Below are positions 1 through 64,000 of a stretch of DNA of 64,000 bases, piece by piece. This DNA comes from Candidatus Woesebacteria bacterium (GTDB taxonomy: Bacteria > Patescibacteriota > Microgenomatia > UBA8517). The notes beneath the pieces were generated by a model. It was not told the DNA's origin. It searched no databases and saw only the letters and a list, made by a program, of their open reading frames with translations. The position numbers and the translations under genes were made by a program. The stretch is from NCBI GenBank assembly GCA_016432365.1, contig CP066686.1, positions 474,906-538,905 on the forward strand, given 5' to 3'. The first letter of the stretch is position 1, and each line of letters opens with the position of its first letter.

Positions 1-979
1 TGTTATTTTTGAAAAGAAATTTGTGCACACGGAAAGCCTTCTTTCGGGATATTTCGATTACAGACAACATTTTGTGAATTTATATAAACTTTTTATTTCC
101 CGAGAGTGGGGATATGGCTCGTCAGGTTTTCCCAACGAAAAGCTAAACCTATCACTTGGAATTGTGCAGTGGGTCACGGGGTTAGTTATCCTACCTGTTT
201 TGGCAATTTTTAATTTTCGTAAAAACAAGAAAGTTTCATTGTTCGCTTTCGGTTTGATTTTTTTAACACTCCTTAGCATCTTCATGATACATATGAAATC
301 GAGTTTTATTTGGGCGCTTATTCCGCCCCTGTGGTATCTGCAGTTCCCGTGGAGATTTTTGGCCGTATGTATCTTTTTACTCTGTGTCTTATCGGGATTT
401 GCCGTCTATTTTGCAGGACGATTTAAGTATGTTTTGGGGATAGTTTTAGTTATTGCTTCTTTTGTCCTTACAATTTCTTTTTATATTCCAAAAAGCTGGT
501 TAAATATAACTGATACCGACAAGTTTTCGGATATATCTTGGGAAAAGCAACTCACGATTAGCATCTTTGATTACTTGCCGATTTATGGGATATTGCCTCC
601 ATGGAGCAAAGCTCCGGAATTTCCGGAAGTTTTATACGGAGTCGTGAAGTTTTTGGAATATAAAAAGGGGAGTGATTTTCAAACGGGGACAGTCGAGGTG
701 TCAAAGGATTCTCTTATTCGTGTTCCACTTTTTGATTTTCCCGGTATGGTTGTCAGAGTTGATGAAAAAATAGTTTCTCATATTAATGATAATTGCAGTG
801 AAGAGAGGTACTGTCGCGGACTCATTACTTTTTCGGTTCCTTCAGGAAAACACAATATTGATATCAGGCTCTCAGATACTCCGATTAGAAAAATCGGTAA
901 CACTTTAACCTTATTAAGTTTTTTAGCTGTGATACTACTGGCAATATCATTTAAAAGAAATGAAAAAAATACTACTTAA
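1..979 (+). CDS. YfhO-family GT-C membrane glycosyltransferase-like protein, C-terminal ~320 aa (5' end lies upstream of the window)
   Basis: Frame 2 is open from nt 2 with no in-frame ATG near 23. Contains the QFPWRFL motif and the C-terminal FDFPGMVVRVDEK...SGKHNIDIRL block shared with the paralogs at 3262, 4889 and 11411. Confidence 0.55.
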   Translation, partial: VIFEKKFVHTESLLSGYFDYRQHFVNLYKLFISREWGYGSSGFPNEKLNLSLGIVQWVTGLVILPVLAIFNFRKNKKVSLFAFGLIFLTLLSIFMIHMKSSFIWALIPPLWYLQFPWRFLAVCIFLLCVLSGFAVYFAGRFKYVLGIVLVIASFVLTISFYIPKSWLNITDTDKFSDISWEKQLTISIFDYLPIYGILPPWSKAPEFPEVLYGVVKFLEYKKGSDFQTGTVEVSKDSLIRVPLFDFPGMVVRVDEKIVSHINDNCSEERYCRGLITFSVPSGKHNIDIRLSDTPIRKIGNTLTLLSFLAVILLAISFKRNEKNTT

Positions 980-3284
980 GATCTGGCCTTTTATAAGTAT
1001 GATTTTTATTGTCCTTGTTTTTTTTTGGAAAGTTTTAATATTAGGGGAAGTTCCGATTCCCGGAGACTTCATTGTAGGGACATACTACCCTTGGTTAGAT
1101 TATAAATGGAATTATCAGGTCGGTGTTCCTGTGAAGAATCCAATTACTTCTGACGTCGTGTCAATTGTGTATCCTCTTAGGAGCTTCGCAACGGAGATTC
1201 TTAAACAGGGGCATTTGCCTTTATGGAATCCATTTATGTTTAATGGGACCCCTCTTCTTGCTGATTTTCAGGTTGCTGTTTTGTCGCCTACTATGATATT
1301 TTATTTTTTCCTTCCTAAAATTTGGGCTTGGACTTCTCAGATTGTGGCCCAGCCAATCTTAGCCAGTTTTTTTACTTACTTGCTTTTAAGGCATTTCGGT
1401 TTGAAAAAAATCGAATCCATTTTCGGGGGGATTTTCTATGCTTTTAGTGGATTCAATATTATATGGATGGAATGGAATGCCAACACCCTTACGGCTGCTT
1501 TTATTCCACTTTCGATTTTATTAGTTGATAAATTTATTAAGGAGGGAAAATTATATTGGGGATTACTCCTATCGGTGTGTATTTGTTTTCAAATACTTTC
1601 AGGTTATCCGCAAGTTGCAATATACGGAATGATGGCGATTTTAATACTTCTATATTTTCGTATAAAAATATTAACAAAACTGAAGATTTTTCAGACATTA
1701 TTTTTTATAACTTCGGGATTGTTGCTTTCGTCAATTATTGTGGTTCCTGGATTAGAATTTATTTTAAATTCTCAAAGAAGGTATGGACTATTAGAATCTA
1801 ATTTAATATATTTTCCCTGGCAAAACCTAATAACTTTTCTTGCCCCTGATTATTTTGGGAATCCTGCCACGATCAACTACTTTGGTCTAGGTAATTATAC
1901 AGTCAATGCTGGTTACTCGGGCATTGTTGTATTTACCCTTGCGATAATAGGCATTTTTCAGTACTGGGGAAAAATAGAAGTCAAATACTTTTTGACCCTT
2001 ATAGTATTAGCTCTTTTAATGACACTTCCCACCCCCATAGCTAAAGCTATTTTTAATTCTCCGATCCCCGCAATCTCGGCATCTTCAACAACTAGGATTT
2101 TGGTGTTAGTAAATTTATCTTTGTGCATTCTCGCTGCATACGGAATCTCCACTTTGTTTAACAAGAAAAAGGTAGCAAGTATTGGTATGGTTTTCATACC
2201 ACTAATTATTCTTTCAATAGTCTCAGTGTTTACTTTTTTCATAGGAATACATAGCAGTGTTTCTTTAAGGAATATGATATTGCCGATAGCGCTTTCTGTT
2301 TCGACAATAGTTTCTCTGCTAATAATAAATACCCCGCAGGTAACTAAAAATTTTAAATACACACTGATCATAGGAGTATGTTTTTTAGCAGTAGCGGAAC
2401 TTTTTAGATATGGGTGGAAATATACTCCGTTTTCTTCGCCAAAATTAATCTTTCCAGATACGCCGGTTCTAACTTTTTTTCAAGATATTAAAAAACCATT
2501 CAGGTTTTCGGCCGGTAATGTAGTGCCAATGAACATGTGGGTTCCTTACGATCTCGAGTCGGTTTCGGGTTATGATGCCTTATATCCAATACGGTGGGCC
2601 AGATTATTGAATACAATAAATAACCAAGATATTCAATTTACAACCTTTTCTTATTACGCGCCCTTCGAACATTATAATAGTCCTTGGTTTGATTTATTAA
2701 ATAACGAATATCTGATGGTGCTTAAACCGGCAGATAAGCCCGAAAATTGGCCATTGATTAAACAGGTGCAAAAATTAGGTAAATTTAAACAAGTTTTTCA
2801 GGATAAATCTGTTGTGATTTTTAAAAATACCACAGCTGCACCCAGAGCATTTTTTGTTTCAGACTGGGATATTAAATCAGATGAGGATGCCCTTTCTGTT
2901 TTAATGGCTCCGAATTTTCCTCTTGATAAGAAGATAATAATTGATAGAAATATTAATTTTGTTAAAAGTAAAGATTCGCAAAGCAACGTAGTATACAGTT
3001 TATATACGCCAACCAAAAGTATTCTTAATATAAACACCAATAAAGACGGATTTTTGTTTGTATCCGATGCATGGTATCCTGGATGGAAGGCTAAAGTGGA
3101 CGGAAACGACACTTATGTATATAAAGCAGATTATTCATTTCGTGCAGTGCCGGTTACCAGCGGGACTCATGAGGTGGAATTTTGGTACGAACCCGAATCT
3201 TTGAAGTTGGGGCAAATTCTGTCTCTAGCAACAATGGTATGCTTATTGGGGGTATTTATATATGAAAATAAAGTTTTTTCTTAA
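960..3284 (+). CDS. YfhO-family polytopic membrane protein (GT-C type, lipid-linked sugar transferase candidate), 774 aa
   Basis: ATG start at 960. Many TM segments. N-terminal HLPLWNPFMFNGTPLLADFQ block and C-terminal AWYPGWKAKVDGNDTYVYKADYSFRAVPVTSGTHEVEFWYEP block are typical of the YfhO family (recalled from B. subtilis YfhO). Confidence 0.6.
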   Translation: MKKILLKIWPFISMIFIVLVFFWKVLILGEVPIPGDFIVGTYYPWLDYKWNYQVGVPVKNPITSDVVSIVYPLRSFATEILKQGHLPLWNPFMFNGTPLLADFQVAVLSPTMIFYFFLPKIWAWTSQIVAQPILASFFTYLLLRHFGLKKIESIFGGIFYAFSGFNIIWMEWNANTLTAAFIPLSILLVDKFIKEGKLYWGLLLSVCICFQILSGYPQVAIYGMMAILILLYFRIKILTKLKIFQTLFFITSGLLLSSIIVVPGLEFILNSQRRYGLLESNLIYFPWQNLITFLAPDYFGNPATINYFGLGNYTVNAGYSGIVVFTLAIIGIFQYWGKIEVKYFLTLIVLALLMTLPTPIAKAIFNSPIPAISASSTTRILVLVNLSLCILAAYGISTLFNKKKVASIGMVFIPLIILSIVSVFTFFIGIHSSVSLRNMILPIALSVSTIVSLLIINTPQVTKNFKYTLIIGVCFLAVAELFRYGWKYTPFSSPKLIFPDTPVLTFFQDIKKPFRFSAGNVVPMNMWVPYDLESVSGYDALYPIRWARLLNTINNQDIQFTTFSYYAPFEHYNSPWFDLLNNEYLMVLKPADKPENWPLIKQVQKLGKFKQVFQDKSVVIFKNTTAAPRAFFVSDWDIKSDEDALSVLMAPNFPLDKKIIIDRNINFVKSKDSQSNVVYSLYTPTKSILNINTNKDGFLFVSDAWYPGWKAKVDGNDTYVYKADYSFRAVPVTSGTHEVEFWYEPESLKLGQILSLATMVCLLGVFIYENKVFS

Positions 3285-4917
3285 TAATCATTTCTGGATT
3301 TTGATTTTTGCTCTTTCGGCTCTTGTCGTCTGGCCGTTATTTATGCCCGGATATTTTTCTCATCACGACAATCTTCAGGCGATGAGGATTTTTGAGATGA
3401 GGAAGTGTTTTGCCGATTTCCAAATCCCTTGCCGATGGGTTCCCGATATGGGTTACGGAAACGGGTACCCACTTTTTAATTTTTATGGTCCTCTATCTTA
3501 CTATTTAGGAGCCGTTGTGAGTTTTATTTTAGGCTACATTTGGTCAGCAAAACTTTTGTTTTTTCTTCCATTAGTTGTTGGTGGGCTGGGGATGTATCTT
3601 CTGGGAAGAGAACTTTTTGGAAAGATTCCCGGAGCCGTTTCCGCAATACTTTATTTGTTTGCGCCGTACAGGGCGCTAGATTCATACGTAAGAGGGGCTG
3701 TGGGGGAGAGTTTTGCGCTTGCAATCATCCCCTTTGTTTATTACTTGTATTTAAGATTGATTAAAACTAAAGAAAAGAAATATTTTGCACTCGCCATAGT
3801 TTCGATGTCGCTTCTTTTGGTGTCCCACAACATAATGACATTAATTTTTACACCACTGATAATTATATGGGTTTTCTTTTTGTTATATAGAGACAAATGG
3901 AATGGATTAAAAATTGCAATTTTGAGCTTGGGTTTGGCCGTCGGCCTTTCGGCTTTTTTCATTCTACCCGCATTTTTAGAAAAGAGTTTAGTCCAAACGG
4001 AAGCATTGACCAGAAATGAATTGGATTTCAGGGCTCAGTTTGTAAAGGTTTCACAATTATTTATTGACAGGTCGTGGAATTATTCGGGATCCCAGCCCCA
4101 GTCTGCTAATACAATTTCTTACCAAATTGGTTGGCCCCATTGGTGGCTTGTGGTTTTGTCTCTTGTTGCTGTGATTTTTTGTAAGAAAAGAAAAGACATC
4201 GCACTTTTTACTTTTTACTTTTTACTTTTTACTTTTGGAGTGTATATGACTCACAATAAATCATCTTTTATCTGGGAATATATAAAAATATTGGCTTATA
4301 TTCAGTTTCCGTGGAGATTTTTGTCAGTTGTAATTCTTTCGTCAAGCTTACTCGGTGGTTATTTTATATTTATCTTTAAAGGTAAGGTTCGCTACCTATT
4401 CGCTATCACCTTTTCGTTATTAGCCATATTATTGAACTGGCAGTATTTCAAGCCAGAGCATTTCTATTTCAACCTGACAGACAAAGAGCTTCTTTCCGGC
4501 CAAAACTTTATCGACCAGCAAAAGGGTGCTCTTTTAGACTATCTTCCCAAAACGGCACTTGAACCCAGAGAGCTTGCTCCGGATGCGCCGTATGTGGTTT
4601 CGGGAAAGGCGGAAATATTTGATTTTATAAATAAATCAAATAGGTGGACGTTTAAAACAGACGCTGTAAGCGAGTCGAAGGTGGAGATACCGGTTTTTGA
4701 TTTTCCGGGTTGGACCGTATTTGTGAACGGTAAAGAAGTTGTCCACACAAACGACAATGTTTTGGGTAGAATTGGCGTAACTATACCGGGAGGAAAATCG
4801 AATGTCGAAGGAAAATTCAAAAATACACCCATAAGAATTTTGGGGAACACCCTTACGGGGTTAAGTTTTGTTTTATTGGTATTAATATATGCAAAAGGTA
4901 AAAAACTTTTTAGCTAA
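3262..4917 (+). CDS. YfhO-like GT-C membrane protein paralog (HHD...FPWRFL...FDFPGW family), 551 aa
   Basis: ATG at 3262, overlapping the upstream gene by 23 nt. Motifs SHHDNLQAMRIFEM, YIQFPWRFL and C-terminal FDFPGWTVFVNGKEVVH. Multi-TM. Confidence 0.55.
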   Translation: MKIKFFLNNHFWILIFALSALVVWPLFMPGYFSHHDNLQAMRIFEMRKCFADFQIPCRWVPDMGYGNGYPLFNFYGPLSYYLGAVVSFILGYIWSAKLLFFLPLVVGGLGMYLLGRELFGKIPGAVSAILYLFAPYRALDSYVRGAVGESFALAIIPFVYYLYLRLIKTKEKKYFALAIVSMSLLLVSHNIMTLIFTPLIIIWVFFLLYRDKWNGLKIAILSLGLAVGLSAFFILPAFLEKSLVQTEALTRNELDFRAQFVKVSQLFIDRSWNYSGSQPQSANTISYQIGWPHWWLVVLSLVAVIFCKKRKDIALFTFYFLLFTFGVYMTHNKSSFIWEYIKILAYIQFPWRFLSVVILSSSLLGGYFIFIFKGKVRYLFAITFSLLAILLNWQYFKPEHFYFNLTDKELLSGQNFIDQQKGALLDYLPKTALEPRELAPDAPYVVSGKAEIFDFINKSNRWTFKTDAVSESKVEIPVFDFPGWTVFVNGKEVVHTNDNVLGRIGVTIPGGKSNVEGKFKNTPIRILGNTLTGLSFVLLVLIYAKGKKLFS

Positions 4918-6493
4918 ACCCGCACACCAAAAATTTGGTGGTGTGGGTAAATATCCCTTTCTGACGATTCTGTTATTGTCTATCCCTGCTGTTTGGGCAT
5001 TATTTGTACCGGGATATTTTGGCGCCAGCGATGACCTGCATATTGGATGGTTATTTGAGATGAATAGATCACTATCTCTCGGTCAATTTCCTCCCAGATT
5101 TGTTCCGGATCTTTCTTTTGGATTTGGCTACCCTCTTTTTAATTTTGTTTTTCCGTTACCTTTTTACATCGGAGAAATATTCCATAGGTTAGGGTTATCT
5201 TTTGTCGACAGCGTTAAAGCAATATTCCTTATAAGCGTGCCGCTTTCAATGTACTTCATGTATAAGTTTATAAAAGAGTATGCAAACGAGTTCTTGGCGC
5301 TTGCGGGGGCTGTTTTATATGTTTATACCCCGTATAGGGCTACAGACATATATGTCAGGGGGGCAATAGGGGAAATATTGGCGTTTGTTTTCCCTCCACT
5401 AATTGCTTTTGCGATCGCAAAGATAGGTAAAGACAAATCGGCTAAATGGATATGTCTTCTGTCATTGGGTGTAGCGGGACTTATCTTATCTCACGATATC
5501 ATGGCCTATATGTTTATTCCGTTTTTGGCTTTATTTGCGTTGGTACAATGGAAAGGATTACTCAGGTCTGTTTACGGATTTATATTGGGTCTCTTAGTAA
5601 GTTTGTATTTTTGGCTTCCGGCGCTCGTTGAGAGCAAGTTGATGAAGTATGGGACGGGAAATTTTGATTTTATTGATCATTTCCCCACCCTTAGACAACT
5701 GGTCACTCCGTATTTTGGATACGGCGCGTCAGTCCCGGGGCCCTATGACGGAATGAGTTTTTTTATGGGTGCGATAAATGTATTGTTGATTGTCGCCGCA
5801 ATAGTTTTTGTCAAGAAAGGTAGGATAGTTATATATTGGGCGCTTTTTACAATAGCCGTTTCTGTGTTTCTGATGAATTTTAGATCTACTTCTTTATGGA
5901 AAATCATTCCATACTTACCGTACTTTCAGTTTCCATGGAGGTTTTTAAGTTTAACTACGTTTACAACTTCAGTTCTTGTAATATTGTTCGATAAATTCAA
6001 ATTTGCGAAGGCTATTGGTGTCGTAATTATTCTTGCGGCCATCGCTCTTAATTTTACAAATTACAAACCACATGACTTTTTAGGGAGAACTGATGCTTAT
6101 TATTTAAATAGATATATTCCGTTCCCTGTTGCCTCTGCCGAATACCTTAAAACTCAGGAAGAGTATTTGCGCTTACCGGCCGCAACAGAAGTACGACCTG
6201 ATAAAATCTCCCCAAACTCCGGAATGAATACTACATTCAATGTAAGCTATACAAAAGAAACTGTTTATGATTATTACAAATACTATTTCCCTGGATGGGT
6301 GGTTTCAGTTGACGGGAAACAGGTAGAAGTCTACGCCGGCAAACCGTATGGTCAGGTTGAGTTTAAGGTTCCCGCGGGGGAACATCAGGTCGAAGTAGCA
6401 TTTCGGGAAACAAAGTTTAGGGGAATATTAGATATAATTTCCTTGCTGAGTATTCTGGGTATTGTTACAATGCTTGTTAGAAAAAACAAATGA
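4889..6493 (+). CDS. YfhO-like GT-C membrane protein paralog, 534 aa
   Basis: ATG at 4889. Motifs ASDDLHIGWLFEM, YFQFPWRFL and YYFPGWVVSVDGKQVEVY. Overlaps its upstream neighbour by 29 nt. Confidence 0.55.
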   Translation: MQKVKNFLAKPAHQKFGGVGKYPFLTILLLSIPAVWALFVPGYFGASDDLHIGWLFEMNRSLSLGQFPPRFVPDLSFGFGYPLFNFVFPLPFYIGEIFHRLGLSFVDSVKAIFLISVPLSMYFMYKFIKEYANEFLALAGAVLYVYTPYRATDIYVRGAIGEILAFVFPPLIAFAIAKIGKDKSAKWICLLSLGVAGLILSHDIMAYMFIPFLALFALVQWKGLLRSVYGFILGLLVSLYFWLPALVESKLMKYGTGNFDFIDHFPTLRQLVTPYFGYGASVPGPYDGMSFFMGAINVLLIVAAIVFVKKGRIVIYWALFTIAVSVFLMNFRSTSLWKIIPYLPYFQFPWRFLSLTTFTTSVLVILFDKFKFAKAIGVVIILAAIALNFTNYKPHDFLGRTDAYYLNRYIPFPVASAEYLKTQEEYLRLPAATEVRPDKISPNSGMNTTFNVSYTKETVYDYYKYYFPGWVVSVDGKQVEVYAGKPYGQVEFKVPAGEHQVEVAFRETKFRGILDIISLLSILGIVTMLVRKNK

Positions 6494-7842
6494 CAAAAAA
6501 AATCCTCATGGTTCTAACGATAGGAGTTTTAATCCGGTTGTTCTTGGCATTTTCGACATTTCATTCGGATGTCCAGCCGTTCTATTTTGCCGGCGAGGTG
6601 ATTGCCAAAGGAAATGTTTTAAATTTTTACGACTATTTAAGGAACTTGCCTACGCACGACCCGATTTTGAAAATCTATCCTGCTAACCTCTTTAATTACC
6701 CGCCTTTGGTTTACTTTTTCTTGGGCCCGATCAGTTATTTAGTCTCCCTTCCATTCAGCAGAGATCTTCTTCATGGCTTTATATTCAATTTGCCCGCACT
6801 TTTGGGCAATATTCAACTTAATTTTTTGCTACTTATTCTAAAATTTCCGTACCTGCCTTTTGATTTGGGGATAGCCGCTTTACTTTATAAATTTTTCAAA
6901 GATCCCAAAAACAAATTTTTGGCGTTTACCCTATGGATGTTTAATCCTATTAACTTATACGCAACATATATGATGGGACAGTTTGATGTTATCCCCACAT
7001 TTCTGGCCGTTCTTGCGCTTTTTGTGGCTGTCAAAAAAGAAAAATATTTTTTGGCGGCACTGTTTCTGGGATTGGGTGCTTCTTTTAAGATATTCCCGTT
7101 TTTATTTCTTGTACCGCTCGCGTTGATGAAGAGTAAGTGGTTGGATAGAATTAAAATCCTTGGAATCGGAACGTTAACATATCTTGCAACCATCCTACCT
7201 TTCATAAATTCACACGGATTTAGAGCTACTGCCTTACTTGCCGGTCAAACAACAAAAAGTTTGTATGCTACGCTTCCCATATCGGGTGGGGAGGCTATAA
7301 TATTTTTTCCTTTTTTTATACTTTTTACATATATTATTTTCTTTTTCATCAAGGGTACGGCAGACAATCTCTGGCAAAGATTTTTTATGGTGATTTTACT
7401 CTTCTTTGTTTTTACCCATACCCATCCTCAATGGTTTTTATGGTTAACGCCGTTTTTAGTTATTGATTTAATTAAGTCGCGTTTTTCCCATTGGCCGCTA
7501 ACCATTACATTGTTTGTGGTCTGGCTTGGACAGGTGACTTTTTTTGACCCGGGTCTGTCTGTTTGGCTTTTCTCTCCAATTTCTCCAGGCCTCTATGGCC
7601 TGCCTGGTATTTGGACCAATCTGGGAATAAATTTAGACATAAACTTTGCAAGAAGTATCTTACAAACTGTGTTTGTTTCGGTGGCCGCCTATTTTATTTA
7701 TAACAGCATTCAAGAAGACCTCGCAGCTCGCTGCGAGGATGAATTGAACGCCGATATGTCATCCTCCCTTAAGGGGAAACCTCGCACTTTAGTGCGTGGA
7801 GGATATCATAATTATTTCCCCAAAAAAGTTGATAAAAAATGA
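6490..7842 (+). CDS. DUF2029/GT87-like polytopic membrane glycosyltransferase candidate, 450 aa (C-terminal ~40 codons run through a GC-rich palindromic element)
   Basis: ATG at 6490 (ATGA overlap). Motif GLGASFKIFPFLFLVPLAL resembles the K(I/L)YP region of the DUF2029 / alpha-mannosyltransferase GT-C family. Multi-TM. Confidence 0.45.
   Translation: MTKKILMVLTIGVLIRLFLAFSTFHSDVQPFYFAGEVIAKGNVLNFYDYLRNLPTHDPILKIYPANLFNYPPLVYFFLGPISYLVSLPFSRDLLHGFIFNLPALLGNIQLNFLLLILKFPYLPFDLGIAALLYKFFKDPKNKFLAFTLWMFNPINLYATYMMGQFDVIPTFLAVLALFVAVKKEKYFLAALFLGLGASFKIFPFLFLVPLALMKSKWLDRIKILGIGTLTYLATILPFINSHGFRATALLAGQTTKSLYATLPISGGEAIIFFPFFILFTYIIFFFIKGTADNLWQRFFMVILLFFVFTHTHPQWFLWLTPFLVIDLIKSRFSHWPLTITLFVVWLGQVTFFDPGLSVWLFSPISPGLYGLPGIWTNLGINLDINFARSILQTVFVSVAAYFIYNSIQEDLAARCEDELNADMSSSLKGKPRTLVRGGYHNYFPKKVDKK
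7719..7803 (+). repeat. GC-rich multi-hairpin palindromic element (copy A) embedded in the last ~40 codons of gene 6490..7842
   Basis: CCTCGCAGC-TC-GCTGCGAGG (7719..7738). GGATGA-N16-TCATCC (7737..7764). CGCAC-TTTA-GTGCG with TCCTCC/GGAGGA outer pairing (7762..7803). Local GC is far above the surroundings. Confidence 0.4.
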
Positions 7843-9485
7843 TTATCTTAACGGTTTTAACTATCTTGGGTGTAATTTTTCAAGGCGTTGCCATGTTTCG
7901 AAGCGGGTGGCTTTATAATTACGGCGTAGGGTATTTTGGCCCGCTTGCGCGAGACGGAGTATGGCACGAAGCGCTTGCCGGGCAGTTGAATAAAAGTATT
8001 CCTCCCGTTAACCCCGGGCTTGCCGGGCAGGTGTTAACTAATTACCATTATTTTTTCGATATTTTGGTGGCCAAGATCTCGCAATTCACTTTTTTCTCGC
8101 CTCAATTTTTAATTTATCGGTTGTTTCCGGTTATATTTTCCATTCTTCTCGGAATCGGAACGTACAAATTAGCCAACATTCTTTTCAAAGATAAAAAAAC
8201 TGGCCTTTGGGCTGTATTTTTTGCCTATTTTGCAAGTAGTTTTGGCTGGATTGTGAGCCTTGCAAAACACCAACCTTTGGCCGGAGAATCGGCGTTTTGG
8301 GCTAACCAGCCGGTTTCGATGAACCTTAACCCCCCCTATGCAATATCGTTGGTCATAATAATTTTTTCAGTAATTCTTTTAGATTTATATTTAAAAAAAC
8401 CGAACTTTTTAAAAGGTTTTATTTTATCAATTGCGATTGGTTCTCTGGTTGGTTTTAAAGCATATGCTGGCGCAATATGTCTCGGTGCTTTATTTGTTTT
8501 GACGTTAAAGAAAATATTTTTCGACAAAAATTTCAGTCTTCTGCCGGTGTTTATTTTTTCAGCAAGTGTATTCACCATCATCTATCTATCAATTAGTAAG
8601 GGAGCTGCGGGTCTTGTCGGATTTCAACCACTTTGGCTAATCGATACAATGATTGACGCCGGAGACAGGGTCGGTATTCCCAATTTTACCGCAAGAAGAT
8701 TTGCATATTTAGGGGGTCAGAAATGGTTACATTTTGGTTTAATAGAGATCATTGGCCTGTCAATATTTTTTATTGGAAATTTGGGGACGCGTATTGTTGG
8801 ACTCTGGGGATTTAGTAAAAAGTTTTTCAAAGAAGATTTGCACCTATTTATATTTTTGGTGATGGGTGTATCTATTATACCCACGCTTCTGTTCGTTCAA
8901 AAAGGAAACCCTTGGAATATTATTCAATTTTTTTATTATTTCTTATATTTCGCCGGGTTATATGCTGCGAATTCCATAAAAAAGTTTCCGGTATTTCTTA
9001 TGGTTGCGATAGTTCTGATTACACCTATTAGTTCGATCGCTACGTTCCGTAGTTGGCTTTATCCCAACCCCCCGGCTTATCTGTCCGGTATGGAATACAC
9101 CGCCTTAAAATATCTCTCTACTCAGGCAGACGGCACCGTCTTAAAGCATCCGTTCGATAGAGATATGCGTGGTAAATTCAAAGATCCGTATCCATTAAGT
9201 GTTTATGCAGATAATTCGTATGTGTCCGCCTATTCCGGAAAAAGTGTATACATTGAAGACGTTGAGCAACAGATAATCCTTAATACTGATTATGAAACAA
9301 GGGTAAAAAATGCCGACAGGTTTTTTGTTGAAAAAGATTTGAAGTGGTCAAGTAAGTTTTTGAAAGATAACGATATACGTTATGTTTATTTGCCCAAGAT
9401 CTATCAATTGCCAATGGCCGAAGAAGAGTATCCAATAAAAAAGATTTTTGAGAACAATGCTGTTAATATATATAAAGTACAATAG
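7839..9485 (+). CDS. Polytopic membrane protein, probable GT-C glycosyltransferase (GVWHEALAGQ...NYHYFFD family), 548 aa
   Basis: ATG at 7839 (ATGA overlap). Many TM segments. Paralog of the minus-strand gene 13100..15004 (shared DGVWH...L.NYH.F.D, FWA.QP, GNPP blocks). Confidence 0.45.
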   Translation: MIILTVLTILGVIFQGVAMFRSGWLYNYGVGYFGPLARDGVWHEALAGQLNKSIPPVNPGLAGQVLTNYHYFFDILVAKISQFTFFSPQFLIYRLFPVIFSILLGIGTYKLANILFKDKKTGLWAVFFAYFASSFGWIVSLAKHQPLAGESAFWANQPVSMNLNPPYAISLVIIIFSVILLDLYLKKPNFLKGFILSIAIGSLVGFKAYAGAICLGALFVLTLKKIFFDKNFSLLPVFIFSASVFTIIYLSISKGAAGLVGFQPLWLIDTMIDAGDRVGIPNFTARRFAYLGGQKWLHFGLIEIIGLSIFFIGNLGTRIVGLWGFSKKFFKEDLHLFIFLVMGVSIIPTLLFVQKGNPWNIIQFFYYFLYFAGLYAANSIKKFPVFLMVAIVLITPISSIATFRSWLYPNPPAYLSGMEYTALKYLSTQADGTVLKHPFDRDMRGKFKDPYPLSVYADNSYVSAYSGKSVYIEDVEQQIILNTDYETRVKNADRFFVEKDLKWSSKFLKDNDIRYVYLPKIYQLPMAEEEYPIKKIFENNAVNIYKVQ

Positions 9486-9529
9486 CGAACTCAAAACAAA
9501 ATGGAGAATTAATACATTTTTTGAGTTCG
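9486..9529 (+). terminator. Stem-loop (11-bp stem CGAACTCAAAA / TTTTGAGTTCG, ~22-nt loop) immediately after the stop of gene 7839..9485; possible terminator or attenuator, no clean U-tail
   Basis: Read directly. Begins 1 nt after the TAG at 9483..9485. Confidence 0.35.
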
Positions 9530-9553
9530 GTATATAGGAATACTACGTTTGCC

Positions 9554-9584
9554 AAACAAAATGTCAAAAAGTGACATTTTGTTT
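9554..9584 (+). promoter_or_regulatory. 13-bp perfect inverted repeat AAACAAAATGTCA-N5-TGACATTTTGTTT (core TGTCA-N5-TGACA), 12 nt upstream of ATG 9597: candidate operator or RNA hairpin
   Basis: Read directly: 9554..9566 is the reverse complement of 9572..9584. Confidence 0.45.
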
Positions 9585-9596
9585 TAAGATGACTAT

Positions 9597-10766
9597 ATGA
9601 AAAAACTTTTGGTTTTGGCAATTATTTTGAGGCTTTTGGTAGCAGGATTTTTATTTCATCCGGATATTAAAACTATTGACTTCCAGGCTTCTTTCCTAAA
9701 AAAGGGAGTATTTAATATTTATACCTATCTTGTTGAAAATAAGAAATCCCTTACGCTAAAAGATGATTTTGTGTATTTCCCGTTAACATATTTCTCTTTA
9801 GGTGGATATCAATGGGTCGCGTCGCCATTTCTTGGTAAAGGTTTTGATTCTTGGCTTGCTGATGCCGGTTCGTCAACGGTGGTTGAGAATCCGAACATAT
9901 TTAGATATTTGATAGTACTTAAACTGCCATATTTGGTTTTGGATATCCTAATCGCGTTTCTTTTGATGCAGTTTTTTGAAATCAAGGAGGACAAGCGGAA
10001 AGCTTTCGTCTTTTGGCTATTTAACCCATTTACAATAATTATTATTTATGCCTTTTCCAATATCGATATCTTTTCTGTTGTTCTAACAATCCTGTCGTTT
10101 TTAATGATCAAAAAAGAGAAGTTGTTTTCCGCGTCACTCCTTCTGGGTTTGGCCTCCGGTTTTAAATTATATCCGCTACTTTTTATCCCGTTTTTGTTTT
10201 TGGCTGGAAGGAATTTGAAAGAGAAGATCATTCTTTCCATCACCCCGCTCATTACTTTCGGAATAATAATCTTACCTTTTATTTCTAAGGCATTTTTTCA
10301 ATCAGCGTTAGTTTCGGGACTTACTACGGGTATATTTACATCCGACTTTGCAACACTGGCTCTTTCACTCCTATTTTTTTATGCTGCCCTTTTTGATAAA
10401 AAGATTAACCTGCTTAATTATTGGATTTCTATGTTTTTGATTATTTTTTCCTTTGCACTATTTCATATTCAGTGGCTTCTTTGGGTAGCGCCATTTTTGG
10501 TCATATTGTCCGTAAAGAAACCTGAATATTCTTGGTTGTTATTCCTTTTTGGAATAATCGCCTTTGCAATACCGGCTCTTTTCCAGGATAGATATATGAC
10601 AATTTCATTATTTAGGATTTATAGTGTTTGGTTTGACATGCTTCCTACGCCTTTCACTTTTATACAAAAAGTCTACGACCCGGTTAACATCCAGACGGTC
10701 TTTCATTCGATTCTGGCCGCAGGAAGCTTGGTTATGACATATAAGATTTTTAAAGAAGATGAATAA
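9597..10766 (+). CDS. DUF2029/GT87-like polytopic membrane glycosyltransferase candidate, 389 aa
   Basis: ATG at 9597. Motif GLASGFKLYPLLFIPFLFL. Paralog of 6490..7842. Confidence 0.45.
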   Translation: MKKLLVLAIILRLLVAGFLFHPDIKTIDFQASFLKKGVFNIYTYLVENKKSLTLKDDFVYFPLTYFSLGGYQWVASPFLGKGFDSWLADAGSSTVVENPNIFRYLIVLKLPYLVLDILIAFLLMQFFEIKEDKRKAFVFWLFNPFTIIIIYAFSNIDIFSVVLTILSFLMIKKEKLFSASLLLGLASGFKLYPLLFIPFLFLAGRNLKEKIILSITPLITFGIIILPFISKAFFQSALVSGLTTGIFTSDFATLALSLLFFYAALFDKKINLLNYWISMFLIIFSFALFHIQWLLWVAPFLVILSVKKPEYSWLLFLFGIIAFAIPALFQDRYMTISLFRIYSVWFDMLPTPFTFIQKVYDPVNIQTVFHSILAAGSLVMTYKIFKEDE

Positions 10767-10808
10767 GCACGGCTTGTAAATGTTATTTAAATATTGAAAT
10801 AAGAATTT

Positions 10809-11414
10809 ATGAATAAACTAATTTGGTTCACAACTTCGGCGATTCTGTTCTTGGTATTTTTATTCCCTGCGGTTCTTGCATTTGGAATCAAATTAATTCC
10901 AAATGGGGATCAGCCGGGGTATATTTCCGATCAGCGGTTGGGCGTTTACGGTATCCGCGACATTTCGCAAAAATTTACATCAGAAAAAGCAAATCTTTCG
11001 GCCATCGGGACGTCGGTAAGGAATCCAAATCTCCAAAACAAAAAGGATATTACTCTCACTTTATTTGATGAAAAAATGAATATTGTCAGGACGACGACCA
11101 TTAATGGTCGAAATGTAGAGGATGGAAATTTTATAAAGTTTGTTTTTGATCCCATCCCGGATTCAAAAAATAAAACCTACATTTTTACTCTGGCTTCTCC
11201 CGATGCGGGGCCGGGTGAAACGATCGAAATTTTTTACATTGAAAATGACCGACCGGGGCAGACGATGCCAAGCTGGATTGTGGAATACACATACGACAAA
11301 AAAGTACACAATGGCGGACTTCCCATTACTCTCTATTTTAAACCCGTAAGTAAAATGGATGTTATTAAAGAAATCTATGGCGATTTGTTTTTACGACTTC
11401 TAAGTAATCGATGA
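10809..11414 (+). CDS. Hypothetical N-terminally membrane-anchored or secreted protein, 201 aa
   Basis: ATG at 10809. Single N-terminal hydrophobic segment followed by a soluble domain. No recognisable motifs. Confidence 0.35.
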   Translation: MNKLIWFTTSAILFLVFLFPAVLAFGIKLIPNGDQPGYISDQRLGVYGIRDISQKFTSEKANLSAIGTSVRNPNLQNKKDITLTLFDEKMNIVRTTTINGRNVEDGNFIKFVFDPIPDSKNKTYIFTLASPDAGPGETIEIFYIENDRPGQTMPSWIVEYTYDKKVHNGGLPITLYFKPVSKMDVIKEIYGDLFLRLLSNR

Positions 11415-13165
11415 ATAGCTTCAAAAGAATATTTTTAGTTGTGATCGGTCTGGTGGCTATGACGGCTTGGGCAGGAAAAGGCTTATTTAAATATTCAATA
11501 TATCAAACTCATGATTTAGACCACCATCTTGTTAGGACTCTAGATGCAGTTGCCACCCTTAAAGAAGGAGCTTTTCCTTTGAGATGGGCGGGGATATTGA
11601 ATTTTGAGTGCGGAACACCAATTTATAATTTTTTTAATCCTCTTTTTTACTATATTTCGGCAAGTCTAACGTTTGTAACAGGAAATATTATGAATTCTAT
11701 AAAAATAATTAGTTTATTGTCGTTATTTATGGGGAGCCTGTTTTTCTTTTTGTGGTTAAAAAATGAAACAAAAGATTGGTTGGTGTCGTTTGTGGGATCA
11801 CTTTTATATTTGTATGCACCCTATAAATTTTCACTGATTTATGTCAGGGGGAGTCCTGAATATCTGGCTTATGCGATTCTTCCTGCTGTTTTTTATTTTT
11901 ATTCATTAGCCATTGGTAGTAAAAAAAACCGATATGTGTTGTATCTGTTTCTGGCCTCCGTTTCGGGTGGCTTGTTAAGTATCGCTCATAATGTTGTTTT
12001 TCTGTTGGGCCTATCTGTAATAACCGTATATTTAGTGACTAAAGTTTTGTTAAAACAAGTTAAAGAGAAAAAAGAAATTATTTTACTGATATTTTCGTAT
12101 TTAAGTATTATCGGTTTTGGAGCCTTTTTTATTTTTCCTGCATTACTTGAAGAGAAATTTACACAGATCGGTATACCTGTATTTTTCTATAAAGATCACT
12201 TTCCTATTTTATCTCAACTTCTGTATTCGCCGTGGGGATATGGCGATTCGGCAATTGGGACAAAATTAGACGGCATGTCGTTTCAGATAGGACTTGCACA
12301 GTGGATAGTTCTGGTCGTGGCATTAGTATATTTAGCGTGTCGGATATATCTTTCAAAATTTAGACTTAACCGAAAATTTATTTTAGATAACATATGGATT
12401 ATCGTGTTCTCCACATTGTCGTTGTTGTTTATATTTATTGATCTGCCGTCGTCCGGATTCATATGGGAAAAAATAACCATTTTACAGGCGATACAATTTC
12501 CCTGGAGGGTATTGGGAATAATAATATTTGTTTTAAGCGCCGTTTTCGCGTTTGTAGTTTCAAGAATAAAATATAGACCGCTCTACTATTTAATTATATT
12601 GGTAATTCCGTTTCTGGCTTTAATTGCAAACCGGAATTATCTTTTGCCTCAACCCGTATATCAAAAAACTCTTATTTATTATGAAAATCTGAGCACGCTG
12701 AATTACAGCCATAACTCTGTCACACAGTTTCAGGATAATGTGCTCCCTTTAGGAAAATTGGCACAGTGTTCTTCCAAAACACCGGTCGCGTTAACCGACA
12801 CTGGTAAAATTGTTCAAAATAAAGAGATAAAAAGGGGGAGTACATACGGATCCTTAATGCTAACGATTGGAAAAAAAGATATTTTAGGTCAAAAAATAAT
12901 ATTAAATTTGGACTATTTTCCCGGTGTTTTTGCCTTTACTCTAAATGGAAAAACTCAAGTTTACTCCGATTGTGAAGGAAGAGTCTGTCTTGCCGTAAAT
13001 GACTTTATTGAGGGTGATAACGTGATTAGTTGGAATGTCGTTCAGTCTAAAATAGAGCGTTTGTTTAATGCCGTCACGTTGACGTTTATTGTTTTGTGGT
13101 TAATAATTATTGTGTATTTTTGTATCCCAAATTTCCACACTCTGGTTTTGAAAGATCATAGATAA
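11411..13165 (+). CDS. YfhO-like GT-C membrane protein paralog, 584 aa
   Basis: ATG at 11411 (ATGA overlap). Motifs THDLDHHLVRTLD, AIQFPWRVL and LDYFPGVFAFTLNGKTQVY. Confidence 0.55.
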   Translation: MNSFKRIFLVVIGLVAMTAWAGKGLFKYSIYQTHDLDHHLVRTLDAVATLKEGAFPLRWAGILNFECGTPIYNFFNPLFYYISASLTFVTGNIMNSIKIISLLSLFMGSLFFFLWLKNETKDWLVSFVGSLLYLYAPYKFSLIYVRGSPEYLAYAILPAVFYFYSLAIGSKKNRYVLYLFLASVSGGLLSIAHNVVFLLGLSVITVYLVTKVLLKQVKEKKEIILLIFSYLSIIGFGAFFIFPALLEEKFTQIGIPVFFYKDHFPILSQLLYSPWGYGDSAIGTKLDGMSFQIGLAQWIVLVVALVYLACRIYLSKFRLNRKFILDNIWIIVFSTLSLLFIFIDLPSSGFIWEKITILQAIQFPWRVLGIIIFVLSAVFAFVVSRIKYRPLYYLIILVIPFLALIANRNYLLPQPVYQKTLIYYENLSTLNYSHNSVTQFQDNVLPLGKLAQCSSKTPVALTDTGKIVQNKEIKRGSTYGSLMLTIGKKDILGQKIILNLDYFPGVFAFTLNGKTQVYSDCEGRVCLAVNDFIEGDNVISWNVVQSKIERLFNAVTLTFIVLWLIIIVYFCIPNFHTLVLKDHR

Positions 13166-15004
13166 ACCGATTTTATTCAGGTCAACTTTTGGTTTTTCTG
13201 ATAAAGGGAAATAAACTAGATTAGCATTTGTTTTGGCCAAAGCGGCTTTAACTTCGGTGCTGTTATCGCTTTCAAATATTATCTTTTTTATCTCCAGTTT
13301 CGGTTTGTAATCATACCCCATGATGTCTGCTTGTTCGTAATCGTCCATATAAGTTCTTCGCGCTGACAGCGCAGCGATATATGATGTGTCGAACCAGTCC
13401 CAGATATTTGGTATTGAGTCACCCAAGTTCAGATATTGGTTATATGGTGGGGTTACAATAACACTATCAATAGGAGTATTTTCCTTTACAAATTTTAGAG
13501 CGGCCAGTTCCTGTTTGGTAATTTGAGCAAAAGGGGTTCTGGGATGATTTGGTGGTCCGTAGAACTCATTTAAAAGCCCGGCTTGAGTAGGAATTATTGC
13601 CAAAATCATTAAAACGGTAACTATGACACGTGTCAATGTTTTGGCATTTGATAGCATTTGCGCAGTTGTTATTCCTGCCAATATTCCAAAAAGTAATACA
13701 AAGTATTGCAAAAATTGGCCGGTATTGCTGGCAACGCCTTTTTGCAAGAATAGTAATGGTAGTATTAAAGAAATAACGATAATAAGTACAAACATTAAAT
13801 TGAAATAATTTTTTAAAGAATTTTTTGACATTTTGACCATGTCCCAAAGCCCGAGGAAACGCATCCCAAGATTACCGAAAAAGAATATCAAAAATGCCGT
13901 CACTTCAAGTTGAATTACTCTTAAATAAGAAGTAATTCTACCGACCGAAATATATGTTTGACGTCTAAGTTCCCAGTCGATCAAATTGAGTCGTGATGGT
14001 TCAACGACCATTGTTCTTATATACCACCAAGGTTGGAATATCAAAAAAGAGGTCGAGCCGGAGGAATTTGGGAAATACAAAAGTGCCGCCAATATCCCAC
14101 TGAAAAAAGTTATCAAAAGTAATCCGAAGTCATGATCTCTGATTAATTGCCAAAGACCGGCTATTCCTAGGGCACCCAGGAGGACTACACCTGCATATAT
14201 TTTGAAAGCGGAAATGGTTCCTATTAGAAGTACACAAATTGAAAACATCAATTTACTTTTCTTTTTTTGCAAATATGTGATTAAAAAATAGAGGGAAGTT
14301 AAGAGGAGAAAATTTGAAACAATTTGAGGCGGATTTCCGCTTGAACTTTGAGGTTGTGTCGCCCAAAAAATACTTTCTCCACCGATTGTTTTGTTTTTTA
14401 AGTAGGTGACGATAAATCCAAAGCTCCCTGCAAAGTATGTAAAGACAGTCGCCCAGACAGAAGCACTAATATTATTTGTGATTTTTCTGGTTAGATAAAA
14501 AGCTGAGGCACCAAGGAATATTGAATAAATTAACGGAAATATCCTGAAATATAAATCAAGATCCGAAATTGGTAGATACTTGGAAACCATAGCAGGGGCG
14601 ATGTCGGAGAAAAAGTGGTAGTTAACAAGTTTCTCACCCGCAAATGACGGGTCTTGAAAGGGGTATCCTTTTTTGAATTCTTCCATAAGAGCTATATGCC
14701 ACACACCGTCGTGACCGTGAGCCGACCAAAAAACCAAATTGCCGTTTTGGAAAACACCGCTTGGGGAAATTACTGCAAGTTGTCCTAAAATTCCAATGAC
14801 AAAAACAGCCAAAATCAGCCAAGTTTGCGCGTTCCACCTGAATTTGATCTGTCTAACCGTTCCGACTAACGACCTGTATGCAAAAACTACTCCGAGAACG
14901 GTAAATGGAATGATTAAAAAGGGGACATTTAAAACTATCAAAACATAGGAGATCAAAGTGAAAGCGACAAAACCTACAATGCTTCCCATTAGTATTTTCT
15001 CCAT
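13100..15004 (-). CDS. Polytopic membrane protein, GT-C-like (GVWH family paralog of 7839..9485), 634 aa
   Basis: ATG (plus-strand CAT at 15002..15004). Motifs HDGVWHIALMEEF, LVNYHFFSD and IFWATQPQSSSGNPP. Its 3' end overlaps the convergent gene 11411..13165 by 66 nt. Confidence 0.45.
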   Translation of the reverse strand: MEKILMGSIVGFVAFTLISYVLIVLNVPFLIIPFTVLGVVFAYRSLVGTVRQIKFRWNAQTWLILAVFVIGILGQLAVISPSGVFQNGNLVFWSAHGHDGVWHIALMEEFKKGYPFQDPSFAGEKLVNYHFFSDIAPAMVSKYLPISDLDLYFRIFPLIYSIFLGASAFYLTRKITNNISASVWATVFTYFAGSFGFIVTYLKNKTIGGESIFWATQPQSSSGNPPQIVSNFLLLTSLYFLITYLQKKKSKLMFSICVLLIGTISAFKIYAGVVLLGALGIAGLWQLIRDHDFGLLLITFFSGILAALLYFPNSSGSTSFLIFQPWWYIRTMVVEPSRLNLIDWELRRQTYISVGRITSYLRVIQLEVTAFLIFFFGNLGMRFLGLWDMVKMSKNSLKNYFNLMFVLIIVISLILPLLFLQKGVASNTGQFLQYFVLLFGILAGITTAQMLSNAKTLTRVIVTVLMILAIIPTQAGLLNEFYGPPNHPRTPFAQITKQELAALKFVKENTPIDSVIVTPPYNQYLNLGDSIPNIWDWFDTSYIAALSARRTYMDDYEQADIMGYDYKPKLEIKKIIFESDNSTEVKAALAKTNANLVYFPLSEKPKVDLNKIGLSMIFQNQSVEIWDTKIHNNY

Positions 15005-15024
15005 TGCTAAATTATAATGGTTAT

Positions 15025-16443
15025 ATGGCCCGTAAATCCATTCTTGTTCTTCTCGGAATAGTTATCATGGGATTGTTTCTCAGGGTTTATAGAATAACAG
15101 AGCTTCCAATGTACGGTGATGAATTGACAATCGCATTGGACACCTATTCCATAATGAAAACCGGTATGGATTCCACTGGTACAAAGCTACCCGTCACATT
15201 TCAAATGGGGTCGGGGCGCCCCGGGGGATATATATATGCCTCGGTTCCTTTTGTTTATATCTTTGGTCCCACAGAGTGGGGGGTACGAAGTCTTTCAATA
15301 CTGTCTTCGTTGGGAATAATGCTCCTGATGTATTTTTTGGGAAAGAAGTTGTTTGATGAAAAAATTGGGTTGATTGCGAGTTTTATCACCTCGATTTCAC
15401 TTTGGGACATTTATCTTGCAAGAGGTGGTTTTGAGGCGCATTTTGCCCTATTTTTGGCCCTTTTTGGCATAGTATCCTACCTTTACGGAAAGTATATCCC
15501 TTGGGCTGTTGCTTGGGGACTCACAATCTTTACATACCCCACCTTTAAACTGACCCTGCCATTGATGTTTTTAGTTTTAATTTGGTTTGGTGAATTTAAA
15601 AAAGTAATAAAAAATAAATTTTTCATCATCTCGGTTATTATCCTGGCTGTTTTTGGCGGTTTGGCGATTAACGAGACATTTAAAGGGTTAAGTGAACAAC
15701 GGTTTTTAACAATAAATATATTATCTGATATAAATAACCGGGAACAGATAATTCAGCTGAATAACGCAGAAAGGACATTCTCGACACTTCCTGTATTTCT
15801 GAAGCCTGTTTTTTTCAATAAGCCATTTGAATATGCCCACATTCTCTTGGATAGTTATGGAGAAAACTTATCACCGAGTTTTTTGTATTTAAGAGGAGAT
15901 CGTAATCCGGTACATAACCCAGGAGAATGGGGGATGTTTTATTTAGCCGAGCTTCCCCTTCTTATAATTGGGTTAATTATCCTTTGGAATAGAGAAAAGA
16001 GAAAATTAATTTTGATTGGATTGTGGATTCTGATTACCCCACTTGCAACCATGCTTCTGGGCCAGACTCACGGATTACGGAATGCTCTGATGCTCCCTCC
16101 TTTTATTCTATTAGCCTCATTTGCGCTTTCGAACCTTCCAAGAAAACTAACATATTTTTTTGTTGCAGTTATATTAATTCAGTCGGTTTTTGTGCTTCAA
16201 AGAGTCTATTTTTTGGCGCCCGGTAAATTTGCCTCATTTTGGTCTTCCGAAGCTAAAATCAAATCTTTGTCGGCAATGAGTGATAAAGACAGTGGCAAAG
16301 TGATTACCTTATCAACTAAAAAGATTGACAATATTGAGTACGCATATGAAGTCTATGCAAAAATCGACCCAAATTTAGTTATTAAGCAATACGGAATCTT
16401 TCCGAAAATCTATGGAAACGTGAGAATAGACAATGCTAAATAA
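15025..16443 (+). CDS. PMT/ArnT-type (GT39/GT83-like, PMT_2) GT-C glycosyltransferase, ~472 aa
   Basis: Track ORF begins at a TTG at 15004. The first ATG is 15025 (MARKS...). Motif MYGDELTIALDTYSIMKTG in the first loop. Profile similar to 17918..19588. Confidence 0.5.
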   Translation: MARKSILVLLGIVIMGLFLRVYRITELPMYGDELTIALDTYSIMKTGMDSTGTKLPVTFQMGSGRPGGYIYASVPFVYIFGPTEWGVRSLSILSSLGIMLLMYFLGKKLFDEKIGLIASFITSISLWDIYLARGGFEAHFALFLALFGIVSYLYGKYIPWAVAWGLTIFTYPTFKLTLPLMFLVLIWFGEFKKVIKNKFFIISVIILAVFGGLAINETFKGLSEQRFLTINILSDINNREQIIQLNNAERTFSTLPVFLKPVFFNKPFEYAHILLDSYGENLSPSFLYLRGDRNPVHNPGEWGMFYLAELPLLIIGLIILWNREKRKLILIGLWILITPLATMLLGQTHGLRNALMLPPFILLASFALSNLPRKLTYFFVAVILIQSVFVLQRVYFLAPGKFASFWSSEAKIKSLSAMSDKDSGKVITLSTKKIDNIEYAYEVYAKIDPNLVIKQYGIFPKIYGNVRIDNAK

Positions 16444-17902
16444 ACTACCCCTTTTTAAAACGGCCCTTTTTTTAATAGTTTTGATATTTACCTTTATTCT
16501 TCGAGCCCACAATTATGAAAGAGTTCCCACCTCTAACCACCTGGATGAACAATTGTATGCTTGGAGCGGAATAAATTTAGTTGAAACGGGGATACCTGTC
16601 TCATGGTCAACGCTTCCGTACCCAGTCCGCTCTGAAGTGTATAAGGGAGAGGTCAATTATAAGGGCGGATCTCCCAGGGCGTCGGTGACTCTTTATAAAC
16701 CATGGCTTGATGAACCGCCACTTTTTTCGCTTATAGTGGGTTGGTTTGCTCATTTATATGGAGCCAACAGGAATGACTTTATCCCGTCTTCGTATATAAG
16801 AATACCCACGGTTTTAATAAGCACGCTTACGTCAATATTTATTTTTCTGATTGCGAAAAAAATCGGAGGGTTTTGGAGGGGGATCCTGGCAATGCTTATT
16901 TATGGAACAGTGCCGATTATGGTTTTTGCTGCAAGACTGGCGATGCCGGAGACTCTGATTGCGTTTTTATTAACTCTTACCGTCTACCTTCTTATGCTAT
17001 TTTGGCAAAAACCAAATTTTTGGTACATTGCGCCGATACCTTTAGTTGCCGGTATTGCGGGACTATCTAAACCTACCGGTTATTTACTTATCCTACTGGC
17101 CTTGTATTTTACATTCGAAAAACTCTACAAAATTGGCAAAACCAAAACGGCTATTAAGTATTGTTTGTATCTGATTATATCCTGCATTCCTTTTATTGTT
17201 GCGTTTTTTCTATACGGTATGCATTACGATGCGGAGATTTTTAAAATTATTTACGGTGTTCAATCTCAACGTCCTACGGGGTTTGGAAGTTTAGCGTGGT
17301 ATTTTATTACACCGGGCGTTGATACTGTGGTACTACGCGACAGTTGGTTTGTGTTTTGTTTAATATCTGCCGTTTATTTTATCTTTACTGCAAAAGAAGG
17401 TATTCAACGGTTTGTTACAATCCCCTTTATCTTCTCGGTTGCTGTTGTAATGTTTACAGGAGGGGAAAGCGACCTCCTTGCTTGGTACAGATACCCCAGT
17501 TATCCGTTTTTGGCGATTTTGGGGGCTTGGGGAATAGAGTACTTGGTTAAGCGTGCCGATTTTTTTACCACTTTTTTTGCAGCCGGAATGTTATTGGGCA
17601 ACAGGATGCTTCTTGTTAACGCCTTTAGGCCCAGGGTTGAGACGTTAACATATAGAGTTGTTTTTTCATCATTAATGCTTCCGTCTTTGGCTGATACCAT
17701 TTTGAATAGGGACTGGATTAAAGCGATATCCCGCCTGATTATTGTGGTGATAGTTGCTACCGGAATATGGTTTAATATTAAATATATTTACAATGCTTAT
17801 GAACTCGAGTGCCAAAGTAAAACATGTCCAATGGTTCCAACAACCCCGCTATCAAGGATGTATTTTCCATTTTTTTGGCACTTTTTGGTCTTGGAAAAAT
17901 AG
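16433..17902 (+). CDS. PMT/ArnT-type GT-C glycosyltransferase paralog, 489 aa
   Basis: ATG at 16433. Motif NHLDEQLYAWSGINLVETG. Multi-TM. Confidence 0.5.
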   Translation: MLNKLPLFKTALFLIVLIFTFILRAHNYERVPTSNHLDEQLYAWSGINLVETGIPVSWSTLPYPVRSEVYKGEVNYKGGSPRASVTLYKPWLDEPPLFSLIVGWFAHLYGANRNDFIPSSYIRIPTVLISTLTSIFIFLIAKKIGGFWRGILAMLIYGTVPIMVFAARLAMPETLIAFLLTLTVYLLMLFWQKPNFWYIAPIPLVAGIAGLSKPTGYLLILLALYFTFEKLYKIGKTKTAIKYCLYLIISCIPFIVAFFLYGMHYDAEIFKIIYGVQSQRPTGFGSLAWYFITPGVDTVVLRDSWFVFCLISAVYFIFTAKEGIQRFVTIPFIFSVAVVMFTGGESDLLAWYRYPSYPFLAILGAWGIEYLVKRADFFTTFFAAGMLLGNRMLLVNAFRPRVETLTYRVVFSSLMLPSLADTILNRDWIKAISRLIIVVIVATGIWFNIKYIYNAYELECQSKTCPMVPTTPLSRMYFPFFWHFLVLEK

Positions 17903-17917
17903 TATCATAAATAATTC

Positions 17918-19588
17918 ATGATTAAGATAATGAAGAACAAAATCACATTAATCTCATTGGTGCTGATTGTTCTTCTGGGTTTTGGTTTGAGGTTCTATAA
18001 AGTCACTTCAGTCCCCCCCGCACTTAATTGGGATGAGGTTTCGATTGGTTACAATGCGTATTCAATTCTCAAAAACGGTAGAGACGAGTGGGGTAAATTT
18101 ATGCCGTTCCATTTTAAAGCTTATGGTGAATATAAACTTCCGGCTCAGATTTATGCCTCAATTCCGGGAATCGCGATATTTGGTTTGAATGAGTTTGGTG
18201 TAAGGATTACACCGGCTGTTTATGGTGCCTTAACTGTTTTATTCCTGTTTTTTTTGACAAGAGAATTGTTTGAAAATGAATGGGTTGGTCTTACATCCTC
18301 ACTACTCCTGGCAATATCTCCTTGGCATATTCAACTGACGAGGGCTTCGTTTGAATCTAGTTTTTCCGTCTTTTGGGTTGTAATTGGCGCATGGCTTTTT
18401 GCTCGGGGTTTTAAACAAAAAAAATATTGGCTATGGTCATTATTCCCATTCGTTATTTCAATTTATACATATAACGCCGCCAGAGTCTTTACCCCACTGT
18501 TTCTGATCGTACTTTTTCTGATTTACAGAAAGAGTCTTTTGAAGGATGTGAAGATATTTATTCTTGGTATTTTAATATTTGCCGTATTAATGATTCCGCT
18601 TGCCGTTTTTATTATAAGTGGCCAAGCAACCGCCAGGCTTAAGCTTGTAAGCATTACAGACGATCCCGGTTTTGTGCAAAGGGTGAATCAGGCAAGAGGC
18701 AGTACTCACTTTCCTGAGCCCTTGCCGCGCCTCATTCATAACAAAGTTACGCATTATGTTTATGTGTTTACAGGAAATTATCTGAGCCACTTTACTCCCG
18801 ATTTTCTTTTTATTAATGGCGCAGGGCATAAACAACATCACATTCAAGGGATTGGGGAACTTTATGCAATTCAGGCTCCGTTTATCTTAATTGGCCTGTA
18901 CTTCATTTTTAGAAGTAAAAATAAATGGAGATGGCTTCTTACTTCTTGGCTAATTTTGGTATTTATCCCTGTCGCGGCAACTGTAGATAGTATTCCGAAT
19001 GCTCTAAGAACAATTCTGGCGATTATTCCTTATCAGATATTTACAGCACTTGGTTTCTACGAAACATTCATATTTTTCAAGAGGAGAAGATATTTGAGTT
19101 GGATAATTGTTGCGATTTCGGCAATATTCTTGCTGATTGGTTTTAAAGGTTATTTGAACAATTATTATAATAATTACCCTGTGTTTTATTCCCGTGATTG
19201 GCAATATGGTTACAGACAAGTTGCGTCTTTCGTAAAAGATAATTACCAAAATTACGATTTAATTGTTTTCAGTCGGGCTTATGGCGAACCCCATATGTTT
19301 ACCCTCTTTTTTCTAAACTGGAACCCGGGAAGTTATCAAAATGATCCAAATCTTGATCGCTTTGAAGCCTATCAGTGGATATGGGTTTTGAAGTTTGATA
19401 AGTTTTACTTTCCCGATCTGGGAGATTCCGGTACCCGTTATCAGGATATTGTGAATGCCAATCCGGGGAAGAGGATGTTGTTTATTGGTAAACAGGGAGA
19501 CTTTCCCGATAATTTGCCTAGGCTTTTAATAGTCGATTTCCTTAATGGCAATCGGGCTTTTGAAGTTGTAGAAAAAAATGCGAAATAA
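17918..19588 (+). CDS. PMT/ArnT-type GT-C glycosyltransferase paralog, 556 aa
   Basis: ATG at 17918. Motifs LNWDEVSIGYNAYSILKNGRDEWG and FLTRELF...ISPWHIQLTRASFE. Confidence 0.55.
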   Translation: MIKIMKNKITLISLVLIVLLGFGLRFYKVTSVPPALNWDEVSIGYNAYSILKNGRDEWGKFMPFHFKAYGEYKLPAQIYASIPGIAIFGLNEFGVRITPAVYGALTVLFLFFLTRELFENEWVGLTSSLLLAISPWHIQLTRASFESSFSVFWVVIGAWLFARGFKQKKYWLWSLFPFVISIYTYNAARVFTPLFLIVLFLIYRKSLLKDVKIFILGILIFAVLMIPLAVFIISGQATARLKLVSITDDPGFVQRVNQARGSTHFPEPLPRLIHNKVTHYVYVFTGNYLSHFTPDFLFINGAGHKQHHIQGIGELYAIQAPFILIGLYFIFRSKNKWRWLLTSWLILVFIPVAATVDSIPNALRTILAIIPYQIFTALGFYETFIFFKRRRYLSWIIVAISAIFLLIGFKGYLNNYYNNYPVFYSRDWQYGYRQVASFVKDNYQNYDLIVFSRAYGEPHMFTLFFLNWNPGSYQNDPNLDRFEAYQWIWVLKFDKFYFPDLGDSGTRYQDIVNANPGKRMLFIGKQGDFPDNLPRLLIVDFLNGNRAFEVVEKNAK

Positions 19589-20942
19589 TTTAATCCTTGC
19601 GTTTGTATTATTTCTTTTCCTGGTTTCCAGAATTTATAAGATTGCTGAAATTCCGGTATCTGTTTATTGGGATGAGGCATCTATAGGCTACAACGCATTT
19701 TCGGTCGCGACTGACCTAAAAGATGAGTGGGGAGACAAGTTACCTTTACATTTCCGAGCTTTCGGAGAATTTAAACTTCCGGTTTATATCTATAGTGTAG
19801 CTGTTTTTGTAAAATTGATCGGACTTAACGAATATGCGGTCAGACTCCCTGCCGTTTTATATTCTTTGGGAACTCTTATTATTGTTTACTTGCTTGTCAA
19901 AAAAATTACCGAAAGGGATGGACCGGCGATCCTCTCCACTTTTATCCTTAGTTTTTCACCCTGGTTTTTTATATTTTCAAGAACCGGCTATGAAGCCACT
20001 GCCGGTCTATTTTTCTTTTTTCTTGCTACCTATTTATTTTTTCTTATCGATAAAAGTAAATATTTGCTTCCGGTTTTAATGGTCGGATTTATTTTATCTT
20101 TTTATAGTTATAACTCTTTTCGGATAATTATCCCTATTTGGTTGGCAATACTTTTTATATATAAATTTCATAATACAATAGCATTAAGGAAAAATTGGTT
20201 ACCGATTTTAATTTCAGTTTTGCTTTTTGGAGTAAGTCTTATTCCTGTTTACAGACTTTATAAATATGACTCAGGTGGGGCACGTTTTGCTCAGGTAGAG
20301 ATAACAAAGAAAAAGGATTTTGTTAAAAACTATTTTTCTCACTTTAGTCCTAAATTCCTTTTTACAACAGGGGATACAAATCCTAGGAGTCAAATTCCTG
20401 GGCATGGACAACTATATTGGTTCGAATTACCGCTTATTCTTGTGGGTGTGTTTGCAATCTTTAGAAGCAAAAAACTGTTCTACTTTATTCCTTTAGTAAT
20501 TCTGCTACTGGCGCCAATCCCCGCCGCCCTTACCAAAGAATCTCCCCACGCTCTTCGCGCTCTACTTGCCGCTCCGTCTTTTGCAATTATCTCGGCTTTC
20601 GGGGTATTTTTTTTAAAGGATAATTTCAAAAAATTTGGCGTTGTAATTTTGTCGGCGGTTGTAATTGCCTACTATTTATTTTTCGAATTTTATATTCAGG
20701 ATTACATTGTCAGATACCCTAAGCAAAGTGCCAGTGCTTGGCAGTTTGAATATAAGCAGATTTTTGAGAAACAAAGAAGTGGTTTTGTTACGGATAGATA
20801 TGCCCAGCCATACATTTTTGCTCTTTACTATTTAAAATATCCTCCGGAAAAATTCAGGGAAGAAGTCAAACTAAACCCTGTCGGTAACTGGGGATTTTCA
20901 AAAGTGGCTTCATTTGACGGCTTTCAATTTACAAATCGATGA
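19578..20942 (+). CDS. PMT/ArnT-type GT-C glycosyltransferase paralog, 454 aa
   Basis: ATG at 19578. Motif VYWDEASIGYNAFSVATDLKDEWG. Confidence 0.55.
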   Translation: MRNNLILAFVLFLFLVSRIYKIAEIPVSVYWDEASIGYNAFSVATDLKDEWGDKLPLHFRAFGEFKLPVYIYSVAVFVKLIGLNEYAVRLPAVLYSLGTLIIVYLLVKKITERDGPAILSTFILSFSPWFFIFSRTGYEATAGLFFFFLATYLFFLIDKSKYLLPVLMVGFILSFYSYNSFRIIIPIWLAILFIYKFHNTIALRKNWLPILISVLLFGVSLIPVYRLYKYDSGGARFAQVEITKKKDFVKNYFSHFSPKFLFTTGDTNPRSQIPGHGQLYWFELPLILVGVFAIFRSKKLFYFIPLVILLLAPIPAALTKESPHALRALLAAPSFAIISAFGVFFLKDNFKKFGVVILSAVVIAYYLFFEFYIQDYIVRYPKQSASAWQFEYKQIFEKQRSGFVTDRYAQPYIFALYYLKYPPEKFREEVKLNPVGNWGFSKVASFDGFQFTNR

Positions 20943-22513
20943 AAAAATTATCTCTTCTGTTTTTGGCGTTAATTGTTATTTTGGGAAGTATTTTAAGATT
21001 TTACAAACTTGATCAAATCCCCCCGTCACTTAATTGGGATGAAGTCGCGGCTGGGTACAACGCTTGGACAATCGTAAATTGGGGAGCGGATGAATATGGG
21101 GCAAAGTTTCCGTTGGTTTTCAGATCATTTGGAGATGATAAACATCCGGTTCATATTTATCTGACTGCTTTGGTGTATAAAGCTTTTGGAATTTCAGATT
21201 ACAATACCAGGGCAAGTAGTGCAGCTGTTGGGGTTTTGAGTATCGTTGCAATTTATCTTTTGGCAAAGATATTATTTAAAAGTGAGGTAGCAGGTCTTTT
21301 TGCCGCACTATTTATGAGCACTTCCCCGTACGCAATTCACTACTCGAGAGGTCTGTGGGAGGCTAATTTTGCTGTATTTTTCTTTCTGGCCGGTTGTGCT
21401 ATATTTTATTTGGGTTTAACAAAGGCAAAATGGTTGGTTCCATTTTCGTTTCTATTTTGGGGAATAAGTATTTTTGCTTATCAAGCGGCCGAAATAGTTG
21501 TTCCTCCGATTGTTTTTCTTCTTTGTTTGATTCATGTAAAAGAATTTCTTAGTAACAAAAAAACTTTGATTTTGTCTGCCTCAATTGTGTTGTTTTTTGC
21601 AGGGCTGGTTATTATGGATCCAAGGATTTTGGGGTTTGCCAGAATAAACCAAACTAAATTCTCTGAGGAGGTGGTTAATAAATACGGCGGAGAAGTAAAC
21701 ATCTTTTTACATAATTATAAAGAATATTTTACTTATTCTTATCTGTTTCAAACGGGCGATGTCGGCCCGAGAGCTTCGGTCAAGGTAATTGGAGAATTCT
21801 ACAAAATAGACCTAATAATGTCTACTATCGGGCTGCTTGCAATATTAGTGAAGAAAAGATGGGAGACTTTATTCGTTTTGATATCGTGGCTCCTACTTTC
21901 CCCGATTCCGGGGGTAGTTTCATCGTTGACCCCTCATGCCACGAGAGGCATTTTTATAATGGGTCCTATACTGATATTTTCCGCCGGAGGAGCTGCCTGG
22001 GTGGTTGAATTATTTAGGAAAAATTGGCTAAAGGTGATCGTATCTGTTGTTATAATCTCGTTCTTAAGTTTTGAGGTAAAAAATTATGTTGTGTATTATT
22101 TTGGGGAATATGCAAAAAATGAGGCTATTGAATGGCAATACGGCATGAAACAATCAGCACTCTATATTGCCGAACATCCTGAATATGTCGAGGTCTTTGT
22201 AGATAAAATTCGTCAGCAACCATACATTTTCTCTCTATACTACTTAAGAGTTCCATTACCCTTATTCTTAAGCACTGTAAGGTATGATCTAAGTCAATCC
22301 AACAGTTTTAATACTGTTTCCTTCTTTTATAAATATAATTTTGGCAATTGGGACCCAATAGAAAGTTATCCTTCTCCGGGAATTTTATATATCATTACAC
22401 CCAGTTTTTATAGTGGTTTGAGGTTTAAAGACTATTTTGATGTCAAAAAACTGGTAAAATACCCTGATGGGTCTGATGCATTTTATTTAGTCGCCGGACA
22501 TGAAAAAAAATAA
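20939..22513 (+). CDS. PMT/ArnT-type GT-C glycosyltransferase paralog, 524 aa
   Basis: ATG at 20939 (ATGA overlap). Motif LNWDEVAAGYNAWTIVNWGADEYG. Confidence 0.55.
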   Translation: MKKLSLLFLALIVILGSILRFYKLDQIPPSLNWDEVAAGYNAWTIVNWGADEYGAKFPLVFRSFGDDKHPVHIYLTALVYKAFGISDYNTRASSAAVGVLSIVAIYLLAKILFKSEVAGLFAALFMSTSPYAIHYSRGLWEANFAVFFFLAGCAIFYLGLTKAKWLVPFSFLFWGISIFAYQAAEIVVPPIVFLLCLIHVKEFLSNKKTLILSASIVLFFAGLVIMDPRILGFARINQTKFSEEVVNKYGGEVNIFLHNYKEYFTYSYLFQTGDVGPRASVKVIGEFYKIDLIMSTIGLLAILVKKRWETLFVLISWLLLSPIPGVVSSLTPHATRGIFIMGPILIFSAGGAAWVVELFRKNWLKVIVSVVIISFLSFEVKNYVVYYFGEYAKNEAIEWQYGMKQSALYIAEHPEYVEVFVDKIRQQPYIFSLYYLRVPLPLFLSTVRYDLSQSNSFNTVSFFYKYNFGNWDPIESYPSPGILYIITPSFYSGLRFKDYFDVKKLVKYPDGSDAFYLVAGHEKK

Positions 22514-23378
22514 TCTCACTGTAGTTTTAGCCACAAGAAACGAAGAAATAAATATCGGTAGATGTCTCGAATCGGTAAAATCGATTTCGGATGAAATAAT
22601 AGTGGTAGATGAAAACTCTACGGATAAAACACGTGAGATCGCAAAAGAATACGGGGCAGAAGTTTTTCTTGAACCACACCACGATATCTTCCATATAACT
22701 AAGCAAAAAGCTCTCGAGAAGGCTACAGGCGATTGGGTGTTGCAGCTTGATGCCGATGAAGAAGTCACACCTGATCTTGCTAGAGAAATAAAGGAAGTAA
22801 TAGATATGTCGAATGATGATATCAAGAAGAGATTCGACTTTGATATACGCGAAATGTATCACTTCAAAAAACACCAACGTTTGATTGAAGCGCGTGATGG
22901 AAAAATCGGTCAGGAAACCGGAGAAGTTGTCGCGTTTTTTATACCCCGTCTAAATATTTTTTTGGGACGCCCGTTGAGATACGGAGGGGTTTACCCTGAC
23001 GGGGTAATACGATTGGTTAAAAATGGTAAGGCACGTTTTCCACAAAAGTCTGTCCATGAGCAAATCCAAATAGACGGGGAAGTTTCTTGGCTTTTTAACG
23101 ATCTAAAACACTATGATTCCCCCACAATGAAACGTTATCTTGCAAGGTTTAATCGCTACACAGATCTTAAAGCGAGAGAGTTCATTTCTAAGAGGGTTCC
23201 CAAAAATGCATTATTCGTGATTCTTTATTCATTATTCTATCCCCTCTATACTTTCGTTAATATATATTTCCGTCATAAGGGCTTATTGGATGGGTCACAA
23301 GGCTTTTTATGGGCATTTTTCTCGTCAATGCACTTTCCGGTAGCCTATTATAAATATATAACAAATGGAAACAAATGA
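22500..23378 (+). CDS. Family 2 glycosyltransferase (GT-A fold), 292 aa
   Basis: ATG at 22500. N-terminal LTVVLATRNEEINIGRCLESV...IIVVDENSTDKT...LQLDADE (DxD) signature. Confidence 0.8.
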   Translation: MKKNNLTVVLATRNEEINIGRCLESVKSISDEIIVVDENSTDKTREIAKEYGAEVFLEPHHDIFHITKQKALEKATGDWVLQLDADEEVTPDLAREIKEVIDMSNDDIKKRFDFDIREMYHFKKHQRLIEARDGKIGQETGEVVAFFIPRLNIFLGRPLRYGGVYPDGVIRLVKNGKARFPQKSVHEQIQIDGEVSWLFNDLKHYDSPTMKRYLARFNRYTDLKAREFISKRVPKNALFVILYSLFYPLYTFVNIYFRHKGLLDGSQGFLWAFFSSMHFPVAYYKYITNGNK

Positions 23379-24102
23379 ACTGAACGGCAAAATAGCAATA
23401 GTTACGGGCGCGGGAGGTGGGATTGGTAGTGCGTTAGTTAAAAAGCTAACGGAAAAAGGAGTTTTTTGCATAATGGTTGATATGCACGAAAGCTCGAATT
23501 CTAATTTAGTTGAACTGGCTCGTGAAAATAAAGGTGAGTATTTTTCGGTTGATTTAACAGACATACCCGCAATTGATAAATTTTACAACGACGTGGTTGC
23601 TAAATATGACAAAATTGATTTTTTATATAACGTTGCTGGAACGGGAATTTATAAAAAAATCGGCGATCTGACAATTGAAGATTGGAACCTTTCTATCGGT
23701 TTAAACTTAACTGCACCATTTTATCTAACGAAAAAACTTATACCACTACTCCAAAAGTCAGACAAACCTTTGGTATTAAACATTGGGTCTGGCATGGGGG
23801 TGTTTCCTACGGCCGGTAGATCTGCCTACTGTGCTTCAAAGTTTGGTTTGAGAGGATTAACTTTGTCGCTGGCAAAAGAATTTAAAGATGACAAAATCAA
23901 ATTCCAACTTTTGACGTTGGGAAGTGTCATGACAGGTTTTGGAGACGGTGGAGTTGATCACAAAAAAGATCTTCAAAAGACAGGAAAGCAATATCTTACT
24001 ACCGAGTCAGTTTCCGAAAAGATAGTTGGTGCAACTGTCGATAGGAATAGTCCTACTGAAATTGAATTTTACCCCGAGGGATATAAGGAGGAGAACACAT
24101 GA
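23365..24102 (+). CDS. Short-chain dehydrogenase/reductase (SDR), 245 aa
   Basis: Cofactor motif KIAIVTGAGGGIGSAL. Catalytic SGMG...YCASK (YxxxK). Confidence 0.8.
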   Translation: METNELNGKIAIVTGAGGGIGSALVKKLTEKGVFCIMVDMHESSNSNLVELARENKGEYFSVDLTDIPAIDKFYNDVVAKYDKIDFLYNVAGTGIYKKIGDLTIEDWNLSIGLNLTAPFYLTKKLIPLLQKSDKPLVLNIGSGMGVFPTAGRSAYCASKFGLRGLTLSLAKEFKDDKIKFQLLTLGSVMTGFGDGGVDHKKDLQKTGKQYLTTESVSEKIVGATVDRNSPTEIEFYPEGYKEENT

Positions 24103-25121
24103 AGATTGCAATTGATGCCAGACCACTCGTCTCGGGAGATTCTGTTCGCGGAATAGGTGTTTACACCAGAGAGTTAGTTGATGCATTTAAAAAAAGTAAA
24201 AAAGAATTCAGTGTATTAGATCACAATTTCGATAATATTGAGATTTCCAAATTCGATTTGATTCATTTCACTTCATTCAACCCATACATAATTTCCGTTC
24301 CTTTTATAAAACCTAAAAATACGAAGTTTGTTTTAACTATTTATGATTTGATCCCTCTCATCTACCCCGCACATTATCCGTCCGGAATTAGGGGTGGAAT
24401 TAGGTGGACACTAAATAAATTTCTTATCAAAAAGAACATTGATGCGATTTTGACTATATCCGAGACTTCGAAAAAAGACATTTGCAGGTTTTTGGGTGTG
24501 GACCCCGATATTGTTCATGTTGTTTATCTTGCCCCGCGCCCGGTTTTTAGGAAATTGGACACCGGAAAAGACTGCATCACTCCGTGTGGGAAATCGGAAA
24601 TTAAGAAGAAATATAATTTACCGGATCGATTTGCGCTGTATGTTGGGGACGTTAATTACAATAAAAACATTCCCGGTTTGGTCAAAGCTTGCGTCTTGGC
24701 TAAACTACCCTTGGTAATTGCCGGTAAGCAGGCAAAGGAGATTGAAAATTTAGACTTAAACCATCCGGAACTTAAACACCTTAAAAATATTGATTGGACG
24801 GGAGTTATTAGGCTGGGGTTTGTTCCTGATATAGACCTTGCGGCTATTTATAACCTGGCATATGTTTTTGTTCAACCGTCTTTTTATGAGGGTTTCGGTT
24901 TGGGGGTTTTGGAGGCCATTGCTTGTGGAACGCCGGTTGTAGCTTCAAAGACTCAAGCACTGGTCGAGATTGCTGAAGGTGCTGCCACCTTCGTTAACCC
25001 AGATAATAGTGAAGATATGGCAATCGGTTTAAAAAATTTAGCTAAAAGTCCGAAACTCCCCAGGACTTACTCATGGGAAAAAACCGCCAAGGAAACATGG
25101 GAGGTATACCAAAATGTTTAA
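24099..25121 (+). CDS. GT4-family (GT-B) glycosyltransferase, 340 aa
   Basis: ATG at 24099 with upstream AAGGAGG. C-terminal EGFGLGVLEAIACGTPVVASK (E-x7-E region). Confidence 0.8.
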   Translation: MKIAIDARPLVSGDSVRGIGVYTRELVDAFKKSKKEFSVLDHNFDNIEISKFDLIHFTSFNPYIISVPFIKPKNTKFVLTIYDLIPLIYPAHYPSGIRGGIRWTLNKFLIKKNIDAILTISETSKKDICRFLGVDPDIVHVVYLAPRPVFRKLDTGKDCITPCGKSEIKKKYNLPDRFALYVGDVNYNKNIPGLVKACVLAKLPLVIAGKQAKEIENLDLNHPELKHLKNIDWTGVIRLGFVPDIDLAAIYNLAYVFVQPSFYEGFGLGVLEAIACGTPVVASKTQALVEIAEGAATFVNPDNSEDMAIGLKNLAKSPKLPRTYSWEKTAKETWEVYQNV

Positions 25122-26259
25122 AAAGATTTTGACCTCTTTTTTGATCTGGCGTGTAGCTCTGTTTTTTGTTGCGTTCTTATCGATCTGTTTTTTACCGGTT
25201 TTCGGTGCCAGATTTCCATATGTAGATAAAGTATTGGAAATAACCCATTTGCCTTACTGGGTTTGGGGATTTGGAAATTTCGACGGAGTCCATTATCTTC
25301 GGATTGCGCAGGACGGTTATCTTGCTCAATATTCCCAGGCTTTTTTCCCGCTTTTTCCAATCTTAATTCGATTTTTTTCCATTATTTTTCCAAGGGTGGT
25401 AAATCTCGATACTGTTTTTTTTACCGATCCGGCCTTTTTTTATTCAGGGATAATTCTTTCTAATTTATTTTTTCTGGCAGCGCTTTACATTTTATTTAAG
25501 TTAATTAATATTGATTTTAAAAAGGAGATTGCTTTTTATACCGTTATCTTTCTTTTGGTATTTCCAACTTCGTTTTTCTTTGGCTCTATATATACTGAAA
25601 GTCTGTTTTTGCTACTCACGGTTTCTTCCATCTATTTTATTAGAAAAGGGAATTTCTTTTGGGGAGCAATCTTGATTTCGCTTGCTACCATAACCAGGAT
25701 CACGGGAGTGCTTCTTATACCATTGTATTTAATAGAGGTGTTTCAAAGTAGGAACAAAATTAACTATATTTGGACTTTGATTGCTCCATTGGGGCTTTTT
25801 GCATATATGTATTTTCTAAAATCTGCCTTCAACGACCCGCTCTACTTTTTGACCGCACAACCCATTTTTGGGGCGGGGAGAAGTGGAACAGATTTAATTC
25901 TTCTTCCCCAGGTAATTTATAGATACATAAAAATATTTTTGACGACAAGCATTGTGACCTTACCATTTTTCAATGCATTTATCGAATTTGTATTTACTCT
26001 AATTCCTCTTACAATTTTGATAGTCTTTTTTAAGAAAATGAGATTTAGTTATTGGTTCTTTTCTCTTAGCTCGCTTTTGCTCCCAACCTTGACCGGTACA
26101 TTTTCTTCGATGCCAAGATATGTCCTTATGTCTATGGTGTTTATTTTTCCCTATTTAATTATCCGGTTTAGAAAATATGTCACGCCTTTTATTCTTGCAT
26201 CGATGGTTTTTGGAATTTTGTTGACCATGCTTTTTGTTAGGGGGTATTGGGTAGCTTAA
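25114..26259 (+). CDS. Polytopic membrane protein, PIG-V/GT76-like mannosyltransferase candidate (GT-C), 381 aa
   Basis: ATG at 25114 with GGGAGG RBS. Motif FDGVHYLRIAQDGY...QAFFPLFP resembles the conserved loop of the PIG-V/Gpi18 family. ~9 TM segments. Confidence 0.4.
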   Translation: MFKKILTSFLIWRVALFFVAFLSICFLPVFGARFPYVDKVLEITHLPYWVWGFGNFDGVHYLRIAQDGYLAQYSQAFFPLFPILIRFFSIIFPRVVNLDTVFFTDPAFFYSGIILSNLFFLAALYILFKLINIDFKKEIAFYTVIFLLVFPTSFFFGSIYTESLFLLLTVSSIYFIRKGNFFWGAILISLATITRITGVLLIPLYLIEVFQSRNKINYIWTLIAPLGLFAYMYFLKSAFNDPLYFLTAQPIFGAGRSGTDLILLPQVIYRYIKIFLTTSIVTLPFFNAFIEFVFTLIPLTILIVFFKKMRFSYWFFSLSSLLLPTLTGTFSSMPRYVLMSMVFIFPYLIIRFRKYVTPFILASMVFGILLTMLFVRGYWVA

Positions 26260-26261
26260 AT

Positions 26262-27068
26262 ATGAAAATATTAATTACCGGTTCAAAAGGTTTTGTCGGA
26301 ACTCACCTGTCTAGATTGTTGTCAAAAAATCATAAAGTGATTGGTTACGATGTCAAAAACGGCAAAGATATATTTGATACAAAATTATTAAACAACAATC
26401 TGAAAGGTGTTGAAGTCGTCATCCATCTTGCTGCTTACGTTTCCGGACAGGAATCGTGGGAAAAGCCATTGGATTACTTCACGAACAACGGTATTGGAAC
26501 ATTTAAGGTTATTGAGGCTGCAATTAAAAATAAAGTAAAGAGAATTGTCATCTTCTCCTCCGCCGCCGTATATGGAAAACCCCTTACTCCGTACGGAACT
26601 TCAAAAGTTTTTGCAGAAGCGATAGCGACTTCTTACAAAGGCAAGATCGAAACTATTGTTTTGAGACCGTTTAATATTTACGGCAAAGGACAAAATCCGG
26701 CTTACGGTTATGCCATACACAATTTCTATAAAGGTATCAAAAAGGAGGGAAAAATAGAAATATACGGCGACGGTAACCAAACAAGAGATTTTATCTTTAT
26801 CGATGATGTCGTTAAGACAGTTGAGGCGATACTAACGGCTAAGGTGCCGACGGGACCTGTAGATCTGGGGACCGGAAAGGAAGTAAAAATTTTGGATTTG
26901 GCAAAATATATTGGAAAAGTTGCAGGTAAACCTTACACGATTAAGTTTTTGGAATCAAGAAATGAAATTAAGCGAAGCCGGGCAAACATATTGGGGTTAA
27001 ACAGGTTGGGGATTAATGCTAACTTTTTTACGTCCTTAAAAGAGGGACTTAAGATGACCTTGACTTAG
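26262..27068 (+). CDS. NAD-dependent epimerase/dehydratase (extended SDR), ~268 aa
   Basis: Track ORF begins at TTG 26247. ATG at 26262 gives MKILITGSKGFVGTHL (GxxGxxG). Catalytic YGTSK. Confidence 0.75.
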   Translation: MKILITGSKGFVGTHLSRLLSKNHKVIGYDVKNGKDIFDTKLLNNNLKGVEVVIHLAAYVSGQESWEKPLDYFTNNGIGTFKVIEAAIKNKVKRIVIFSSAAVYGKPLTPYGTSKVFAEAIATSYKGKIETIVLRPFNIYGKGQNPAYGYAIHNFYKGIKKEGKIEIYGDGNQTRDFIFIDDVVKTVEAILTAKVPTGPVDLGTGKEVKILDLAKYIGKVAGKPYTIKFLESRNEIKRSRANILGLNRLGINANFFTSLKEGLKMTLT

Positions 27069-27073
27069 AATAT

Positions 27074-28348
27074 ATGAAAACACTTAGAAAATTTATTAAT
27101 CACCCCCTTTTTTCAGGCAGCGCCATAATGATTGGCGGCAGCATGACCATTAACGTGGTGAATTATATATACCATCTGGTTATGGGTCGTATTCTTGGCC
27201 CGGTTAATTACGGCGTTCTTGCCAGTCTGTTTTCAATTTTATACATTGTCGGGATCGTACCGTCATCAACTTCAGTTGCCATTGTAAAATTTATTTCTTC
27301 AGCTAAAAATCCCGGAGAAATGATGACAATTTACAATGCACTAAACAAACTCGTTTTCAAATTGGCATCGGCCATATCAATAGTAACAATTATTGCTGCT
27401 CCTTTTATTGCCAACTTTTTACATATTGATAATGTTTTTCTTATTATTCTTATAACCCCGATTTTATTCTTCTCTCTTTTAACCTTAGTTAATCAAGCCA
27501 CTTCGCAGGGTTTATTGAAATTTATGGGATTTGTCTTACCCAATTTTACGTCTTCTCTTGCCAAAATTTGTTTGGGTGTACTATTTGTCATCATGGGTTA
27601 TTCTGTATTCGGTGCAATGATCGGTGTTTTTGCTGGAGGCTTTTTGGCTTTTTTTGTTTCGAAATGGTATATACGTGACATTAAAAAAATAAGGAAGTTT
27701 AAAAAGAAATATAATTTAAAACCATTTTTGAAATATTCACTGCCTGTTTTTTTACAAGCCTTAGCATTCACTTCGATTTTTACAACAGATGTAATTCTTG
27801 TTAAACATTTCTTAACCCCTTTCGATGCCGGAATCTACGCAGCTCTTTCTACGCTTGGTAAAATAGTTTTTTTTGCATCCGCCCCCATTTCTTCTGTGAT
27901 GTTTCCGGTCGTTTCCGGTAGAAGTGCCAAAGGGGAAAAATACTTAGGAATATTTTGGGGTTCGTTTGGCTTGACGCTTGCTGTTTCGGCTGTAGTAGTC
28001 GGTATTTATTATTTCTTCTCGGATTTTGCGATAAATATTCTTTACGGCCCGGCATATTTGTCAGCGTCAATTGATTTGGTCTGGATGGGTCTTTTTATAC
28101 TCGTATACACCCTTGCTTTATTGTTGGTAAATTTTTCACTTTCTCTTGGAAAAACGCGAATAATAGTATTTCCGGTATTGGCTGCGTTTGGACAAGCAAT
28201 ATTGTTATGGATTTTTCATTCAAGTATTTTGGAGGTTATTCAGGTATCGCTTGCCATATGCACCCTCATGCTTTTTGGTGAAGGCGTTTTTTTGGGATAT
28301 AATTCGCGGTATGGCCTGGCCAAAGGAAAACAATATGGAAAAGCCTAA
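27074..28348 (+). CDS. Polysaccharide/oligosaccharide flippase (Wzx-like, MOP superfamily), 424 aa
   Basis: ATG at 27074. ~12 predicted TM segments. Size and hydropathy pattern typical of the polysaccharide biosynthesis protein family. Confidence 0.6.
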   Translation: MKTLRKFINHPLFSGSAIMIGGSMTINVVNYIYHLVMGRILGPVNYGVLASLFSILYIVGIVPSSTSVAIVKFISSAKNPGEMMTIYNALNKLVFKLASAISIVTIIAAPFIANFLHIDNVFLIILITPILFFSLLTLVNQATSQGLLKFMGFVLPNFTSSLAKICLGVLFVIMGYSVFGAMIGVFAGGFLAFFVSKWYIRDIKKIRKFKKKYNLKPFLKYSLPVFLQALAFTSIFTTDVILVKHFLTPFDAGIYAALSTLGKIVFFASAPISSVMFPVVSGRSAKGEKYLGIFWGSFGLTLAVSAVVVGIYYFFSDFAINILYGPAYLSASIDLVWMGLFILVYTLALLLVNFSLSLGKTRIIVFPVLAAFGQAILLWIFHSSILEVIQVSLAICTLMLFGEGVFLGYNSRYGLAKGKQYGKA

Positions 28349-29108
28349 GATCAAAATTCTTTCAGTAATTGTCCCCGCCTATAAACAGGAGAAAACCATC
28401 AGGCAGGATTTGGATAATATTTTATCAACATTGGGAGAAGGGTTGGGGAGGGACTACGACTTTGAAGTGATCTGTGTTGTGGACGGCGACATGGACAAGA
28501 CCTTTCGGGAGGCATCAAAAATTAAATCTTCAAAATTGAAAGTGTTTACTTATAAAGTTAATAAAGGCAAGGGTCATGCGGTACGTTTTGGAATGGGAAA
28601 AGCTAAAGGTGAAATAATATCCTTTTTAGATGCCGGAATGGATATAAGTCCAAAAGGGATAATGATGCTTTTGGCGCATATGAATTGGTATGATGCAGAC
28701 ATAATAGTGGGATCAAAAAAACACCCTGTTTCCCGTGTTAATTATCCTCTCTTACGAAAAATCTTGAGTTTGGGTTATCATGTTGGTGTTAAGCTTCTTT
28801 TTAATCTTTCTCTTACGGACACTCAAAGCGGAATAAAAATATTTAAACGAAAAGTCGTTGAGAAAATTCTTCCTCGGCTTCTGGTTAAAAGTTACGCAAT
28901 GGATATCGAAATGCTTTCGGTTGCTAAATATTTGGGCTTCAACAGGATCTTCGAAGCTCCGATAGAGGTACGGTTTAATAAATCCAATAGTGCAATAAAA
29001 TGGTCAACTTCTTTTTGGATGGCTTGGGATACAGCGGCAGTTTTTTACAGACTAAAAATTCTTCATTACTATGATGATGCTAATAGAAAAAGCTGGATAA
29101 CAAGTTAA
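28335..29108 (+). CDS. Family 2 glycosyltransferase, ~257 aa
   Basis: Track ORF 28188 overlaps the flippase gene. Internal ATG at 28335 preceded by AAAGGAAAA gives MEKPKIKILSVIVPAYKQEKTI...VVDGDMD. Confidence 0.75.
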   Translation: MEKPKIKILSVIVPAYKQEKTIRQDLDNILSTLGEGLGRDYDFEVICVVDGDMDKTFREASKIKSSKLKVFTYKVNKGKGHAVRFGMGKAKGEIISFLDAGMDISPKGIMMLLAHMNWYDADIIVGSKKHPVSRVNYPLLRKILSLGYHVGVKLLFNLSLTDTQSGIKIFKRKVVEKILPRLLVKSYAMDIEMLSVAKYLGFNRIFEAPIEVRFNKSNSAIKWSTSFWMAWDTAAVFYRLKILHYYDDANRKSWITS

Positions 29109-30977
29109 ATGTACAGATTCAAGATATTCTCCGTGGCCATCATTAGTCTATTTTTCCTTTTATGTTTTCCTTATAAAGTTTTTGCTGAGGATCCCAATCA
29201 ATTCATTACAGTAGTTAACCCCGTAAGAATCTCTGCGTATGGTGGCAAACCCGCAGAGGGGATGAAAAGCGAATACCAAATTATTCGAAAGAATAAAATT
29301 TCAGCGACCTGGCTAATGACTTATGACGCTATGCAAAACCCGGAAGTTATGTCAGTCGCAAGGGGTATGGACAAAAGTCAGGAGTTTGGAATTTTTGTGG
29401 AGGTTACGCCTACTTTTTCAGAAGATTCAAAAATAACTTATCACAATACAGGTTCTTGGCATCATGCGGCAAGTGTGTTTCTATCGGGATATGCACAAGA
29501 GGACAGGAGAGTATTGATAGATAAAGTTTTTCAAACCTTCAAGGGAAAATTCGGATATTACCCGAAGTCTGTTGGGTCTTGGTGGACTGATGCATACTCT
29601 CTCTCCTACATGAAAGAAAAATATGGAATAATTGCAAACTTAGTTTGTTCTGACCAATATTCAACTGACGGTTATCAAATTTGGGGACAGCCATGGGGCT
29701 TACCTTATTATCCAAGCAAACTTTATTCAGCTGTTCCGCCCTCAACGATTGCGGACAAAATTGATGTTGTGAATTTGCAATGGGCGCCTCGAGACCCCCT
29801 TAATGGTTATACAAGTAGTTTGTATAGCACACAAGACTATTTGGGGGCGCCAATTCGTCAGGATGTGGGCTATTTTCAAAAACTAATTAATATTTATATG
29901 TCTATGAATAAAATAAATGGGTTCGCCCAGGTTACGGTGGGGCTTGAGTCAGATCTTGATCCGGATGGTTATAAAGGGGAATTTGCCAAGCAAATAGAAT
30001 ATGTCAACAGTTTGACAACAAACGGAATAAAAATTCTTACGATGGCCGATTTTTCGACGTGGTATCGTCAAAAATTTACGGATGTGTCACCATCCTACAA
30101 AATTGAATCAAAAGATTTACTTGGAAAGAATATGCAATCATTTTGGTATGGAAGTAGTAAATATAGATTATTCTATATAAAAGATTTTGATAAAAAAGAA
30201 ATCAAAATATTGGATCTTAGGATTTACAATAGCACTTTGAAAGATCCGTACTATGATTCACCCAATTTTCAATTTACCTTATCTGAAAATATTCCGGCTG
30301 TTATAGACACAGTTTCCAATACTGACAATATTTGGATATTACAGGGAGATTTTGAAATTATTACTGACGACGACAATTTTACGATTAAGGGCAGGGGAAT
30401 TAAAGTTCCGGATTTTGTTAAAAAGTCACCGCTAATCGATGTCATTCAAACCGGAAGCGAAGTTAAAATCTCTACGATAGGGGAATTGGTACCGGCGGGC
30501 GGAATTGAAATAAAAGATTTCTCCGCGGAAGCGATACATTTCTTCAGACAGAAATTGGCATTTTTTTATCTCCTGACAGGTCGAGGGTGGAACTATTTGA
30601 CTAAAGTCAGTTATACAATACCCCAAGGTGAAGTCTATGCGCTTTTATATTTGAAATCACAACCGTTTGGCCGTGTTCTGGTTTATGACAACGAGTGTTT
30701 ACAGTGTTCGTGGCACACAGAATTTAAACCGCCGGAGTTTTCAAACAGGAGAGGTTATGTTGGTAAATATTCAGGGAATCCTGTTGTGTATAATAAGTCC
30801 GTATTTGCCGCCAAAACTCAAACCGAGGCAAAGAAAGAGTTTGACAAACTTCATGCAAAGTATGTCTATCTGACTAAATTTGAAGATTATACCGAAAAAC
30901 TTCCTTTTTCTCCGGGCGATCTTAATGTTGAAAAAATTTTTAGTAATGCCAATGCTGAGATTTGGAGAGTAAAATGA
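29109..30977 (+). CDS. Secreted hypothetical protein with cleavable signal peptide, 622 aa
   Basis: ATG at 29109 (TAAATG coupling). N-terminus MYRFKIFSVAIISLFFLLCFPYKVFA-EDP. No TM segments after the signal. No motif I recognise. Confidence 0.5.
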   Translation: MYRFKIFSVAIISLFFLLCFPYKVFAEDPNQFITVVNPVRISAYGGKPAEGMKSEYQIIRKNKISATWLMTYDAMQNPEVMSVARGMDKSQEFGIFVEVTPTFSEDSKITYHNTGSWHHAASVFLSGYAQEDRRVLIDKVFQTFKGKFGYYPKSVGSWWTDAYSLSYMKEKYGIIANLVCSDQYSTDGYQIWGQPWGLPYYPSKLYSAVPPSTIADKIDVVNLQWAPRDPLNGYTSSLYSTQDYLGAPIRQDVGYFQKLINIYMSMNKINGFAQVTVGLESDLDPDGYKGEFAKQIEYVNSLTTNGIKILTMADFSTWYRQKFTDVSPSYKIESKDLLGKNMQSFWYGSSKYRLFYIKDFDKKEIKILDLRIYNSTLKDPYYDSPNFQFTLSENIPAVIDTVSNTDNIWILQGDFEIITDDDNFTIKGRGIKVPDFVKKSPLIDVIQTGSEVKISTIGELVPAGGIEIKDFSAEAIHFFRQKLAFFYLLTGRGWNYLTKVSYTIPQGEVYALLYLKSQPFGRVLVYDNECLQCSWHTEFKPPEFSNRRGYVGKYSGNPVVYNKSVFAAKTQTEAKKEFDKLHAKYVYLTKFEDYTEKLPFSPGDLNVEKIFSNANAEIWRVK

Positions 30978-32110
30978 TAAAAATGAATATTTTAATTTTA
31001 AGTTGGCGCGATCCGAAACATCCCCTGGCAGGTGGGGCTGAGCAGAGTGTTTGGGAGCACGCAAAGGGATGGCGTAAAGCCGGTAATGAGATAATTTGGT
31101 TTTCTTCACGGTTCAAAGGATCTGTGGTTACGGAAAATATCGATGGTATAAAAATAGTCAGAAATGGATATCAATACTTAGGGGTTCAAATAGCTGCCCT
31201 TTTTTACTATTTTAAAAATGTTAAAAACGTTGATTTAGTTGTAGATCAATTTCACGGCCTCCCGTTTTTTACCCCGTTATATGTAAAAAAACCAAAATTG
31301 GCTCTTATCCAGGAAGTGGCAGGTAAAGTTTGGCTTTTAAACCCCTTGCCATTCCCTATAAATTTAATAATTGGTGCAATTGGTTTTGTGTTTGAACCAT
31401 TTATTTTCTTACTGTACAGACATGTACAATTTATGACCGGATCAGAATCAGCAAAACTCGAAGTCTCAAAATTCGGAATCCCTCTTAAAAATATTACCGT
31501 AGTTCCTCATGGGGTAATTTTGCCAAAATTAAAAATTAAAAATGAAAAATTAAAAATGAAAACAATCACTTTTCTGGGTACGCTAGCTAAAGATAAAGGA
31601 ATTGAAGATGCTATCGAATGCTTTTCATTGCTAGATAAAAAAGGTGAATGCAATTTCTGGATTATTGGCAAACCTGAAACTGAAGATTATTTCAAAAAAA
31701 TAAAATCAAAGATCTCTGACTTGGGTTTAAATGATAAAGTAAAATTCTGGGGAAGGGTAACGGATGCTAAGAAGTTTGAGCTACTTGCAAAAAGTCACGT
31801 TTTGGTAAATCCGTCAGCTCATGAAGGGTGGGGGCTTGTGAATATTGAGGCAAATGCGGTCGGGACCCCAGTCGTTGCTTATAAATCTTCTGGATTGGTG
31901 GACTCGGTCAAAGACGGGCAAAGTGGGGTTATAGTCTCAACAAACTCACCGGAAAAAATCGCAAATGTAACAATCTCGCTTTTCGAAAATAAGAAACTGT
32001 ATGAAAAACTTCAAAGAGGTTCCATGTCTTGGAGCAAAAATTTTTCTTGGACAGTCTCCAGGGCGAAAAGTCTATTATTGTTAAACAAAGTTTTTAATGC
32101 CGGCCACTAA
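30974..32110 (+). CDS. GT4-family glycosyltransferase, ~378 aa
   Basis: Track ORF begins at TTG 30962. ATG at 30974 overlaps the upstream TGA (ATGA). C-terminal EGWGLVNIEANAVGTPVVAYKSSG. Confidence 0.8.
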   Translation: MIKMNILILSWRDPKHPLAGGAEQSVWEHAKGWRKAGNEIIWFSSRFKGSVVTENIDGIKIVRNGYQYLGVQIAALFYYFKNVKNVDLVVDQFHGLPFFTPLYVKKPKLALIQEVAGKVWLLNPLPFPINLIIGAIGFVFEPFIFLLYRHVQFMTGSESAKLEVSKFGIPLKNITVVPHGVILPKLKIKNEKLKMKTITFLGTLAKDKGIEDAIECFSLLDKKGECNFWIIGKPETEDYFKKIKSKISDLGLNDKVKFWGRVTDAKKFELLAKSHVLVNPSAHEGWGLVNIEANAVGTPVVAYKSSGLVDSVKDGQSGVIVSTNSPEKIANVTISLFENKKLYEKLQRGSMSWSKNFSWTVSRAKSLLLLNKVFNAGH

Positions 32111-32865
32111 TTCTTTTTCAATATAAATATAAACGTAGGCAAGAATGGCTCAAGAAGTTTCAATATTAAAGATGGAGTAAAATTTATTAGCTTTTCGTAT
32201 TTTAAAATTTTACTAAATTTATATTTTTTCGGGTGTTTTATAACTTCCAGAGTATAGTCTTCAATTACGAAATTATTGCAAAGTTTTTTCAAGCCCCAAT
32301 AACTCTTATAACTTCCAATGTAATATGATTTGTAACCCGAAATACTCAGAATGTATTTAGTTATGTTTTTTGGGAGTAATCGAATAAATGGAAGTCTATA
32401 TAGCGGCTCAACAGGACGCAGTAAATTATCACCTGTAAATAAACATATTCCTCCCGGCTTTAAGACCCGTTTAATTTCAAGCATCATTTTGTGGGGATTT
32501 GATACATAGGAATAAACTTGATTGCAGAAAACAATGTCAAAGAAATTCTTCCTGAACGGAATTTTTTCACCCTTTGCCACCCTAAATTTTAAATTTTTAA
32601 CCGACCTAAAATCTACGGCAGCTTTCTTTATTGCATTCCCATCAACATCTATGCCAATCACTTTTCTGCTATGCTTTGCAATTTCCCGAGTGATTATTCC
32701 ACTGGAGCATCCAATATCAAGGACCAGAAATGACTTTAAATTTTTGTGATTGAGGTATACTTGGACAATTGTAAGCAACTGTTTTGCAACTCGCACCCTG
32801 TCGGACTTACCAAGGATTTCTGTATGTGCTATCGAGTAATCTACGTTGCCTAATGTGGTATTCAT
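32107..32865 (-). CDS. Class I SAM-dependent methyltransferase, 252 aa
   Basis: Motif I VLDIGCSSGIITREIA. Post-I acidic GIDVD. Motif II DIVFCNQV. Confidence 0.7.
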   Translation of the reverse strand: MNTTLGNVDYSIAHTEILGKSDRVRVAKQLLTIVQVYLNHKNLKSFLVLDIGCSSGIITREIAKHSRKVIGIDVDGNAIKKAAVDFRSVKNLKFRVAKGEKIPFRKNFFDIVFCNQVYSYVSNPHKMMLEIKRVLKPGGICLFTGDNLLRPVEPLYRLPFIRLLPKNITKYILSISGYKSYYIGSYKSYWGLKKLCNNFVIEDYTLEVIKHPKKYKFSKILKYEKLINFTPSLILKLLEPFLPTFIFILKKN

Positions 32866-34100
32866 ATTTTTTGGAGCAACTTTCCTAATTCCCGCTTTAC
32901 AAGGTTTGAATTAAATGTTTTTTTATAAGCCTCTTTCGCTCCTCTCCCCAGTTTTTTGGCCAGGTTCGGGTTTCTAATTATATCTTCAATTGCGTTCGCC
33001 ATTGCCTCCGGATTTTCCATTGGCACAAGGATTCCCGATTTTCCATTTTTGATATCCTCTACTATACCGTCGCATGCAGTTGTAACTATAGGCAAGCCCA
33101 TCTCCATTGCTTCGTGAATAGTTAGGGCACTAGAGCCCTCCTCAATGGAAGGAAAAGCGAATAGGGCGCACCCCTTCATAAGTGGTTCAGTATCGTTAAC
33201 AAATCCGAAGAATTTGACATTTTTTTCAATTTTGAGTTTCGTGGCAAGCTTCATGTTGTATTTAAGCATATCGCCGCCTCCAGCAATGATCAGAGGAATT
33301 TTGAAGTCTCGTTCAGATAAAATCTTCATTGCATGAAGCAGAAAATTTACGCCTTTTCTGGGATCCTGTCTGGAAAAGAAAAATAAATATTTTGCAGGTA
33401 ATTTTGTAAAATCATTTGAATTACTAATCTTGACGCGCCTTTTATATATTTGAACATAGGAATGGGTTCTGTAGAATTTTTTGAAGTCAATGCCGAACTC
33501 TTTATTAATAATCTGTTCTGTAGAACTGTAATTGGTTATAATCTTATCTGTTCGTTTAAGTGTTATTTTTTCTAATAAAGCCAGGTATTGTGCGATTGTA
33601 AAGTATATAGCCAAGTATTTGATTTTTGGCCACAAGCCGTAATCTTTGATTCTGAGGGCTCTCACACCACCCCACCACTCATGTCGTATTGTTGTAAAGT
33701 AGTTATCGTAAAAGGTGACCTTACTTTTTGAGAATATTTTTAGAAATGCGCCCGCCAGACCCCAGGGTCCGATTCCCCATACTATAAATTTTTTGTATCC
33801 ATTTTGATCGGCAATTTTTTGAATTCCTCGTGCAAAAATAATCGAATAAATGGGTAAACCTGGAAGTGCATAAATATTCACGTTTAGGAGTGGGAGAGTT
33901 GCTTTAAAAAGAAGAAGCTTTCCTGCATCGATTTTAGTTTGCTTAGTTTCATTTCCTAGCGCGACGATATAAACAGTGTGCCCAAGTTTTTTGATAATCT
34001 TTGCAAGGTTAAAAGCAAAACTGGAATATCCACCACCAGATGCTGAAAGTGGAGATTTCCCGGAAATAATAAACACCGGAGTTTTGTCTTTCTTAATCAT
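32862..34100 (-). CDS. GT4-family glycosyltransferase, 412 aa
   Basis: ATG (CAT at 34098..34100). Motif EGSSALTIHEAMEMGLPIVTTACDG. Confidence 0.8.
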   Translation of the reverse strand: MIKKDKTPVFIISGKSPLSASGGGYSSFAFNLAKIIKKLGHTVYIVALGNETKQTKIDAGKLLLFKATLPLLNVNIYALPGLPIYSIIFARGIQKIADQNGYKKFIVWGIGPWGLAGAFLKIFSKSKVTFYDNYFTTIRHEWWGGVRALRIKDYGLWPKIKYLAIYFTIAQYLALLEKITLKRTDKIITNYSSTEQIINKEFGIDFKKFYRTHSYVQIYKRRVKISNSNDFTKLPAKYLFFFSRQDPRKGVNFLLHAMKILSERDFKIPLIIAGGGDMLKYNMKLATKLKIEKNVKFFGFVNDTEPLMKGCALFAFPSIEEGSSALTIHEAMEMGLPIVTTACDGIVEDIKNGKSGILVPMENPEAMANAIEDIIRNPNLAKKLGRGAKEAYKKTFNSNLVKRELGKLLQKI

Positions 34101-34107
34101 CCATTGG

Positions 34108-34509
34108 TTATTCTAAATAAGTCTTAGCTTTGTCGTATCCTGGGTATGGTCCCTGTTTAATTTCAAAAAAAACAGTGTCCTCGAGGATCTCAAATCCATG
34201 ACCCCCTGATGCCGAAAGTATTTTATCAGTAGCTTTTAAAATTCTTTTTGCAACAATTTTTCCTCGATTGTTGTAAATAGACACTTTGACGCGACCCTTT
34301 TCGATATACAAACACTCTTGGGTTGTTCTAACCGTTCTTATGGGCTCGTTGTGCAAATGAGCACGAATTTTCTCGCCCTTTTTTTTGCCGACGGCACCTA
34401 TTTGTAAAGGAAAACTCTCAGGTGAAAAGAACTGATAATTTTTTGTATTTGTTCCTTTAATGATAATAGCTAATATTTTAGTTCTGTCCTTTATTGTCTC
34501 AACTTTCAT
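34108..34509 (-). CDS. Cupin-fold protein, possible sugar ketoisomerase/epimerase (FdtA/WxcM-like), 133 aa
   Basis: ATG (CAT at 34507..34509). His-containing beta-barrel motifs (RAHLHNE, GGHGFEI). Size and context fit sugar-nucleotide cupins. Homology not verified. Confidence 0.4.
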   Translation of the reverse strand: MKVETIKDRTKILAIIIKGTNTKNYQFFSPESFPLQIGAVGKKKGEKIRAHLHNEPIRTVRTTQECLYIEKGRVKVSIYNNRGKIVAKRILKATDKILSASGGHGFEILEDTVFFEIKQGPYPGYDKAKTYLE

Positions 34510-34585
34510 ATCGCTACATTATAATCCTTTCAGGGTCATATAGTATAAATAAAAATTCATTTAGTCAAACAGGAGTATTTGGTAC

Positions 34586-34614
34586 TTAATTTGATCGGTT
34601 TGTTGGTGTAGAAT
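34586..34614 (+). promoter_or_regulatory. Putative promoter (-10 TAGAAT at 34609..34614, weak -35 TTAATT at 34586..34591) for methyltransferase gene 34621
   Basis: Read in the divergent intergenic region 34510..34620. Only 6 nt between the -10 and the ATG, which would be near-leaderless. Confidence 0.25.
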
Positions 34615-34620
34615 CACTAA

Positions 34621-35277
34621 ATGATATCAAAGTCGATTAACACATGGGATCAGACAAAGCATTGGGAAGAAGCCTGTATCGAGACAAGGCGCAATCCAGA
34701 TGAAAGAATAAGAAGACTCCGTTTTTTTAGAATAAAGAAAAAAGAAAAAATTTTAGATTTGGGTTGCGGGGATGGTCTTAATGTCCACATTTTATATAAA
34801 AAAGGTGTTAAAAATATATTCGGTGTTGATATTTCTGATGCACTTATTAAAAGCGCAAAGCGGCTGACACCGAAGGCCAAATTTTATTTAGCCAGCGCTG
34901 AAAAACTTCCGTTTAAAGATGAAACATTCGATGTTGTATTGGTGGATTCGGTTTTCCATCATTTCATGAAGTATCGTAAGGCTTTGGGAGAAATCAATCG
35001 GGTCTTAAAGAAGAAGGGCAGGCTTTGTTTCATAGAACCGCACAAAAGTATTGTAAGAAGTTTGTACGACGCTGTTTGTGAGTTACCAATAAGCAAATAT
35101 ATCCCTTTTCTTAAAAAGCGGCGGATATCGTATTTGGGTGAGATAAAATTTATGAGACATTGGTTGAAAACAGAAGACGATTTTTATGAAACGTTGACAG
35201 AACTGAAGTTTGTAGAAAGATTACGTAAATTAGACATTATGAGTACCATAGGAATATATGAGAAAGCTTCTTATTAA
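34621..35277 (+). CDS. Class I SAM-dependent methyltransferase, 218 aa
   Basis: ATG at 34621. Motif I ILDLGCGDGLNVHIL. DVVLVDSVFHHF. LKKKGRLCF. Confidence 0.7.
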   Translation: MISKSINTWDQTKHWEEACIETRRNPDERIRRLRFFRIKKKEKILDLGCGDGLNVHILYKKGVKNIFGVDISDALIKSAKRLTPKAKFYLASAEKLPFKDETFDVVLVDSVFHHFMKYRKALGEINRVLKKKGRLCFIEPHKSIVRSLYDAVCELPISKYIPFLKKRRISYLGEIKFMRHWLKTEDDFYETLTELKFVERLRKLDIMSTIGIYEKASY

Positions 35278-37411
35278 ATATTTTTTCCCGATTCTGTTTG
35301 TACCGATTTTGTTTTTGTTTTTTGGTGTTGGCACGATTAAAGACTACGGAATTAATTGGGATGAACCTTATCATTTCATGCGGGGTCAGGCGTATTTGCA
35401 CTTTTTTTTGACTGGAGAAAAAGACTATTCAACCTTACCAAAATATCCGAGGGTGAATAGCAACTGTCCATCGTGGGCAAACAACAAATGCAATATATCT
35501 CCTGGCGGCGCCACTGACACAATGCCTTCAAATGTAAAAGGTCCGATTTATGAGGACGCCATAACTGCCCAATATCCACGCAAGCTTTTTTCGTTGTGGC
35601 GCAGCGCTTACCAACACGATACTTATGATTATAATTATATTGTTATAAATGAAGGCGGGCACCCTCCGATTAATGATATTTTGGCTGCCTTGACTAATAC
35701 AATTTTTTACCAAAGGCTTCATTTAATGGGAGACCTAGACTCCCATCATTTATATGAGGTGCTAACGAGTTTCTTAATAGTTTTAGCAGTTGGTGTAGCA
35801 ACTTACCTTAATTATGGAGCCCTACCGGCTTTTGTTGCTTCTTCATCCTTGGCGATCTACCCCTTATTTTTTTCGGAATCACATTTTAATATCAAGGACC
35901 CGCCACTGGCATCTTATTATGGTCTTACTTTGCTTTTTCTTTTCTTTGGTATTACAAGAAAAGAATGGAAATTGGTATTAATATCTTCAATTTTTGCGGG
36001 ACTAGGTTTGGGAACTAAGTTAAACATTGCTTTTGCTCCACTTATTGTTGTTCCATGGCTTTTGTATTTTTTGTTAACAAAATATATTGAAACGAAAAAA
36101 CTATTTTTGTCAAAAGGCACGTTTGTAATGCTGATCTTTTACGCTCCGGTTGTGCTGGGAATAGTTTACGCTTTATGGCCCTATTTATGGTCAGATCCTT
36201 TTAGAAATACAATGCACATACTAGATTATTACAGGCAGATAGGTACCGGCACCGCCGCGGAGATGACTTCATATCTAGTCGGCAAATGGAATACCTATCC
36301 TGTTTTATGGATTGTTTATACTACTCAAGTTCCAATTTTGTTACTGGCACTAATAGGGGTTGTCTATTCTGTTTACTCGACTGTTAAAGGAAAAGACAGT
36401 TTCCCACTACTGGTTTTGCTTTGGTTATTGGTACCAATTTTACGTGTATCTTGGCCGGGAGCGGGGATATATGGAGGTGTTAGACAGCTATTGGAATACG
36501 TACCGGCATTGGCAATTGAGGCAGGCATTGGGGCCTATGCCTTAACTCGGTATGTAAAATATAAAATTGCAATATCAATACTGATTGTAATTTCAATCGT
36601 TTTTTCCATGTATGAAATAGTGATGATACACCCAAATGAGAATGTTTATTTTAACCAGTTGATAGGTGGTCTGTCCGGGGCAAGAAGTAAAAACATTCCT
36701 TACTGGGGGAATACATATGGAAATGCTTACCAGCAGGGGGTGGATTGGCTCAATAAAAATGCGGTGCCTAACGCAAGGTTGGGTTTGGCTATTGCAACAC
36801 AGGCAAACATAAGTAGAAACAGTCTGCGTTCAGATATTGAATATTACAACGGTTCTTGGAGCGGCACCAAAAGAGAAGGGGAATATGAAATAGAACTGGA
36901 TTTTGAGTGGCCGTTTAAATATTGGTATAGTTTTCAATATTATGATAAATATTTGGATCCGGTTTATATATCAAGTGTCGACGGCGTACCGCTTGTTAAG
37001 GTTTGGAAAAATGATATTGAACACACAAAGCCTGCGTTTCGTGAAGAAATAAATTACCAACCGGCTTCGACATTGTTAAGAAAAAACACAGCAAATAAGG
37101 AGTTGTGGATTGACATGGGGAAAGATATTTTTTTGACGGGCTTGAAAATTTGGCATAGTAATGTGGGATGTAGCGTACAGAAGGGGGGATATGTTGCCCT
37201 TTCCACAGATAACAAGACATGGGTGAGGGAGGCAGATCCGCCCGACACAGCACAGGTTCCTCCGACGACTGCTGAGTGGAAAAAGGGAAATTTTCTATTT
37301 TTATTTCCCGGAACAAAGGCTAGATATATTTTATTTGACCCGCAAATGAACGACACCTGTATATTTAAAAACATGAGGATACAAATTTCAGGGCTTAAAA
37401 TTCTACCTTAA
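35258..37411 (+). CDS. PMT/ArnT-like GT-C membrane glycosyltransferase fused to a C-terminal discoidin (F5/8 type C)-like carbohydrate-binding domain, 717 aa
   Basis: ATG at 35258. First-loop NWDEPYHFMRGQAY. ~12 TM segments. C-terminal ~150 aa soluble with WIDMGKDIFLTGLKIW...ARYILFDP...MRIQISGLKI, resembling the discoidin-domain pattern. Confidence 0.5.
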   Translation: MRKLLIKYFFPILFVPILFLFFGVGTIKDYGINWDEPYHFMRGQAYLHFFLTGEKDYSTLPKYPRVNSNCPSWANNKCNISPGGATDTMPSNVKGPIYEDAITAQYPRKLFSLWRSAYQHDTYDYNYIVINEGGHPPINDILAALTNTIFYQRLHLMGDLDSHHLYEVLTSFLIVLAVGVATYLNYGALPAFVASSSLAIYPLFFSESHFNIKDPPLASYYGLTLLFLFFGITRKEWKLVLISSIFAGLGLGTKLNIAFAPLIVVPWLLYFLLTKYIETKKLFLSKGTFVMLIFYAPVVLGIVYALWPYLWSDPFRNTMHILDYYRQIGTGTAAEMTSYLVGKWNTYPVLWIVYTTQVPILLLALIGVVYSVYSTVKGKDSFPLLVLLWLLVPILRVSWPGAGIYGGVRQLLEYVPALAIEAGIGAYALTRYVKYKIAISILIVISIVFSMYEIVMIHPNENVYFNQLIGGLSGARSKNIPYWGNTYGNAYQQGVDWLNKNAVPNARLGLAIATQANISRNSLRSDIEYYNGSWSGTKREGEYEIELDFEWPFKYWYSFQYYDKYLDPVYISSVDGVPLVKVWKNDIEHTKPAFREEINYQPASTLLRKNTANKELWIDMGKDIFLTGLKIWHSNVGCSVQKGGYVALSTDNKTWVREADPPDTAQVPPTTAEWKKGNFLFLFPGTKARYILFDPQMNDTCIFKNMRIQISGLKILP

Positions 37412-38352
37412 GGGCTTGTTTCTTCAATATATTTATTTTTTGACAGATCTTTCTGGTTTAAGTTGACGATCATTTCTGCGACCAACCCGGTAGATATAAG
37501 TTGTACACCGATTATCATCAAGAGCATTCCCAAAAACAATAGTGGTTGGCGAAATTGGATTGAACCGGTTGTGACTCTCAGATAGGTAATATAAATACCG
37601 ATTAAGAAACCGATAAAAAACGAAGCTATGCCCCAAAATCCAAAAAAATGGCCGGGGCGTCTAATGTACCCTGTTAGAAAAACTATAGTTATCAAATCGA
37701 GTACACCTTTAATATTTCTTTCTATACCAAATTTACTTTTACCAAATTTTCTGGGTTTGTGAGATACCACGATTTCTGTAACTTTAAAATTTTGATGTGC
37801 GACAAGAACTGGTATGAATTTGTATAGTTCTCCATAAAGATGAATATTTGTCAAAACTCTTTTTCTGTAGGCTTTAAAGCCACAATTCAAGTCATGAATT
37901 GTTACGCCCGTAAGCTTTCTTGTTAGTAGGTTGCCAATTTTTGAAGGTATAGTTTTACTGAGGGGGTCATATCTTTTCTTTTTCCAACCAGAGACCAGGT
38001 CGTAACCCTCCTCAATTTTTTTTACGAACTTTGGTATTTCCCGCGGGTCATCCTGCAGATCGGCATCCATTGTGATCACTATTTCGCCGCGGCTGGCATC
38101 AAAACCACTTTGTAATGCTATCGATTTTCCGAAATTCCCTCGATGTTTTATAATCTTAATATTCTTATTGTTGCGGCTGAGCTTTTTTGCGATTTCAAAA
38201 GTGGAATCCGTCGAACCGTCGTCTACAAAAATAATCTCAAAAGATTTACGAAGTTTTTTCATCTCAACAACAACTTGAGAATATAGCGACGAAATCGTTT
38301 TTTCTTCGTCCTTAGCAGGAATAATAAATGAAACTTGCGGAACTTTTGTCAT
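37408..38352 (-). CDS. Polyprenyl-phosphate sugar synthase, GT2 with C-terminal TM helices (GtrB/CsbB/DPM1-like), 314 aa
   Basis: ATG (CAT at 38350..38352). Motif SFIIPAKDEEKTI...IIFVDDGSTDST...TMDADLQDDP. Two C-terminal TM helices (FFGFWGIASFFIGFLIGIYI, LFLGMLLMIIGVQLISTGL). Confidence 0.8.
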   Translation of the reverse strand: MTKVPQVSFIIPAKDEEKTISSLYSQVVVEMKKLRKSFEIIFVDDGSTDSTFEIAKKLSRNNKNIKIIKHRGNFGKSIALQSGFDASRGEIVITMDADLQDDPREIPKFVKKIEEGYDLVSGWKKKRYDPLSKTIPSKIGNLLTRKLTGVTIHDLNCGFKAYRKRVLTNIHLYGELYKFIPVLVAHQNFKVTEIVVSHKPRKFGKSKFGIERNIKGVLDLITIVFLTGYIRRPGHFFGFWGIASFFIGFLIGIYITYLRVTTGSIQFRQPLLFLGMLLMIIGVQLISTGLVAEMIVNLNQKDLSKNKYIEETSP

Positions 38353-38852
38353 TACTTAAGTTTTTCGATCAAAATATTCATTGTATCAATGTCTTGTTGA
38401 GACAAGAGCCAGTAGGGAGTATTGGCAGGGAAGTTGTCCCTCATCTTTCCAAGGATTGGCTTGTATTTTTCAAACAAACTGATAATTTCTGACTTTTTTT
38501 CTTGAGATTCTTTGACAGAACTTTCAGCAAGGACCCCCGCCGCAAAAGCCAGCCTTTGCGAGGCGTCCGAGATTTGTGACTGCTCCTTATTCTCTACAAG
38601 GCTTACGTATTCGGACACTCTTCTTTCAAGTAGCCATTTTCTGTACTCATACTTTGAATTTTTGGAAAATTTAAACTTTTCTGATACTTTCTCCTTTGCC
38701 CTTTTGAACAAATAGCCGGAACTCCCTGGAAGCGTTTTTTGGGGAGTTAATCCAAAAGATTCCGGAGACTCCGCAAAAACGGCTGGGGCGATTGACAAGA
38801 AGAGAACTAAGACCGAAAATACTGCCAAAAGACGCAACTTGAAAGATGTCAT
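38352..38852 (-). CDS. Small secreted hypothetical protein, 166 aa
   Basis: ATG (CAT at 38850..38852). Signal peptide MTSFKLRLLAVFSVLVLFLSIAPAVFA. Charged, helical-looking remainder. Confidence 0.45.
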   Translation of the reverse strand: MTSFKLRLLAVFSVLVLFLSIAPAVFAESPESFGLTPQKTLPGSSGYLFKRAKEKVSEKFKFSKNSKYEYRKWLLERRVSEYVSLVENKEQSQISDASQRLAFAAGVLAESSVKESQEKKSEIISLFEKYKPILGKMRDNFPANTPYWLLSQQDIDTMNILIEKLK

Positions 38853-38906
38853 ACAAGGGGATTATATTCCAGTATGGTATCATTTTACAATAGCAGGGGA
38901 AAAAGC

Positions 38907-39707
38907 ATGATTTCAATTATAGTAACTACAAAAAACGAATCTCTACATTTACCAAAATTTTTGGAAAGTCTTAGGCGGCAAACATACCGAGATTTTGAGG
39001 TAATTGTAGTTGATAACGAATCAACCGATGATACCAAAGATATCGCCAGGAAGTTTGAAGCTAGAGTTTTTAATAAAGGACCGGAAAGGTCCGCCCAAAG
39101 AAACTATGGAGTGAAAATGTCTCGGGGTCAGTATGTTCTTGTTTTGGACGCAGACATGACCTTGTCGCCCAGGGTCTTGGAAGATTGTTTCGGTGTCATT
39201 ACAAAAGACCCCGAAGTTGAGGCGATCACTGTTCCGGAGAAATCTTTTGGTACCGGCTTTTGGACAAAATTTAAAGTTTTTGAAAGGGAATTTTATGTAG
39301 GAGATGAAACGATCGAGGCTCCTAGATTTTTCAAAAAATCCACTTTTAAAAAGTTTAACGGCTATGATATGAGCATCACGGGCCCGGAGGATTTCGATTT
39401 GCCGCTGAGAATGCGAAAAGAAGGAATCAAAATTGGCCGAATTAAAAGTTTTATATACCACGATGAAGGCAAATTCTCCCCATTTAGGTCAGCCAAAAAG
39501 AAATACTATTACGCTGCTCACGCTAGAGGGTTTTTGAAAAAGCACCCAGAGCAAATTTTAGGTCTTGGCAATTTGGTTTTAAGGCCGGTCTTTTTTAAAA
39601 AATGGAGAAAGATAGTTTCACATCCATTTTTGTCTTTGGGAATGGTAACAGTAAAAGTAATTGAGGGTATAGGTGCAATGCTTGGCATTCTATATTCAAG
39701 TATTTAA
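38907..39707 (+). CDS. Family 2 glycosyltransferase, ~266 aa
   Basis: Track ORF begins at 38874, only 21 bp from the divergent neighbour. ATG at 38907 preceded by AGGGGA gives MISIIVTTKNESLHL...VIVVDNESTDDT...LDADM. Confidence 0.75.
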   Translation: MISIIVTTKNESLHLPKFLESLRRQTYRDFEVIVVDNESTDDTKDIARKFEARVFNKGPERSAQRNYGVKMSRGQYVLVLDADMTLSPRVLEDCFGVITKDPEVEAITVPEKSFGTGFWTKFKVFEREFYVGDETIEAPRFFKKSTFKKFNGYDMSITGPEDFDLPLRMRKEGIKIGRIKSFIYHDEGKFSPFRSAKKKYYYAAHARGFLKKHPEQILGLGNLVLRPVFFKKWRKIVSHPFLSLGMVTVKVIEGIGAMLGILYSSI

Positions 39708-39790
39708 GCAGAATAATAAATGCTACTTCTAGCTCACTCTAATTCATAAGTTTTTTTTATAATTGTCTTTTACTAGCGGTCTTGCGTTTT

Positions 39791-40462
39791 ATGTCTGCGA
39801 TGATTAGAATGCAGGTCACAGTTATGTTTAAAGAATTGTTGGATTACGAAGATGAATTTCACCTCCTTTATTTAGGGAAACTCACTAAACGCGAAGGCTG
39901 GAAAAACGTTAGAGAACATGGCGTTACCCAACTACTTGGTGCAAAAGTGTTGGGAGCCTTGCTTGGATTAACAGACGGAGAGCGAAGAGCCTTGGAGTCG
40001 GTTGCAATTATTCATGATTGGGAAAAAAGACTGGATAATTTTCCTGATGATTTTTCGCCAGCTGAGAAAGAAAAAATAGAGCTTTATTACAAAAAAATCA
40101 AACCCGACGAAAGATTGATGGCTGCAACCGGTCCGGATTTTTTGGAAAAAGTTTTATATGCAGAAGTTTCAATATTAGAATTTCTCCAGTTCTATTTAGA
40201 TGATATAACCATGGGGTCTGAGATTGTTCCTTTTGACAAGCGCATCGAAGAAGTCTCTACAAGGAAACAGTATTTAAATGATGACGGCGATTTAACACAA
40301 AGATTAGGTGGAAGAAAATACTGGGAACTTGAAATGGAAGTCGGACATTTGGTGGAGAATATGATTTTCGATTCTTTGAAAGCTCGTGGTGTTGAAATTG
40401 GCAGTCCAAAAGATATACCCTATCTTATAAAGAACAAAATTATAGAACTATCAAATGTTTAA
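39791..40462 (+). CDS. Hypothetical cytoplasmic protein, possible HD-domain phosphohydrolase, ~223 aa
   Basis: Track ORF begins at TTG 39782. First ATG is 39791. Motif H...HD (VREHG...VAIIHDWEK) suggests an HD fold. Weak. Confidence 0.35.
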   Translation: MSAMIRMQVTVMFKELLDYEDEFHLLYLGKLTKREGWKNVREHGVTQLLGAKVLGALLGLTDGERRALESVAIIHDWEKRLDNFPDDFSPAEKEKIELYYKKIKPDERLMAATGPDFLEKVLYAEVSILEFLQFYLDDITMGSEIVPFDKRIEEVSTRKQYLNDDGDLTQRLGGRKYWELEMEVGHLVENMIFDSLKARGVEIGSPKDIPYLIKNKIIELSNV

Positions 40463-41576
40463 CCACATTCCAGTTAACGAACCCGTTTTGTCTGAGGACT
40501 CGAAGATATTTGTAAATAAGGCACTTGATAGTGGATGGATATCCTCATCAGGCAATTATGTAAAGGAGCTAGAGGAAAAGTTTGCTTCTTATATTGGTAT
40601 GAAATACGGAATAGCCGTTTGTAACGGTACGGCCGCACTTCATGTCGCGTTATTATCATTAGGGGTTGGCCCCGGAGATGAGGTAATTGTTCCCGCTTTT
40701 ACAATGGGTGCAACATGGCTTGCAGTGTTATATACAGGAGCGAAACCGGTTTTCGTCGATTGTGAACCTGATACTTTTAATATTGATGTTAAACAAATCG
40801 AAAATAAAATTACAAAAAGAACAAAGGTAATCATTCCGGTTCACATTTATGGGCACGCGGCAGAGATGTCTGAAATTATGAAAATTGCAGGTAGACATAA
40901 AACTATGGTTTTAGAAGACGCAGCGGAAGCTTGCGGCGGGGAATACAAGGGGAAAAAATGTGGTTCTTTCGGAGAAATAAACGCATTTAGTTTTTATGCC
41001 AACAAAATAGTCACGACAGGCGAAGGGGGAATGATGGTAACTAATAACGAGGTCTTAGCAACAAAAGCAAGAATGTTTAGAGATTTGCACCACTCGGCAG
41101 CCAAACGGTTTATCCATGATGGTATCGGGTTTAATTATAGAATGACTAACCTACAAGGCGCGCTGGGGTGCGGGGAAATAGCCCATATCGACGAGTATCT
41201 TCTTAAAAAGCAGTATATGGCCTCCCTATACGATATCCTGCTTAAAGATGTCCCAGGAATCAGATTGCCAAAAACTAAAAGCTATGTAAAAAACGTTTAC
41301 TGGATGTATGGGATTTTGCTTGACGAAGAAAAATTTGGAATGAGTAAGAATAGGCTTCGTGAGGAACTTAGCAATAAAGGGATTGAGACAAGGGACTTCT
41401 TTTATTCGCCTAACAACCAACCCGTCTTGAAAAAATATCTGAAAAACAACGATAAGTTTGTTAATACGGAAAATATTGAAAGAAATGGTTTATATATTCC
41501 TTCTGGGTTGGCACTAACTGATAAACAAATGATTAGTGTGGCATCTGCAATAAAAAGTTTGTACGTTGCAAAATAG
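40455..41576 (+). CDS. DegT/DnrJ/EryC1/StrS-family PLP-dependent sugar aminotransferase, 373 aa
   Basis: ATG at 40455. Motifs GTAALHVALLSLGVGPGDEVIVP and FSFYANKIVTTGEGGMM (PLP lysine). Confidence 0.85.
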   Translation: MFNHIPVNEPVLSEDSKIFVNKALDSGWISSSGNYVKELEEKFASYIGMKYGIAVCNGTAALHVALLSLGVGPGDEVIVPAFTMGATWLAVLYTGAKPVFVDCEPDTFNIDVKQIENKITKRTKVIIPVHIYGHAAEMSEIMKIAGRHKTMVLEDAAEACGGEYKGKKCGSFGEINAFSFYANKIVTTGEGGMMVTNNEVLATKARMFRDLHHSAAKRFIHDGIGFNYRMTNLQGALGCGEIAHIDEYLLKKQYMASLYDILLKDVPGIRLPKTKSYVKNVYWMYGILLDEEKFGMSKNRLREELSNKGIETRDFFYSPNNQPVLKKYLKNNDKFVNTENIERNGLYIPSGLALTDKQMISVASAIKSLYVAK

Positions 41577-41642
41577 CCCCTTTGCACGATTTTACATGGA
41601 GACTCAAATTATTATCGATACATTCCTAGTGGCGATTAATTC

Positions 41643-41651
41643 TGGTATAAT
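41643..41651 (+). promoter_or_regulatory. Extended -10 promoter element TGgTATAAT upstream of the PseB-like dehydratase gene
   Basis: Perfect TGnTATAAT at 41643..41651, 14 nt before ATG 41666. No SD, which implies a very short leader. Confidence 0.4.
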
Positions 41652-41665
41652 CGTGACAACCAAAC

Positions 41666-42664
41666 ATGACAAAAATTCTTAAGGGGAAACGAATATTAGT
41701 TACGGGAGGCACGGGATCCTTTGGACGCATGTTCATCGGTGAAATTCTGAAGTACGAACCCAAAGAAATAATTGTTTTTAGCAGAGACGAAGACAAACAG
41801 GGTATTATGAGGTTGGAATATAAGGATAAACTGGGTATTCGTTTTGTGTTGGGGGACATAAGAGATTTTAGAAGTGTTCGTGAGGCCGTGCGAGGCGTGG
41901 ATATCATCGTTCATGCGGCTGCTCTAAAGTGGATCACAGAGGTTGAATATAATGTTTGGGAAGGTGTAAAAACTAACGTAATTGGCGCAGAAAACATAAT
42001 TGAAGCGGCCAGAGATGAGGGTGTAGAAAAAGTTGTCGCACTTTCGACTGACAAAGCCGTTGAACCGATTAATGCTTACGGAATGGCAAAAGCGCTTCAG
42101 GAGCGACTTATTACAACTGCAAATCTCTACGATGTGGGCAACACCGTTTTTGTTTCTACAAGGTATGGGAATGTTCTTGGATCAAGAGGGTCTGTAGTGC
42201 CACATTTTAAGAAATTAATTTCGGAAGGCAAGCCATTAACTATTACAGACACCGGGATGACCCGTTTCATTCTAACTCTCCAAAAAAGCGTTGAGTTGGT
42301 ATTAACGGCAATGACAGAAGGTGTAGGTGGAGAGGTGTTTGTAAGAAAAATGCCGGGCCATTCCATCATAGATCTTGCCGAAGTCCTTCTGGAGGCCAAC
42401 GGTAAAAATACTAAGAATATTATTAATATGGGAATCCGTCCCGGTGAAAAAATTCATGAAACACTGATTAGTCCGGCAGAAAGTGTGAGAACAGTTGAAT
42501 TTGGAGATTACTATGTAATTTTACCCCAGATTTCTATCCCGGCGGTAGAGAAAAAATATTCAGGTAAAAAGACGTTAAAAGAATTCAGATACGCCTCAGA
42601 CACCACTGAACAAATCGGAAAAAAAGAACTCCGTTCGTTATTAGAGAAAGAGGGTTGGATATGA
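41666..42664 (+). CDS. UDP-HexNAc 4,6-dehydratase, PseB/FlaA1/CapD (PglF-like) family, 332 aa
   Basis: ATG at 41666. Motifs KRILVTGGTGSFG, STDKAV and YGMAKAL. Confidence 0.8.
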   Translation: MTKILKGKRILVTGGTGSFGRMFIGEILKYEPKEIIVFSRDEDKQGIMRLEYKDKLGIRFVLGDIRDFRSVREAVRGVDIIVHAAALKWITEVEYNVWEGVKTNVIGAENIIEAARDEGVEKVVALSTDKAVEPINAYGMAKALQERLITTANLYDVGNTVFVSTRYGNVLGSRGSVVPHFKKLISEGKPLTITDTGMTRFILTLQKSVELVLTAMTEGVGGEVFVRKMPGHSIIDLAEVLLEANGKNTKNIINMGIRPGEKIHETLISPAESVRTVEFGDYYVILPQISIPAVEKKYSGKKTLKEFRYASDTTEQIGKKELRSLLEKEGWI

Positions 42665-42693
42665 AGCTCCCCAACACAATCGGCAGGGTATCT

Positions 42694-42790
42694 TCTCCCA
42701 GCGCTTTGTCGGGAGCGGAATCCCTCCGAAGCGAAACCTCTTCGCTTTCACCCTCAGAGGCTTTAAGCCCGGGGTATTCGCGAAGGGGGA
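42694..42790 (+). repeat. GC-rich palindromic element (copy B) between the PseB-like gene and ATG 42796, sharing the GAAACCTC core and CCTCC...GAGG architecture with copy A
   Basis: CTCCC-N11-GGGAG (42695..42715). GAAGCGAA-ACCTC-TTCGCTTT (42728..42748). CCTCC.../...GAGG flanks. High local GC. Confidence 0.4.
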
Positions 42791-42795
42791 TAAAA

Positions 42796-43671
42796 ATGAA
42801 AATTGGTATAACCGGTGCAACAGGGTTCATGGGCAGGCATATTATTAATAAACTTCAAGGTGAGGGTCACTCAATTAGTGTTCTTGCAATAGAAGAAAAA
42901 CCTACACTACCCAAGGATATAAAGTGGGTACATGGCAATTTAGTTAGCGGGGTAGGCATAGCGAAGTTTTTAAAGGATGTTGAAGTGGTTATTCATTTAG
43001 CGGGAAGAAATTTGCCGCCGGAAGAGGAATTAATTAAAGATAACGTTTTGGCTACCCGCAATCTGGTGATAGAAATGTTAAAGCACCCAATAAAACAACT
43101 CATCTTTACTTCATCGGTAGCTGTTTATGGAAAAGACAAAAAAAGTAAATTTAAGGAAACCGATGAATGTTTCCCGAACACCGAATACGGATTGACAAAA
43201 TATCTCGCTGAAAAGGAGGTTCAATATTGGGTTACAAAAACCGGCAATCCTGCAACTATTTTCCGCCCCTTTAACGTTTATGGTCCTGGAAATTCTAAGG
43301 GGATAATTTACACATTTTACTCAAACATAAAAAACGATGGCAAGGTGATTATTTACGGTGATGGTAAACAAGAAAGAGATTATTTGTATGTCGGTGACAT
43401 AGTTGAAGCATTTTCTACAGCAATACGAATCAAGAAAAGGGGAATTTTCAACTTAGGGGCGGCTAAAAAATATTCGGTTTTAGAAGTGCTTGAAGTTTTC
43501 AAAAAGGTGATGAGGAGAGATATCGAAGTTGACTTTACCTCTACGGAGGAGGGTAAGGTCTTCAACATTAACCAGGATTTGTCCTTGGCGAAAAAAGAAC
43601 TCAAGTGGGAGGCGAAAACTTCATTTGAGAAGGGTTTAAGAAAAACAATTGAATGGTATGAAAAGCAGTAA
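42796..43671 (+). CDS. NAD-dependent epimerase/dehydratase (extended SDR), 291 aa from ATG 42796 (alternative ATGA-coupled start at 42661 would add a 45-aa Ser/Pro-rich N-terminal extension)
   Basis: AAGGGGGA RBS then ATG 42796 gives MKIGITGATGFMGRHI. Catalytic YGLTK. The frame is open back to 42655 (TTG) and 42661 (ATG overlapping the upstream TGA). Confidence 0.7.
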   Translation: MKIGITGATGFMGRHIINKLQGEGHSISVLAIEEKPTLPKDIKWVHGNLVSGVGIAKFLKDVEVVIHLAGRNLPPEEELIKDNVLATRNLVIEMLKHPIKQLIFTSSVAVYGKDKKSKFKETDECFPNTEYGLTKYLAEKEVQYWVTKTGNPATIFRPFNVYGPGNSKGIIYTFYSNIKNDGKVIIYGDGKQERDYLYVGDIVEAFSTAIRIKKRGIFNLGAAKKYSVLEVLEVFKKVMRRDIEVDFTSTEEGKVFNINQDLSLAKKELKWEAKTSFEKGLRKTIEWYEKQ

Positions 43672-44734
43672 GAACTTTCAAAGGGGTAGAATTCTTCTTG
43701 TAAGCCACGTTTACCACACTGAATCAGGGCCTGTATACGGACCTTTTAATGTAATTAAAGATTTTCTAAACACAAACAAAAGGTCGTTTCAAACGATCGA
43801 GTATCCGTTAGTCTCCCGTACACCGCTTATCATAAAATCTGTTTTTGAAACGGTTAAAACAGTAATGACAGCTGCTGTTTACAAACCGAAAATTTTTATT
43901 GGAATTGACCCCTTGAATGCGTTCGCTGGTGTGATTCTAGAGAGGTTTGGTTTAGTGAAGAAGGTGGTTTTTTATTGCGTTGATTATACACCAACCAGAT
44001 TTAAAAATAAGATTTTAAATAGCGTTTATCTTGGTATTGACAAGTTTGTATCAAAAAATTCCGATGAGGTCTGGAACGTTTCTTCGAGAATTGTCGAAGT
44101 TAGAAAAAAACAAGGTATATCTGATTCGAAAATAAAGTTTGTTCCAAATGCACCGATTTTTGGAAGTTGCCCAAGATTACCTGCTGAGAAAGTGAATAGA
44201 AATAATATAGTTATGGTCGCCGGACTGACCCATGGTCCCGTGTTGGATCTTGTTCTGAAAGCCTTTAAGAACGTTGTGGCTAAATTTTCCAAGGCAAGAC
44301 TTTTAATAATTGGGACCGGACCTTATCAAGATAAATTGAGACTGAAAACCAAGAAAATGGGACTTTCTGAAAATATAAAATTCTCGGGACAATTACCAAA
44401 CAAAAATTTATTACACGAGGTTTCAAAATCAGGTATAGCCTTAGCAATTTACACCTTCTCGGATGATTACAGCTGGATTTATTATGGAGATTCAAAAAAG
44501 GCGAGAGAATATTTGGCTTGCGGTACACCGGTCATTATTACTGATGTGGTCGCTACCGCGGGGGATGTGAGAGACTACAACGCCGGCTTGGTAATTAAAC
44601 CGAATTCAGAAAGCCTGGAGCAGGCGCTAAGTAAAATTTTAGGAGATAAAAATTATTGGTTGAAATGTAGGAAAAACGCAGCCAAATTGGGCAAAGATTA
44701 CGATATCGACTCGATATTAGGCAAAATAATCTAA
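43658..44734 (+). CDS. GT4-family glycosyltransferase, ~358 aa
   Basis: Track ORF begins at TTG 43649. ATG at 43658. C-terminal ...SKKAREYLACGTPVIITDV... GT-B pattern. Confidence 0.7.
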   Translation: MKSSKNFQRGRILLVSHVYHTESGPVYGPFNVIKDFLNTNKRSFQTIEYPLVSRTPLIIKSVFETVKTVMTAAVYKPKIFIGIDPLNAFAGVILERFGLVKKVVFYCVDYTPTRFKNKILNSVYLGIDKFVSKNSDEVWNVSSRIVEVRKKQGISDSKIKFVPNAPIFGSCPRLPAEKVNRNNIVMVAGLTHGPVLDLVLKAFKNVVAKFSKARLLIIGTGPYQDKLRLKTKKMGLSENIKFSGQLPNKNLLHEVSKSGIALAIYTFSDDYSWIYYGDSKKAREYLACGTPVIITDVVATAGDVRDYNAGLVIKPNSESLEQALSKILGDKNYWLKCRKNAAKLGKDYDIDSILGKII

Positions 44735-45669
44735 TTTTCTCGTTTGAGGTAATCTTCAATTGTTTTTTTTAATCCTGTTTTGAAATCTGTTTTGGCTTTA
44801 AACCCAAATTCTTTTATAGCTTTACCTACATACAATCTTCTTCTTGGCTGACCGTCCGGTTTTGATTTATCGAATATAATGCTGCCTTTAAAACCAATCA
44901 TTTTTGAGATTGTTCTTGCCAGTTCTTTAATGGATATCTCAAACCCCGACCCCAAGTTTATAGGGTCAGGTTTATTGTATTTTTCGCATGCCTTTAATAT
45001 TCCCTCTGCGGCGTCATCCACGTAAAGAAATTCACGGGTGGGTTTCCCGGATCCCCAAATTACAACTTTCTTGGATTTGGTATTTCTTGCTTCGGCAAAC
45101 TTCTTAATAAGTGCTGGGATTACATGCGAAGAGGTGGGATCAAAGTTGTCTCCCGGTCCGTACATATTTACAGGTAGAAGGTAGATGGAATTAAACCCAT
45201 ACTGTTTTCTATACGCTTGAGATTGAACCAAAAGCATTTTTTTAGCTAGGCCGTAGGGCGCGTTTGTTTCCTCAGGGTACCCATCCCAAAGATGCTCTTC
45301 CTTAAAAGGAACAGGTGTAAATTTTGGATATGCGCAGATTGTACCTATCAAAACGACCTTTTGTACATTGCAGGCCTTCGCTGCACGCATAATGTTGATA
45401 CCCATTATGATGTTGTCGTCAAAAAGTTCTGCTGGTTTACTTTGGTTGTATCCAATTCCACCTACATTTCCTGCAAGATGGATTACAATATCTGCATTTT
45501 TAAATGCTTTAAGGCAGGATCGATAATCTCTTAAATCGGTTTTTTTGTGGTTAGGAATCACTATTTTTGCCGGTTTTAACTTTAAAAGTTTTTTGACAAG
45601 GTGGATTCCCAGGAAGCCACTTCCTCCGGTTACTACAACGATTTTACTTTTCCAAAAATTCTTCATCAT
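44731..45669 (-). CDS. fcl: GDP-L-fucose synthase (GDP-4-keto-6-deoxy-D-mannose 3,5-epimerase/4-reductase)
   Basis: ATG (CAT at 45667..45669). Motif [13 protein letters not shown]. Long collinear match to E. coli Fcl as recalled ([24 protein letters not shown] vs [39 protein letters not shown] vs WGSGTPMREFLHVDD). Confidence 0.85.
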   Translation of the reverse strand: [312 protein letters not shown]

Positions 45670-45673
45670 TGGA

Positions 45674-46633
45674 TTATTTTACCTTATTTTTGAAGTTGAT
45701 CTTTTCTGAAATAAGGTAGATTGGTCTATTGATAATTTCTTTATGCAAAAAACTGACATATATGGCGACGATTCCCATACTTGCTATGACAAAACCGATT
45801 AAAAGTGTGTTAAACACAACTAATACGATTGTGGGGGAAAAATATCTAATATTTTTTTCGTAAAGTATTACTGAAATCATGCAAATAAGACATATTAGTG
45901 AGGTGATAATAAGAAAAAGGCCGAAATACAGAATATATTTTAAAGGTTTAGTTGAAAGTGAAAGAATTCCGGTTTTGGCAAACTCCAGATTTCTCCCGAA
46001 GTTATACCAGGCCTTCCCCGCAGTTCTCCTTCTTGCTACATAGTCCACTACGGCAGTGGGATACCCCATCCAGGAGACCATCCCTCTCAGGAATCTGTTT
46101 TTTTCTTTCATGGTTTGAAGCCGTTGGTAGACCTCTTTATCAAGCAATTTAAAGTCCGCCATTCCTTCTTTGATTTGTGTGTCTGAAAGCGCATTAGTAA
46201 AAGCATAAAAAAATTTAGACATTAGATTTTTAAAGAAGGGAATATCTTCGGTTTCCACCCGTCTTGTGTGTACAATTTTTGCGCCCTTCAACCACTTGGA
46301 TATTAATTTCGGAAATAAACTTGGAGGATGTTGTAGGTCCGAATCAAGGTAGATGACAGCATCACCTTTTGCTGCATCAATTCCGGCGGTTATTGCTATT
46401 TGTTGTCCAAAATTACGTGTTAATCTTATGCCCTTTACTTTTTTATTGTGTTTGGCGATCCGCGATATTTCGGGCCATGTACCATCCGAGCTTCCATCGT
46501 CAACAATAATACATTCGTAATTAAATCGACCAATTTTTTGCATTACACCGTTCACCTCGTCTGCCAATTTTGCCAAACTTTTTTCTTCGTTGTGGGCCGG
46601 GGTTACAATGGTGATAAGTTTTCGTTTTGTCAC
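45674..46633 (-). CDS. Polyprenyl-phosphate sugar synthase, GT2 with C-terminal TM helices (GtrB/CsbB-like), 319 aa
   Basis: GTG start (plus-strand CAC 46631..46633). Motif ITIVTPAHNEEKSL...IIVDDGSSDGT...LDSDLQHPP. Two C-terminal TM helices. Confidence 0.75.
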   Translation of the reverse strand: MTKRKLITIVTPAHNEEKSLAKLADEVNGVMQKIGRFNYECIIVDDGSSDGTWPEISRIAKHNKKVKGIRLTRNFGQQIAITAGIDAAKGDAVIYLDSDLQHPPSLFPKLISKWLKGAKIVHTRRVETEDIPFFKNLMSKFFYAFTNALSDTQIKEGMADFKLLDKEVYQRLQTMKEKNRFLRGMVSWMGYPTAVVDYVARRRTAGKAWYNFGRNLEFAKTGILSLSTKPLKYILYFGLFLIITSLICLICMISVILYEKNIRYFSPTIVLVVFNTLLIGFVIASMGIVAIYVSFLHKEIINRPIYLISEKINFKNKVK

Positions 46634-46727
46634 GGTTTCAATTTGTGGCTATAGTCTATACTCCGTATCCCCATTTGTCCATTCCAGTGGGGAATGTTTT
46701 TTACTCGGTACATGATAAAATAGCCGG

Positions 46728-47546
46728 ATGAGGGGAATGAAAATTTCGGTTTTAATGCCCGTATACAATTGTGCAAAATATCTTGATGTGGCAATTAAAA
46801 GTATTCTGTCCCAGACGTTTAGAGAATTTGAATTCATTATTGTTGATGATGCGTCTATCGATTCCTCGAGAACGATTATAAAAAAGTACTCAAAAAAAGA
46901 CCCCAGAATAGTTTTTATCCCTCTTGAAAAACATGTTGGTACATCAAAAGCATTAAACAAAGGTCTTTCCTCTGCGGTCGGCAAATATATTGTCCGAATG
47001 GACGCTGACGATTGGAGCTATCCGGACAGACTTGAAAAACAATATCGTTTTATGGAGTCACATAAAGAAGTTGGTGTTAGCGGCGGTGCAGCCGAAATAT
47101 GTGATGAAAAATTAAATAGACGTTACACGAGAAGATATCCCGTAGGGGATTCTGATTTAAGAAAAATAATATTTTTATATAGCCCATTCGCCCATCCGGC
47201 GACTATTTGGAATAAGAAATTGTTGGAGGAGTTAAATGGGTATGATGAAAATATTCCCTTAAGCCAAGATGCGGAACTCTATTTCAGGATTGGGGCAAAA
47301 TCGAAATTTGCGAACATCAAAGATGTTTTAATTAAGTTGAGAATGCATGATAAATCCAGCTCTATTGCAAAAAACAGACTGCAAGAAAAATACGCGATCT
47401 ATGCAAGAATAAAGGGAGTAATGGAGTATAGATACAAAGCAAGGATAATAGATTGGTTGTATATTTTTTTTCGTTTGATGTCCGCGTTTTTTATACCAAC
47501 CCAAATAAAGTTTTTTATGTTTAATTTATTAAGGAGGAAAAAATAA
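46728..47546 (+). CDS. Family 2 glycosyltransferase, 272 aa (start may instead be ATG 46737)
   Basis: Motif MKISVLMPVYNCAKYLDVAIKSILSQTF...FIIVDDASIDSS...MDADD. Confidence 0.8.
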   Translation: MRGMKISVLMPVYNCAKYLDVAIKSILSQTFREFEFIIVDDASIDSSRTIIKKYSKKDPRIVFIPLEKHVGTSKALNKGLSSAVGKYIVRMDADDWSYPDRLEKQYRFMESHKEVGVSGGAAEICDEKLNRRYTRRYPVGDSDLRKIIFLYSPFAHPATIWNKKLLEELNGYDENIPLSQDAELYFRIGAKSKFANIKDVLIKLRMHDKSSSIAKNRLQEKYAIYARIKGVMEYRYKARIIDWLYIFFRLMSAFFIPTQIKFFMFNLLRRKK

Positions 47547-47547
47547 C

Positions 47548-49395
47548 ATGTGCGGAATAGTCGGGTATGTGGGTGACGTAAATCATGAAAAGATCGATAA
47601 AATGCTTCAAAAAACCAGGCATCGTGGGCCGGATGACAGCGGAATATTTATAAGAGGGAATGTGGGTTTGGGTAGCAACAGATTGGCAATAATTGATCTT
47701 TCGGCAAAAGGCCACCAGCCAATGTTTGACGACAAAAAAAGTATTTGTATCGTCTATAACGGTGAAATATACAATTTCATGGATATAAGACGGAAACTCG
47801 AGAAGCAATATAAATTCAGAAGCAACTCTGATACCGAGGTAATAATTTATGCATATAAAAAATGGGGAATCAATTGTTTAAGGTACCTAAACGGAATGTT
47901 TGCGTTTGTAATTTATGATATGAGGAACAACTTACTTTTCGGAGCAAGAGATAGACGGGGTGAGAAACCTCTAAAATATTTTTTTGACGGAAAAACTTTC
48001 ATTTTTTCGTCAGAGATAAAGGGAATACTGTCTGTACTTAAAGAAAAACCTGAAATGGATATCGAGGCAATAAGCGATTATCTAACGCTTCAATATGTCC
48101 CCGCGCCCAAAACCGGATTCCGAAATATCTACAAGTTGCCATCCGCAAGTTATTTTATGTTTAAAGAAGGGAAATTAAAAATTAATAAATACTGGAATTT
48201 GGATTTTTCTAAAAAACTTAATCTGAGCGAAGATGAGTGGGTTGAGATGTTAGAAGAAAAAGTTAACAAATCAGTTAAGGACCGGATGGTGTCGGACGTT
48301 CCAATAGGGGCATTTCTAAGTGGTGGTGTAGATTCGAGTGCAACAACTGCATTTATGGCAATGAACTCCTCAAAACGCATTAAGACTTTCAGTATAGGAT
48401 TTACAGACCCGAAATTTGATGAAACCAAATATTCAAAACAGATAGCGGATCTCTATTGTACAGACCATTCATATATTAAGATCAACTCTAAGATATTCAA
48501 AGAAGAGCTTCCTAATATTTCAGATTATTACGATGAGCCCTTTGCCGACAACTCTTTGATTCCAACACTTTTCCTATCAAGATTTGCAAGAAAGGGTGTT
48601 ACTGTGGCTTTAAGTGGTGATGGCGGGGATGAGAATTTTGCTGGTTATGATAGATATAACGTTGTTGCATTCGGCGCATATTATCGTTTAATACCCAAAA
48701 TACTAAGAAGTCACTTGGTCAGTCCGGTTGTAGATACACTTTTTAATCTATCTCCGAATCTGTTAAATGCAAGATTAAAGATATTTTCAAACACTTTCGA
48801 GGAGCCTTTTTATAAGAGGTATTTGCATTATAAGAGTTTTTTTGACAAAAAAGATAAAGAATATATTCTTTCTAAACCGGGTCACGATACATTTTTGATT
48901 GACAGAGACCAATTCGATAGTAAATTATCCGATGTCGATAACGCTCTAAAAGCGGATATAAATTCGTATTTACCTGAGGACCTGCTTTACAAAATGGACA
49001 TAGCTTCTATGAGCGCGAGTCTGGAAGTAAGGGCACCACTTTTGGATTATGAATTAATGGAGTTAACTGCAAAGATGCCATCGAACCTGAAAATCAAAAA
49101 TTTTAATAAAAAATATATTTTTAAAAAGATGCTTATTGAAAAAAATATAGTGCCGGAAAATATCGTCAACCGTCCCAAAAGAGGGTTCAACGCTCCAATC
49201 GGTGATTGGTTAAGGAAGGATCTAAAAGAATATACACTAAGCCAATTAAACTCGAAAAAGTTTAGACAAACTGATTTGTTTGACGACGACAAACTTGATA
49301 GCTACACAGATAAATATTTTTCAAGTGATTTGGGTTACCATAACAATATTTTTGCACTTCTAACTTTGTCTAATTGGATTGATAAATTTTTTTAA
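47548..49395 (+). CDS. asnB: Asparagine synthase (glutamine-hydrolysing) homolog; in this context likely a sugar/uronate amidotransferase
   Basis: ATG at 47548 with AAGGAGG RBS. N-terminal MCGIVGY (Ntn Cys2). SGGVDSS PP-loop. 615 aa. Confidence 0.85.
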   Translation: MCGIVGYVGDVNHEKIDKMLQKTRHRGPDDSGIFIRGNVGLGSNRLAIIDLSAKGHQPMFDDKKSICIVYNGEIYNFMDIRRKLEKQYKFRSNSDTEVIIYAYKKWGINCLRYLNGMFAFVIYDMRNNLLFGARDRRGEKPLKYFFDGKTFIFSSEIKGILSVLKEKPEMDIEAISDYLTLQYVPAPKTGFRNIYKLPSASYFMFKEGKLKINKYWNLDFSKKLNLSEDEWVEMLEEKVNKSVKDRMVSDVPIGAFLSGGVDSSATTAFMAMNSSKRIKTFSIGFTDPKFDETKYSKQIADLYCTDHSYIKINSKIFKEELPNISDYYDEPFADNSLIPTLFLSRFARKGVTVALSGDGGDENFAGYDRYNVVAFGAYYRLIPKILRSHLVSPVVDTLFNLSPNLLNARLKIFSNTFEEPFYKRYLHYKSFFDKKDKEYILSKPGHDTFLIDRDQFDSKLSDVDNALKADINSYLPEDLLYKMDIASMSASLEVRAPLLDYELMELTAKMPSNLKIKNFNKKYIFKKMLIEKNIVPENIVNRPKRGFNAPIGDWLRKDLKEYTLSQLNSKKFRQTDLFDDDKLDSYTDKYFSSDLGYHNNIFALLTLSNWIDKFF

Positions 49396-49397
49396 AT

Positions 49398-50531
49398 ATG
49401 AAAAATATTGCAATTGTTGCGCATAAGCACCTACCCCAACCGGACGATGATTTAGTATATTTTTTGCACAAAAGGAACGGTTACAACATCTTCCATATTA
49501 AACATAGTTTCTCAGATACAAAAGACAGAAAGAGCGTTCTTGATCTATATCCAAATTGGAGAAAAATCAAAAGAGAGAAGTCTTTGGACTACGCTTTTCT
49601 TCCTGAGTTGCTTATTTATTTTAAGGAGTTCTTTTTTACGGCAAAGTGGCTTTTATCAGCAAAAAGAAAAATCGATCTGTTTATTGGAATGGATGGCCTT
49701 TGTGCGCTTTTTGGAATATTATTAAGAGCGTTTGGAGTTTGTAAAAAAGTGGTGTATTGGAACATGGATTTTGTCCCTTTTAGCCGATTCGACAGTGAAT
49801 GGAAGAACTCAATTTACCATCGAATTAATATTTTCGCTTGTAAAAACTCCGACGAAGTTTGGGATCTTTCACCAAAAATGATTGAGGGTAGGAAAAAATT
49901 TTTTAAAGTTAATGAGCGTGATTATAGGTTCCACAGAGTTGTTTCGTATGGGGTTTGGACGGATCGTATTAAAAGGGTGTCATATAGATCATGTCAAAAA
50001 AATACATTAGTATTTATGGGTCATTTACTGGCGAAACAAGGGGTAGATATAGTTATCAAAAAAATACCCGAAATAGTAAAAAAGAATCCAAATTTTATAT
50101 TTAAAATAATCGGAGACGGAAATTATAAGGACGAACTTGTAAAATTGGCCAACGAACTTACGGTAAGTAGGTATTGTAAATTTCTTGGCAGAATCGATAC
50201 TCTTGAGCTGGAAAAAGAAGTTGCAAAGTCGGCTGTGGCTATTGCTCCTTATCTAAAAACAAAGGACTCATACACTCGTTACTCAGACCCGGGGAAAGTA
50301 AAGACATATTTGGCTTGTGGAGTTCCTATTCTTTTGACGGATTTACCGTGGAATGCCAAGGATATCGAAAAGAACGGATGTGGATTGATTATTAACGATG
50401 ATGGAACCGATTTGATTGAGAAACTATTAAGAATAATGAACCCCAAAGTTAATATGGAGTTTAGGAAGAATGCCATTAAATATTCTGAAAAATACAATTA
50501 TGAAAAAATATTTGAATCCTTAAAATTATAA
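49398..50531 (+). CDS. GT4-family glycosyltransferase, 377 aa
   Basis: ATG at 49398. GT-B-like C-terminal ...KTYLACGVPILLTD... Confidence 0.65.
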   Translation: MKNIAIVAHKHLPQPDDDLVYFLHKRNGYNIFHIKHSFSDTKDRKSVLDLYPNWRKIKREKSLDYAFLPELLIYFKEFFFTAKWLLSAKRKIDLFIGMDGLCALFGILLRAFGVCKKVVYWNMDFVPFSRFDSEWKNSIYHRINIFACKNSDEVWDLSPKMIEGRKKFFKVNERDYRFHRVVSYGVWTDRIKRVSYRSCQKNTLVFMGHLLAKQGVDIVIKKIPEIVKKNPNFIFKIIGDGNYKDELVKLANELTVSRYCKFLGRIDTLELEKEVAKSAVAIAPYLKTKDSYTRYSDPGKVKTYLACGVPILLTDLPWNAKDIEKNGCGLIINDDGTDLIEKLLRIMNPKVNMEFRKNAIKYSEKYNYEKIFESLKL

Positions 50532-50533
50532 AC

Positions 50534-51481
50534 ATGTTGAAAAAATGGACAAAGTATCTATGTGACCCAGTCGATAAATCGCCTCTGAAGATAGTTAAAA
50601 TAATTGAGAAAAAAGGGAACGATGTTATTGCCGGTACGTTAAAAAGCAAATCCGGGAGAATCTATCAGATAAAAGATGGAATACCCATTTTACTTAATCG
50701 ATATACACAGTCAGTCAAGAGTGTTGCTAGTTTTGCATATGAGTGGGACGAATTTGATTTTGATTACGGCAAAAAAAGTTGGTTGACGGATATTGTAAAA
50801 CCGACACTTGGTAGCACTAAATTTTTTAAAAACAAAACAATTATTGATTGTGGTTCCGGTTCAGGCAGGCAAAGCTTATGGATGAGTCAAGCAGGGGCAA
50901 AACTTATTTTTTCACTGGAGCTTTCAAATGCTTCCAGGACCACAACCAAAAGGGTTGCCGAAATGTCAAATGGAAAAGTTTTTGTTATTCAGTGTGACAT
51001 TTCCAACCCACCCGTTAATGTTAGAACGGTGAAGGTGGATTTGATCTATTGCGTAAACGTGATCCAGCATACAAAAAACGTTAATCGGGCGGTGATGAGT
51101 ATTTCAAAACTGATGAACAAAAGTACTGATTTTATTTTTAACATATATTTAGTGAATGGGAGAGAAAAATTTTTAAAGTTTTTGGGTATTGTAAGAATAG
51201 TTACAAAATTGATTCCACACGCCCTACTCAAGTATTTGTCATTTGTACTTGCGGTATTTTCTTTTCTTTTATCAAATGTACCCCCGATGGGAAATTGGCT
51301 TAAGAAATCCCTTCCTCTTAAACACGGATTCAAAGAAACCTGGTTAGATATTTATGATATTTTGGGTTCTCATGAATATCAAAAATTTTATTCAGAAAAA
51401 GAACTTCTGGAAATATTGGATTATTCGAAACTTGATATTAAGAAACGATCGAGATATGCAATGATGTTAAATAAGAGATAA
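50534..51481 (+). CDS. SAM-dependent methyltransferase with N-terminal Trm112-like mini-domain, 315 aa
   Basis: ATG at 50534. N-terminus YLCDPVDKSPLKIV...YQIKDGIPILL (Trm112-like). Motif I IIDCGSGSGRQSLWM. Confidence 0.6.
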   Translation: MLKKWTKYLCDPVDKSPLKIVKIIEKKGNDVIAGTLKSKSGRIYQIKDGIPILLNRYTQSVKSVASFAYEWDEFDFDYGKKSWLTDIVKPTLGSTKFFKNKTIIDCGSGSGRQSLWMSQAGAKLIFSLELSNASRTTTKRVAEMSNGKVFVIQCDISNPPVNVRTVKVDLIYCVNVIQHTKNVNRAVMSISKLMNKSTDFIFNIYLVNGREKFLKFLGIVRIVTKLIPHALLKYLSFVLAVFSFLLSNVPPMGNWLKKSLPLKHGFKETWLDIYDILGSHEYQKFYSEKELLEILDYSKLDIKKRSRYAMMLNKR

Positions 51482-51490
51482 AATGTCAAA

Positions 51491-52216
51491 ATGAGTATTA
51501 AAAATATAACATTTTTTTTGTTTCCGTATCTTCTTAACGAACAAATGAGAGTTGAGTGGGTTAAAAGGCAATTATTGAAGATACAGAGAGGTGCAAGTAT
51601 CCTAGATGTTGGGGCCGGTGAAATGAGGTACAGAAAATTTTGCTTACATTTAAAATACAAAAGTCAGGATTTTAACGAATATACAGGTAAGGGGGATGGT
51701 ATCGGATTGCAAACTGGAAGTTGGGATACTTCTAAGATTGATATTGTTTCCGATATTGTTAAGATTCCAGTCAAAAATTCTTCATTCGATAATATTTTGT
51801 GCACTGAAGTACTAGAACACGTTCCCCATCCGGATATGGCGATAAAGGAAATATCGAGGATTTTGAGGAAAAGAGGAAGGTTAATCCTAACTGCCCCATT
51901 TGCTTCTCAGACACACTATTCTCCTTATTTTTTTTCAACCGGATTTAGCATTAATTGGTATAAGAAGGTTTTGGGCGAAAATAATTTTAGGGTATTGAAA
52001 ATAGAAGCAAATGGAAACTTTTTTGATTATTTAAATCAGGAGCTATGCAGATTTCCCGTTATGATAAGAAAATACAGTAGTTTAGGATGGTTGTCACTTT
52101 TGTTGTATGTTTTGGTTGTTCCGTTGGTTTTTATTATATGGATTGTATCTAAAATTTCTGCCAAATCTGAGAAACAGCTTTGTTTCGGGTATCATGTAGT
52201 TGCCGTAAAAGTTTAG
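51491..52216 (+). CDS. Class I SAM-dependent methyltransferase, 241 aa
   Basis: ATG at 51491. Motif I ILDVGAGEMRY. NILCTEVLEHV. LRKRGRLIL. Confidence 0.7.
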   Translation: MSIKNITFFLFPYLLNEQMRVEWVKRQLLKIQRGASILDVGAGEMRYRKFCLHLKYKSQDFNEYTGKGDGIGLQTGSWDTSKIDIVSDIVKIPVKNSSFDNILCTEVLEHVPHPDMAIKEISRILRKRGRLILTAPFASQTHYSPYFFSTGFSINWYKKVLGENNFRVLKIEANGNFFDYLNQELCRFPVMIRKYSSLGWLSLLLYVLVVPLVFIIWIVSKISAKSEKQLCFGYHVVAVKV

Positions 52217-53007
52217 ACCTGCTGTTTGCGTGTAAAAGACTCCCAAACGAATGGGTAAGAGAAGAGTGTCCGGTGGGTTTTGTGAAGCCCTTTTATTATA
52301 CTTAACCGTCTCGCTTCGCAGTTGGGAACGACTCTATGGAATTGTATTTGAATGTTTTTGATGCGTTTGATGACCCCGGAGTCAATAATTCGCTCAACGA
52401 CATCATATTCCGACCCCTCGATATTTATCGAGATTAAATCAATAGCACTATATTTTTTTAAAGCGATTGCCGCGTCGAGAAATCGTACTTTTTCCATTTC
52501 TCCACTTTTGCTGTAAATTGAGGTGCCGTCACCTGAGAGTCTTACCTTGGTTAGGGTGTTTTTATTTGACAGACCCCAATTCAAAACACTCACTGAGTTC
52601 TTTGTCCGGTATCTTCTTTTTAGATTTAAAAAAAATTTTTTCACCGGTTCATAAATCACGATTTTGGGATTATATAAGGTAATTATTTGGTCTGAGAACT
52701 TACCTTCGTATCCACCAATATCTAATACTAAGCTTTTGGAAGAAAGCGGGTACTTGGTATATAGTGTTTCATCACCATGGTCGATAATCCATTTTGAATA
52801 ATAATATTCTCTGTTTTTTATTTTAAATGTAGCCAAAGTAACATTAATTATTTTATAGAAAGCCCATTTGGCTTTTTTATAAACATTACTTTGTTTGATG
52901 TAATACTGCATATCGTTTGTTGGCGTTTGCTGTAGATGGAATACGAAATAATTGTATAATAATACCGCATTATCAAATAAAAATATGCATTGGGTTTTAG
53001 TGGACAC
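52213..53007 (-). CDS. FkbM-family methyltransferase, 264 aa (GTG start; true start may be the internal ATG near 52911)
   Basis: Plus-strand CAC at 53005..53007 (GTG). Motif VLDIGGYEGKFS...LISINIEGSEYDV is characteristic of the FkbM family. Confidence 0.6.
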   Translation of the reverse strand: MSTKTQCIFLFDNAVLLYNYFVFHLQQTPTNDMQYYIKQSNVYKKAKWAFYKIINVTLATFKIKNREYYYSKWIIDHGDETLYTKYPLSSKSLVLDIGGYEGKFSDQIITLYNPKIVIYEPVKKFFLNLKRRYRTKNSVSVLNWGLSNKNTLTKVRLSGDGTSIYSKSGEMEKVRFLDAAIALKKYSAIDLISINIEGSEYDVVERIIDSGVIKRIKNIQIQFHRVVPNCEARRLSIIKGLHKTHRTLFSYPFVWESFTRKQQV

Positions 53008-53021
53008 GTTAGCAATTAAAT

Positions 53022-54647
53022 ATGATTAAAAACTGGAAAATAGTTTTGTACTGTCTGATTATAGTTGTGGCAATACTAGCTGTTTACATGCCGGTTACTA
53101 GGCTTTTTTTCCAACAAGATGAATGGTTGGGTTATGGACTTTCCTTGGTTAAAGGACGTGGAATGATATTGCAAAGTACGGGTGGGGTGTGGGGAATAAT
53201 TCTTGGTCAAGGAAGAATATTCACAAATGTCTTACTGTATTTATTTCACAATTTTTTCCCTAGAAACATTCTTCCGGTAGCGGTGTTTGCAATCTCACTT
53301 CACATCACAAACAGTTTGCTTGTTTTTTATTTGACCGGGAAATTATTTAAGAGCTCGCTTATGGCCTTCTTTGCAGGTCTGTTTTTTGCAGTAAATAGTG
53401 TTTCTCAGAATGCAGTTACCTGGATGGCTGCCTCGGTAAATACACTACCTTCGACAGCTTTGATTTTGATTTCCCTTGTCTTCTATTTTAAGTATTTGGA
53501 AAGCGATAAACCAAAATGGTTAATTACCACTTTTGCCTTGGTCTACCTCTCCCTCTTTTTTAAAGAAACAGGTATATTTTTACTCTTATTTTTACCTGTT
53601 TCTACTTTAATTTTTAAAAAGTATTCCCTGAAAAAATTTATTTATACGTACTGGTACTTCTTTTTATCTTCGCTGACAATTGTAGTTTTTCGTTTGCTAC
53701 AGTTTAAATTGACACCCAATCCGGACGCATTATTCTTGACCGGGGCGACATCCAATTATTGGGCGGTGTTATTAACCAGGGTGCTATTTTACCCGCTTAC
53801 ATCTTTTTCGTTGGTTTTTGTACCTTCCGAACCCTTTTTATGGTTTGCCAGATTATTTACCTTGGCGTATTACCCGTTCCCATCGTCGCCGACGACTATT
53901 TTGATTGCACAGACTGCTGTATTAGATTTATTGGCGGTTTGTTTAAGTGGAATTATTCTGATCTTGATAGGCTTTTTCATAAAGCTTTCTTCAAGTCTGG
54001 AAAAAAAACATATAAGCTTTTTCTGTATATTTTTACTTGTTAATTATTTGCCTTTTACTGTGGTGTCCAAGAGTTTTTCATATCTGGAGTCCAGGTATTA
54101 TTATTTATCCTCGGTTGCGGCAGGCGTAATACTTGCCTGGCTTTTATTTAGTGTTTATAGAAAAATAAAAATTTTTTATATTAAACCTGTCATAATTCTT
54201 TTTTTTCTACTATTTATGGCGTGGCATGTAAAGTATATTAACGACGGTTTAAAAAGAGACGTAGAGACGGCATCAGAACGAAAGAATTTTATATATCAAC
54301 TCATGACTTCAGTCCCAAGTCTCGACCAAAACATAAATGTATTTTACTTTAACTCCGATTCTGACTATTACATTGCAGGAAATAAAGTTCCTTTCCAGGA
54401 GGGAATGGGATATACGCTAATGACTTTATATTACAACGGTGGAAAAATCCCTGCTGATTTGTTGCGAGATAGCTATTTGTTTGAAATCGGTGGTAATGGA
54501 TATTCTCAGGTTGGTAATTACGGATTTGGATATTTCACTGACAAAGAAAAATTAGAGCTTACAATAAAGGCGAATAAGTTAAATAAATCCAAAGTTTACT
54601 CGTTTTATTATAATTCTAAAACCAAAACACTTAGCATGACAGAATAG
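53022..54647 (+). CDS. Polytopic membrane protein, possible GT-C glycosyltransferase (acidic DEW loop motif), 541 aa
   Basis: ATG at 53022. ~12 TM segments. FFQQDEWLGYG in the first extracytoplasmic loop. Family unrecognised. Confidence 0.4.
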   Translation: MIKNWKIVLYCLIIVVAILAVYMPVTRLFFQQDEWLGYGLSLVKGRGMILQSTGGVWGIILGQGRIFTNVLLYLFHNFFPRNILPVAVFAISLHITNSLLVFYLTGKLFKSSLMAFFAGLFFAVNSVSQNAVTWMAASVNTLPSTALILISLVFYFKYLESDKPKWLITTFALVYLSLFFKETGIFLLLFLPVSTLIFKKYSLKKFIYTYWYFFLSSLTIVVFRLLQFKLTPNPDALFLTGATSNYWAVLLTRVLFYPLTSFSLVFVPSEPFLWFARLFTLAYYPFPSSPTTILIAQTAVLDLLAVCLSGIILILIGFFIKLSSSLEKKHISFFCIFLLVNYLPFTVVSKSFSYLESRYYYLSSVAAGVILAWLLFSVYRKIKIFYIKPVIILFFLLFMAWHVKYINDGLKRDVETASERKNFIYQLMTSVPSLDQNINVFYFNSDSDYYIAGNKVPFQEGMGYTLMTLYYNGGKIPADLLRDSYLFEIGGNGYSQVGNYGFGYFTDKEKLELTIKANKLNKSKVYSFYYNSKTKTLSMTE

Positions 54648-54716
54648 ATTTTTCTGGGATTCACTATCGCTGTCGTTGCTCCATCAAATAAACAGTTTGA
54701 TGTCAGGCGTGCATCA

Positions 54717-55943
54717 CTAATTGGTAAGGTCCATTTTGTTAAGAGCGGAACTATATGAATTTTCCCAGGTATTTTCTTTAGCAGCGGATATTGCGGCTTT
54801 TCTCATTTTTAAATATGTTTTTTTATTTGAAAAAATATTTATAATGACATTTGCCAAGTCCTTGGGGTTATCCTTTGTTATTATTCCGGCTCCTGCTTTT
54901 TCAGCCAACTTTCCGTTTGGGGGGACTTGGGTGGTGACGACCGGCAAACCACATGCCAAGGCCATTCTTATTTTTACGGCATCAGCGTACCACCGAACGG
55001 ATTCGCGTATGGCTTTGTATGGTGCAATTAAAAGCCTGTGCTTTCGGACGAGTGAGTAAAGCTCTTTATTACTTGGAACGAACCCAACAAAGTTAATACT
55101 TTTTTCGAGATTTAATTTTTTAATTAAATTTTTGAGCAACTTTTCATCTTCCGGCCTTCCGCCACCAGCAACTGTTAACGAGGCGGATGGGAACCTTCTA
55201 ATTATCTGTGGCATCATTTGAATTGCCAAGTCTGGCCCGTTTTCCAGACCTAAAGTTCCGGCGTAGATAATGCTAAAGGGTTTTGTTTTATCAAGAGGTA
55301 AGAATTTAATTTCCTTTCTAAAAAAAGCGTTGGGTGCAAGTATTTGTGGAGAGAAGTCCTTCATGTTATAGCCCAGCTTTTCCCGGGCCGCAGGCATTGC
55401 TTCCGAAACGTTCCATGTCGCGTCAGAATACCTGGCCGCCGTTTTATCAAGGAATAGGTAAAATTTATTGAACCATTTGGATTTATACCTCTTTGGAGAA
55501 AAGTCAGAAACGTAATAAACAACTTTTTTTATAAAGCCAACCTTTTTAAGAAAAATTCCCGCTATCGCGTTAACCGATTCGAAGCCTATAAATAAGTCAA
55601 TTTTTAGCTTTTGTCCGATCACCAGATCGATTACCGACAAAAAATCCCTGAGTTTAAATGAAACCTGCGTTGCCGAGACATTTTGAGCAGCAAGAAGTGG
55701 TGAGAGAGCTGAAATAAGAAAAGATGAGCTTTGGACTTTTTTTAATTTACCATATTTGTATACTTCGATTCTTGGCATAAGAATGTCGGACCCCGGGTGC
55801 GGTTGGTCCAACAAGTAGACACTTTTATACCTAGTTGAAAAATATTCAACCAATGGTTCAACCATTCCGTTTGTAGGCATTCTCTTGCCGTTTTTCCATG
55901 GTGAAAAGGTGGCTATAAGTATTTGGCTGGTGTTGTTTAGCAT
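54717..55943 (-). CDS. GT4-family glycosyltransferase, 408 aa
   Basis: ATG (CAT at 55941..55943). GT-B-like ...ALACGLPVVTTQVPPNG. Confidence 0.65.
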   Translation of the reverse strand: MLNNTSQILIATFSPWKNGKRMPTNGMVEPLVEYFSTRYKSVYLLDQPHPGSDILMPRIEVYKYGKLKKVQSSSFLISALSPLLAAQNVSATQVSFKLRDFLSVIDLVIGQKLKIDLFIGFESVNAIAGIFLKKVGFIKKVVYYVSDFSPKRYKSKWFNKFYLFLDKTAARYSDATWNVSEAMPAAREKLGYNMKDFSPQILAPNAFFRKEIKFLPLDKTKPFSIIYAGTLGLENGPDLAIQMMPQIIRRFPSASLTVAGGGRPEDEKLLKNLIKKLNLEKSINFVGFVPSNKELYSLVRKHRLLIAPYKAIRESVRWYADAVKIRMALACGLPVVTTQVPPNGKLAEKAGAGIITKDNPKDLANVIINIFSNKKTYLKMRKAAISAAKENTWENSYSSALNKMDLTN

Positions 55944-55974
55944 ATTTAAATTGACTTTAATATGATATATACTC

Positions 55975-56063
55975 CTCTTACTTGAGTTTGCAACTCTTCG
56001 TAAGAGATTATATACCCGAAAATTCTCGTTTGCCTATACAAACTCGAGTTTCTTGGGTATAGG
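55975..56063 (+). promoter_or_regulatory. Divergent intergenic region with nested palindromes and a perfect TATAAT on the minus strand
   Basis: CTCTTAC..GAGTT-TGC-AACTC..GTAAGAG at 55975..56006. CCTATAC-AAACTCGAGTTT-CTTGG-GTATAGG at 56033..56063. Minus-strand TATAAT at 56012..56007, upstream of GT4 gene 54717..55943. Confidence 0.35.
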
Positions 56064-56091
56064 ATTGCTTCTTGATAAACAAACGATCTTT

Positions 56092-57378
56092 ATGTACCAT
56101 AGCCGTGTGCTTAAAGAAAATAACATAGTGGTTTTTGGCATTGGAAGGGTTGGTTTACCCCTAGCCCTTGTTCTCGCAGACAAAGGATTTGATGTTTCGG
56201 GAATTGATGTAGACCCGGCAAGAGTTGCTTTTCTTCAGAGTAAGAAGATGCCTTTTTTAGAAGAAGGTGCAGATGAGCTGCTTCAAAAATATATAGGTAA
56301 CAAATTTAGAATTTATGCATCCGATCACATAAAAGAATCGCTATCAGAAAATAAATATATTATTCTCACCCTGGGGACTCCAATTGACGCAACCTATAGT
56401 CCTGACCATAGTCAAATCGAAAAACTTTTCTCAGAGTTAGTTCCATTTATACAAAAAGGTCACGTTATAATTTTAAGAAGCACTATTTCTCCGGGAAGCC
56501 TAAGACAGTTGGTGAGATTTGTTGAGGAGCGTACAAAATTAAAAGTTGGGAAGGACATTTATATGGCATATTGCCCGGAACGTATTGCAGAGGGCAAATC
56601 TGTAGAAGAGTTGGCCCAAATTCCTCAAATCATAGGAACAACCGAACCGGAGAGTGCTAAAGAAGCTACTAAGATCTTTTCAAAAATTACAAAAACAATT
56701 CATTATTCAAAACCAGAAGCTGCCGAACTTTCAAAACTTTTCTGTAACATGTACCGTTATATCGATTTCGCAATCGGAAACGAATTCATGATGATTGCCG
56801 AAGATTACGGATGCGATATCTATGAAGTGTTGAATCTTGTTAATAACGGATACAAACGCGCAGGACTTAAGTCACCGGGTCTTACCGCAGGTCCGTGTTT
56901 AGTTAAAGACGGATTTTTCTTAATCGATAAAAGTCCCTTTATGGAGCTTGTTATGGCATCTTGGAGACTTAATGAAAATATCCCTGGCTATCTTTTTAAG
57001 AGAGTCAAAGCCGAAGTTGGGAATGTAAACGGGAAAAAAGTTGCAATGCTGGGTTTGGCCTTTAAGAAAAACATCGATGATTCAAGATTTTCCCTGGTTC
57101 CCAAATTAGTTAAATATTTTAGTGCCGAGGGTGCCAGAGTTCTGGTTACTGACGCACTAATGTATTCAGAACCTCTTGATGAGACGTTGAAAGACGCGGA
57201 TATTGTAGTGGTGGGGACAAATCACGATGCTTATAAAGATTTGTCGTTAGACAACCTTAGCAAAGTCGTGTCAAAAGATTGTCTGGTTTGTGATATTTGG
57301 AACATGTTTGGTACGGGCAAAATTGTTTTCAGACTTCATGATTTTGCTTCGAAGTCCGGTAAGGAGTCCAAAAAATAA
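56092..57378 (+). CDS. UDP-sugar 6-dehydrogenase (UDP-glucose/GDP-mannose dehydrogenase family; UDP-ManNAc/GlcNAc dehydrogenase-like), ~428 aa
   Basis: Track ORF begins at TTG 56053. ATG at 56092 gives MYHSRVLKENNIVVFGIGRVGLPLALVLA (GxGxxG). Catalytic-Cys region LTAGPCLVKDGFF. Confidence 0.8.
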   Translation: MYHSRVLKENNIVVFGIGRVGLPLALVLADKGFDVSGIDVDPARVAFLQSKKMPFLEEGADELLQKYIGNKFRIYASDHIKESLSENKYIILTLGTPIDATYSPDHSQIEKLFSELVPFIQKGHVIILRSTISPGSLRQLVRFVEERTKLKVGKDIYMAYCPERIAEGKSVEELAQIPQIIGTTEPESAKEATKIFSKITKTIHYSKPEAAELSKLFCNMYRYIDFAIGNEFMMIAEDYGCDIYEVLNLVNNGYKRAGLKSPGLTAGPCLVKDGFFLIDKSPFMELVMASWRLNENIPGYLFKRVKAEVGNVNGKKVAMLGLAFKKNIDDSRFSLVPKLVKYFSAEGARVLVTDALMYSEPLDETLKDADIVVVGTNHDAYKDLSLDNLSKVVSKDCLVCDIWNMFGTGKIVFRLHDFASKSGKESKK

Positions 57379-57388
57379 TCGGATTTTT

Positions 57389-58480
57389 TTAAATACCGCC
57401 TAATTTAATCTGCTCTTTTATCCAGGGGATTACTTCATCGAGCATTTGACTCAAGGTTGTTTTTGCCTCGTAGCCCAACATTTTTTTCGCTTTACGGGTA
57501 TCCGGGACTCTTTTTTGAACATCATATAAAAAGGCTTCGTCCGAAACATAATGAAATGGTTTGTTTCCGTTTACTTTTTTCCAAATGGCTTTTGCAAGCT
57601 GTAAAACTGAAGTTGCTTCGTTGGTGGAAAGGTTGAAATCTTCGTTCTTGGCCTTAGGTGAGAAAGTTGCTGTGACAATTCCTTTTGCCAGGTCCGTCCC
57701 ATATGTGTAGCAACGAATTTGGTTCCCTTTGCCCAGTATGTGTAAAGGGTCTTGCCCCGCCAACACTTTTTGTACAAGATCTGGAACGACATGGCTCATT
57801 GCAAGTTTCACATTTCCGCTTTTTATCTCAACTTCATTTTTAGCCCGCTTTTCGCCGATTCCAACACAATTAAAAGGGCGGAGTATTGTGTAAGGGAGCT
57901 TGTATTGTTCCCATGCGCCTTTGCAGAAATATTCACAGGCCAGCTTTTGAAAACCATAGGTAGATTTGGGTGGAGGGGTTTTTTCAATTATATTTTCGGG
58001 GGTGGGGTATACATTCGTAGACTCAAATACCATACTACTGCTTAAAACCACTATTTTTTTGAGTTTACCATTCTTATGGGCGTCAATTGCCGCATCGAAT
58101 GTGGAGGCTAAGATTCGTTCATTTTCGGCTAACAGGTCGTAGGCAAATTTGTGAAAGTAGGTGATCCCCCCTATCATGGCCGCAAGGGCCACAATATAGT
58201 CGCAATCTTTAGCGATCTTGGTCAAAAATTTTGTATCCTTTACATCATGAACATAAAGCTTGTAGTTTGGGTGATTGTCGTAGCTTTTTTTAACCTTTCC
58301 ATATTTGGAGTAATTATCTATACCGATTACTGTATGCCCTTGATCTAAGAATTCCTGAACAAGATAACCGCCGATAAATCCGGCAGACCCTGTTATCAAT
58401 ATTTTTTGAGGTTGAATAGGCTTGGCCACGGTGCTATTATGCACCCATGGGTCTTGCGAGTCAATGTAAAAATGGTACAC
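57389..58480 (-). CDS. NAD-dependent epimerase/dehydratase (extended SDR), 363 aa from GTG 58480 (alternative GTG start near 58429)
   Basis: Motifs KILITGSAGFIGGYLVQEFL and STYGFQK (YxxxK). The GTG start overlaps the divergent methyltransferase, so the true start is probably downstream. Confidence 0.7.
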   Translation of the reverse strand: MYHFYIDSQDPWVHNSTVAKPIQPQKILITGSAGFIGGYLVQEFLDQGHTVIGIDNYSKYGKVKKSYDNHPNYKLYVHDVKDTKFLTKIAKDCDYIVALAAMIGGITYFHKFAYDLLAENERILASTFDAAIDAHKNGKLKKIVVLSSSMVFESTNVYPTPENIIEKTPPPKSTYGFQKLACEYFCKGAWEQYKLPYTILRPFNCVGIGEKRAKNEVEIKSGNVKLAMSHVVPDLVQKVLAGQDPLHILGKGNQIRCYTYGTDLAKGIVTATFSPKAKNEDFNLSTNEATSVLQLAKAIWKKVNGNKPFHYVSDEAFLYDVQKRVPDTRKAKKMLGYEAKTTLSQMLDEVIPWIKEQIKLGGI

Positions 58481-59137
58481 GGTAATTCAAATTTCGACCA
58501 AAAGTATTACAGGAGGTTTTTTGATAAATATACAAAATCTGAATTTGACACATACGTCAACTGGGCCGATGGTTGGATCCGCTTTTTGGACAGATATTTA
58601 GATATCAAAAAAGGCAACAGGAGAAAGCTTCACGAGTTGGGGGCCTCACTGGGATATTTTTCAAGGATTTTTAAAGACAGGGGATTTAATGTATCGGCAA
58701 GCGACATTTCTTCGTTTATAGTTGGTAAGGCAGGTAGGATCCAAAAAGATATTAAGTTTTTCAAATTCGACGTGGAAAAGGATAAGACTGAAAAAAAGTA
58801 CGATTTTATAGTGGCATTTGAGGTCCTTGAGCATCTTGAAAACCCCGAAAAATCCCTAAAAAATATTAAGAGAATGCTAAAAAAGGGCGGAACTTTTGTT
58901 TTTTCTACTCCGTTCCCTACAAAAAGATCACTTGCCGACCCAACACATATTAATGTCCATCCGGCCTCTTGGTGGGTAAAAACCGGTAAATTGGTAGGTT
59001 TTTCCAAAACAAAAGTGATTTATGCGACTTTTGTCCCCTTCCTGTATAGAATAAGCAAATATTTTAGTATTGGATTTCCGATTAAAACGAACCTTCCCTA
59101 TGTTAACAGTACCTGCTTCCTTATATTTGAAAAATAA
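58472..59137 (+). CDS. Class I SAM-dependent methyltransferase, ~221 aa
   Basis: Track ORF begins at 58406, inside the opposite gene. ATG at 58472 (MVHGNS...). Motif I LHELGASLGYFSRIF. FEVLEHLENP. LKKGGTFVF. Confidence 0.6.
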   Translation: MVHGNSNFDQKYYRRFFDKYTKSEFDTYVNWADGWIRFLDRYLDIKKGNRRKLHELGASLGYFSRIFKDRGFNVSASDISSFIVGKAGRIQKDIKFFKFDVEKDKTEKKYDFIVAFEVLEHLENPEKSLKNIKRMLKKGGTFVFSTPFPTKRSLADPTHINVHPASWWVKTGKLVGFSKTKVIYATFVPFLYRISKYFSIGFPIKTNLPYVNSTCFLIFEK

Positions 59138-59143
59138 GTCACA

Positions 59144-62100
59144 ATGAAAAAACTTTTGAATAAAGATTGGATTATTTACGTTTTGTATGTTGTAGTAGCC
59201 TTGGTTGGTATATGGTTTCTTACTAAGACCTGGATGCCTGCGGGTTATGTTGTTGCAGGCCACGATTCAGGATTGGCTCTCAATGCCGAAAGTTTTTTAA
59301 AAACTCGCTTTTTTGCTTGGGATGACCGAATTGATTTTGGTGCTGACAACTCGCCTCATTTTGGGAGCATCATGCTGCATTTGATTGATCGAATACTGTC
59401 GATCTTTGCTCCCGGGTTGTTTGCAGGTACTCGTTTCGCAGTGTTTTTTTGGTTGGGTATACTTTTTATTTTTTCGTCAGTGTTTTCATATTCGTTGAAA
59501 CAAAAGCTTGGGCGGCTGGTTCCTTATTTTTTCCCGGTATTTTTAACTTTTAACTTTTTTATTTTTCAGTCTATTTTTATTTTGGAGAGAGCCAAATACG
59601 AAATTGTTTGCGTTATTCTCCTTTTTTTGACTTTTGCACTAAAGATATTATTCGATAAGACAAAATCGATTCTCGGAAATTCCATCATTTTTTCACTTGT
59701 CTTTTCTGTGTTTAATGGTGGTAGTTGGCTAGGCCTACCTCTCTATGGCGGTTTGTTTGTAACCGGTTTGGTGTATCTTTTTTTTGCTGTCATTATGGCA
59801 AGGCGTGAAAGAGATGTGTCTCTTTTTAAAAGGGCGTTGATTTTCAATATCCTGAATATCGCCTTTTTTGTTTTACTTAATTTATATTCGATTTTGCCAT
59901 TTGTTACTACTTTAGTAAGTTCTGATTATGCTAAGGTTGTGGGAACAGCGACGATTTCTGCCGGTAAAGAATGGCTGGTTTATATAAGTAGGGGTTCATT
60001 TTTTATTAACTTATTTAGACTTCAGGGAGTTCCTGATTGGTATTTGACTGGCGGGTTACCAAATCCGGAAATCTCGTATGCCTCTATTTATTTAACCAAC
60101 AGGTTTTTAACCTTGATCAGTTTCGCGTTTCCGATATTGGCATTTTCAGGGATATTGTTTGCTAAAAGCAAAACTGAGAAGTATATAATTTCTTTTTTTG
60201 CTATCTTGTTGTTAGCCTCTATGTTTTTTACCTCAGGGACCAATTCACCGTTGGGTTTTATCTATGTTTTTTTGTATGAAAGAATTCCCGGCTTTTCAAT
60301 TTTTAGATCTCCTTATTTTAAATTTGCCAGCTCGTTTATAATTTCTTATTCTGTTTTCCTTGCATATTCGTTATCAAAACTGGGGGAATTTATATATACA
60401 AAGGCCAATGTTGGGTTTTTGTCTCGACTGAAGGTGTTATCTTTTGTAATAACTCCGCTTTTTGTATTAGTTGTAGTCGGGAGCTGGTTATCCTACAATT
60501 TCATCATTTTTGATAGTAACTATTTATTTAAATGGCAACCTGATAAAAGTACACTTGTAACAGTTCCTGAGTATGCAGTCGAATTTGATCAATGGTTAAA
60601 ACTTACCAATTTTAATGGCAGGGCGCTAATTGTCCCGGCATTCGATGGGGAATTTGGGAATGATAACTACACTTGGGGATATTGGAGTCTCTCCCCCCTA
60701 CCATCCGTGTTGTTTTCCAATGGTTCTTTTGTTGTCAACGACGCTTCCAACAACCCCGTCGAATCAGACATCGTAAACAAACTTTACGTGCTTTTATTGA
60801 AAAAAGATCCCGCTTTTTTTGATTATTCAAAAAAACTTGGAATAAAGTACTTCTTTTTGAGAGAGGACTACCTTGCCCAGGACAGCAATTTGAAAGAAGA
60901 GTACGTCAGAATTATAAAGAATCTTGCCGACCTTGGAAGTCTAAGGCTTGTCAAAAATGTTGGGCCTTGGTCGCTCTATGAGATTGCCGAGGATGGGCCT
61001 GATGGGACGTTTAGACTTGTCAGCACATTTTTTTCAATCCCCGAAGATCACGCATATCTATCAAAAGAAATTACAATCCCAAAATATATAAATGGTGACT
61101 GGATTGTTCAGGAAAACACCGGCCCCTTGGGGTTTAAGAATCTCGTTTCTCAGGAATTTTTTCCCTTAGATTGCAACTCCTGTTTAGTCGAAAATTTAGG
61201 GAGACACGCGGATTATCCTCCCGTAAGAGTCCTGCCCAATTCTCCTTTTTATGTGATAAAAGAAAAAAGAAATGAAAAAATTTTACTAAATGCTATAGAC
61301 GAGAATTCCAAACTCGCCGCTTATCTGGGCTTAATGATGACGAAGCTAAGCGAAGTCAGGTCAATGGTCGATTTGAAGATTGACAAGAAATATGTAAACC
61401 GTGGTTTAAACGATATAAATAGTTATTTATTAAATATAAACAAAATAATTTCCACCTCAGCTTCACTGAAATCTGATTTTTATTTTGCATCTAAGATTTA
61501 CGAGTCTGTTAATCCGGTTCAGCGGTATTTTAGAGACTATATAAATAATTCGAATTTTGTCTTTGAAAAATCGGAGACAAAAGATAGTATGTTTAAAATA
61601 CTTTGGCAGAGCTTGTTGTTAAAAAAGCAATTTGATGGTTTGGTTGCTGGAAACGAGGATTGGCGTAAAGATAAAATTTACGACATAGATCTCCCGTCGG
61701 ATGGTCAGTACGGTTTTCTGATCGATGGAGCTACATTACCCAGCGACCACAAGGGGGGAGTTATCTATCCTTCAAATGTTAAATTAAGTACGGGTCAAAG
61801 TCTAAGCTTCGGGAGTAATCAGGGCGGACGTTGGATGTTTGTTGGCCCGGCAGAACTTCCTAAAACCGGTAAGCTTAGTTTAACCTTTCAAAATCTACCA
61901 GATTTGTCTCACATTACAAGTAAGGAACAAGTTGATTTCCCAACAGGAACACGCGGATGCCTAATCAGCAAGATCGACAATTTTAACAAATATAGAAATT
62001 ATGTTTTGACTTTATCTTCTGATGCATATTTACCGAACATGAGACTATATATCAAGGAGAACAGTCAACGCTATTTACTAACCGATGAGTTTTTGAGAGG

Positions 62101-62641
62101 AGATATTGAAGTTGATGTTTCGTTAAATCCGAATGGTGAACCGTTCAAATATTTCTTTGATCCTTCAATCGGAGCGAGCGAGCCAATGGTCTATGTTTGT
62201 AGGTACGACGGCGCTATTCCTCAAAATGTAAAAATAAACGTACTCGAGATTTTTAAACCCGAAATTTATGCAGTTAAGAACAATGCCGTTGATGTCGAAT
62301 CGGCGCAAATCATTTACAAAAAAATCGATCCAACGAGGTATCAAATCACAACAGAAAAATTGAGCGGAGACATGGTTTTAGTTTTCAATCAGCTGTTTAA
62401 CAGTCAGTGGTATCTTATGGACAAAAGCGATATGTCGGTTATACACCCTTTTAAAGTTAATGGATACGAAAACGGCTGGTTACTGCCGGGAGGAAAGGCC
62501 TATGATCTATCATTGGTTTACCACCCTCAAGAGTTATTTGAAAAAGGTCTAAAGATTTCAGCATCAGTGGCGATAATACTTATTATTGTATATTTGAGAT
62601 TAACATTTCGCATAAATGTAAAAAATAAAAATGAAAATTAA
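59144..62641 (+). CDS. Giant polytopic membrane protein (N-terminal ~470 aa with about 12 TM segments plus ~690-aa extracytoplasmic C-terminal region), GT-C-like candidate, 1165 aa
   Basis: ATG at 59144. N-terminal AGHDSGLALNAESF loop resembles the H/SxD loop of the YfhO-like paralogs. Long soluble C-terminus with no recognised motif. Final TM helix at the very C-terminus. Confidence 0.45.
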   Translation: MKKLLNKDWIIYVLYVVVALVGIWFLTKTWMPAGYVVAGHDSGLALNAESFLKTRFFAWDDRIDFGADNSPHFGSIMLHLIDRILSIFAPGLFAGTRFAVFFWLGILFIFSSVFSYSLKQKLGRLVPYFFPVFLTFNFFIFQSIFILERAKYEIVCVILLFLTFALKILFDKTKSILGNSIIFSLVFSVFNGGSWLGLPLYGGLFVTGLVYLFFAVIMARRERDVSLFKRALIFNILNIAFFVLLNLYSILPFVTTLVSSDYAKVVGTATISAGKEWLVYISRGSFFINLFRLQGVPDWYLTGGLPNPEISYASIYLTNRFLTLISFAFPILAFSGILFAKSKTEKYIISFFAILLLASMFFTSGTNSPLGFIYVFLYERIPGFSIFRSPYFKFASSFIISYSVFLAYSLSKLGEFIYTKANVGFLSRLKVLSFVITPLFVLVVVGSWLSYNFIIFDSNYLFKWQPDKSTLVTVPEYAVEFDQWLKLTNFNGRALIVPAFDGEFGNDNYTWGYWSLSPLPSVLFSNGSFVVNDASNNPVESDIVNKLYVLLLKKDPAFFDYSKKLGIKYFFLREDYLAQDSNLKEEYVRIIKNLADLGSLRLVKNVGPWSLYEIAEDGPDGTFRLVSTFFSIPEDHAYLSKEITIPKYINGDWIVQENTGPLGFKNLVSQEFFPLDCNSCLVENLGRHADYPPVRVLPNSPFYVIKEKRNEKILLNAIDENSKLAAYLGLMMTKLSEVRSMVDLKIDKKYVNRGLNDINSYLLNINKIISTSASLKSDFYFASKIYESVNPVQRYFRDYINNSNFVFEKSETKDSMFKILWQSLLLKKQFDGLVAGNEDWRKDKIYDIDLPSDGQYGFLIDGATLPSDHKGGVIYPSNVKLSTGQSLSFGSNQGGRWMFVGPAELPKTGKLSLTFQNLPDLSHITSKEQVDFPTGTRGCLISKIDNFNKYRNYVLTLSSDAYLPNMRLYIKENSQRYLLTDEFLRGDIEVDVSLNPNGEPFKYFFDPSIGASEPMVYVCRYDGAIPQNVKINVLEIFKPEIYAVKNNAVDVESAQIIYKKIDPTRYQITTEKLSGDMVLVFNQLFNSQWYLMDKSDMSVIHPFKVNGYENGWLLPGGKAYDLSLVYHPQELFEKGLKISASVAIILIIVYLRLTFRINVKNKNEN

Positions 62642-62999
62642 CACACAACACTTAAATGTTTTGCTAGATGCTTATTTGGAACGTATTTTGGTGTGGACAA
62701 GAACAAACCGCCTCCGTGTCGTTCTCTTTGTATTAATAGTATCAATGTTGTCTACTTTTTCCTGGTTGCCATATTTTAATCTGATATTTATAAAAGAAAC
62801 AGTTATTTTTCTGACCTTGTTAAGTCTATATGTAATATTCAGAGTTGATTGGAAGGCGATAATGTATGTTTGTTTCGGTTTATTTGTAATCTCTTACTTT
62901 TTTGATTTGTTTGGCATGTTGCCTTTGTCGGAGCTAATCGGTAGTTATATTTATGGTTTTATGGTTTTAATTGTAATTAAATTTACTTCTTCAATTTAG
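62631..62999 (+). CDS. Small membrane protein (3-4 TM), 122 aa, unknown function
   Basis: ATG at 62631, overlapping the upstream gene by 11 nt. Hydrophobic segments. No motif. Confidence 0.4.
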   Translation: MKINTQHLNVLLDAYLERILVWTRTNRLRVVLFVLIVSMLSTFSWLPYFNLIFIKETVIFLTLLSLYVIFRVDWKAIMYVCFGLFVISYFFDLFGMLPLSELIGSYIYGFMVLIVIKFTSSI

Positions 63000-63009
63000 T
63001 ATAATTAGG

Positions 63010-64000
63010 ATGATGAAAATTATTGTATTGGGAATTTTAGGATTATGCTTCTTGGGTTTTGTTCTTGTGGGAGCCATATTGTTTTTTGGGCACGCCGGGT
63101 TGGGGATCAAAGCCGCAAATTATCTATTCATTTTCCTATGTTTTGGAGTTGCCTTTAAATATCTTTTTTATGAATAGGTATTTCAAAATTTTGTTCTATA
63201 TTCTTCTGATTTTAATTCCCTCTTTATTTGTTTTTATGTCCTTTTTCAAGAATCTTCATTTGTCTTGGGGGGATGCTCCGTATTTTTACTCAGAAAGATT
63301 GAAGGAACTTAATTCGGGGCTTTCTATTTGGTCCCAAAATGGTACCGATTTTGGTGGAAGGAATCTTGCTCTTTGGCTTTCTCCGATAATGGTGGTTTAT
63401 GGAGCTTTCAACAAGTATCTAGGATTTGGGAATGATGTTATTGTCAGAATCCTTTTTTATTTTCCTTCCGTAATACTTGCAGGACTCGGTCCTTATTTTT
63501 TAACCAGATATCTAAAGTTGTCAAAAACTGTACAATTCTTTTCTTCATTGTTTTATCTTTTAAATACTTATTTTATTTTATTGATAGATGGCGGACAGGT
63601 TGGCATAGCTCTAAGCTATGGTGTATTTCCTTTTGTAATACTATTTTGGAAAAAGTTTTTTGACGGTTATTCAACCCATAAGTTTGCCGTTGCGTTTTTT
63701 GCGACTGTAGCACTTTGTTACATTGATCCCCGCATTGCAATCATATCTTTTTTGGTGATTTTTTTGTGGCAAATTTTAGAAGGCCGGGTTATAAATTTGC
63801 TTTGGTTAATATTGGCCGGAATACTTTTAATTCCCATTAACGCTTCCTGGCTCTTGCCGATAATTAAAGGTGGAGGGGGAGGGCTTAGTACCTCAGTTAC
63901 AGATCTTCAACTTTCGTCGCTTCTTAATTCTCTGTTTCTGTTTGCGCCACACTGGCCGTCTAACATTTTTGGTAAAGTGGTTCAGCCATTCTTTTACTTC
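63010..64000 (+). CDS. Polytopic membrane protein, 5' portion (runs off the window end); possible further GT-C paralog
   Basis: ATGATG at 63010. Frame 1 is open to the window end and is absent from the ORF track because there is no stop. An internal ATG at 63169 is in the same frame. Multiple hydrophobic segments. Confidence 0.45.

Follow-up and report, generated by a model that had tools for sequence, protein, structure and literature searches.

The locus analysed here raises the question of what an uncultivated bacterium with a genome of about 1.08 Mb, known as a Candidatus Woesebacteria MAG, builds with a long series of adjacent GT-C-type membrane glycosyltransferases. We examined the gene layout, the class of the encoded proteins, the surrounding genes and the related genomes.

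Layout of the array

The first 22,513 nt of the window (the whole stretch of 64,000 nt that was analysed) are filled by 15 ORFs, 14 of which encode polytopic GT-C-type glycosyltransferases and occupy 96.6% of the bases. An earlier reading made from the sequence alone had counted about 15 GT-C paralogues here; this holds except for 10809..11414, which encodes a TM helix and a beta-sandwich (Table 1). For the whole window it had given around 19, which we correct to 18, 17 of them firm and one, 53022, below the cut-off. The four outside the array are a PIG-V-like, a PMT_2, a probable PMT_2 and an AftD-like protein (1165 aa). As that reading had supposed, the density is exceptional for a genome of this size. 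Thirteen of the array GT-C ORFs are on the plus strand and one, 13100..15004, is on the minus strand and would divide the array into two transcription units. The array had been described as co-directional with a 'GVWH' pair on the minus strand, which is correct for 13100..15004, whereas 7839..9485 is on the plus strand. Similarly, 1..979 has the motifs of the YfhO-like family to which it had been assigned, but is only a part of a longer gene. The gene calls start at 15025 for the ORF 15004..16443 and at 14989 for the minus-strand ORF (called 13100..14989).

The majority of the neighbouring genes overlap by about 1-29 nt, in agreement with the earlier description. The overlaps measured were 20, 23, 29, 4, 4, 4, 11, 11, 4 and 14 nt, and the gaps 111, 42 and 15 nt. 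Judged by these gene overlaps, the array genes would be co-transcribed. A scan for promoters and terminators gave a signal no better than chance.

Table 1. Genes of the array (1..22513) and selected genes in the rest of the window. Scores are Pfam bit scores unless stated otherwise; orthologue counts refer to 47 related loci.
Position	Strand	Assignment	Evidence	Further features
1..979	+	Family A GT-C (PTPS_related/YfhO-like), 3' part of a 561-aa gene; first array gene	35% identical to 3262..4917 (E 7e-52)	QFPWRFL and C-terminal FPG block; gene complete in locus L004, GT2 genes upstream
960..3284	+	YfhO-like GT-C, 774 aa	YfhO 47.7, C-terminal 76 profile positions	TM region (2-399) aligns to family A profile, 93% probability; YPGWKAKVDG
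3262..4917	+	Family A GT-C, 551 aa	PTPS_related 67.6 (cut-off 26.4), PMT_2 23.4	HHD at residue 34, after TM1; family A to family D 94% hhalign probability
4889..6493	+	Family A GT-C, 534 aa	PMT_2 27.7 (cut-off 26.1), PTPS_related 24.3	29% identical to 3262 (E 5e-66)
6490..7842	+	Family B GT-C, GT87/PIG-M-like, 450 aa	GT87 27.5 (cut-off 25), PIG-M 26.2 (cut-off 23.4)	Orthologue in 18/47
7839..9485	+	Family C ('DGVWH') GT-C, 548 aa	Predicted structure, hhalign	
9597..10766	+	Family B GT-C, GT87-like, 389 aa	GT87 29.7 (cut-off 25)	31% identical to 6490; tail after last TM helix only ~57 residues
10809..11414	+	Membrane-anchored beta-jelly-roll (CBM-like), 201 aa, not GT-C	One TM helix and beta-sandwich	
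11411..13165	+	Family A GT-C, 584 aa, lineage-specific cassette	PTPS_related 43.3	No orthologue (>=40% identity) in any of the 47
13100..15004	- (only minus member)	Family C GT-C, 629-634 aa	31% identical to 7839 (E 8e-79)	DGVWH at residue 100; inverted orientation kept in most relatives
15004..16443	+	Family D GT-C (PMT_2)	PMT_2 29.8	26-27% identical to 17918, 19578, 20939
16433..17902	+	PMT_2 GT-C, sub-family D2, 489 aa	PMT_2 51.5	Orthologue in some relatives only (8/47)
17918..19588	+	Family D GT-C (PMT/PMT_2), core trio, 1st	PMT_2 46.7, PMT (PF02366) 38.6 (cut-off 22.7); NCBI annotation 'glycosyltransferase family 39 protein'	Loop-1 Asp-Glu (D39-E40) invariant; orthologues in 32/47, 53-81% identical
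19578..20942	+	Family D GT-C, core trio, 2nd	PMT_2 39.1	WDE at residue 31; orthologue in 26/47
20939..22513	+	Family D GT-C, core trio, 3rd	PMT_2 47.4	WDE at residue 33; orthologue in 29/47
22500..23378	+	GT2 (GT-A) glycosyltransferase, 292 aa	Glycos_transf_2 77	Directly after core trio; one hydrophobic segment, 237-256; most conserved gene of the locus (45/47)
25114..26259	+	PIG-V-like (Mannosyl_trans2) GT-C, 381 aa	PF04188 60.2	69% hhalign probability to family B; orthologue in 16/47
27074..28348	+	Wzx-type (Polysacc_synt) flippase	PF01943 56.6, PF13440 55.5	
35258..37411	+	PMT_2 GT-C, 717 aa	PMT_2 33.6	WDE at residue 34; 130-aa first loop and 257-aa C-terminal domain (hydropathy)
37408..38352	-	ArnC-like polyprenyl-phosphate GT2	NCBIfam ArnC 183 bits, positions 3-299 of 316	PgfS model 139 bits; 2 C-terminal TM helices at 234-298
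45674..46633	-	GtrB/PgfS-type polyprenyl-phosphate GT2	Full-length GtrB sll0501 (5EKP), E 8e-52, residues 7-310	Also matches ArnC (1e-28) and DPMS; C-terminal TM helices
53022..54647	+	Probable GT-C, 541 aa	PMT_2 24.1, under the 26.1 cut-off	About 10 TM helices; DE at residue 33 after TM1; 43% hhalign to family D
59144..62641	+	AftD-like GT-C, 1165 aa	Family profile against AftD 6W98/6WBX, E 6e-6	~12 N-terminal TM helices, ~670-aa outside region, C-terminal TM helix

Evidence for the GT-C class

Each ORF was searched against Pfam profiles with the curated (gathering) cut-offs, and 11 of the 14 GT-C ORFs of the array passed a GT-C cut-off (PMT_2, PMT, PTPS_related, GT87 or YfhO). PTPS_related, a member of Pfam's GT-C clan, was above its cut-off in 3262 and 11411, PMT_2 in 4889, 15004, 16433, 17918, 19578 and 20939, GT87 in 6490 and 9597, and YfhO in 960, where only the C-terminal part of the profile was matched. 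The ORFs 19578 and 20939 were under the PMT cut-off and over that of PMT_2, and the GT87 (PF09594) scores of 6490 and 9597 exceeded their cut-off by narrow margins with partial coverage of the profile. Pfam gave no match for the partial ORF 1..979, 7839, 13100(-) and 10809; the three GT-C ORFs among them were tied in by BLAST or by profile and structure.

BLAST among the paralogues (E 1e-15 to 1e-79, 24-35% identity) delimited the same families that the sequence-only reading had drawn from motifs, all of which were present. Its 'YfhO-like' family stands as a grouping, but four of the members match PF10131 (PTPS_related) and not YfhO (PF09586). The YfhO match of 960 spans only the profile positions 759-835 of 835. 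Profile-profile comparison with hhalign linked the families at 69-94% probability, whereas an equally hydrophobic Wzx control reached at most 2% against every family. Because the families interlink in this way and the control does not, the shared similarity is not compositional, and the motifs are no artefact of AT-rich hydrophobic sequence. The five families proposed earlier merge in this comparison, which points to two deep groups: the PMT/ArnT/YfhO/PTPS-like proteins with the GVWH family, and the GT87/PIG-V-like proteins.

The TM segments were counted by a hydropathy scan, a crude Kyte-Doolittle estimate rather than the output of a dedicated topology predictor, which gave 7-14 segments in all 14 array GT-Cs and the four outside the array; GT-C proteins typically have about 8-13 or more. 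The common layout is a short basic N-terminus, TM1 and a loop of 35-130 aa that opens with a conserved acidic motif. Directly after TM1 the loop begins with HHD, SDD, THD, WDE, GDE, HLDE, DGVWH or GHD; WDE was found at residues 31-38 of 17918, 19578, 20939 and 35258. The positions of HHD and SDD just after TM1 were confirmed, as were QFPWRFL, K[IL]YP and DGVWH. A C-terminal [FY]PG[WMV]..V(D/N)G block precedes a last TM helix. Invariant residues are R25, D39, E40, R96, R142 and R364 in family D (17918 numbering), D39, H43 and E150 in family C, where D273 and D276 are nearly so, and D41 in the AftD-like family. Since the N-terminus is short and basic, loop 1 is predicted to lie outside the membrane, and the acidic motifs appear to occupy the place of the catalytic acidic residues of GT-C enzymes.

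For the family C member 7839, no Pfam match was obtained even at E<=1. The AF2 model of this protein (pLDDT 83, pTM 0.85) was compared with the PDB by Foldseek, and all 24 matches at E<=1e-3 were GT-C enzymes, among them STT3/AglB/PglB, DPY19, ArnT and AftA. Family C was linked to family D at 83% hhalign probability; only 179 homologues were found, none of them named. The predicted fold of family C is thus that of the GT-C enzymes. The best structural matches were STT3/AglB/PglB (E about 1e-8, TM-score about 0.5), which, like the model, have a TM domain and, C-terminal to it, a mixed alpha/beta domain outside. However, an STT3/PglB identity was rejected: the WWD(Y/W)G motif is absent in 30/30 members of family C, WWD itself occurs in 0/30, and at 10-14% identity there is no sequence-level match. 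Taken together, Pfam, profile-profile comparison and structure prediction agree and support that the array ORFs are GT-C enzymes and not transporters or members of another family.

The surrounding island and its relatives

The array belongs to an island of sugar-chemistry genes that spans at least 84 kb. The remaining window and both flanks are filled with flippase genes and genes for building glycans in the cytoplasm; the island has more than 12 cytoplasmic GT2/GT4 genes, and each flank has one further Wzx gene. Sugar genes encode a PseB-like dehydratase, a LegC/PseC-like aminotransferase, an Fcl-like synthase, a nucleotide-sugar dehydrogenase, an amidotransferase and methyltransferases. Only two clear polyprenyl-phosphate-sugar synthases were found, compared with about 18 GT-Cs. 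No GtrA-family protein was recognised; a 122-aa ORF with 4 TM segments (62631..62999) is without a Pfam match. Acceptor-synthesis genes (LtaS, TagO/TagF, rhamnan) were not found in the window by Pfam. The AftD (GT53) homology of 59144 is seen at the family level, where the match to 6W98/6WBX consists of three collinear segments and 25/35 homologues match Pfam GT-C_AftD (PF11847, best 2e-10); the protein on its own gave E 0.02, below the threshold.

For comparison, we used 49 related loci, each a stretch of 21.6 kb, from other species-level genomes of the Microgenomates type; orthologues were counted over 47 related loci. Each of the 49 loci has 5-10 GT-C homologues (median 9), and their order is conserved. 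Identity is 40-92% between orthologues and 24-35% between paralogues, and the core consists of 1:1 orthologues whose order is fixed between species and, it appears, also between orders. Because the paralogues are so divergent, no recent duplication has taken place. The variable cassettes are few: 11411..13165 (0/47), 16433 (8/47) and 7839 (2/47). In the closest relative, L007, the orthologue of 10809 directly abuts that of 13100, with no 11411 gene between. The array is therefore conserved among its relatives, and the 'combinatorial', strain-variable glycosylation suggested by the sequence-only reading did not hold up, as in dozens of species-level genomes of the class the individual paralogues have separate orthologues that stand in the same order. 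By the gene comparison, the arrangement is inherited across the whole bacterial class, and it has the appearance of a fixed pathway of several steps in which a few cassettes vary.

In 10/10 listed loci that have a homologue of 9597, it is followed by an orthologue of 10809. The CBM-like 10809 is a candidate for a partner that binds the acceptor of 9597. It has been suggested before that a small GT-C may need a second protein to bind its acceptor (PMC8035078).

A proposed glycan assembly line and its alternatives

The GT-C identity and topology, the donor-synthase genes and the synteny and orthology are observed; which lipid carrier, which sugars, what order of steps and what kind of acceptor are involved is inferred. 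On balance, we hold it somewhat probable that the array is a linkage-specific GT-C line that assembles or decorates a conserved envelope glycoconjugate outside the membrane. The GtrB/ArnC-type GT2 enzymes 45674(-) and 37408(-) would charge undecaprenyl phosphate with sugars taken from nucleotide sugars. The lipid-linked sugars would then be flipped, for which Wzx-type proteins are present but no GtrA-type protein was recognised. Outside the cell, each GT-C would transfer a single sugar, through a single type of linkage, to a single site on an acceptor. This acceptor is most probably a glycan that GT2/GT4 enzymes would first build on a cytoplasmic lipid carrier, from the unusual sugars of the island enzymes, and that Wzx would then export; for 9597, with its short tail, the CBM-like 10809 probably holds it. 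The product may be a complex envelope glycoconjugate, such as a secondary cell-wall polysaccharide or a lipoglycan. The paralogues would be old, non-redundant steps of one pathway, and the optional cassettes lineage-specific decorations. The polymer part of the model is incomplete here, because no priming phosphoglycosyltransferase (WecA/WbaP type), Wzy-type polymerase or LCP ligase was found in the window or in 20 kb of flanking sequence.

By analogy, the logic of this model matches mycobacterial arabinogalactan/LAM assembly and Gram-positive multi-component transmembrane glycosylation. Most of the mycobacterial GT-C genes lie apart from one another, in a genome about fourfold larger, whereas here 14 GT-Cs are contiguous. 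In mycobacteria, EmbA/B/C, AftA-D, PimE and Mpt extend a glycan outside, one linkage each, from decaprenyl-P-arabinose and polyprenyl-P-mannose; our model likewise supposes many GT-Cs that use polyprenyl-phosphate monosaccharides and a cytoplasmic start of the glycan. AftD-like (59144), GT87-like (6490, 9597) and PMT-like enzymes are common to both, and some genes stand in tandem, as in embCAB. Unlike in mycobacteria, the window contains no Emb-type enzymes, no genes for decaprenyl-P-arabinose synthesis and no mycolate context, and the array is dominated by PMT_2, PTPS_related and the Pfam-less family. Mycobacterial GT-Cs use decaprenyl-phosphate arabinose, and carbohydrate-binding modules help to hold the acceptor (PMC7341804); the CBM-like unit here is a separate small protein.

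The Gram-positive systems (CsbB/GtcA/YfhO, GtlA/GtlB, GacI/J/K/L, and CsdAB, CsdCD and CsdEF with CflA in L. lactis) have three parts: a GT-A enzyme, with TM helices at its C-terminus, that makes the Und-P-sugar; a GtrA- or Wzx-type flippase; and a GT-C for the decoration of a wall polymer outside the cell (PMC8035078; PMC5836110). The flippase is of the Wzx type in GacK, and several GT-Cs may share one flippase (PMC8035078). Synthases and GT-Cs of these types are present here, as are Wzx-family proteins, which may flip either Und-P-monosaccharides or Und-PP-oligosaccharides, and a YfhO-like member (960) is common to both. However, the Gram-positive genomes have 1-3 GT-Cs, each with its own synthase, and Patescibacteria are not known to have the teichoic acids or rhamnans that serve as acceptors there. 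A single family member at each locus had been taken as the norm, which is too strong in view of the mycobacterial embCAB and aft genes and the three Lactococcus GT-A/GT-C pairs (PMC7341804; PMC8035078).

An unlikely alternative, though one to be taken seriously, is protein O-glycosylation, in which the PMT/ArnT-like and YfhO-like GT-Cs would modify different secreted or surface proteins (S-layer protein, pilins, adhesins) from Und-P-sugar donors, similar to actinobacterial Pmt or streptococcal Pgf (PgfS, PgfM1, PgfE, PgfM2), with many paralogues for many protein acceptors. Family D resembles PMT (GT39) and ArnT (GT83) in its Pfam PMT and PMT_2 matches, its conserved arginines and the invariant Asp-Glu after TM1, a PMT-type motif that would suit this alternative equally well. 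Among the NCBIfam models, PgfS fits 45674(-) best (237 bits, full length), and the gene that follows on the minus strand is of the SDR epimerase type, which echoes the pairing of pgfS with pgfE in the Pgf system. The N-terminal domain of the GT2 22500 is nearest to the protein/peptide glycosyltransferases GmaR and SunS, but this match is limited to the generic GT-A core (the N-terminal ~100 aa). Transferases that act on lipid A or polysaccharides also belong to PMT_2, for example ArnT, the best PDB sequence match. The similarity of the family D profile to ArnT (5EZM, E 6e-4, about 160 residues) is marginal, and a bacterium with a Gram-positive-like envelope such as this one is not known to have lipid A. 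PMTs transfer mannose to Ser/Thr residues of proteins; Pfam reported no MIR domain, a feature of eukaryotic PMTs, and there are five tandem paralogues instead of one. Moreover, GT87-, PIG-V- and AftD-like enzymes are known from glycolipid and polysaccharide pathways, and Wzx flippases with this many cytoplasmic GT2/GT4 enzymes typify oligo- and polysaccharide assembly.

We regard it as quite improbable that the GT-Cs are a diversifying repertoire, i.e. the interchangeable decoration modules that the word 'combinatorial' had implied, gained, lost or switched against phages or to match hosts as in the phage-borne Gtr O-antigen clusters. The varying cassettes and the additional family D paralogues (25-32% identity) of Daviesbacteria-type loci would agree with this, but the fixed order of the core orthologues and the divergence of the paralogues argue against it. 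In addition, no mobile-element or recombinase genes were among the Pfam hits to window ORFs >=150 aa, and the GC content is even across the window (0.34-0.40). That the ORFs are transporters or other non-glycosyltransferases, or an assembly or annotation artefact with compositional motifs, has a negligible chance. The ORFs 1..979, 7839 and 13100 have no Pfam match of their own and single-sequence PDB searches were empty, but the Pfam scores, the GT-C fold of family C, the Wzx control and the recurrence of the same genes in independent assemblies (NCBI and two Logan runs) as well as in over 80 loci of other genomes refute this reading.

In the literature, we found no published description of such a GT-C array system, in agreement with the earlier remark that it has not been described. 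The class-wide GT-C array points to an elaborate, so far undescribed surface glycan that is built outside the membrane.

Composition of the glycosyltransferase array

The array of GT-C membrane glycosyltransferase genes (1..22513) lies in a window of 34-40% GC that is nearly all coding. It holds 15 ORFs, of which 13 on the plus strand and one on the minus strand encode GT-Cs and occupy 96.6% of the bases. About 15 such paralogues had been counted in the sequence-only reading; 14 of these stand, and the remaining ORF, 10809, is not a GT-C. The close packing described there was found again, with 10 junctions overlapping by 4-29 nt and gaps of just 111, 42 and 15 nt. The window cuts off the 5' end of the first ORF; the complete gene encodes 561 aa and has GT2 genes upstream, so that the array starts about 700 nt upstream of the window. 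The gene calls of an independent assembly place the starts of two array genes at 15025 and 14989. A promoter and terminator consensus scan of 1..20000 stayed at chance level (57 found, 59.5 expected; 19 found, 19.1 expected) and was uninformative on operon structure.

Table. Glycosyltransferase ORFs and associated genes. Pfam, match above the curated cut-off; identity, BLAST identity within the paralogue family; last column, loci with an orthologue out of 47.
ORF	Strand	Assignment	Basis	Loci
1..979	+	family A	27-35% identity	
960	+	YfhO	Pfam, only C-terminal 76 profile positions	
3262	+	PTPS_related, family A	Pfam; 27-35% identity	
4889	+	PMT_2, family A	Pfam; 27-35% identity	10
6490	+	GT87, family B	Pfam; 31% identity	18
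7839	+	family C	31% identity	2
9597	+	GT87, family B	Pfam; 31% identity	10
10809..11414		CBM-like, 201 aa	structural model	10
11411..13165	+	PTPS_related, family A	Pfam; 27-35% identity	0
13100..15004	-	family C	31% identity	11
15004	+	PMT_2, family D	Pfam; 26-33% identity	16
16433	+	PMT_2	Pfam	8
17918	+	PMT_2 and PMT, family D	Pfam; 26-33% identity	32
19578	+	PMT_2, family D	Pfam; 26-33% identity	26
20939	+	PMT_2, family D	Pfam; 26-33% identity	29
22500..23378	+	GT2		45
24099		GT4		23
25114		PIG-V-like GT-C	60 bits	16
35258		PMT_2 GT-C, 717 aa		
37408	-	GtrB/ArnC-type GT2	ArnC, 183 bits	
45674	-	GtrB/ArnC-type GT2	GtrB 5EKP, E 8e-52	
53022		probable GT-C	PMT_2, 24.1 bits (cut-off 26.1)	
59144..62641	+	AftD-like GT-C, 1165 aa	family profile to mycobacterial AftD, E 6e-6, three collinear stretches	
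62631..62999	+	122 aa, 4 predicted TM helices	GtrA-type flippase size and topology	
63010..63177	+	55-aa two-TM peptide		

The enzyme class was shown by profile searches, in which 11 array ORFs matched GT-C Pfam families above the curated cut-offs. The paralogues were grouped by BLAST (E 1e-15 to 1e-79) into families A (PTPS_related/YfhO-like), B (GT87-like), C ('DGVWH') and D (PMT_2), with 16433 and 960 falling outside. Profiles of the families were made from related loci and compared with one another, with the Wzx flippase as a control. Family A was linked to 960 (93%, across the TM domain) and to D (94%), C to D (83%), D to 16433 (69%) and B to the PIG-V-like 25114 (69%), whereas the flippase reached at most 2% against every GT-C family. 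The motifs listed in the sequence-only reading are all present in the ORFs, and because the families interlink and the control does not, they are no by-product of AT-rich hydrophobic composition. That the ORFs are non-glycosyltransferases or an artefact is excluded. By profile similarity, the five families proposed there reduce to two deep groups, one PMT/ArnT/YfhO-like and the other GT87/PIG-V-like.

The topology was seen in a hydropathy scan: in every protein, TM1 is preceded by a short basic N-terminus and followed directly by a loop of 35-130 residues that opens with the acidic motif. D39-E40 are invariant in family D. Searches of PDB sequences with the single sequences of 17918, 3262 and 7839 gave no useful match; among the profiles, only those of family D and the AftD-like enzyme found PDB sequences.

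Family C has no Pfam match even at E<=1, and neither 7839 alone nor the family profile matched a PDB sequence. Its 179 database homologues are all unnamed. The AF2 model, built from a 30-sequence alignment (pLDDT 83, pTM 0.85), gave 24 PDB matches at E<=1e-3, all of them GT-C enzymes (STT3/AglB/PglB, DPY19, ArnT and AftA). STT3/PglB fitted best; membership in the oligosaccharyltransferases was considered and rejected because the WWD motif is absent.

The non-GT-C protein 10809 belongs to a family of 385 cluster representatives and matched nothing in Pfam at E<=1 or in NCBIfam. In its model (pLDDT 95.8), a beta-jelly-roll lies between a TM helix at the N-terminus and another helix at the C-terminus, and the fold is similar to many carbohydrate-binding modules (CBMs), BcsB, lectin-like domains and phage fibre domains. 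A homologue lies directly 3' of the 9597 homologue in all 10 loci that have the latter, among 14 related loci listed. The C-terminal tail of 9597 is only about 57 residues long, and 10809 may hold the acceptor for this GT87 enzyme. Separate acceptor-binding partners for small GT-Cs have been suggested (PMC8035078), and the array is a natural test of this idea.

Conservation of the locus

The encoded proteins show full identity to those of a Candidatus Woesebacteria MAG (locus tags HYV90_*), and they are also present in two independent Logan assemblies. When species-representative genomes were scanned with 17918, at least 590 relatives were obtained, and the best 80 of these loci all came from Microgenomates-type MAGs (Woesebacteria, Daviesbacteria, Shapirobacteria, Microgenomates), many of which carry placeholder names in the databases. 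Dozens of MAG records labelled 'uncultured Gammaproteobacteria bacterium' (TPA), for example L011, L012, L014, L015, L023 and L025, contain array-syntenic loci with 17918 orthologues of 36-66% identity; these labels look like placeholders or mislabels.

Among 49 full-length loci of 21.6 kb, 5-10 GT-C homologues were found per locus, with a median of 9. Two loci duplicate others, and orthologues (at least 40% identity) were counted in 47 (Table). The conserved order is GT87, family C, GT87, 10809, family C on the minus strand, D, D2 (the sub-family of 16433), D, D, D, GT2, SDR, GT4, PIG-V-like, epimerase, Wzx and GT2, and the closest relative, L007, keeps it at 71-92% identity. The order and the orthologue counts indicate that the GT-C duplications are older than the radiation of the class. 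The sequence-only reading had raised the alternatives of a conserved and a strain-variable array: the core is conserved in the relatives' loci and was inherited vertically, and a minority of cassettes is variable, being gained and lost.

The best-conserved gene, ahead of any GT-C, is the GT2 gene 22500. Its GT-A structure match (GmaR, SunS) is limited to the N-terminal ~100 residues, and the C-terminal 190 residues have one hydrophobic segment.

To judge from the loci compared, 11411 is an insertion particular to this lineage. It converges with 13100 on the minus strand, and the 3' ends share 66 nt (window 13100..13165). As an insertion it is the younger of the two, and its 3' end extended across the end of 13100, the older gene.

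Genes surrounding the array

Four further GT-Cs follow downstream (Table); 53022 is called probable because its PMT_2 score is under the cut-off. Pfam GT-C_AftD is matched by 25 of 35 homologues of the AftD-like 59144, and the trio it forms with 62631 and 63010 was found again in two further assemblies, L005 and L006. A DUF5667-like stretch is present in the outside region of several homologues (DUF5667 is matched by 17 of the 35), and a 166-aa DUF5667 protein, 38352..38852 (-), is located among glycosyltransferase genes. So is a 133-aa ORF, 34108..34509 (-), which like 62631..62999 has no Pfam match at E<=1.

The window also contains six GT2, six GT4 and six methyltransferase genes, one Wzx flippase, six SDR-type sugar epimerases, dehydratases or reductases including PseB-like and Fcl-like ones, a LegC/PseC-like aminotransferase, a nucleotide-sugar dehydrogenase and an AsnB-type amidotransferase. 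Two of the GT2 proteins, 45674 and 37408, belong over their full length to the GtrB/ArnC type of polyprenyl-phosphate glycosyltransferases and have TM helices at the C-terminus. The AsnB-type protein (47548..49395, +) has as its top model 'XrtA/PEP-CTERM system amidotransferase' (529 bits, under the 817-bit cut-off), which suggests that it amidates a uronic-acid sugar rather than makes asparagine. The apparent 160-nt overlap of Wzx 27074..28348 with GT2 28188..29108 stems from an upstream TTG start in the ORF listing; in locus L001 the GT2 gene is called from window ~28335 (257 aa).

ORF 29109..30977 (+; 622 aa) has one N-terminal TM helix and a weak DUF3863 match (20.9 bits, under the cut-off). 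Over the final ~80 residues it is similar to the outside domain at the C-terminus of the family C protein 13100 (26% identity, E 0.005), and the two proteins may have in common a domain that binds or processes glycans. NCBIfam had no match for 29109, 39782 or 27074.

The sugar-chemistry island extends at least 10 kb beyond the window on both sides, where a further PMT gene, a PMT_2 gene, two Wzx, a weak PTPS_related protein of 841 aa and more GT2/GT4 genes were found. Overall, the island spans at least 84 kb and encodes roughly 20 GT-Cs. In the upstream flank, about 4.9 kb from the window (L004:5144..5500), the gene of a 118-aa '23S rRNA intervening sequence protein' (PF05635, a four-helix bundle) lies among glycosyltransferase genes.

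Proposed pathway and meaning for the class

Gram-positive multi-component transmembrane glycosylation systems have three parts, namely a GT-A enzyme that synthesises the Und-P-sugar, a flippase of the GtrA or Wzx type and a GT-C (PMC8035078; PMC5836110), and mycobacterial arabinan and mannan are made by many GT-Cs from polyprenyl-phosphate sugar donors (PMC7341804). The biochemical principle is already known, and the array presents no new mechanism. By analogy with both systems we infer the carrier lipid, the sugars, the order of steps and the acceptor. In the most likely model, the GtrB/ArnC-type enzymes would charge undecaprenyl phosphate, and the lipid-linked sugars would then be flipped across the membrane. 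A glycan made by the cytoplasmic GT2 and GT4 enzymes would be exported by Wzx, and each GT-C would add one sugar in one linkage to it.

Such a multi-step pathway predicts fixed 1:1 orthology and a fixed gene order, as was observed. A bolder reading, offered tentatively as one possibility, is that an ancestral super-operon of at least 12 GT-Cs serves the Microgenomates (Woesebacteria, Daviesbacteria and their relatives) to assemble, outside the membrane, a principal polymer of the envelope, either a branched heteropolysaccharide or a lipoglycan. This would be the densest GT-C complement known from any genome. It would include the Pfam-less DGVWH family and, outside Actinobacteria, an AftD-type enzyme, together with a membrane-anchored CBM-like protein that stands alone as a subunit and offers the minimal GT87 enzyme its acceptor. 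At the surface of this large uncultivated class the glycan would be a defining structure and probably an essential one, possibly mediating host or particle attachment. Weak points of the pathway are that, within the 84 kb, only two clear donor synthases and no priming transferase, polymerase or LCP ligase were seen. The array GT-Cs could instead O-glycosylate proteins, which the PMT-type motif of family D suits equally well; we consider this unlikely. The combinatorial glycosylation proposed in the sequence-only reading, a diversifying glycan repertoire, is distinctly improbable: it accounts for the variable cassettes only and fits neither the fixed orthology nor the gene order.

The individual genes carry routine annotations such as 'glycosyltransferase family 39 protein' and 'ArnT-like'. 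Related remarks found in the literature are limited to a possible PIM-like pathway in one Saccharibacterium (PMC6031116) and, for Peregrinibacteria, about 8 copies of a 'dolichol-phosphate mannosyltransferase' (PMC4736985); what the lipocone paper says of Patescibacteria has no bearing on the array. In the published literature on CPR, Patescibacteria and Microgenomates we found no description of an ultra-small genome with ~10-14 GT-C genes in an array that is syntenic across the class, in line with the earlier claim that the array is undescribed as a system; nor did we find described a Pfam-less DGVWH GT-C family, an AftD-like enzyme in Patescibacteria or a stand-alone CBM-like partner.

The Patescibacteria (CPR) account for much of bacterial diversity, and almost all are uncultivated, with stripped-down genomes. 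Here at least 84 kb, about 8% of the 1.08-Mb contig, is given to glycan synthesis with roughly 20 GT-Cs, and the core arrangement is class-wide. This heavy investment and the shared core suggest that the glycan product is central to the biology of these cells, in envelope integrity, attachment, or phage or host evasion. Enzymes of the AftD-like and GT87-like kinds, which are familiar chiefly from the cell wall of mycobacteria, are now found in a distant lineage. The conserved PMT-like trio (17918, 19578, 20939) with its GT2, the two GtrB/ArnC-type synthases, the new GT-C family and the separate CBM-like subunit are targets for heterologous expression, structural work, glycan-directed probes and the enrichment of cells from groundwater. 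In conclusion, the genomic pattern is both solid and surprising, and it opens the envelope chemistry of a major lineage without cultivated members to direct testing.

Follow-up and report, generated by a model that had tools for sequence, protein, structure and literature searches.

A probable miniature IS200/IS605-derived element (PATE) inserted in frame near the 3′ end of a membrane glycosyltransferase gene of a CPR bacterium

Introduction

PATEs (palindrome-associated transposable elements) of the IS200/IS605 family were first defined in Haloquadratum walsbyi (PMC3119063) and have also been described in Geobacillus stearothermophilus (PMC10055086). For ISGst2, an element of the IS605 family, the target motif (TAM) was determined by experiment as TTTAT (PMC10055086), and the RNA HgcC has earlier been linked to the right ends of IS1341-type elements and to PATEs (PMC4615843). 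In the 64-kb stretch of DNA from a Woesebacteria-like CPR bacterium that we analysed here (the window), the original prediction had placed a GC-rich, multi-hairpin segment at 7719..7803, close to the end of a membrane-protein gene. It read this segment as a REP/MITE-like mobile element that had entered a gene junction while keeping the reading frame open, or as a cis-acting RNA signal for stability or coupling. We find that the segment belongs to a mobile element at a gene junction and that the frame is indeed open, while the class of element is neither REP nor classical MITE. [quoted passage not shown] As such, E1 is a known kind of selfish DNA that landed in frame by chance, and not a new RNA signal.

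Results

Comparison with empty sites set the boundaries of E1 at 7702..7809 on the plus strand, so that the segment originally predicted is slightly narrower than the element. E1 is exactly missing from the orthologous DNA of two relatives, L005 (93% identical DNA) and L002 (84%), and alignment of the orthologous junctions showed a clean 108-nt insertion. The 36 amino acids that it encodes are likewise missing from all 13 aligned orthologous proteins (alignment A2). The TAM, TTTAT (7697..7701, plus strand), abuts E1 on its 5′ side and is host-gene sequence outside the element; L005 and L002 have it too, their empty sites reading TATTTTATTT AT followed, across the junction, by TATTATTTCC. ATAA occurs at both edges of E1 (7700-7703 and 7808-7811), leaving a 4-nt ambiguity and making a 4-bp target duplication conceivable. 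Since AT is the last dinucleotide of the target as well as of the element, two of these four bases are accounted for.

E1 consists of two hairpin domains on the plus strand. The LE domain (7706..7751), seen in folds, has an outer stem (7706-7713/7744-7751) with an internal loop, GAAGA/ATGAA, and an inner hairpin, CCTCGCAG-CTCG-CTGCGAGG, at 7719-7738. The RE domain (7755..7809) has an outer stem (7755-7767/7798-7810) and a hairpin, CCTCGCAC-TTTA-GTGCGTGG, at 7780-7799, which is closed by TATGTCATCCTCC/GGAGGATATCATA. A further palindrome has its arms, GAGGATGA/TCATCCTC, at 7735-7742/7759-7766, and the three palindromes described in the original prediction are all present as it gave them. The RE tail, AGGATATCAT, finishes with the terminal TEM, TCAT (7806-7809), and its end is the end of the insertion as defined by the empty sites. 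A repeat search of E1 returned local hairpins and a single direct repeat, with no terminal inverted repeats (TIRs): the hairpins repeat each other in direct orientation (7718-7742 vs. 7779-7803; 25 nt, 72% identical, 61 nt apart), and the extreme ends of the element, AACAGCAT on the left and GGATATCAT on the right, are noncomplementary.

Folding of 7705-7815 as RNA gave z-scores of -4.71 on the plus strand and -5.89 on the minus strand, with none of 200 shuffled sequences equally stable, and E1 folded as single-stranded DNA gave a z-score of -4.81. When the whole window was scanned with correction for GC content, 7701-7800 was the top outlier of the minus strand, and 42701-42800 ranked third on the plus strand. 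The base composition of E1 is elevated, at 50% GC across the element and 55% in its best 80-nt window against a mean of 37% for the 64 kb, which ranks it among the highest 1% of 80-nt windows. A similar level is reached at about 20 other places, so that calling the segment strikingly GC-rich was an overstatement.

The host gene (6490..7842, plus strand) encodes a GT87/DUF2029-like polytopic membrane glycosyltransferase with Pfam matches to GT87 and PIG-M. Its product has 450 aa vs. about 414 aa in orthologs, ~120 of which span only ~90% of the query. The difference is a hydrophilic tail of 36 aa (NSIQEDLAARCEDELNADMSSSLKGKPRTLVRGGYH), which is conserved in none of the ~120 orthologs and for which a peptide search found no second occurrence among 5.8 billion proteins. 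The usual C-terminus, (N)YFPKKVDKK, comes after this tail. Therefore the tail does not end exactly at the ATG of the next gene (7839..9485), as had been thought; (N)YFPKKVDKK intervenes, and it is the TGA of the host ORF that overlaps the next ATG (ATGA, 7839-7842), the same arrangement as in relatives. The element does lie near the 3′ end of the gene, where it falls within the last ~47 codons rather than ~40. Only one of the six reading frames of E1 lacks stop codons, and it is the frame in use by the host gene. Since 108 nt is also a multiple of three, the gene gained 36 codons and retained both its last ten residues and the ATGA overlap, and the insertion was presumably tolerated for this reason.

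A 100%-identical contig is present in the Logan assembly of SRR12113421, and relatives of E1 were found elsewhere. One close sibling, L129, was detected (nhmmer E = 9e-18); it has the same boundaries, with TTAT before the element and TCAT at its end, in an unrelated context, and its RE hairpin differs from that of E1. A related and abundant family of ~150-nt elements occurs in groundwater and sediment metagenomes, and L129 is likewise metagenomic. In this family, TTAT precedes 79 of 91 copies, and GAGCTTCAT forms the end of 44 of 49; the LE outer stem covaries among family members, with both sides altered in seven of its nine base pairs. Searches of the window by blastn-short and by nhmmer with E1, E2, and E3 (E2 and E3 are described below) revealed no second copy of the E1 type. 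The original prediction had named two observations that would speak against it, a lack of other copies and a tail conserved at the protein level; instead, copies exist and the tail is unconserved. We also built a covariance model, R1, from copies outside the window only. On the 64 kb it matched E1 at 7697-7758 with 53.4 bits (E = 1e-13), a match that is partly circular since the training copies had been fished by a pattern from the inner hairpin of E1. Its best match other than E1 was E2 (42796-42732, minus strand; 18.1 bits, E = 0.013), and nothing else in the window fell below E = 0.4.

Both ends of E1 have counterparts in IS200/IS605 elements. The stem of the inner LE hairpin (CCTCGCAG paired with CTGCGAGG) is the same as that of both end hairpins of a metagenomic IS200 copy in L132, and the loop alone differs. 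In L132, the hairpins flank both sides in direct orientation, and the 148-aa ORF matches Pfam Y1_Tnp (E = 1.8e-35) and the NCBIfam equivalog transpos_IS200, NF033573 (128.6 bits, cutoff 55). The right end of E1, GGGGAAACCTCGCACTTTAGTGCGTGGAGGATATCAT, aligns in register with GGAATCCCCGTCCTTTAGGGCGGGGAGGATGTCAA, a motif that stands directly after tnpB genes and occurs more than 120 times in viral contigs. At every locus checked, an ORF with the C-terminal pattern C..C..HDRD.NAA.NI ends within this motif or directly before it, and both of the ORFs scanned (two of two) match OrfB_IS605 and Cas12f1-like_TNB. Among 185,579 species-representative genomes, the exact RE 24-mer had a single occurrence, a solo RE-like hairpin in a Woesearchaeota MAG.

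The link between RE and tnpB came from a permissive local Rfam scan, which returned HgcC (RF00062), a high-GC noncoding RNA of AT-rich archaea. E1 aligns with the full length of this model on the plus strand (local E = 6e-6), and its score of 30.9 bits, below the gathering threshold of 50 bits, makes the match a homology lead and not a membership. At gathering thresholds, the Rfam scan proposed in the original prediction gave no matches anywhere in the 64-kb window. HgcC did not match the sibling L129 or the related families, and Rfam gave no relevant match for E2 and the related loci. As for the genes of such elements, neither tnpA nor tnpB was present among the 16 ORFs of the window scanned by Pfam, which hold only glycosylation and polysaccharide genes, and TnpA and TnpB queries gave no tblastn hit in the window or in the loci of the relatives; among the metagenome loci, only L132 had one.

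A second element, E2 (42661..42789, minus strand), is a 129-nt PATE of the same superfamily as E1. Its 5′ neighbor on the minus strand is TTTAT (complement of 42790-42794), and its terminus is GAGCTTCAT; with the abundant family it also shares the blocks TTCGC-GAATACC, TGAA-GCGA-GAG, and AAGATACC. E2 is missing from three relatives, in which its two flanking genes abut or overlap. It provides the TGA stop codon (42662-42664) of the gene at 41666..42664 as well as a GGGGG stretch that shortly precedes the ATG at 42796. The genes on its two sides are sugar-nucleotide genes, and we take E2 as a PATE related to E1 that inserted independently of it. The original prediction had pointed to a related copy at 42694..42790, and a relative is indeed there; it is on the opposite strand, it extends over 42661..42789, and it resembles E1 in architecture and in short blocks, but not over the full sequence. 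Its kinship emerged only when the minus strand was read against the abundant family and with the covariance model, and direct MAFFT alignment of E1 with E2 was uninformative in either orientation. The two elements thus have opposite orientations, plus for E1 and minus for E2. IS608 insertions are biased toward the lagging-strand template, and only one of these two orientations would fit such a bias. GC skew is nevertheless uniform across the window, and an orientation bias relative to replication is unsupported.

At the next gene junction lies E3 (9482..9596), an AT-rich, lineage-specific insertion of 115 nt, which is missing from L005 and L002, where the flanking genes overlap in ACAATGA. E3 folds with a z-score of -6.3. 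Its two hairpins resemble each other and form a direct repeat with a spacing of 60 nt (9494-9520 and 9554-9580) and the motif AAACAAAATGTCA.....TGACATTTTGTTT. It gave no match with R1 or by nhmmer, and is possibly another type of PATE.

Discussion

Several features of E1 are those by which PATEs are recognized. It is too short for a gene of its own, its only open frame being that of the host; it has no TIRs; similar palindromes lie near both termini; and its ends are homologous to those of IS200/IS605 elements. It belongs to a mobile group, as it is missing in relatives and has a copy elsewhere (L129), and E2 is likewise absent from related loci. E1, E2, L129, and 79 of the 91 related copies are all inserted 3′ of TTAT, although the ATAA at both edges of E1 leaves the lack of a target duplication, which is also expected of PATEs, ambiguous. 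Against this reading weigh that no tnpA or tnpB turned up in the ORFs scanned, the loci of the relatives, or the short metagenome contigs, that E1 has a single close sibling, that the RE 24-mer is so rare in genomes, that the HgcC score is below its threshold, that the R1 match is partly circular, and that E1 and E2 have opposite orientations.

By analogy with the model for IS608 and ISDra2, a Y1 (HUH) TnpA encoded elsewhere would bind both imperfect hairpins on the single-stranded top strand, cut on the 3′ side of both the flanking TTAT and the TCAT of the element itself, and so release a single-stranded circle. The circle would then be pasted 3′ of another TTAT in single-stranded DNA, with no target duplication. 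In the present case, E1 would have landed after TTTAT within the codons for the C-terminal tail of the GT87-like glycosyltransferase, probably recently and with little consequence for the host. Overall, miniature IS200/IS605 derivatives would have entered the 64 kb of this streamlined CPR genome recently, two times at the least and probably three, using TTAT-type sites that lie at gene junctions; therefore, single-strand transposition seems to be active, or to have been so recently, in this lineage.

It is conceivable, if unlikely, that E1 is also a functional guide-RNA or ncRNA gene. It would then be an HgcC-type, omega-RNA-like transcript used in trans by a TnpB encoded elsewhere, with the 3′ flank, beginning AATTATTTCC, as guide and TTTAT as TAM, and cleavage of empty sites by TnpB would cause the element to be retained. 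That the HgcC model aligns with E1 from end to end, on the strand along which the operon is transcribed, that RE sequences of this type are found after tnpB genes, and that PATEs "often encode omega-RNAs" with TnpB acting in trans (PMC10055086) are all consistent with such a role. However, the HgcC score is under the Rfam threshold, E1 lacks 24 nt of the central region of HgcC, no tnpB was found in the window, and L129 has another RE hairpin, with no match to HgcC. A guide-RNA role is compatible with E1 being a PATE, to which it adds a function. In its widest form, with E1 and E2 both serving as HgcC-type, PATE-borne guide RNAs within the mRNAs of glycosylation operons for a TnpB elsewhere, and/or with the 36-aa tail, the new stop codon, and the ribosome-binding sequences co-opted by the host genes, we consider the proposal unlikely. 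If it were true, the archaeal HgcC RNAs and the CPR elements would form one cross-domain class of stand-alone omega-RNA genes.

It is very unlikely that E1 evolved as a cis-acting mRNA structure for stability or for translational coupling of 6490..7842 with 7839..9485, as the original prediction had allowed. The structure on the mRNA strand is very stable (z = -4.7), the next start codon comes 30 nt after E1, and E2 and E3 also stand at gene junctions. Yet relatives with 82-93% DNA identity keep the same operon structure and the ATGA overlap without the element, and what is conserved are transposon ends and the TTAT/TCAT boundaries, unrelated to the flanking genes. The location of these elements at junctions follows from insertions being tolerated there and from the AT-rich TTAT sites. 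It is similarly very unlikely that E1 is a REP/REPIN mobilized by a RAYT, a classical TIR-type MITE, or a coding repeat like the Rickettsia palindromic elements (RPEs), even though the element is palindromic and GC-rich while the genome is AT-rich, RAYTs are Y1 transposases too, the in-frame read-through resembles that of RPEs (PMC10969869), and the ATAA at both edges can be read as a target duplication. A REPIN needs two inverted REP palindromes in one long hairpin as well as a RAYT flanked by inverted REPs, but the hairpins of E1 are direct; those flanking the linked transposase in L132 are also direct, and that transposase is an IS200 equivalog. A classical, DDE-derived MITE fails on the absence of TIRs and on the edge repeats, which vary in length (4 nt in E1, 2 nt in E2, and 7 nt in L129) and so indicate no fixed-length duplication. 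An RPE fails because the 36-aa peptide, unlike those of RPEs, recurs in no other protein among the 5.8 billion. Other candidates were also rejected: E1 is far too small for an intein or intron and has no splicing signatures, it forms no CRISPR array, it lies inside an ORF and lacks the T run of a terminator, and it has no Rfam match as a tRNA, 5S, or SRP fragment.

With E1 taken as a PATE, the odd, structured, GC-rich segment and the lineage-specific 36-aa tail are both ordinary selfish DNA, which for annotation averts labels of the riboswitch or protein-domain kind. These insertions can also remodel the ends of genes, by an in-frame tail, a replaced stop codon, and a G-rich stretch before a start codon. 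In addition, the ends of E1 give concrete sequence support to the earlier proposal that orphan HgcC RNAs are related to the right ends of IS200/IS605 elements and to PATEs, and the family of PATEs that is so abundant in metagenomes from groundwater and sediment could help to define TAM/TEM pairs for tools based on TnpA and TnpB.

Four known systems come closest to E1. Among these, RPEs are not known to have ends of the IS200/IS605 type; they bear no sequence relationship to E1, and their peptides recur in many proteins whereas that of E1 is unique. Like E1, they are palindromic, selfish repeats, of ~100-150 nt, that can enter unrelated genes in frame and add a peptide (PMC10969869). With HgcC, E1 shares a 5′ hairpin followed by GAUGA.UGAAC, a 3′ hairpin of the form CC.CGC.CUUUAG.GCG.GGAGGA..UCA, and the setting of a GC-rich island in an AT-rich genome; it differs in its score (30.9 vs. 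50 bits), in being 24 nt shorter centrally, in its bacterial host, and in lying inside an ORF rather than between genes. Like IS608, ISDra2, and IS200, E1 has subterminal, imperfect, and mutually similar LE and RE hairpins, with a target tetranucleotide just before the LE and a related one at the tip of the RE; its LE stem is that of the L132 IS200, and its RE hairpin and tail have their match downstream of tnpB. It is distinguished from them by the lack of tnpA and tnpB, and from IS608 also by its target and end motifs, TTAT and TCAT, which in IS608 are TTAC and TCAA. Compared with described PATEs, E1 is very small (108 nt), its host is a CPR (Woesebacteria-like) bacterium, it lies within a coding sequence and is translated in frame, and its partner IS was not found in the 64-kb window. 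In all else it resembles them, being too short for a transposase and free of TIRs, with palindromes by both ends that resemble the ends of full-length IS200/IS605 elements, and inserted 3′ of a short target motif (TTTAT, cf. ISGst2), seemingly with no fixed target duplication.

Results

Gene 6490..7842 encodes, according to Pfam, a GT87/DUF2029-like polytopic membrane glycosyltransferase of 450 aa. Approximately 120 orthologs from Woesebacteria/Microgenomates-type CPR bacteria were ~414 aa in length and covered only ~90% of the 450-aa query, and protein alignment showed that 36 residues (NSIQEDLAARCEDELNADMSSSLKGKPRTLVRGGYH), positioned between ..YFIY and (Y/N)YFPK.., were missing, exactly, from every aligned ortholog. 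In two syntenic relatives (loci L005 and L002; 93% and 84% DNA identity to the window, respectively), the empty site reads ..TATTTTATTTAT/TATTATTTCCCC.., where the window has 108 extra bases at 7702..7809 (plus strand; hereafter E1), and the ATGA stop/start overlap 3' of E1 is the same in both. The insertion was also present in a Logan contig (SRR12113421) that matched 13.6 kb of the window with 100% identity. Since 108 bases are missing exactly from orthologous DNA and 36 residues from the orthologs, these results support the original prediction of a junction insertion that kept the reading frame open. Of the six frames of E1, only the host's is free of stops; in composition-matched shuffles, any given frame was open 16% of the time. 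The 36-aa peptide did not occur elsewhere in a search of 5.8 billion proteins. Other small insertions (DLPAGRQEN, FYDEVS, KQGLPFDNG; alignment A2, proteins P0002, P0008, P0030, P0033 and P0050) and C-terminal extensions (..KQSLLLRSKQSLASKAGKL in P0033, ..KQSLLLRSKQSLASQSR in P0050) were seen among the orthologs. Almost all of the window's genes are glycosyltransferase or sugar-nucleotide genes, with many PMT_2, GT87 or PTPS-related membrane proteins.

All of the palindromes previously listed were present within 7719..7803. The two hairpins of E1 are direct copies (25 nt, 72% identical, 61 nt apart), and a repeat search of the element showed no terminal inverted repeat (TIR). RNA folding of 7705..7815 yielded -41.8 kcal/mol (z -4.71) on the plus strand and -45.9 kcal/mol (z -5.89) on the minus strand relative to 200 dinucleotide shuffles, none of which (0/200) was as stable; as single-stranded DNA, the region gave a z of -4.81. 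When the whole window was scanned in 100-nt steps, with folding energy regressed on GC content, 7701..7800 was the top minus-strand outlier, and 42701..42800, the second site of the original prediction, ranked third on the plus strand. E1 had been described as strikingly GC-rich; its GC content of 50%, versus 37% for the window, ranks among the highest 1% of 80-nt windows, although other places reach the same level.

No Rfam family matched anywhere in the window at curated thresholds. In a permissive local scan, HgcC (RF00062) aligned over the full model length with the plus strand of E1 (30.9 bits, local E 6e-6), not reaching its gathering score of 50, with GAUGA.UGAAC and CC.CGC.CUUUAG.GCG.GGAGGA..UCA in common. 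This orphan RNA, high in GC and known from AT-rich archaea, has been reported to contain the "RE-like tetraloop" (RE, right end) of IS1341-type tnpB 3' ends and of palindrome-associated transposable elements (PATEs), i.e., gene-less IS200/IS605 derivatives (PMC4615843). Viral contigs were searched with a degenerate pattern, CGNNCTTTAGNNCGNGGAGGA, drawn from the part common to E1 and HgcC, and nearly all matches, among those listed, were GGAATCCCCGTCCTTTAGGGCGGGGAGGATGTCAA. In the 14 loci examined, this motif overlapped or lay directly 3' of the end of an ORF with the C-terminus C..C..HDRD.NAA.NI, and the two such ORFs scanned matched OrfB_IS605 and Cas12f1-like_TNB; the motif represents the canonical right end known from elements of the IS605/IS1341 type. 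The 3' half of E1 (GGGGAAACCTCGCACTTTAGTGCGTGGAGGATATCAT) is in register with it (8-bp stem, TTTA loop, AGGAT.TCA tail) and terminates exactly at the insertion boundary. Among species-representative genomes, the right-end 24-mer of E1 had a single exact match (L127 392..415; Woesearchaeota MAG JACQNI010000040.1), a solo intergenic hairpin (CCTCGCACTTTAGTGCGTGGAGGAGGTCA) in a DPANN archaeon from groundwater, with a tail nearer the HgcC consensus. This hints at an end type common to both domains in the same habitat.

For the left end, JGI metagenomes were searched with the pattern of E1's 5' hairpin, CCTCGCAGNNNNCTGCGAGGATGA. At locus L132, the hairpin CCTCGCAGCTTGCTGCGAGG flanks on both sides a 148-aa ORF that has Y1_Tnp as its Pfam match (E 1.8e-35) and, with 128.6 bits, exceeds the cutoff of 55 for the NCBIfam equivalog transpos_IS200; hairpins and ORF make up an autonomous IS200-type element with the hairpin stem of E1. 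A true sibling of E1 (L129; nhmmer E 9e-18) has unrelated surroundings and is bounded as GATTAT/ATCAG...GGATGTCAT/, and its right hairpin carries compensatory changes relative to E1 (TTTTTGCAC-TTCG-GTGCAAAAA). An abundant family of ~150 nt, found at no fewer than about 100 loci in groundwater and sediment samples, has the layout TTTAT/TCTCCTTCGCCGAATACCTCGCAGCTTGCTGCGAGGATGAAGGCGAGGAG...GATACCTCGGAGCTTTGCTCCGAGGAGCTTCAT/; among the matches listed, TTAT precedes 79 of 91 copies and GAGCTTCAT forms the end in 44 of 49. E1, L132, L129 and the abundant family have a left-end layout in common, in which an internal loop (GAA.A / ATGAA) separates an outer stem from an inner hairpin, and the outer stem covaries (both sides changed in 7/9 pairs). 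Both ends of E1 are homologous to IS200/IS605 ends.

The abundant family, on contigs L128-L247 (JGI, ENA and other groundwater/sediment metagenomes), can also be written TTTAT/TCTCCTTCGCCGAATACCTCGCAGCTTGCTGCGAGGATGAAGG...GAGCTTCAT/, and an extra nested block (..CGCCCGGCCTTCGCAGCCGAAGCGACTGCTTCGGCGGAGTAGGCA..) in some copies suggests nested insertions or modular variants. At L129 (1109..1212, minus strand), the element's five opening nucleotides (ATCAG) are repeated directly 3' of its end (TCAT/ATCAG), an apparent direct repeat of 7 nt if the AT common to TTAT and TCAT is counted. Apparent edge repeats were 4 nt (ATAA) at E1 and 2 nt at a second element, E2; the repeat may reflect chance or a target preference.

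E2 (42661..42789, minus strand) corresponds to the related copy predicted near 42.7 kb; it has no pairwise similarity to E1, but kinship showed in minus-strand blocks common to the abundant family and in a covariance-model match. It starts TTTTTAT/CCCCCTTCGCGAATACC.. and ends ..AAGATACC..GGGGAGCTTCAT/, blocks that the abundant family also has. A covariance model covering the left-end domain, built from 20 copies all from outside the window, matched E1 with 53.4 bits (E 1e-13), a partly circular score since the training copies were fished with E1's own hairpin, and E2 at 42796..42732 (minus strand) with 18.1 bits (E 0.013); the whole window held no further match below E 0.4. Because the genes flanking E2 abut or overlap without a spacer in three relatives, whose downstream-gene products are 97%, 82% and 80% identical at the protein level, and removal of 42661..42789 restores GGTTGGAT/ATAAAAATGA, matching GGTTGGATATAACAAATGA of the relative L252, E2 is an independent 129-nt PATE insertion. 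It supplies the TGA stop of gene 41666..42664, the upstream dehydratase, in place of the native stop, with ATGAAG at the element end. Its GGGGG run lies upstream of the ATG at 42796, AAGGGGG being 7-8 nt before the epimerase ATG; thus, both the stop codon and an SD-like sequence now come from a transposon end.

A third insertion, E3 (~9482..9596), is 115 nt long, AT-rich (29% GC) and without counterpart in L005 and L002. It falls where gene 7839..9485 gives way to gene 9597..10766; in relatives, the two overlap in ACAATGA. A pair of similar hairpins, directly oriented and spaced 60 nt apart, gives it the layout of E1, and its flanks read CAAT/..CTAT/ on the plus strand or TTCAT/..GCTAT/ on the minus strand. 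Neither the covariance model nor the fetched loci yielded relatives of E3, which is probably a PATE-like element, with no family assignment.

Discussion

By definition, PATEs lack both TIRs and target duplications, carry palindromes close to their termini and are too short for a transposase (PMC3119063), and TTTAT is the experimentally determined target motif (TAM) of ISGst2 (PMC10055086). We consider E1 to be a PATE of the IS200/IS605 family, with a probability of nearly nine in ten. A functional omega-RNA or HgcC-type RNA, a less likely reading, would be compatible with the data, its support being confined to sequence resemblance; HgcC was sub-threshold on E1 and did not match the sibling L129. 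The alternative of the original prediction, an evolved cis-acting RNA signal of the operon, is contradicted by relatives that lack the element yet have an identical operon structure. Among other classes of repeat, REP/REPIN was rejected since the hairpin orientation does not fit, TIR-MITE for want of TIRs with a fixed duplication, and RPE since no recurrent peptide was present in the 5.8 billion proteins.

Pfam detected no tnpA or tnpB among the 16 window ORFs scanned, nor did tblastn anywhere in the window; the loci of the relatives and, apart from L132, those of the metagenomes were likewise negative by tblastn. By analogy with the established IS608/ISDra2 mechanism and PMC10055086, a TnpA dimer acting in trans would bind the top-strand hairpins of E1 and cleave 3' of two motifs, the TAM (TTAT) and, at the element's 3' tip, the TEM (TCAT), and a single-stranded circle would be re-inserted 3' of another TTAT, by preference in the lagging-strand template. 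The entire window has a positive GC skew and most of its genes are on the plus strand, indicating no replication switch between E1 (plus) and E2 (minus); the orientation of E1 fits a lagging-template bias, whereas that of E2 does not. The frame-preserving length of 108 nt may have been the filter by which the E1 insertion survived, since the gene thereby retains its last ten codons and translational coupling.

Such a PATE is noteworthy in a streamlined CPR genome, as are two or three such recent insertions within 64 kb; the literature collection searched, with the wider literature outside its scope, contained no article in which CPR occurred together with IS605 or MITE terms. E1 also connects HgcC, an orphan Rfam family, with IS200/IS605 ends at the sequence level. 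The RPEs of Rickettsia are palindromic repeats known to be read through in frame (PMC10969869), and E1 is likewise translated in frame.

Follow-up and report, generated by a model that had tools for sequence, protein, structure and literature searches.

A GT-C glycosyltransferase family of Microgenomates bacteria with a C-terminal discoidin-like domain

Binding modules appended to membrane glycosyltransferases of the GT-C fold have been described in mycobacterial and enterobacterial enzymes. In the mycobacterial arabinofuranosyltransferases AftD and EmbA/B/C, a soluble alpha/beta domain and periplasmic carbohydrate-binding modules (CBMs) that bind the acceptor glycan are joined to the GT-C fold; these enzymes are 1000-1400 aa long, carry several CBMs and use a decaprenyl-phosphate arabinose donor, and AftD adds TM helices after its soluble part. 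The authors of the AftD work likened one of its three CBMs to PDB 4A45, a CBM32. Citrobacter youngae ORF12, the founding member of GT136, belongs to a three-component O-antigen ribofuranosylation system, and its CBM binds the polysaccharide in its unmodified form and is not needed for catalysis (PMC11127046).

In the ArnT/ArnC, Gtr-type, GacI-GacL and CsbB-YfhO systems, polyprenyl phosphate is loaded with a monosaccharide by an ArnC/GtrB-type GT2, and a PMT_2/ArnT-like GT-C then transfers the sugar on the outer face. ArnT, unlike the enzyme described here, has no appended beta-sandwich, and we know of none in GtrC-type enzymes; lipid A is, to our knowledge, absent from Patescibacteria. The GT39 protein O-mannosyltransferases (PMTs), eukaryotic and actinobacterial, share with the present enzyme a DE-type motif after TM1 and a weak PMT/PMT_2 Pfam relationship. 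Eukaryotic PMTs carry a lectin-like lumenal MIR domain, a beta-trefoil. A module of sugar-binding type on a GT-C is thus an idea common to both, realised in the PMTs as a beta-trefoil inserted in a loop and here as a C-terminal discoidin domain.

Here we analysed a 64,000-nucleotide stretch of DNA (the window) from a Microgenomates bacterium (Patescibacteria, candidate phyla radiation, CPR). The ORF at 35258..37411 (+ strand; 717 aa plus stop) encodes a GT-C type membrane glycosyltransferase, and the coordinates given by the original prediction are exact: the start codon is ATG, and an independent gene call of a public assembly yields the identical 717-aa product. We think it probable, though by a modest degree, that this protein is an extracytoplasmic decorating enzyme dependent on a lipid-linked sugar, whose tail binds the acceptor, most likely the very glycan that is decorated.

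The family comprises at least 768 homologues (clusters at 90% identity), the best 120 of which span 89-100% of the query. Within the searches run, almost all occur in Microgenomates and related Patescibacteria, with several paralogues per genome. The window holds at least 14 GT-C paralogues, none of which, as far as we know, has been studied previously. The whole protein has no match in NCBIfam and gave noise only against PDB sequences by phmmer, and the family profile found nothing at E<=1 in the same PDB sequences; by either search no sequence similarity to AftD/Emb is detectable. The AlphaFold2 (AF2) model of the entire 717-aa chain is nevertheless of high confidence (pLDDT 92.9, pTM 0.92).

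Pfam, the AF2 helices, the positive-inside rule and Foldseek concur in a membrane domain at residues 1-457 (35258..36628, +) with a cytoplasmic N-terminus and about 11 TM helices, so that the protein is polytopic as predicted, with about 11 rather than the proposed 12 membrane-spanning segments. The Pfam PMT_2 model (PF13231) matches residues 135-299 at 33.6 bits, above the cut-off of 26.1, and matches 55 of 58 relatives. The first extracytoplasmic loop carries the motif NWDEPYHFMRGQAY (residues 33-46; 35354..35395, +). In an alignment of 58 homologues, D35, which lies in NWDEP right after TM1, is invariant, while N33, W34, H39, F40, R42, Q44 and Y46 are at least 90% conserved. The PMT/ArnT-like N-terminus of the original prediction therefore stands, and by analogy with the DE motif of PMT/GT-C_A enzymes, Asp35 is the putative catalytic residue.

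Foldseek searches with the full model returned STT3, AglB, PglB, ArnT (5ezm, 5f15), AftD and Emb (6w98, 7bvc, 7bvh) and ALG9/12, with E-values from 3e-8 to 1e-4. Global TM-scores against these solved GT-C enzymes are only 0.3-0.4, and the family is accordingly distinct. Relatives of the protein are named "glycosyltransferase family 39" by NCBI, a label that probably reflects the generic PMT_2 model. Together with a match of 9 of the 58 relatives to the PMT model PF02366, this name would fit a PMT/Pgf-like protein O-glycosyltransferase whose tail would pick out a protein as acceptor, such as a pilin, an S-layer component or the secreted DUF5667 neighbour, instead of a glycan. We consider such an enzyme unlikely: in the Pfam scan neither PF02366 nor a MIR domain matches the protein itself, and Pmt1/Pmt2 structures are absent among the 50 best Foldseek matches of the model.

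The last TM helix of the AF2 model stops at residue 457, and what follows is a soluble region of about 260 aa. The original prediction was right that the C-terminal part is soluble, and its estimate of some 150 aa fell short by a whole domain, since an alpha/beta domain precedes the tail. This domain (residues 458-590; 36629..37027, +) is mixed alpha/beta in the model to about residue 590, has many invariant positions at residues 458-585 in the alignment of 58, and includes the motifs HPNENVYFNQ... and IPYWGN.YGN. It is the best-conserved part of the protein, with a mean column conservation of 0.74, whereas the membrane part reaches 0.59, and it is the counterpart of the soluble GT-C domain known in AftD, PglB and ArnT. 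Because STT3, AglB and PglB are the best fold matches, we considered whether IPYWGNTYG, about 25 residues past the last TM helix, could be the WWDYG motif of oligosaccharyltransferases; it offers no equivalent of the Asp in WWDYG, and no residue-level structural alignment supports the equivalence, so this assignment was rejected.

Several indicators place the soluble region outside the membrane, as had been predicted. In line with the positive-inside rule, the short loops placed in the cytoplasm carry a family mean of 15.2 K+R and those placed outside 4.6; homology points the same way, GT-C enzymes having their soluble C-terminal domains in the periplasm or the lumen; and all four cysteines of the protein, including an invariant pair in the tail (C638 and C701), fall within segments predicted to be outside.

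Next we examined the tail, residues 597-717 (37046..37408, +), in which the original prediction saw a discoidin signature. The Pfam discoidin (F5/8 type C) model PF00754 gives 18.4-19.1 bits for this protein, under the gathering score of 28.2, and is not reported for the full-length protein in a Pfam scan. Across the family, the profile search proposed at the outset does succeed: PF00754 is matched at E<=0.01 by 32 of 42 tails (best 1e-7) and by 21 of 58 full-length members, and it is the only recurrent Pfam match on the tails apart from its sister family PF22633 (15 of 42). Furthermore, public databases already annotate PF00754 and PF13231 together on some members of the family. A profile built from the tails and run against 1.84 billion proteins retrieves genuine multi-F5/8-C proteins at library-wide E-values of 1e-6 to 1e-4; all nine outgroup proteins tested are bona fide members of that class (PF00754 at 65-283 bits), and those retrieved include GH98, GH141 and sialate-esterase enzymes.

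The tail-only AF2 model is a beta-sandwich (pLDDT 91.1, pTM 0.85). Foldseek finds 96 PDB matches for it at E<=1e-3, and all 50 of those listed are discoidin, F5/8-C or CBM32 domains. Their TMq values range from 0.39 to 0.56, mostly 0.5-0.56, and scores of just about 0.5 are explained by the trimming of the domain, which has about 120 aa where the reference structures have about 155. These sequence matches and the predicted structure confirm residues 597-717 as a trimmed discoidin/F5-8-type-C/CBM32-like beta-sandwich. With neuropilin b1, the factor V/VIII C2 domains, DDR2 and the Clostridium perfringens CBM32s, it has in common the fold, three motifs and homology at the profile level; it differs in its length (about 120 against about 150-160 aa) and in its disulfide pattern. 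A disulfide between the N- and C-termini is typical of animal discoidin domains. No cysteine lies near residue 597 or 717, and the sole cysteines of the tail, C638 and C701, conserved in 58 of 58 sequences, form a pair in two long loops instead.

That the discoidin likeness is a generic beta-sandwich similarity of an unrelated domain is highly improbable and largely refuted by these data. The single protein does fall below the Pfam gathering score (19.1 against 28.2 bits), the family profile finds nothing in the PDB sequences, and the tail profile returned only six weak matches there, none significant and with the best at E 0.023 (factor V). An hhalign comparison of the tail alignment with a single, approximate factor VIII C2 sequence reached a probability of only 5.8%. 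Yet five of the six weak matches are discoidin/CBM32 proteins, as are all 50 listed structural matches, no model other than the sister family competes with PF00754 on the tails, the true F5/8-C proteins are retrieved at significant library-wide E-values, and the hhalign alignment places the three canonical motifs in register. It pairs LWIDMGKDIFLTG of the tail with WLQVDFQKTMKVTG of factor VIII C2, ALSTDNKTW with SSSQDGHQW, and ARYILFDPQ with TRYLRIHPQ; the motifs that had been quoted for the tail are thus the canonical discoidin ones. With both a discoidin match and a beta-sandwich found, the domain assignment in the original prediction holds.

The fold leaves a choice of ligand types. The top structural matches of the tail (neuropilin b1, DDR2, factor V/VIII C2 and lactadherin C2) stand beside CBM32 structures (4lpl, 4a42, 2w1q, 5xnr), so that the best matches mix peptide-, collagen- and lipid-binding discoidin domains with CBM32. 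The entry 4a42 (CpGH89 CBM32-6) is a sister of the 4A45 structure to which the AftD module was compared. Carbohydrate binding by the tail is plausible, and the ligands of discoidin folds further include peptides, collagen and phospholipid. The peptide and collagen binders at the top of the list, neuropilin b1 and DDR2, would suit a protein acceptor, whereas the occurrence of the tail's outgroup relatives in glycoside hydrolases and esterases, a CBM32-type usage, argues for a glycan.

The beta-sandwich may also have no specific ligand at all and serve as a scaffold, steadying the alpha/beta domain or contacting the membrane or the lipid-linked substrate. This role is suggested by the whole-chain pTM of 0.92, in line with a tail packed rigidly on the enzyme, by the purely structural beta-sandwich that AftD also has, and by the presence among the matches of C2-type domains, of which those of factor V/VIII bind phospholipid. 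It is further consistent with the conservation pattern: the strongly conserved tail residues (D619, T627, S649, W655, R689) are mostly generic fold motifs, for which reason conservation singles out no sugar site. However, the three long loops have conserved residues of their own that are specific to the family (H633, C638, G644, Q666, P668 and C701, including the invariant Cys pair), and the sequence of the C638/C701 loops, which by the hhalign register would be equivalent to those of two ligand-binding "spikes" of factor VIII C2, shows no hydrophobic spikes. Moreover, four complete family members end right after the alpha/beta domain (two of them at 568 and 571 aa) and presumably function without a tail. 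We therefore regard a purely structural role as distinctly unlikely.

The tail-less relatives also indicate that the tail is presumably an accessory part of the enzyme, in parallel with the dispensable CBM of ORF12 (PMC11127046). The tails of four other members, unmatched by the tail HMM, proved to be the same domain shortened, with both cysteines present, rather than different modules.

The genes around the GT-C are those of a large surface-glycan island, with GT4 and GT2 enzymes, a Wzx-type flippase (27074-28348) and sugar-nucleotide tailoring enzymes. Directly downstream and convergent, with stop codons overlapping by 4 nt, lies an ArnC/GtrB/PgfS-like GT2 with C-terminal TM helices (37408..38352, -; Pfam Glycos_transf_2; hydrophobic segments in residues 237-296). 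Its full-length matches among PDB sequences are ArnC (E 9e-46), GtrB sll0501 (1.6e-29) and Pyrococcus DPMS (3e-19). Its best NCBIfam matches, ArnC, PgfS and AglJ, all remain under the equivalog cut-offs (183 bits against 529 for ArnC). From sequence, this GT2 is likely a polyprenyl-phosphate-sugar synthase that makes the donor. The pairing is conserved, though not throughout the family: a homologue of the GT2 lies within 3 kb of only 49 of 93 family GT-Cs, is convergent and no more than 200 nt downstream in 18 of 93, is seen also in two of the closest orthologous loci, and is retained at about 50% GT-C identity. This conserved neighbour suggests, indirectly, that the GT-C would use a polyprenyl-phosphate-linked sugar donor.

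Upstream, a SAM-dependent methyltransferase gene (34621..35277, +; Methyltransf_11, 91.7 bits) runs with its 3' end 20 nt into the GT-C gene and is likely a co-translated operon partner; a homologue is found within 3 kb of 34 of 93 family GT-Cs, and in many of the nearest orthologous loci it is the gene immediately upstream. On the other side of the GT2 are a DUF5667 protein gene (38352..38852, -; 30.5 bits), whose product has an N-terminal TM-like segment at residues 8-26 and would be secreted or anchored, and a soluble GT2 glycosyltransferase (38874..39707, +; Glycos_transf_2), which synteny identifies as a conserved member of the four-gene block. Farther on, Pfam and NCBIfam identify a LegC/PseC-like aminotransferase (40455-41576), a PseB-like UDP-GlcNAc 4,6-dehydratase (41666-42664), an epimerase/dehydratase (42655-43671), a GT4 (43649-44734) and an Fcl-like reductase (44731-45669, -); every NCBIfam match in this tailoring region (40455..45669) is under its equivalog cut-off, and the names express likeness, not substrates.

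This neighbourhood bears on the nature of the acceptor. PgfS, a Streptococcus enzyme by its NCBIfam name, has a role in a protein-glycosylation system, and AglJ is by name an S-layer glycoprotein glycosyltransferase; these near-matches of the adjoining GT2, as well as the DUF5667 gene kept beside the GT2 in seven of the closest orthologous loci, point to a protein acceptor. The island itself, with its Wzx-like flippase and many GT4/GT2 genes, is of polysaccharide type and points to a glycan.

Beside neither the GT-C gene nor a second GtrB-like GT2 did we find a GtrA- or ArnE/F-type flippase, and within about 25 kb of the GT-C gene there is no small multi-TM ORF. A 111-aa ORF adjoining the second GT2 is non-hydrophobic and without a Pfam match, and a 122-aa ORF with 4 TM segments at 62631-62999 has no Pfam match either.

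Among the described systems, ORF12/GT136 is close in design: both enzymes have an acidic residue (catalytic in ORF12) in their first loop on the outer side, a C-terminal beta-rich module and a partner enzyme that charges, or here would charge, polyprenyl phosphate, a resemblance of described features (PMC11127046). The ORF12 CBM is however immunoglobulin-like and not discoidin-like, its donor synthase is PRPP-dependent where here an ArnC/GtrB-type GT2 is found, and it has an adjacent flippase (PMC11127046); the GT-C families differ, and the host is Gram-negative rather than a member of the Patescibacteria. In contrast to AftD/Emb, the chain ends in a single trimmed discoidin domain. With the ArnT/ArnC-like systems it shares the structural match to ArnT and the likeness of the neighbouring GT2 to ArnC and GtrB.

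Accordingly, for the favoured reading of a glycan-decorating enzyme, we hypothesize three steps. At the inner membrane face, the convergent GT2 would take one sugar residue from its nucleotide-activated form and put it on polyprenyl phosphate; this sugar may be tailored by the aminotransferase, dehydratase and methyltransferase encoded nearby. A putative flippase would bring the lipid-linked sugar to the outer face, where the GT-C would pass it to a cell-surface acceptor by means of the loop that holds the invariant Asp35 and of the conserved alpha/beta domain on the outer face. Under this hypothesis, the discoidin/CBM32-like tail, tethered just outside the membrane, would be an accessory acceptor-recognition module which most likely holds the glycan being decorated, and would thereby raise the local substrate concentration or set the site of modification, on the model of the CBMs of EmbC, AftD and ORF12. 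Against this hypothesis speak the mixed ligand classes of the best structural matches and their TM-scores of about 0.5, the missing terminal disulfide, a conservation pattern that marks no sugar site, the search for a GtrA- or ArnE/F-type flippase beside the gene, which found none, and the occurrence of the GT2 neighbour in only about half of the family.

In a more speculative and rather improbable version, the system would be specific to CPR bacteria, its tail would recognise something other than a carbohydrate (an S-layer, pilus or DUF5667 protein), and the many GT-C paralogues of the window would help to produce a diversified surface glycoprotein coat. If true, GT-C enzymes would here recognise their acceptor in a new way, and such a coat would be relevant to the episymbiotic lifestyle of CPR bacteria.

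We found no paper on a discoidin, F5/8 type C or CBM32 domain joined to a GT-C/PMT_2 enzyme, on GT39 in Patescibacteria or on the present family. The original suggestion that the combination had not been described is nonetheless overstated at the level of principle, as GT-C enzymes with acceptor-binding CBMs have been published (EmbA/B/C, AftD and ORF12/GT136). Enzymes of mycobacteria and enterobacteria have already shown this design, and what we describe is the same principle in an uncharacterised Microgenomates family.

The finding thus overturns nothing known. It adds, after mycobacterial Emb/AftD and enterobacterial GT136, a third and independent case of a GT-C recruiting a beta-sandwich binding module, and supports tethering of the acceptor polymer as a strategy of general value when sugars are transferred outside the membrane. 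Although the genomes of Patescibacteria are tiny, this one 64-kb window has at least 14 GT-C paralogues, which suggests a great importance of surface glycans for these bacteria. Large, well conserved and modelled with high confidence, the discoidin-tailed family offers a tractable entry point to surface glycosylation in Patescibacteria.

The gene at 35258-37411 (+) starts with ATG and encodes the 717-aa membrane glycosyltransferase (GT-C) originally predicted, and an independent public gene call from a Logan assembly gives an identical product. The first 20 nt of the gene are shared with the 3′ end of a SAM-methyltransferase gene lying upstream, and at the other end it shares 4 nt, stop against stop, with a convergent GT2 gene. 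The expected PMT/ArnT-like N-terminus was found as NWDEPYHFMRGQAY (residues 33-46). When 58 homologues, 43-87% identical to this protein, were aligned, D35 proved invariant and conservation reached at least 90% at most positions of this motif; furthermore, the Pfam PMT_2 model matches the protein with 33.6 bits, above its gathering score of 26.1. An NCBIfam scan of the protein matched no model, and searches of PDB sequences with the protein or with its family profile gave no match. Judging from these searches, no close relative of the family is therefore characterised or solved.

The AlphaFold2 model of the whole protein, computed from the 58-sequence alignment (mean pLDDT 92.9, pTM 0.92), comprises a helical membrane domain (residues 1-457), a mixed alpha/beta domain (458 to about 590) and an all-beta domain (597-717). 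Conservation peaks in the alpha/beta domain (mean column conservation 0.74), and because this domain precedes the all-beta domain, the soluble C-terminal region spans about 260 aa in the model and not the roughly 150 aa first proposed, the beta-sandwich being the final 120 aa or so. Searching the PDB with the whole model using Foldseek recovered the oligosaccharyltransferase catalytic subunits STT3, AglB and PglB as well as ArnT, AftD, EmbA/B/C, AftA and ALG9/ALG12 (E values from 3e-8 to 1e-4 overall), with local matches to neuropilin b1b2, factor VIII, the DDR2 discoidin domain and BT_411. The global TM-scores (0.3-0.4) point to a distinct GT-C family and not to an orthologue of any of the matched enzymes.

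With transmembrane segments taken from the helices of the model, the membrane domain is polytopic as claimed, with about 11 helices in place of about 12. Family-mean K+R totals are 15.2 for the short loops placed on the cytoplasmic side and 4.6 for those placed outside, and a topology with the N-terminus inside and the C-terminus outside is thus predicted. All four cysteines of the protein fall in predicted outside segments and, in every solved GT-C that has a soluble C-terminal domain, this domain is periplasmic or lumenal (AftD paper summary). Collectively, these results favour the extracytoplasmic tail that had been anticipated.

The tail had been described as discoidin-like. On its own it scores 18.4-19.1 bits against PF00754 (F5/8 type C), under the cut-off of 28.2, so that by Pfam's rule the single sequence is classed as a non-member. 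However, PF00754 was matched by 32 of 42 family tails at E<=0.01 (best 1e-7) and its sister family PF22633 by 15, and no other recurrent Pfam family was found in these 42 tails. A tail-profile search of 1.84 billion representative proteins returned only 170 at E<=1e-3, mostly the GT-C family itself or apparent fragments, with the rest including long multidomain proteins; the nine outgroup proteins checked all proved to be genuine multi-copy F5/8-type-C proteins, with PF00754 scores of 65-283 bits, and several also have GH98, GH141 or sialate-esterase domains. The predicted beta-sandwich was likewise recovered in a tail-only AlphaFold2 model (residues 588-717, pLDDT 91.1), which gave 96 matches in a fold search of the PDB at E<=1e-3. 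The best 50 of these 96 are all discoidin or CBM32 domains, and the matches listed include neuropilin b1, factor V/VIII C2, lactadherin C2, DDR2, BT_411 and Clostridium perfringens CBM32s. In an hhalign comparison with a single factor VIII C2 template, all three canonical motifs of discoidin domains lined up in register, at a probability too low to carry weight. Taken together, the family tails, the exhaustive profile search, the fold search and the motif register support homology of the tail to F5/8-type-C/discoidin domains despite its sub-cut-off score, and largely exclude that the resemblance arose by chance.

The tail domain is a trimmed variant of about 120 aa (TM-scores about 0.5) and lacks the terminal disulfide that animal discoidin domains typically have. 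An invariant pair of cysteines, C638 and C701, sits in two of the domain's three long loops, which also hold the family-specific conserved residues H633, G644, Q666 and P668. From the hhalign register, both cysteines would lie in loops that we take to be equivalent to two of the ligand-binding 'spikes' of factor VIII C2.

The family comprises more than 768 clusters at 90% identity. Among GTDB representatives it is present in Woese-, Davies-, Levy-, Blackburn-, Roizman-, Gottesman- and Chisholmbacteria, and a few records are labelled Berkelbacteria or Saccharimonadales. Many records with Microgenomates-type genes, among them the 87%-identical relative L003 and the loci L008, L009 and L012, go under the title 'uncultured Gammaproteobacteria bacterium'; automated MAG submission probably gave them this generic or erroneous label. 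The tail HMM matches 79 of 93 family genes; four others have a shortened tail domain that keeps both cysteines, six are incomplete (four at a contig end, and L047 and L072), and the remaining four (L027, L040, L059 and L066) are complete genes that stop directly after the alpha/beta domain. On these counts, the tail is a nearly constant yet separable accessory module. Genomes frequently carry multiple family paralogues, sometimes in tandem, and discoidin-tailed copies can themselves be direct tandem neighbours. Two or three discoidin-tailed paralogues per genome were observed at L011 (3987-8046), L048 (150-3550), L056 and L060, and L002 has them at 2292-4340 and 8001-10130. The presence of several such paralogues per genome suggests that acceptor or linkage specificity has diversified among them.

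The convergent GT2 gene (37408-38352, -) encodes a protein with C-terminal hydrophobic segments that matches, over its full length, ArnC (E 9e-46), GtrB sll0501 (1.6e-29) and the Pyrococcus Dol-P-Man synthase (3e-19). Because of these matches we assign it as a polyprenyl-phosphate monosaccharide synthase and candidate donor supplier; its NCBIfam near-hits (ArnC, PgfS and AglJ) are all well under the equivalog cut-offs, at which scores the sugar is not assignable. Beyond it lie a gene for a 166-aa DUF5667 protein with an N-terminal hydrophobic segment (38352-38852, -) and a soluble GT2 gene, while a methyltransferase, a WbuC-like cupin, a GT4 and another methyltransferase are encoded upstream of the GT-C. 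The block of GT-C, convergent GT2, DUF5667 and GT2 recurs at about 50% GT-C identity on two independent metagenomic contigs (L001 and L002), and an ArnC-like GT2 is found within 3 kb of 49 of the 93 family GT-Cs from GTDB representative genomes. The conserved block opens upstream with a gene for a 622-aa protein (29109-30977, +) that has a single N-terminal TM segment, a weak, below-cut-off DUF3863 match (20.9 bits) and a counterpart in both L001 and L002. A flippase of the GtrA or ArnE/F type was looked for near the GT-C gene and not found.

The evidence is best read as a step of extracytoplasmic glycosylation, of the Gtr/Arn/GT136 type. In this model, the GT2 would make a polyprenyl-phosphate sugar, which would be flipped to the outer face, and the GT-C would move the sugar from the lipid onto a surface acceptor held by the discoidin-like tail. 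The last role is proposed by analogy with Citrobacter youngae ORF12, the founding GT136 enzyme, in which catalysis does not require the C-terminal CBM, a domain that binds the unmodified O-polysaccharide (PMC11127046). Rival readings are a protein acceptor, as in PMT/Pgf-like systems, and a purely structural or lipid-contacting role of the tail. The DUF5667 gene, which lies between the two GT2 genes of the block and is kept in the closest orthologous loci, could encode an accessory factor or even an acceptor.

The wider window is a surface-glycan island, with genes for a PseB-like dehydratase, a LegC/PseC-like aminotransferase, an Fcl-like reductase, an Asn-synthase-like amidotransferase, a Wzx-type flippase and many GT4 and GT2 proteins. 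Beyond the GT-C itself, at least 14 genes match Pfam models of the GT-C superfamily, among them YfhO (960-3284), PTPS_related/PMT_2 (3262-4917, 4889-6493, 11411-13165), GT87/PIG-M-like (6490-7842, 9597-10766), PMT_2 (15004-16443, 16433-17902, 17918-19588, 19578-20942, 20939-22513, and weakly 53022-54647) and PIG-V-like (25114-26259). The tail HMM matches only the GT-C at 35258-37411. These polytopic membrane proteins form an unusually dense array (960-22513, 25114-26259 and 53022-54647), and a very large part of a CPR genome that is itself small goes to extracytoplasmic glycosylation. Inside the array, two polytopic products with 8-10 TM-like segments (7839-9485, +, 548 aa; 13100-15004, -, 634 aa) had no Pfam match at E<=1e-3 and could each be a polymerase, a ligase or a divergent GT-C. 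A second polyprenyl-phosphate-type GT2 of 319 aa with C-terminal TM segments (45674-46633, -; GtrB/PgfS-like) has PgfS as its closest NCBIfam match (236.8 bits, below cut-off). Given its 27% identity to the first (37408-38352), the island probably supplies two or more distinct lipid-linked monosaccharides as donors. Pfam matched neither a 1165-aa protein (59144-62641, +) with about nine N-terminal TM segments, a soluble region of about 680 aa and a C-terminal TM segment, nor the 122-aa product (62631-62999, +) of the gene overlapping its 3′ end, which has four TM-like segments and the size of a GtrA-type protein.

PDB entry 4A45 is presumably a CBM32 domain. The AftD authors compared one of the AftD CBMs to this entry, and the principle of a GT-C with an extracytoplasmic CBM is already published (AftD paper; ORF12, PMC11127046). 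PF00754 together with PF13231 is also already annotated on some family members in public databases. The combination, of which no description was originally known, is thus not new in principle, and we found no paper on this GT-C family or on a discoidin-tailed PMT_2-type GT-C. The discoidin-tailed GT-C is a correct and checkable observation, unsurprising to a specialist, and it defines a large uncharacterised CPR family in which the tail is a tractable module for finding the acceptor.
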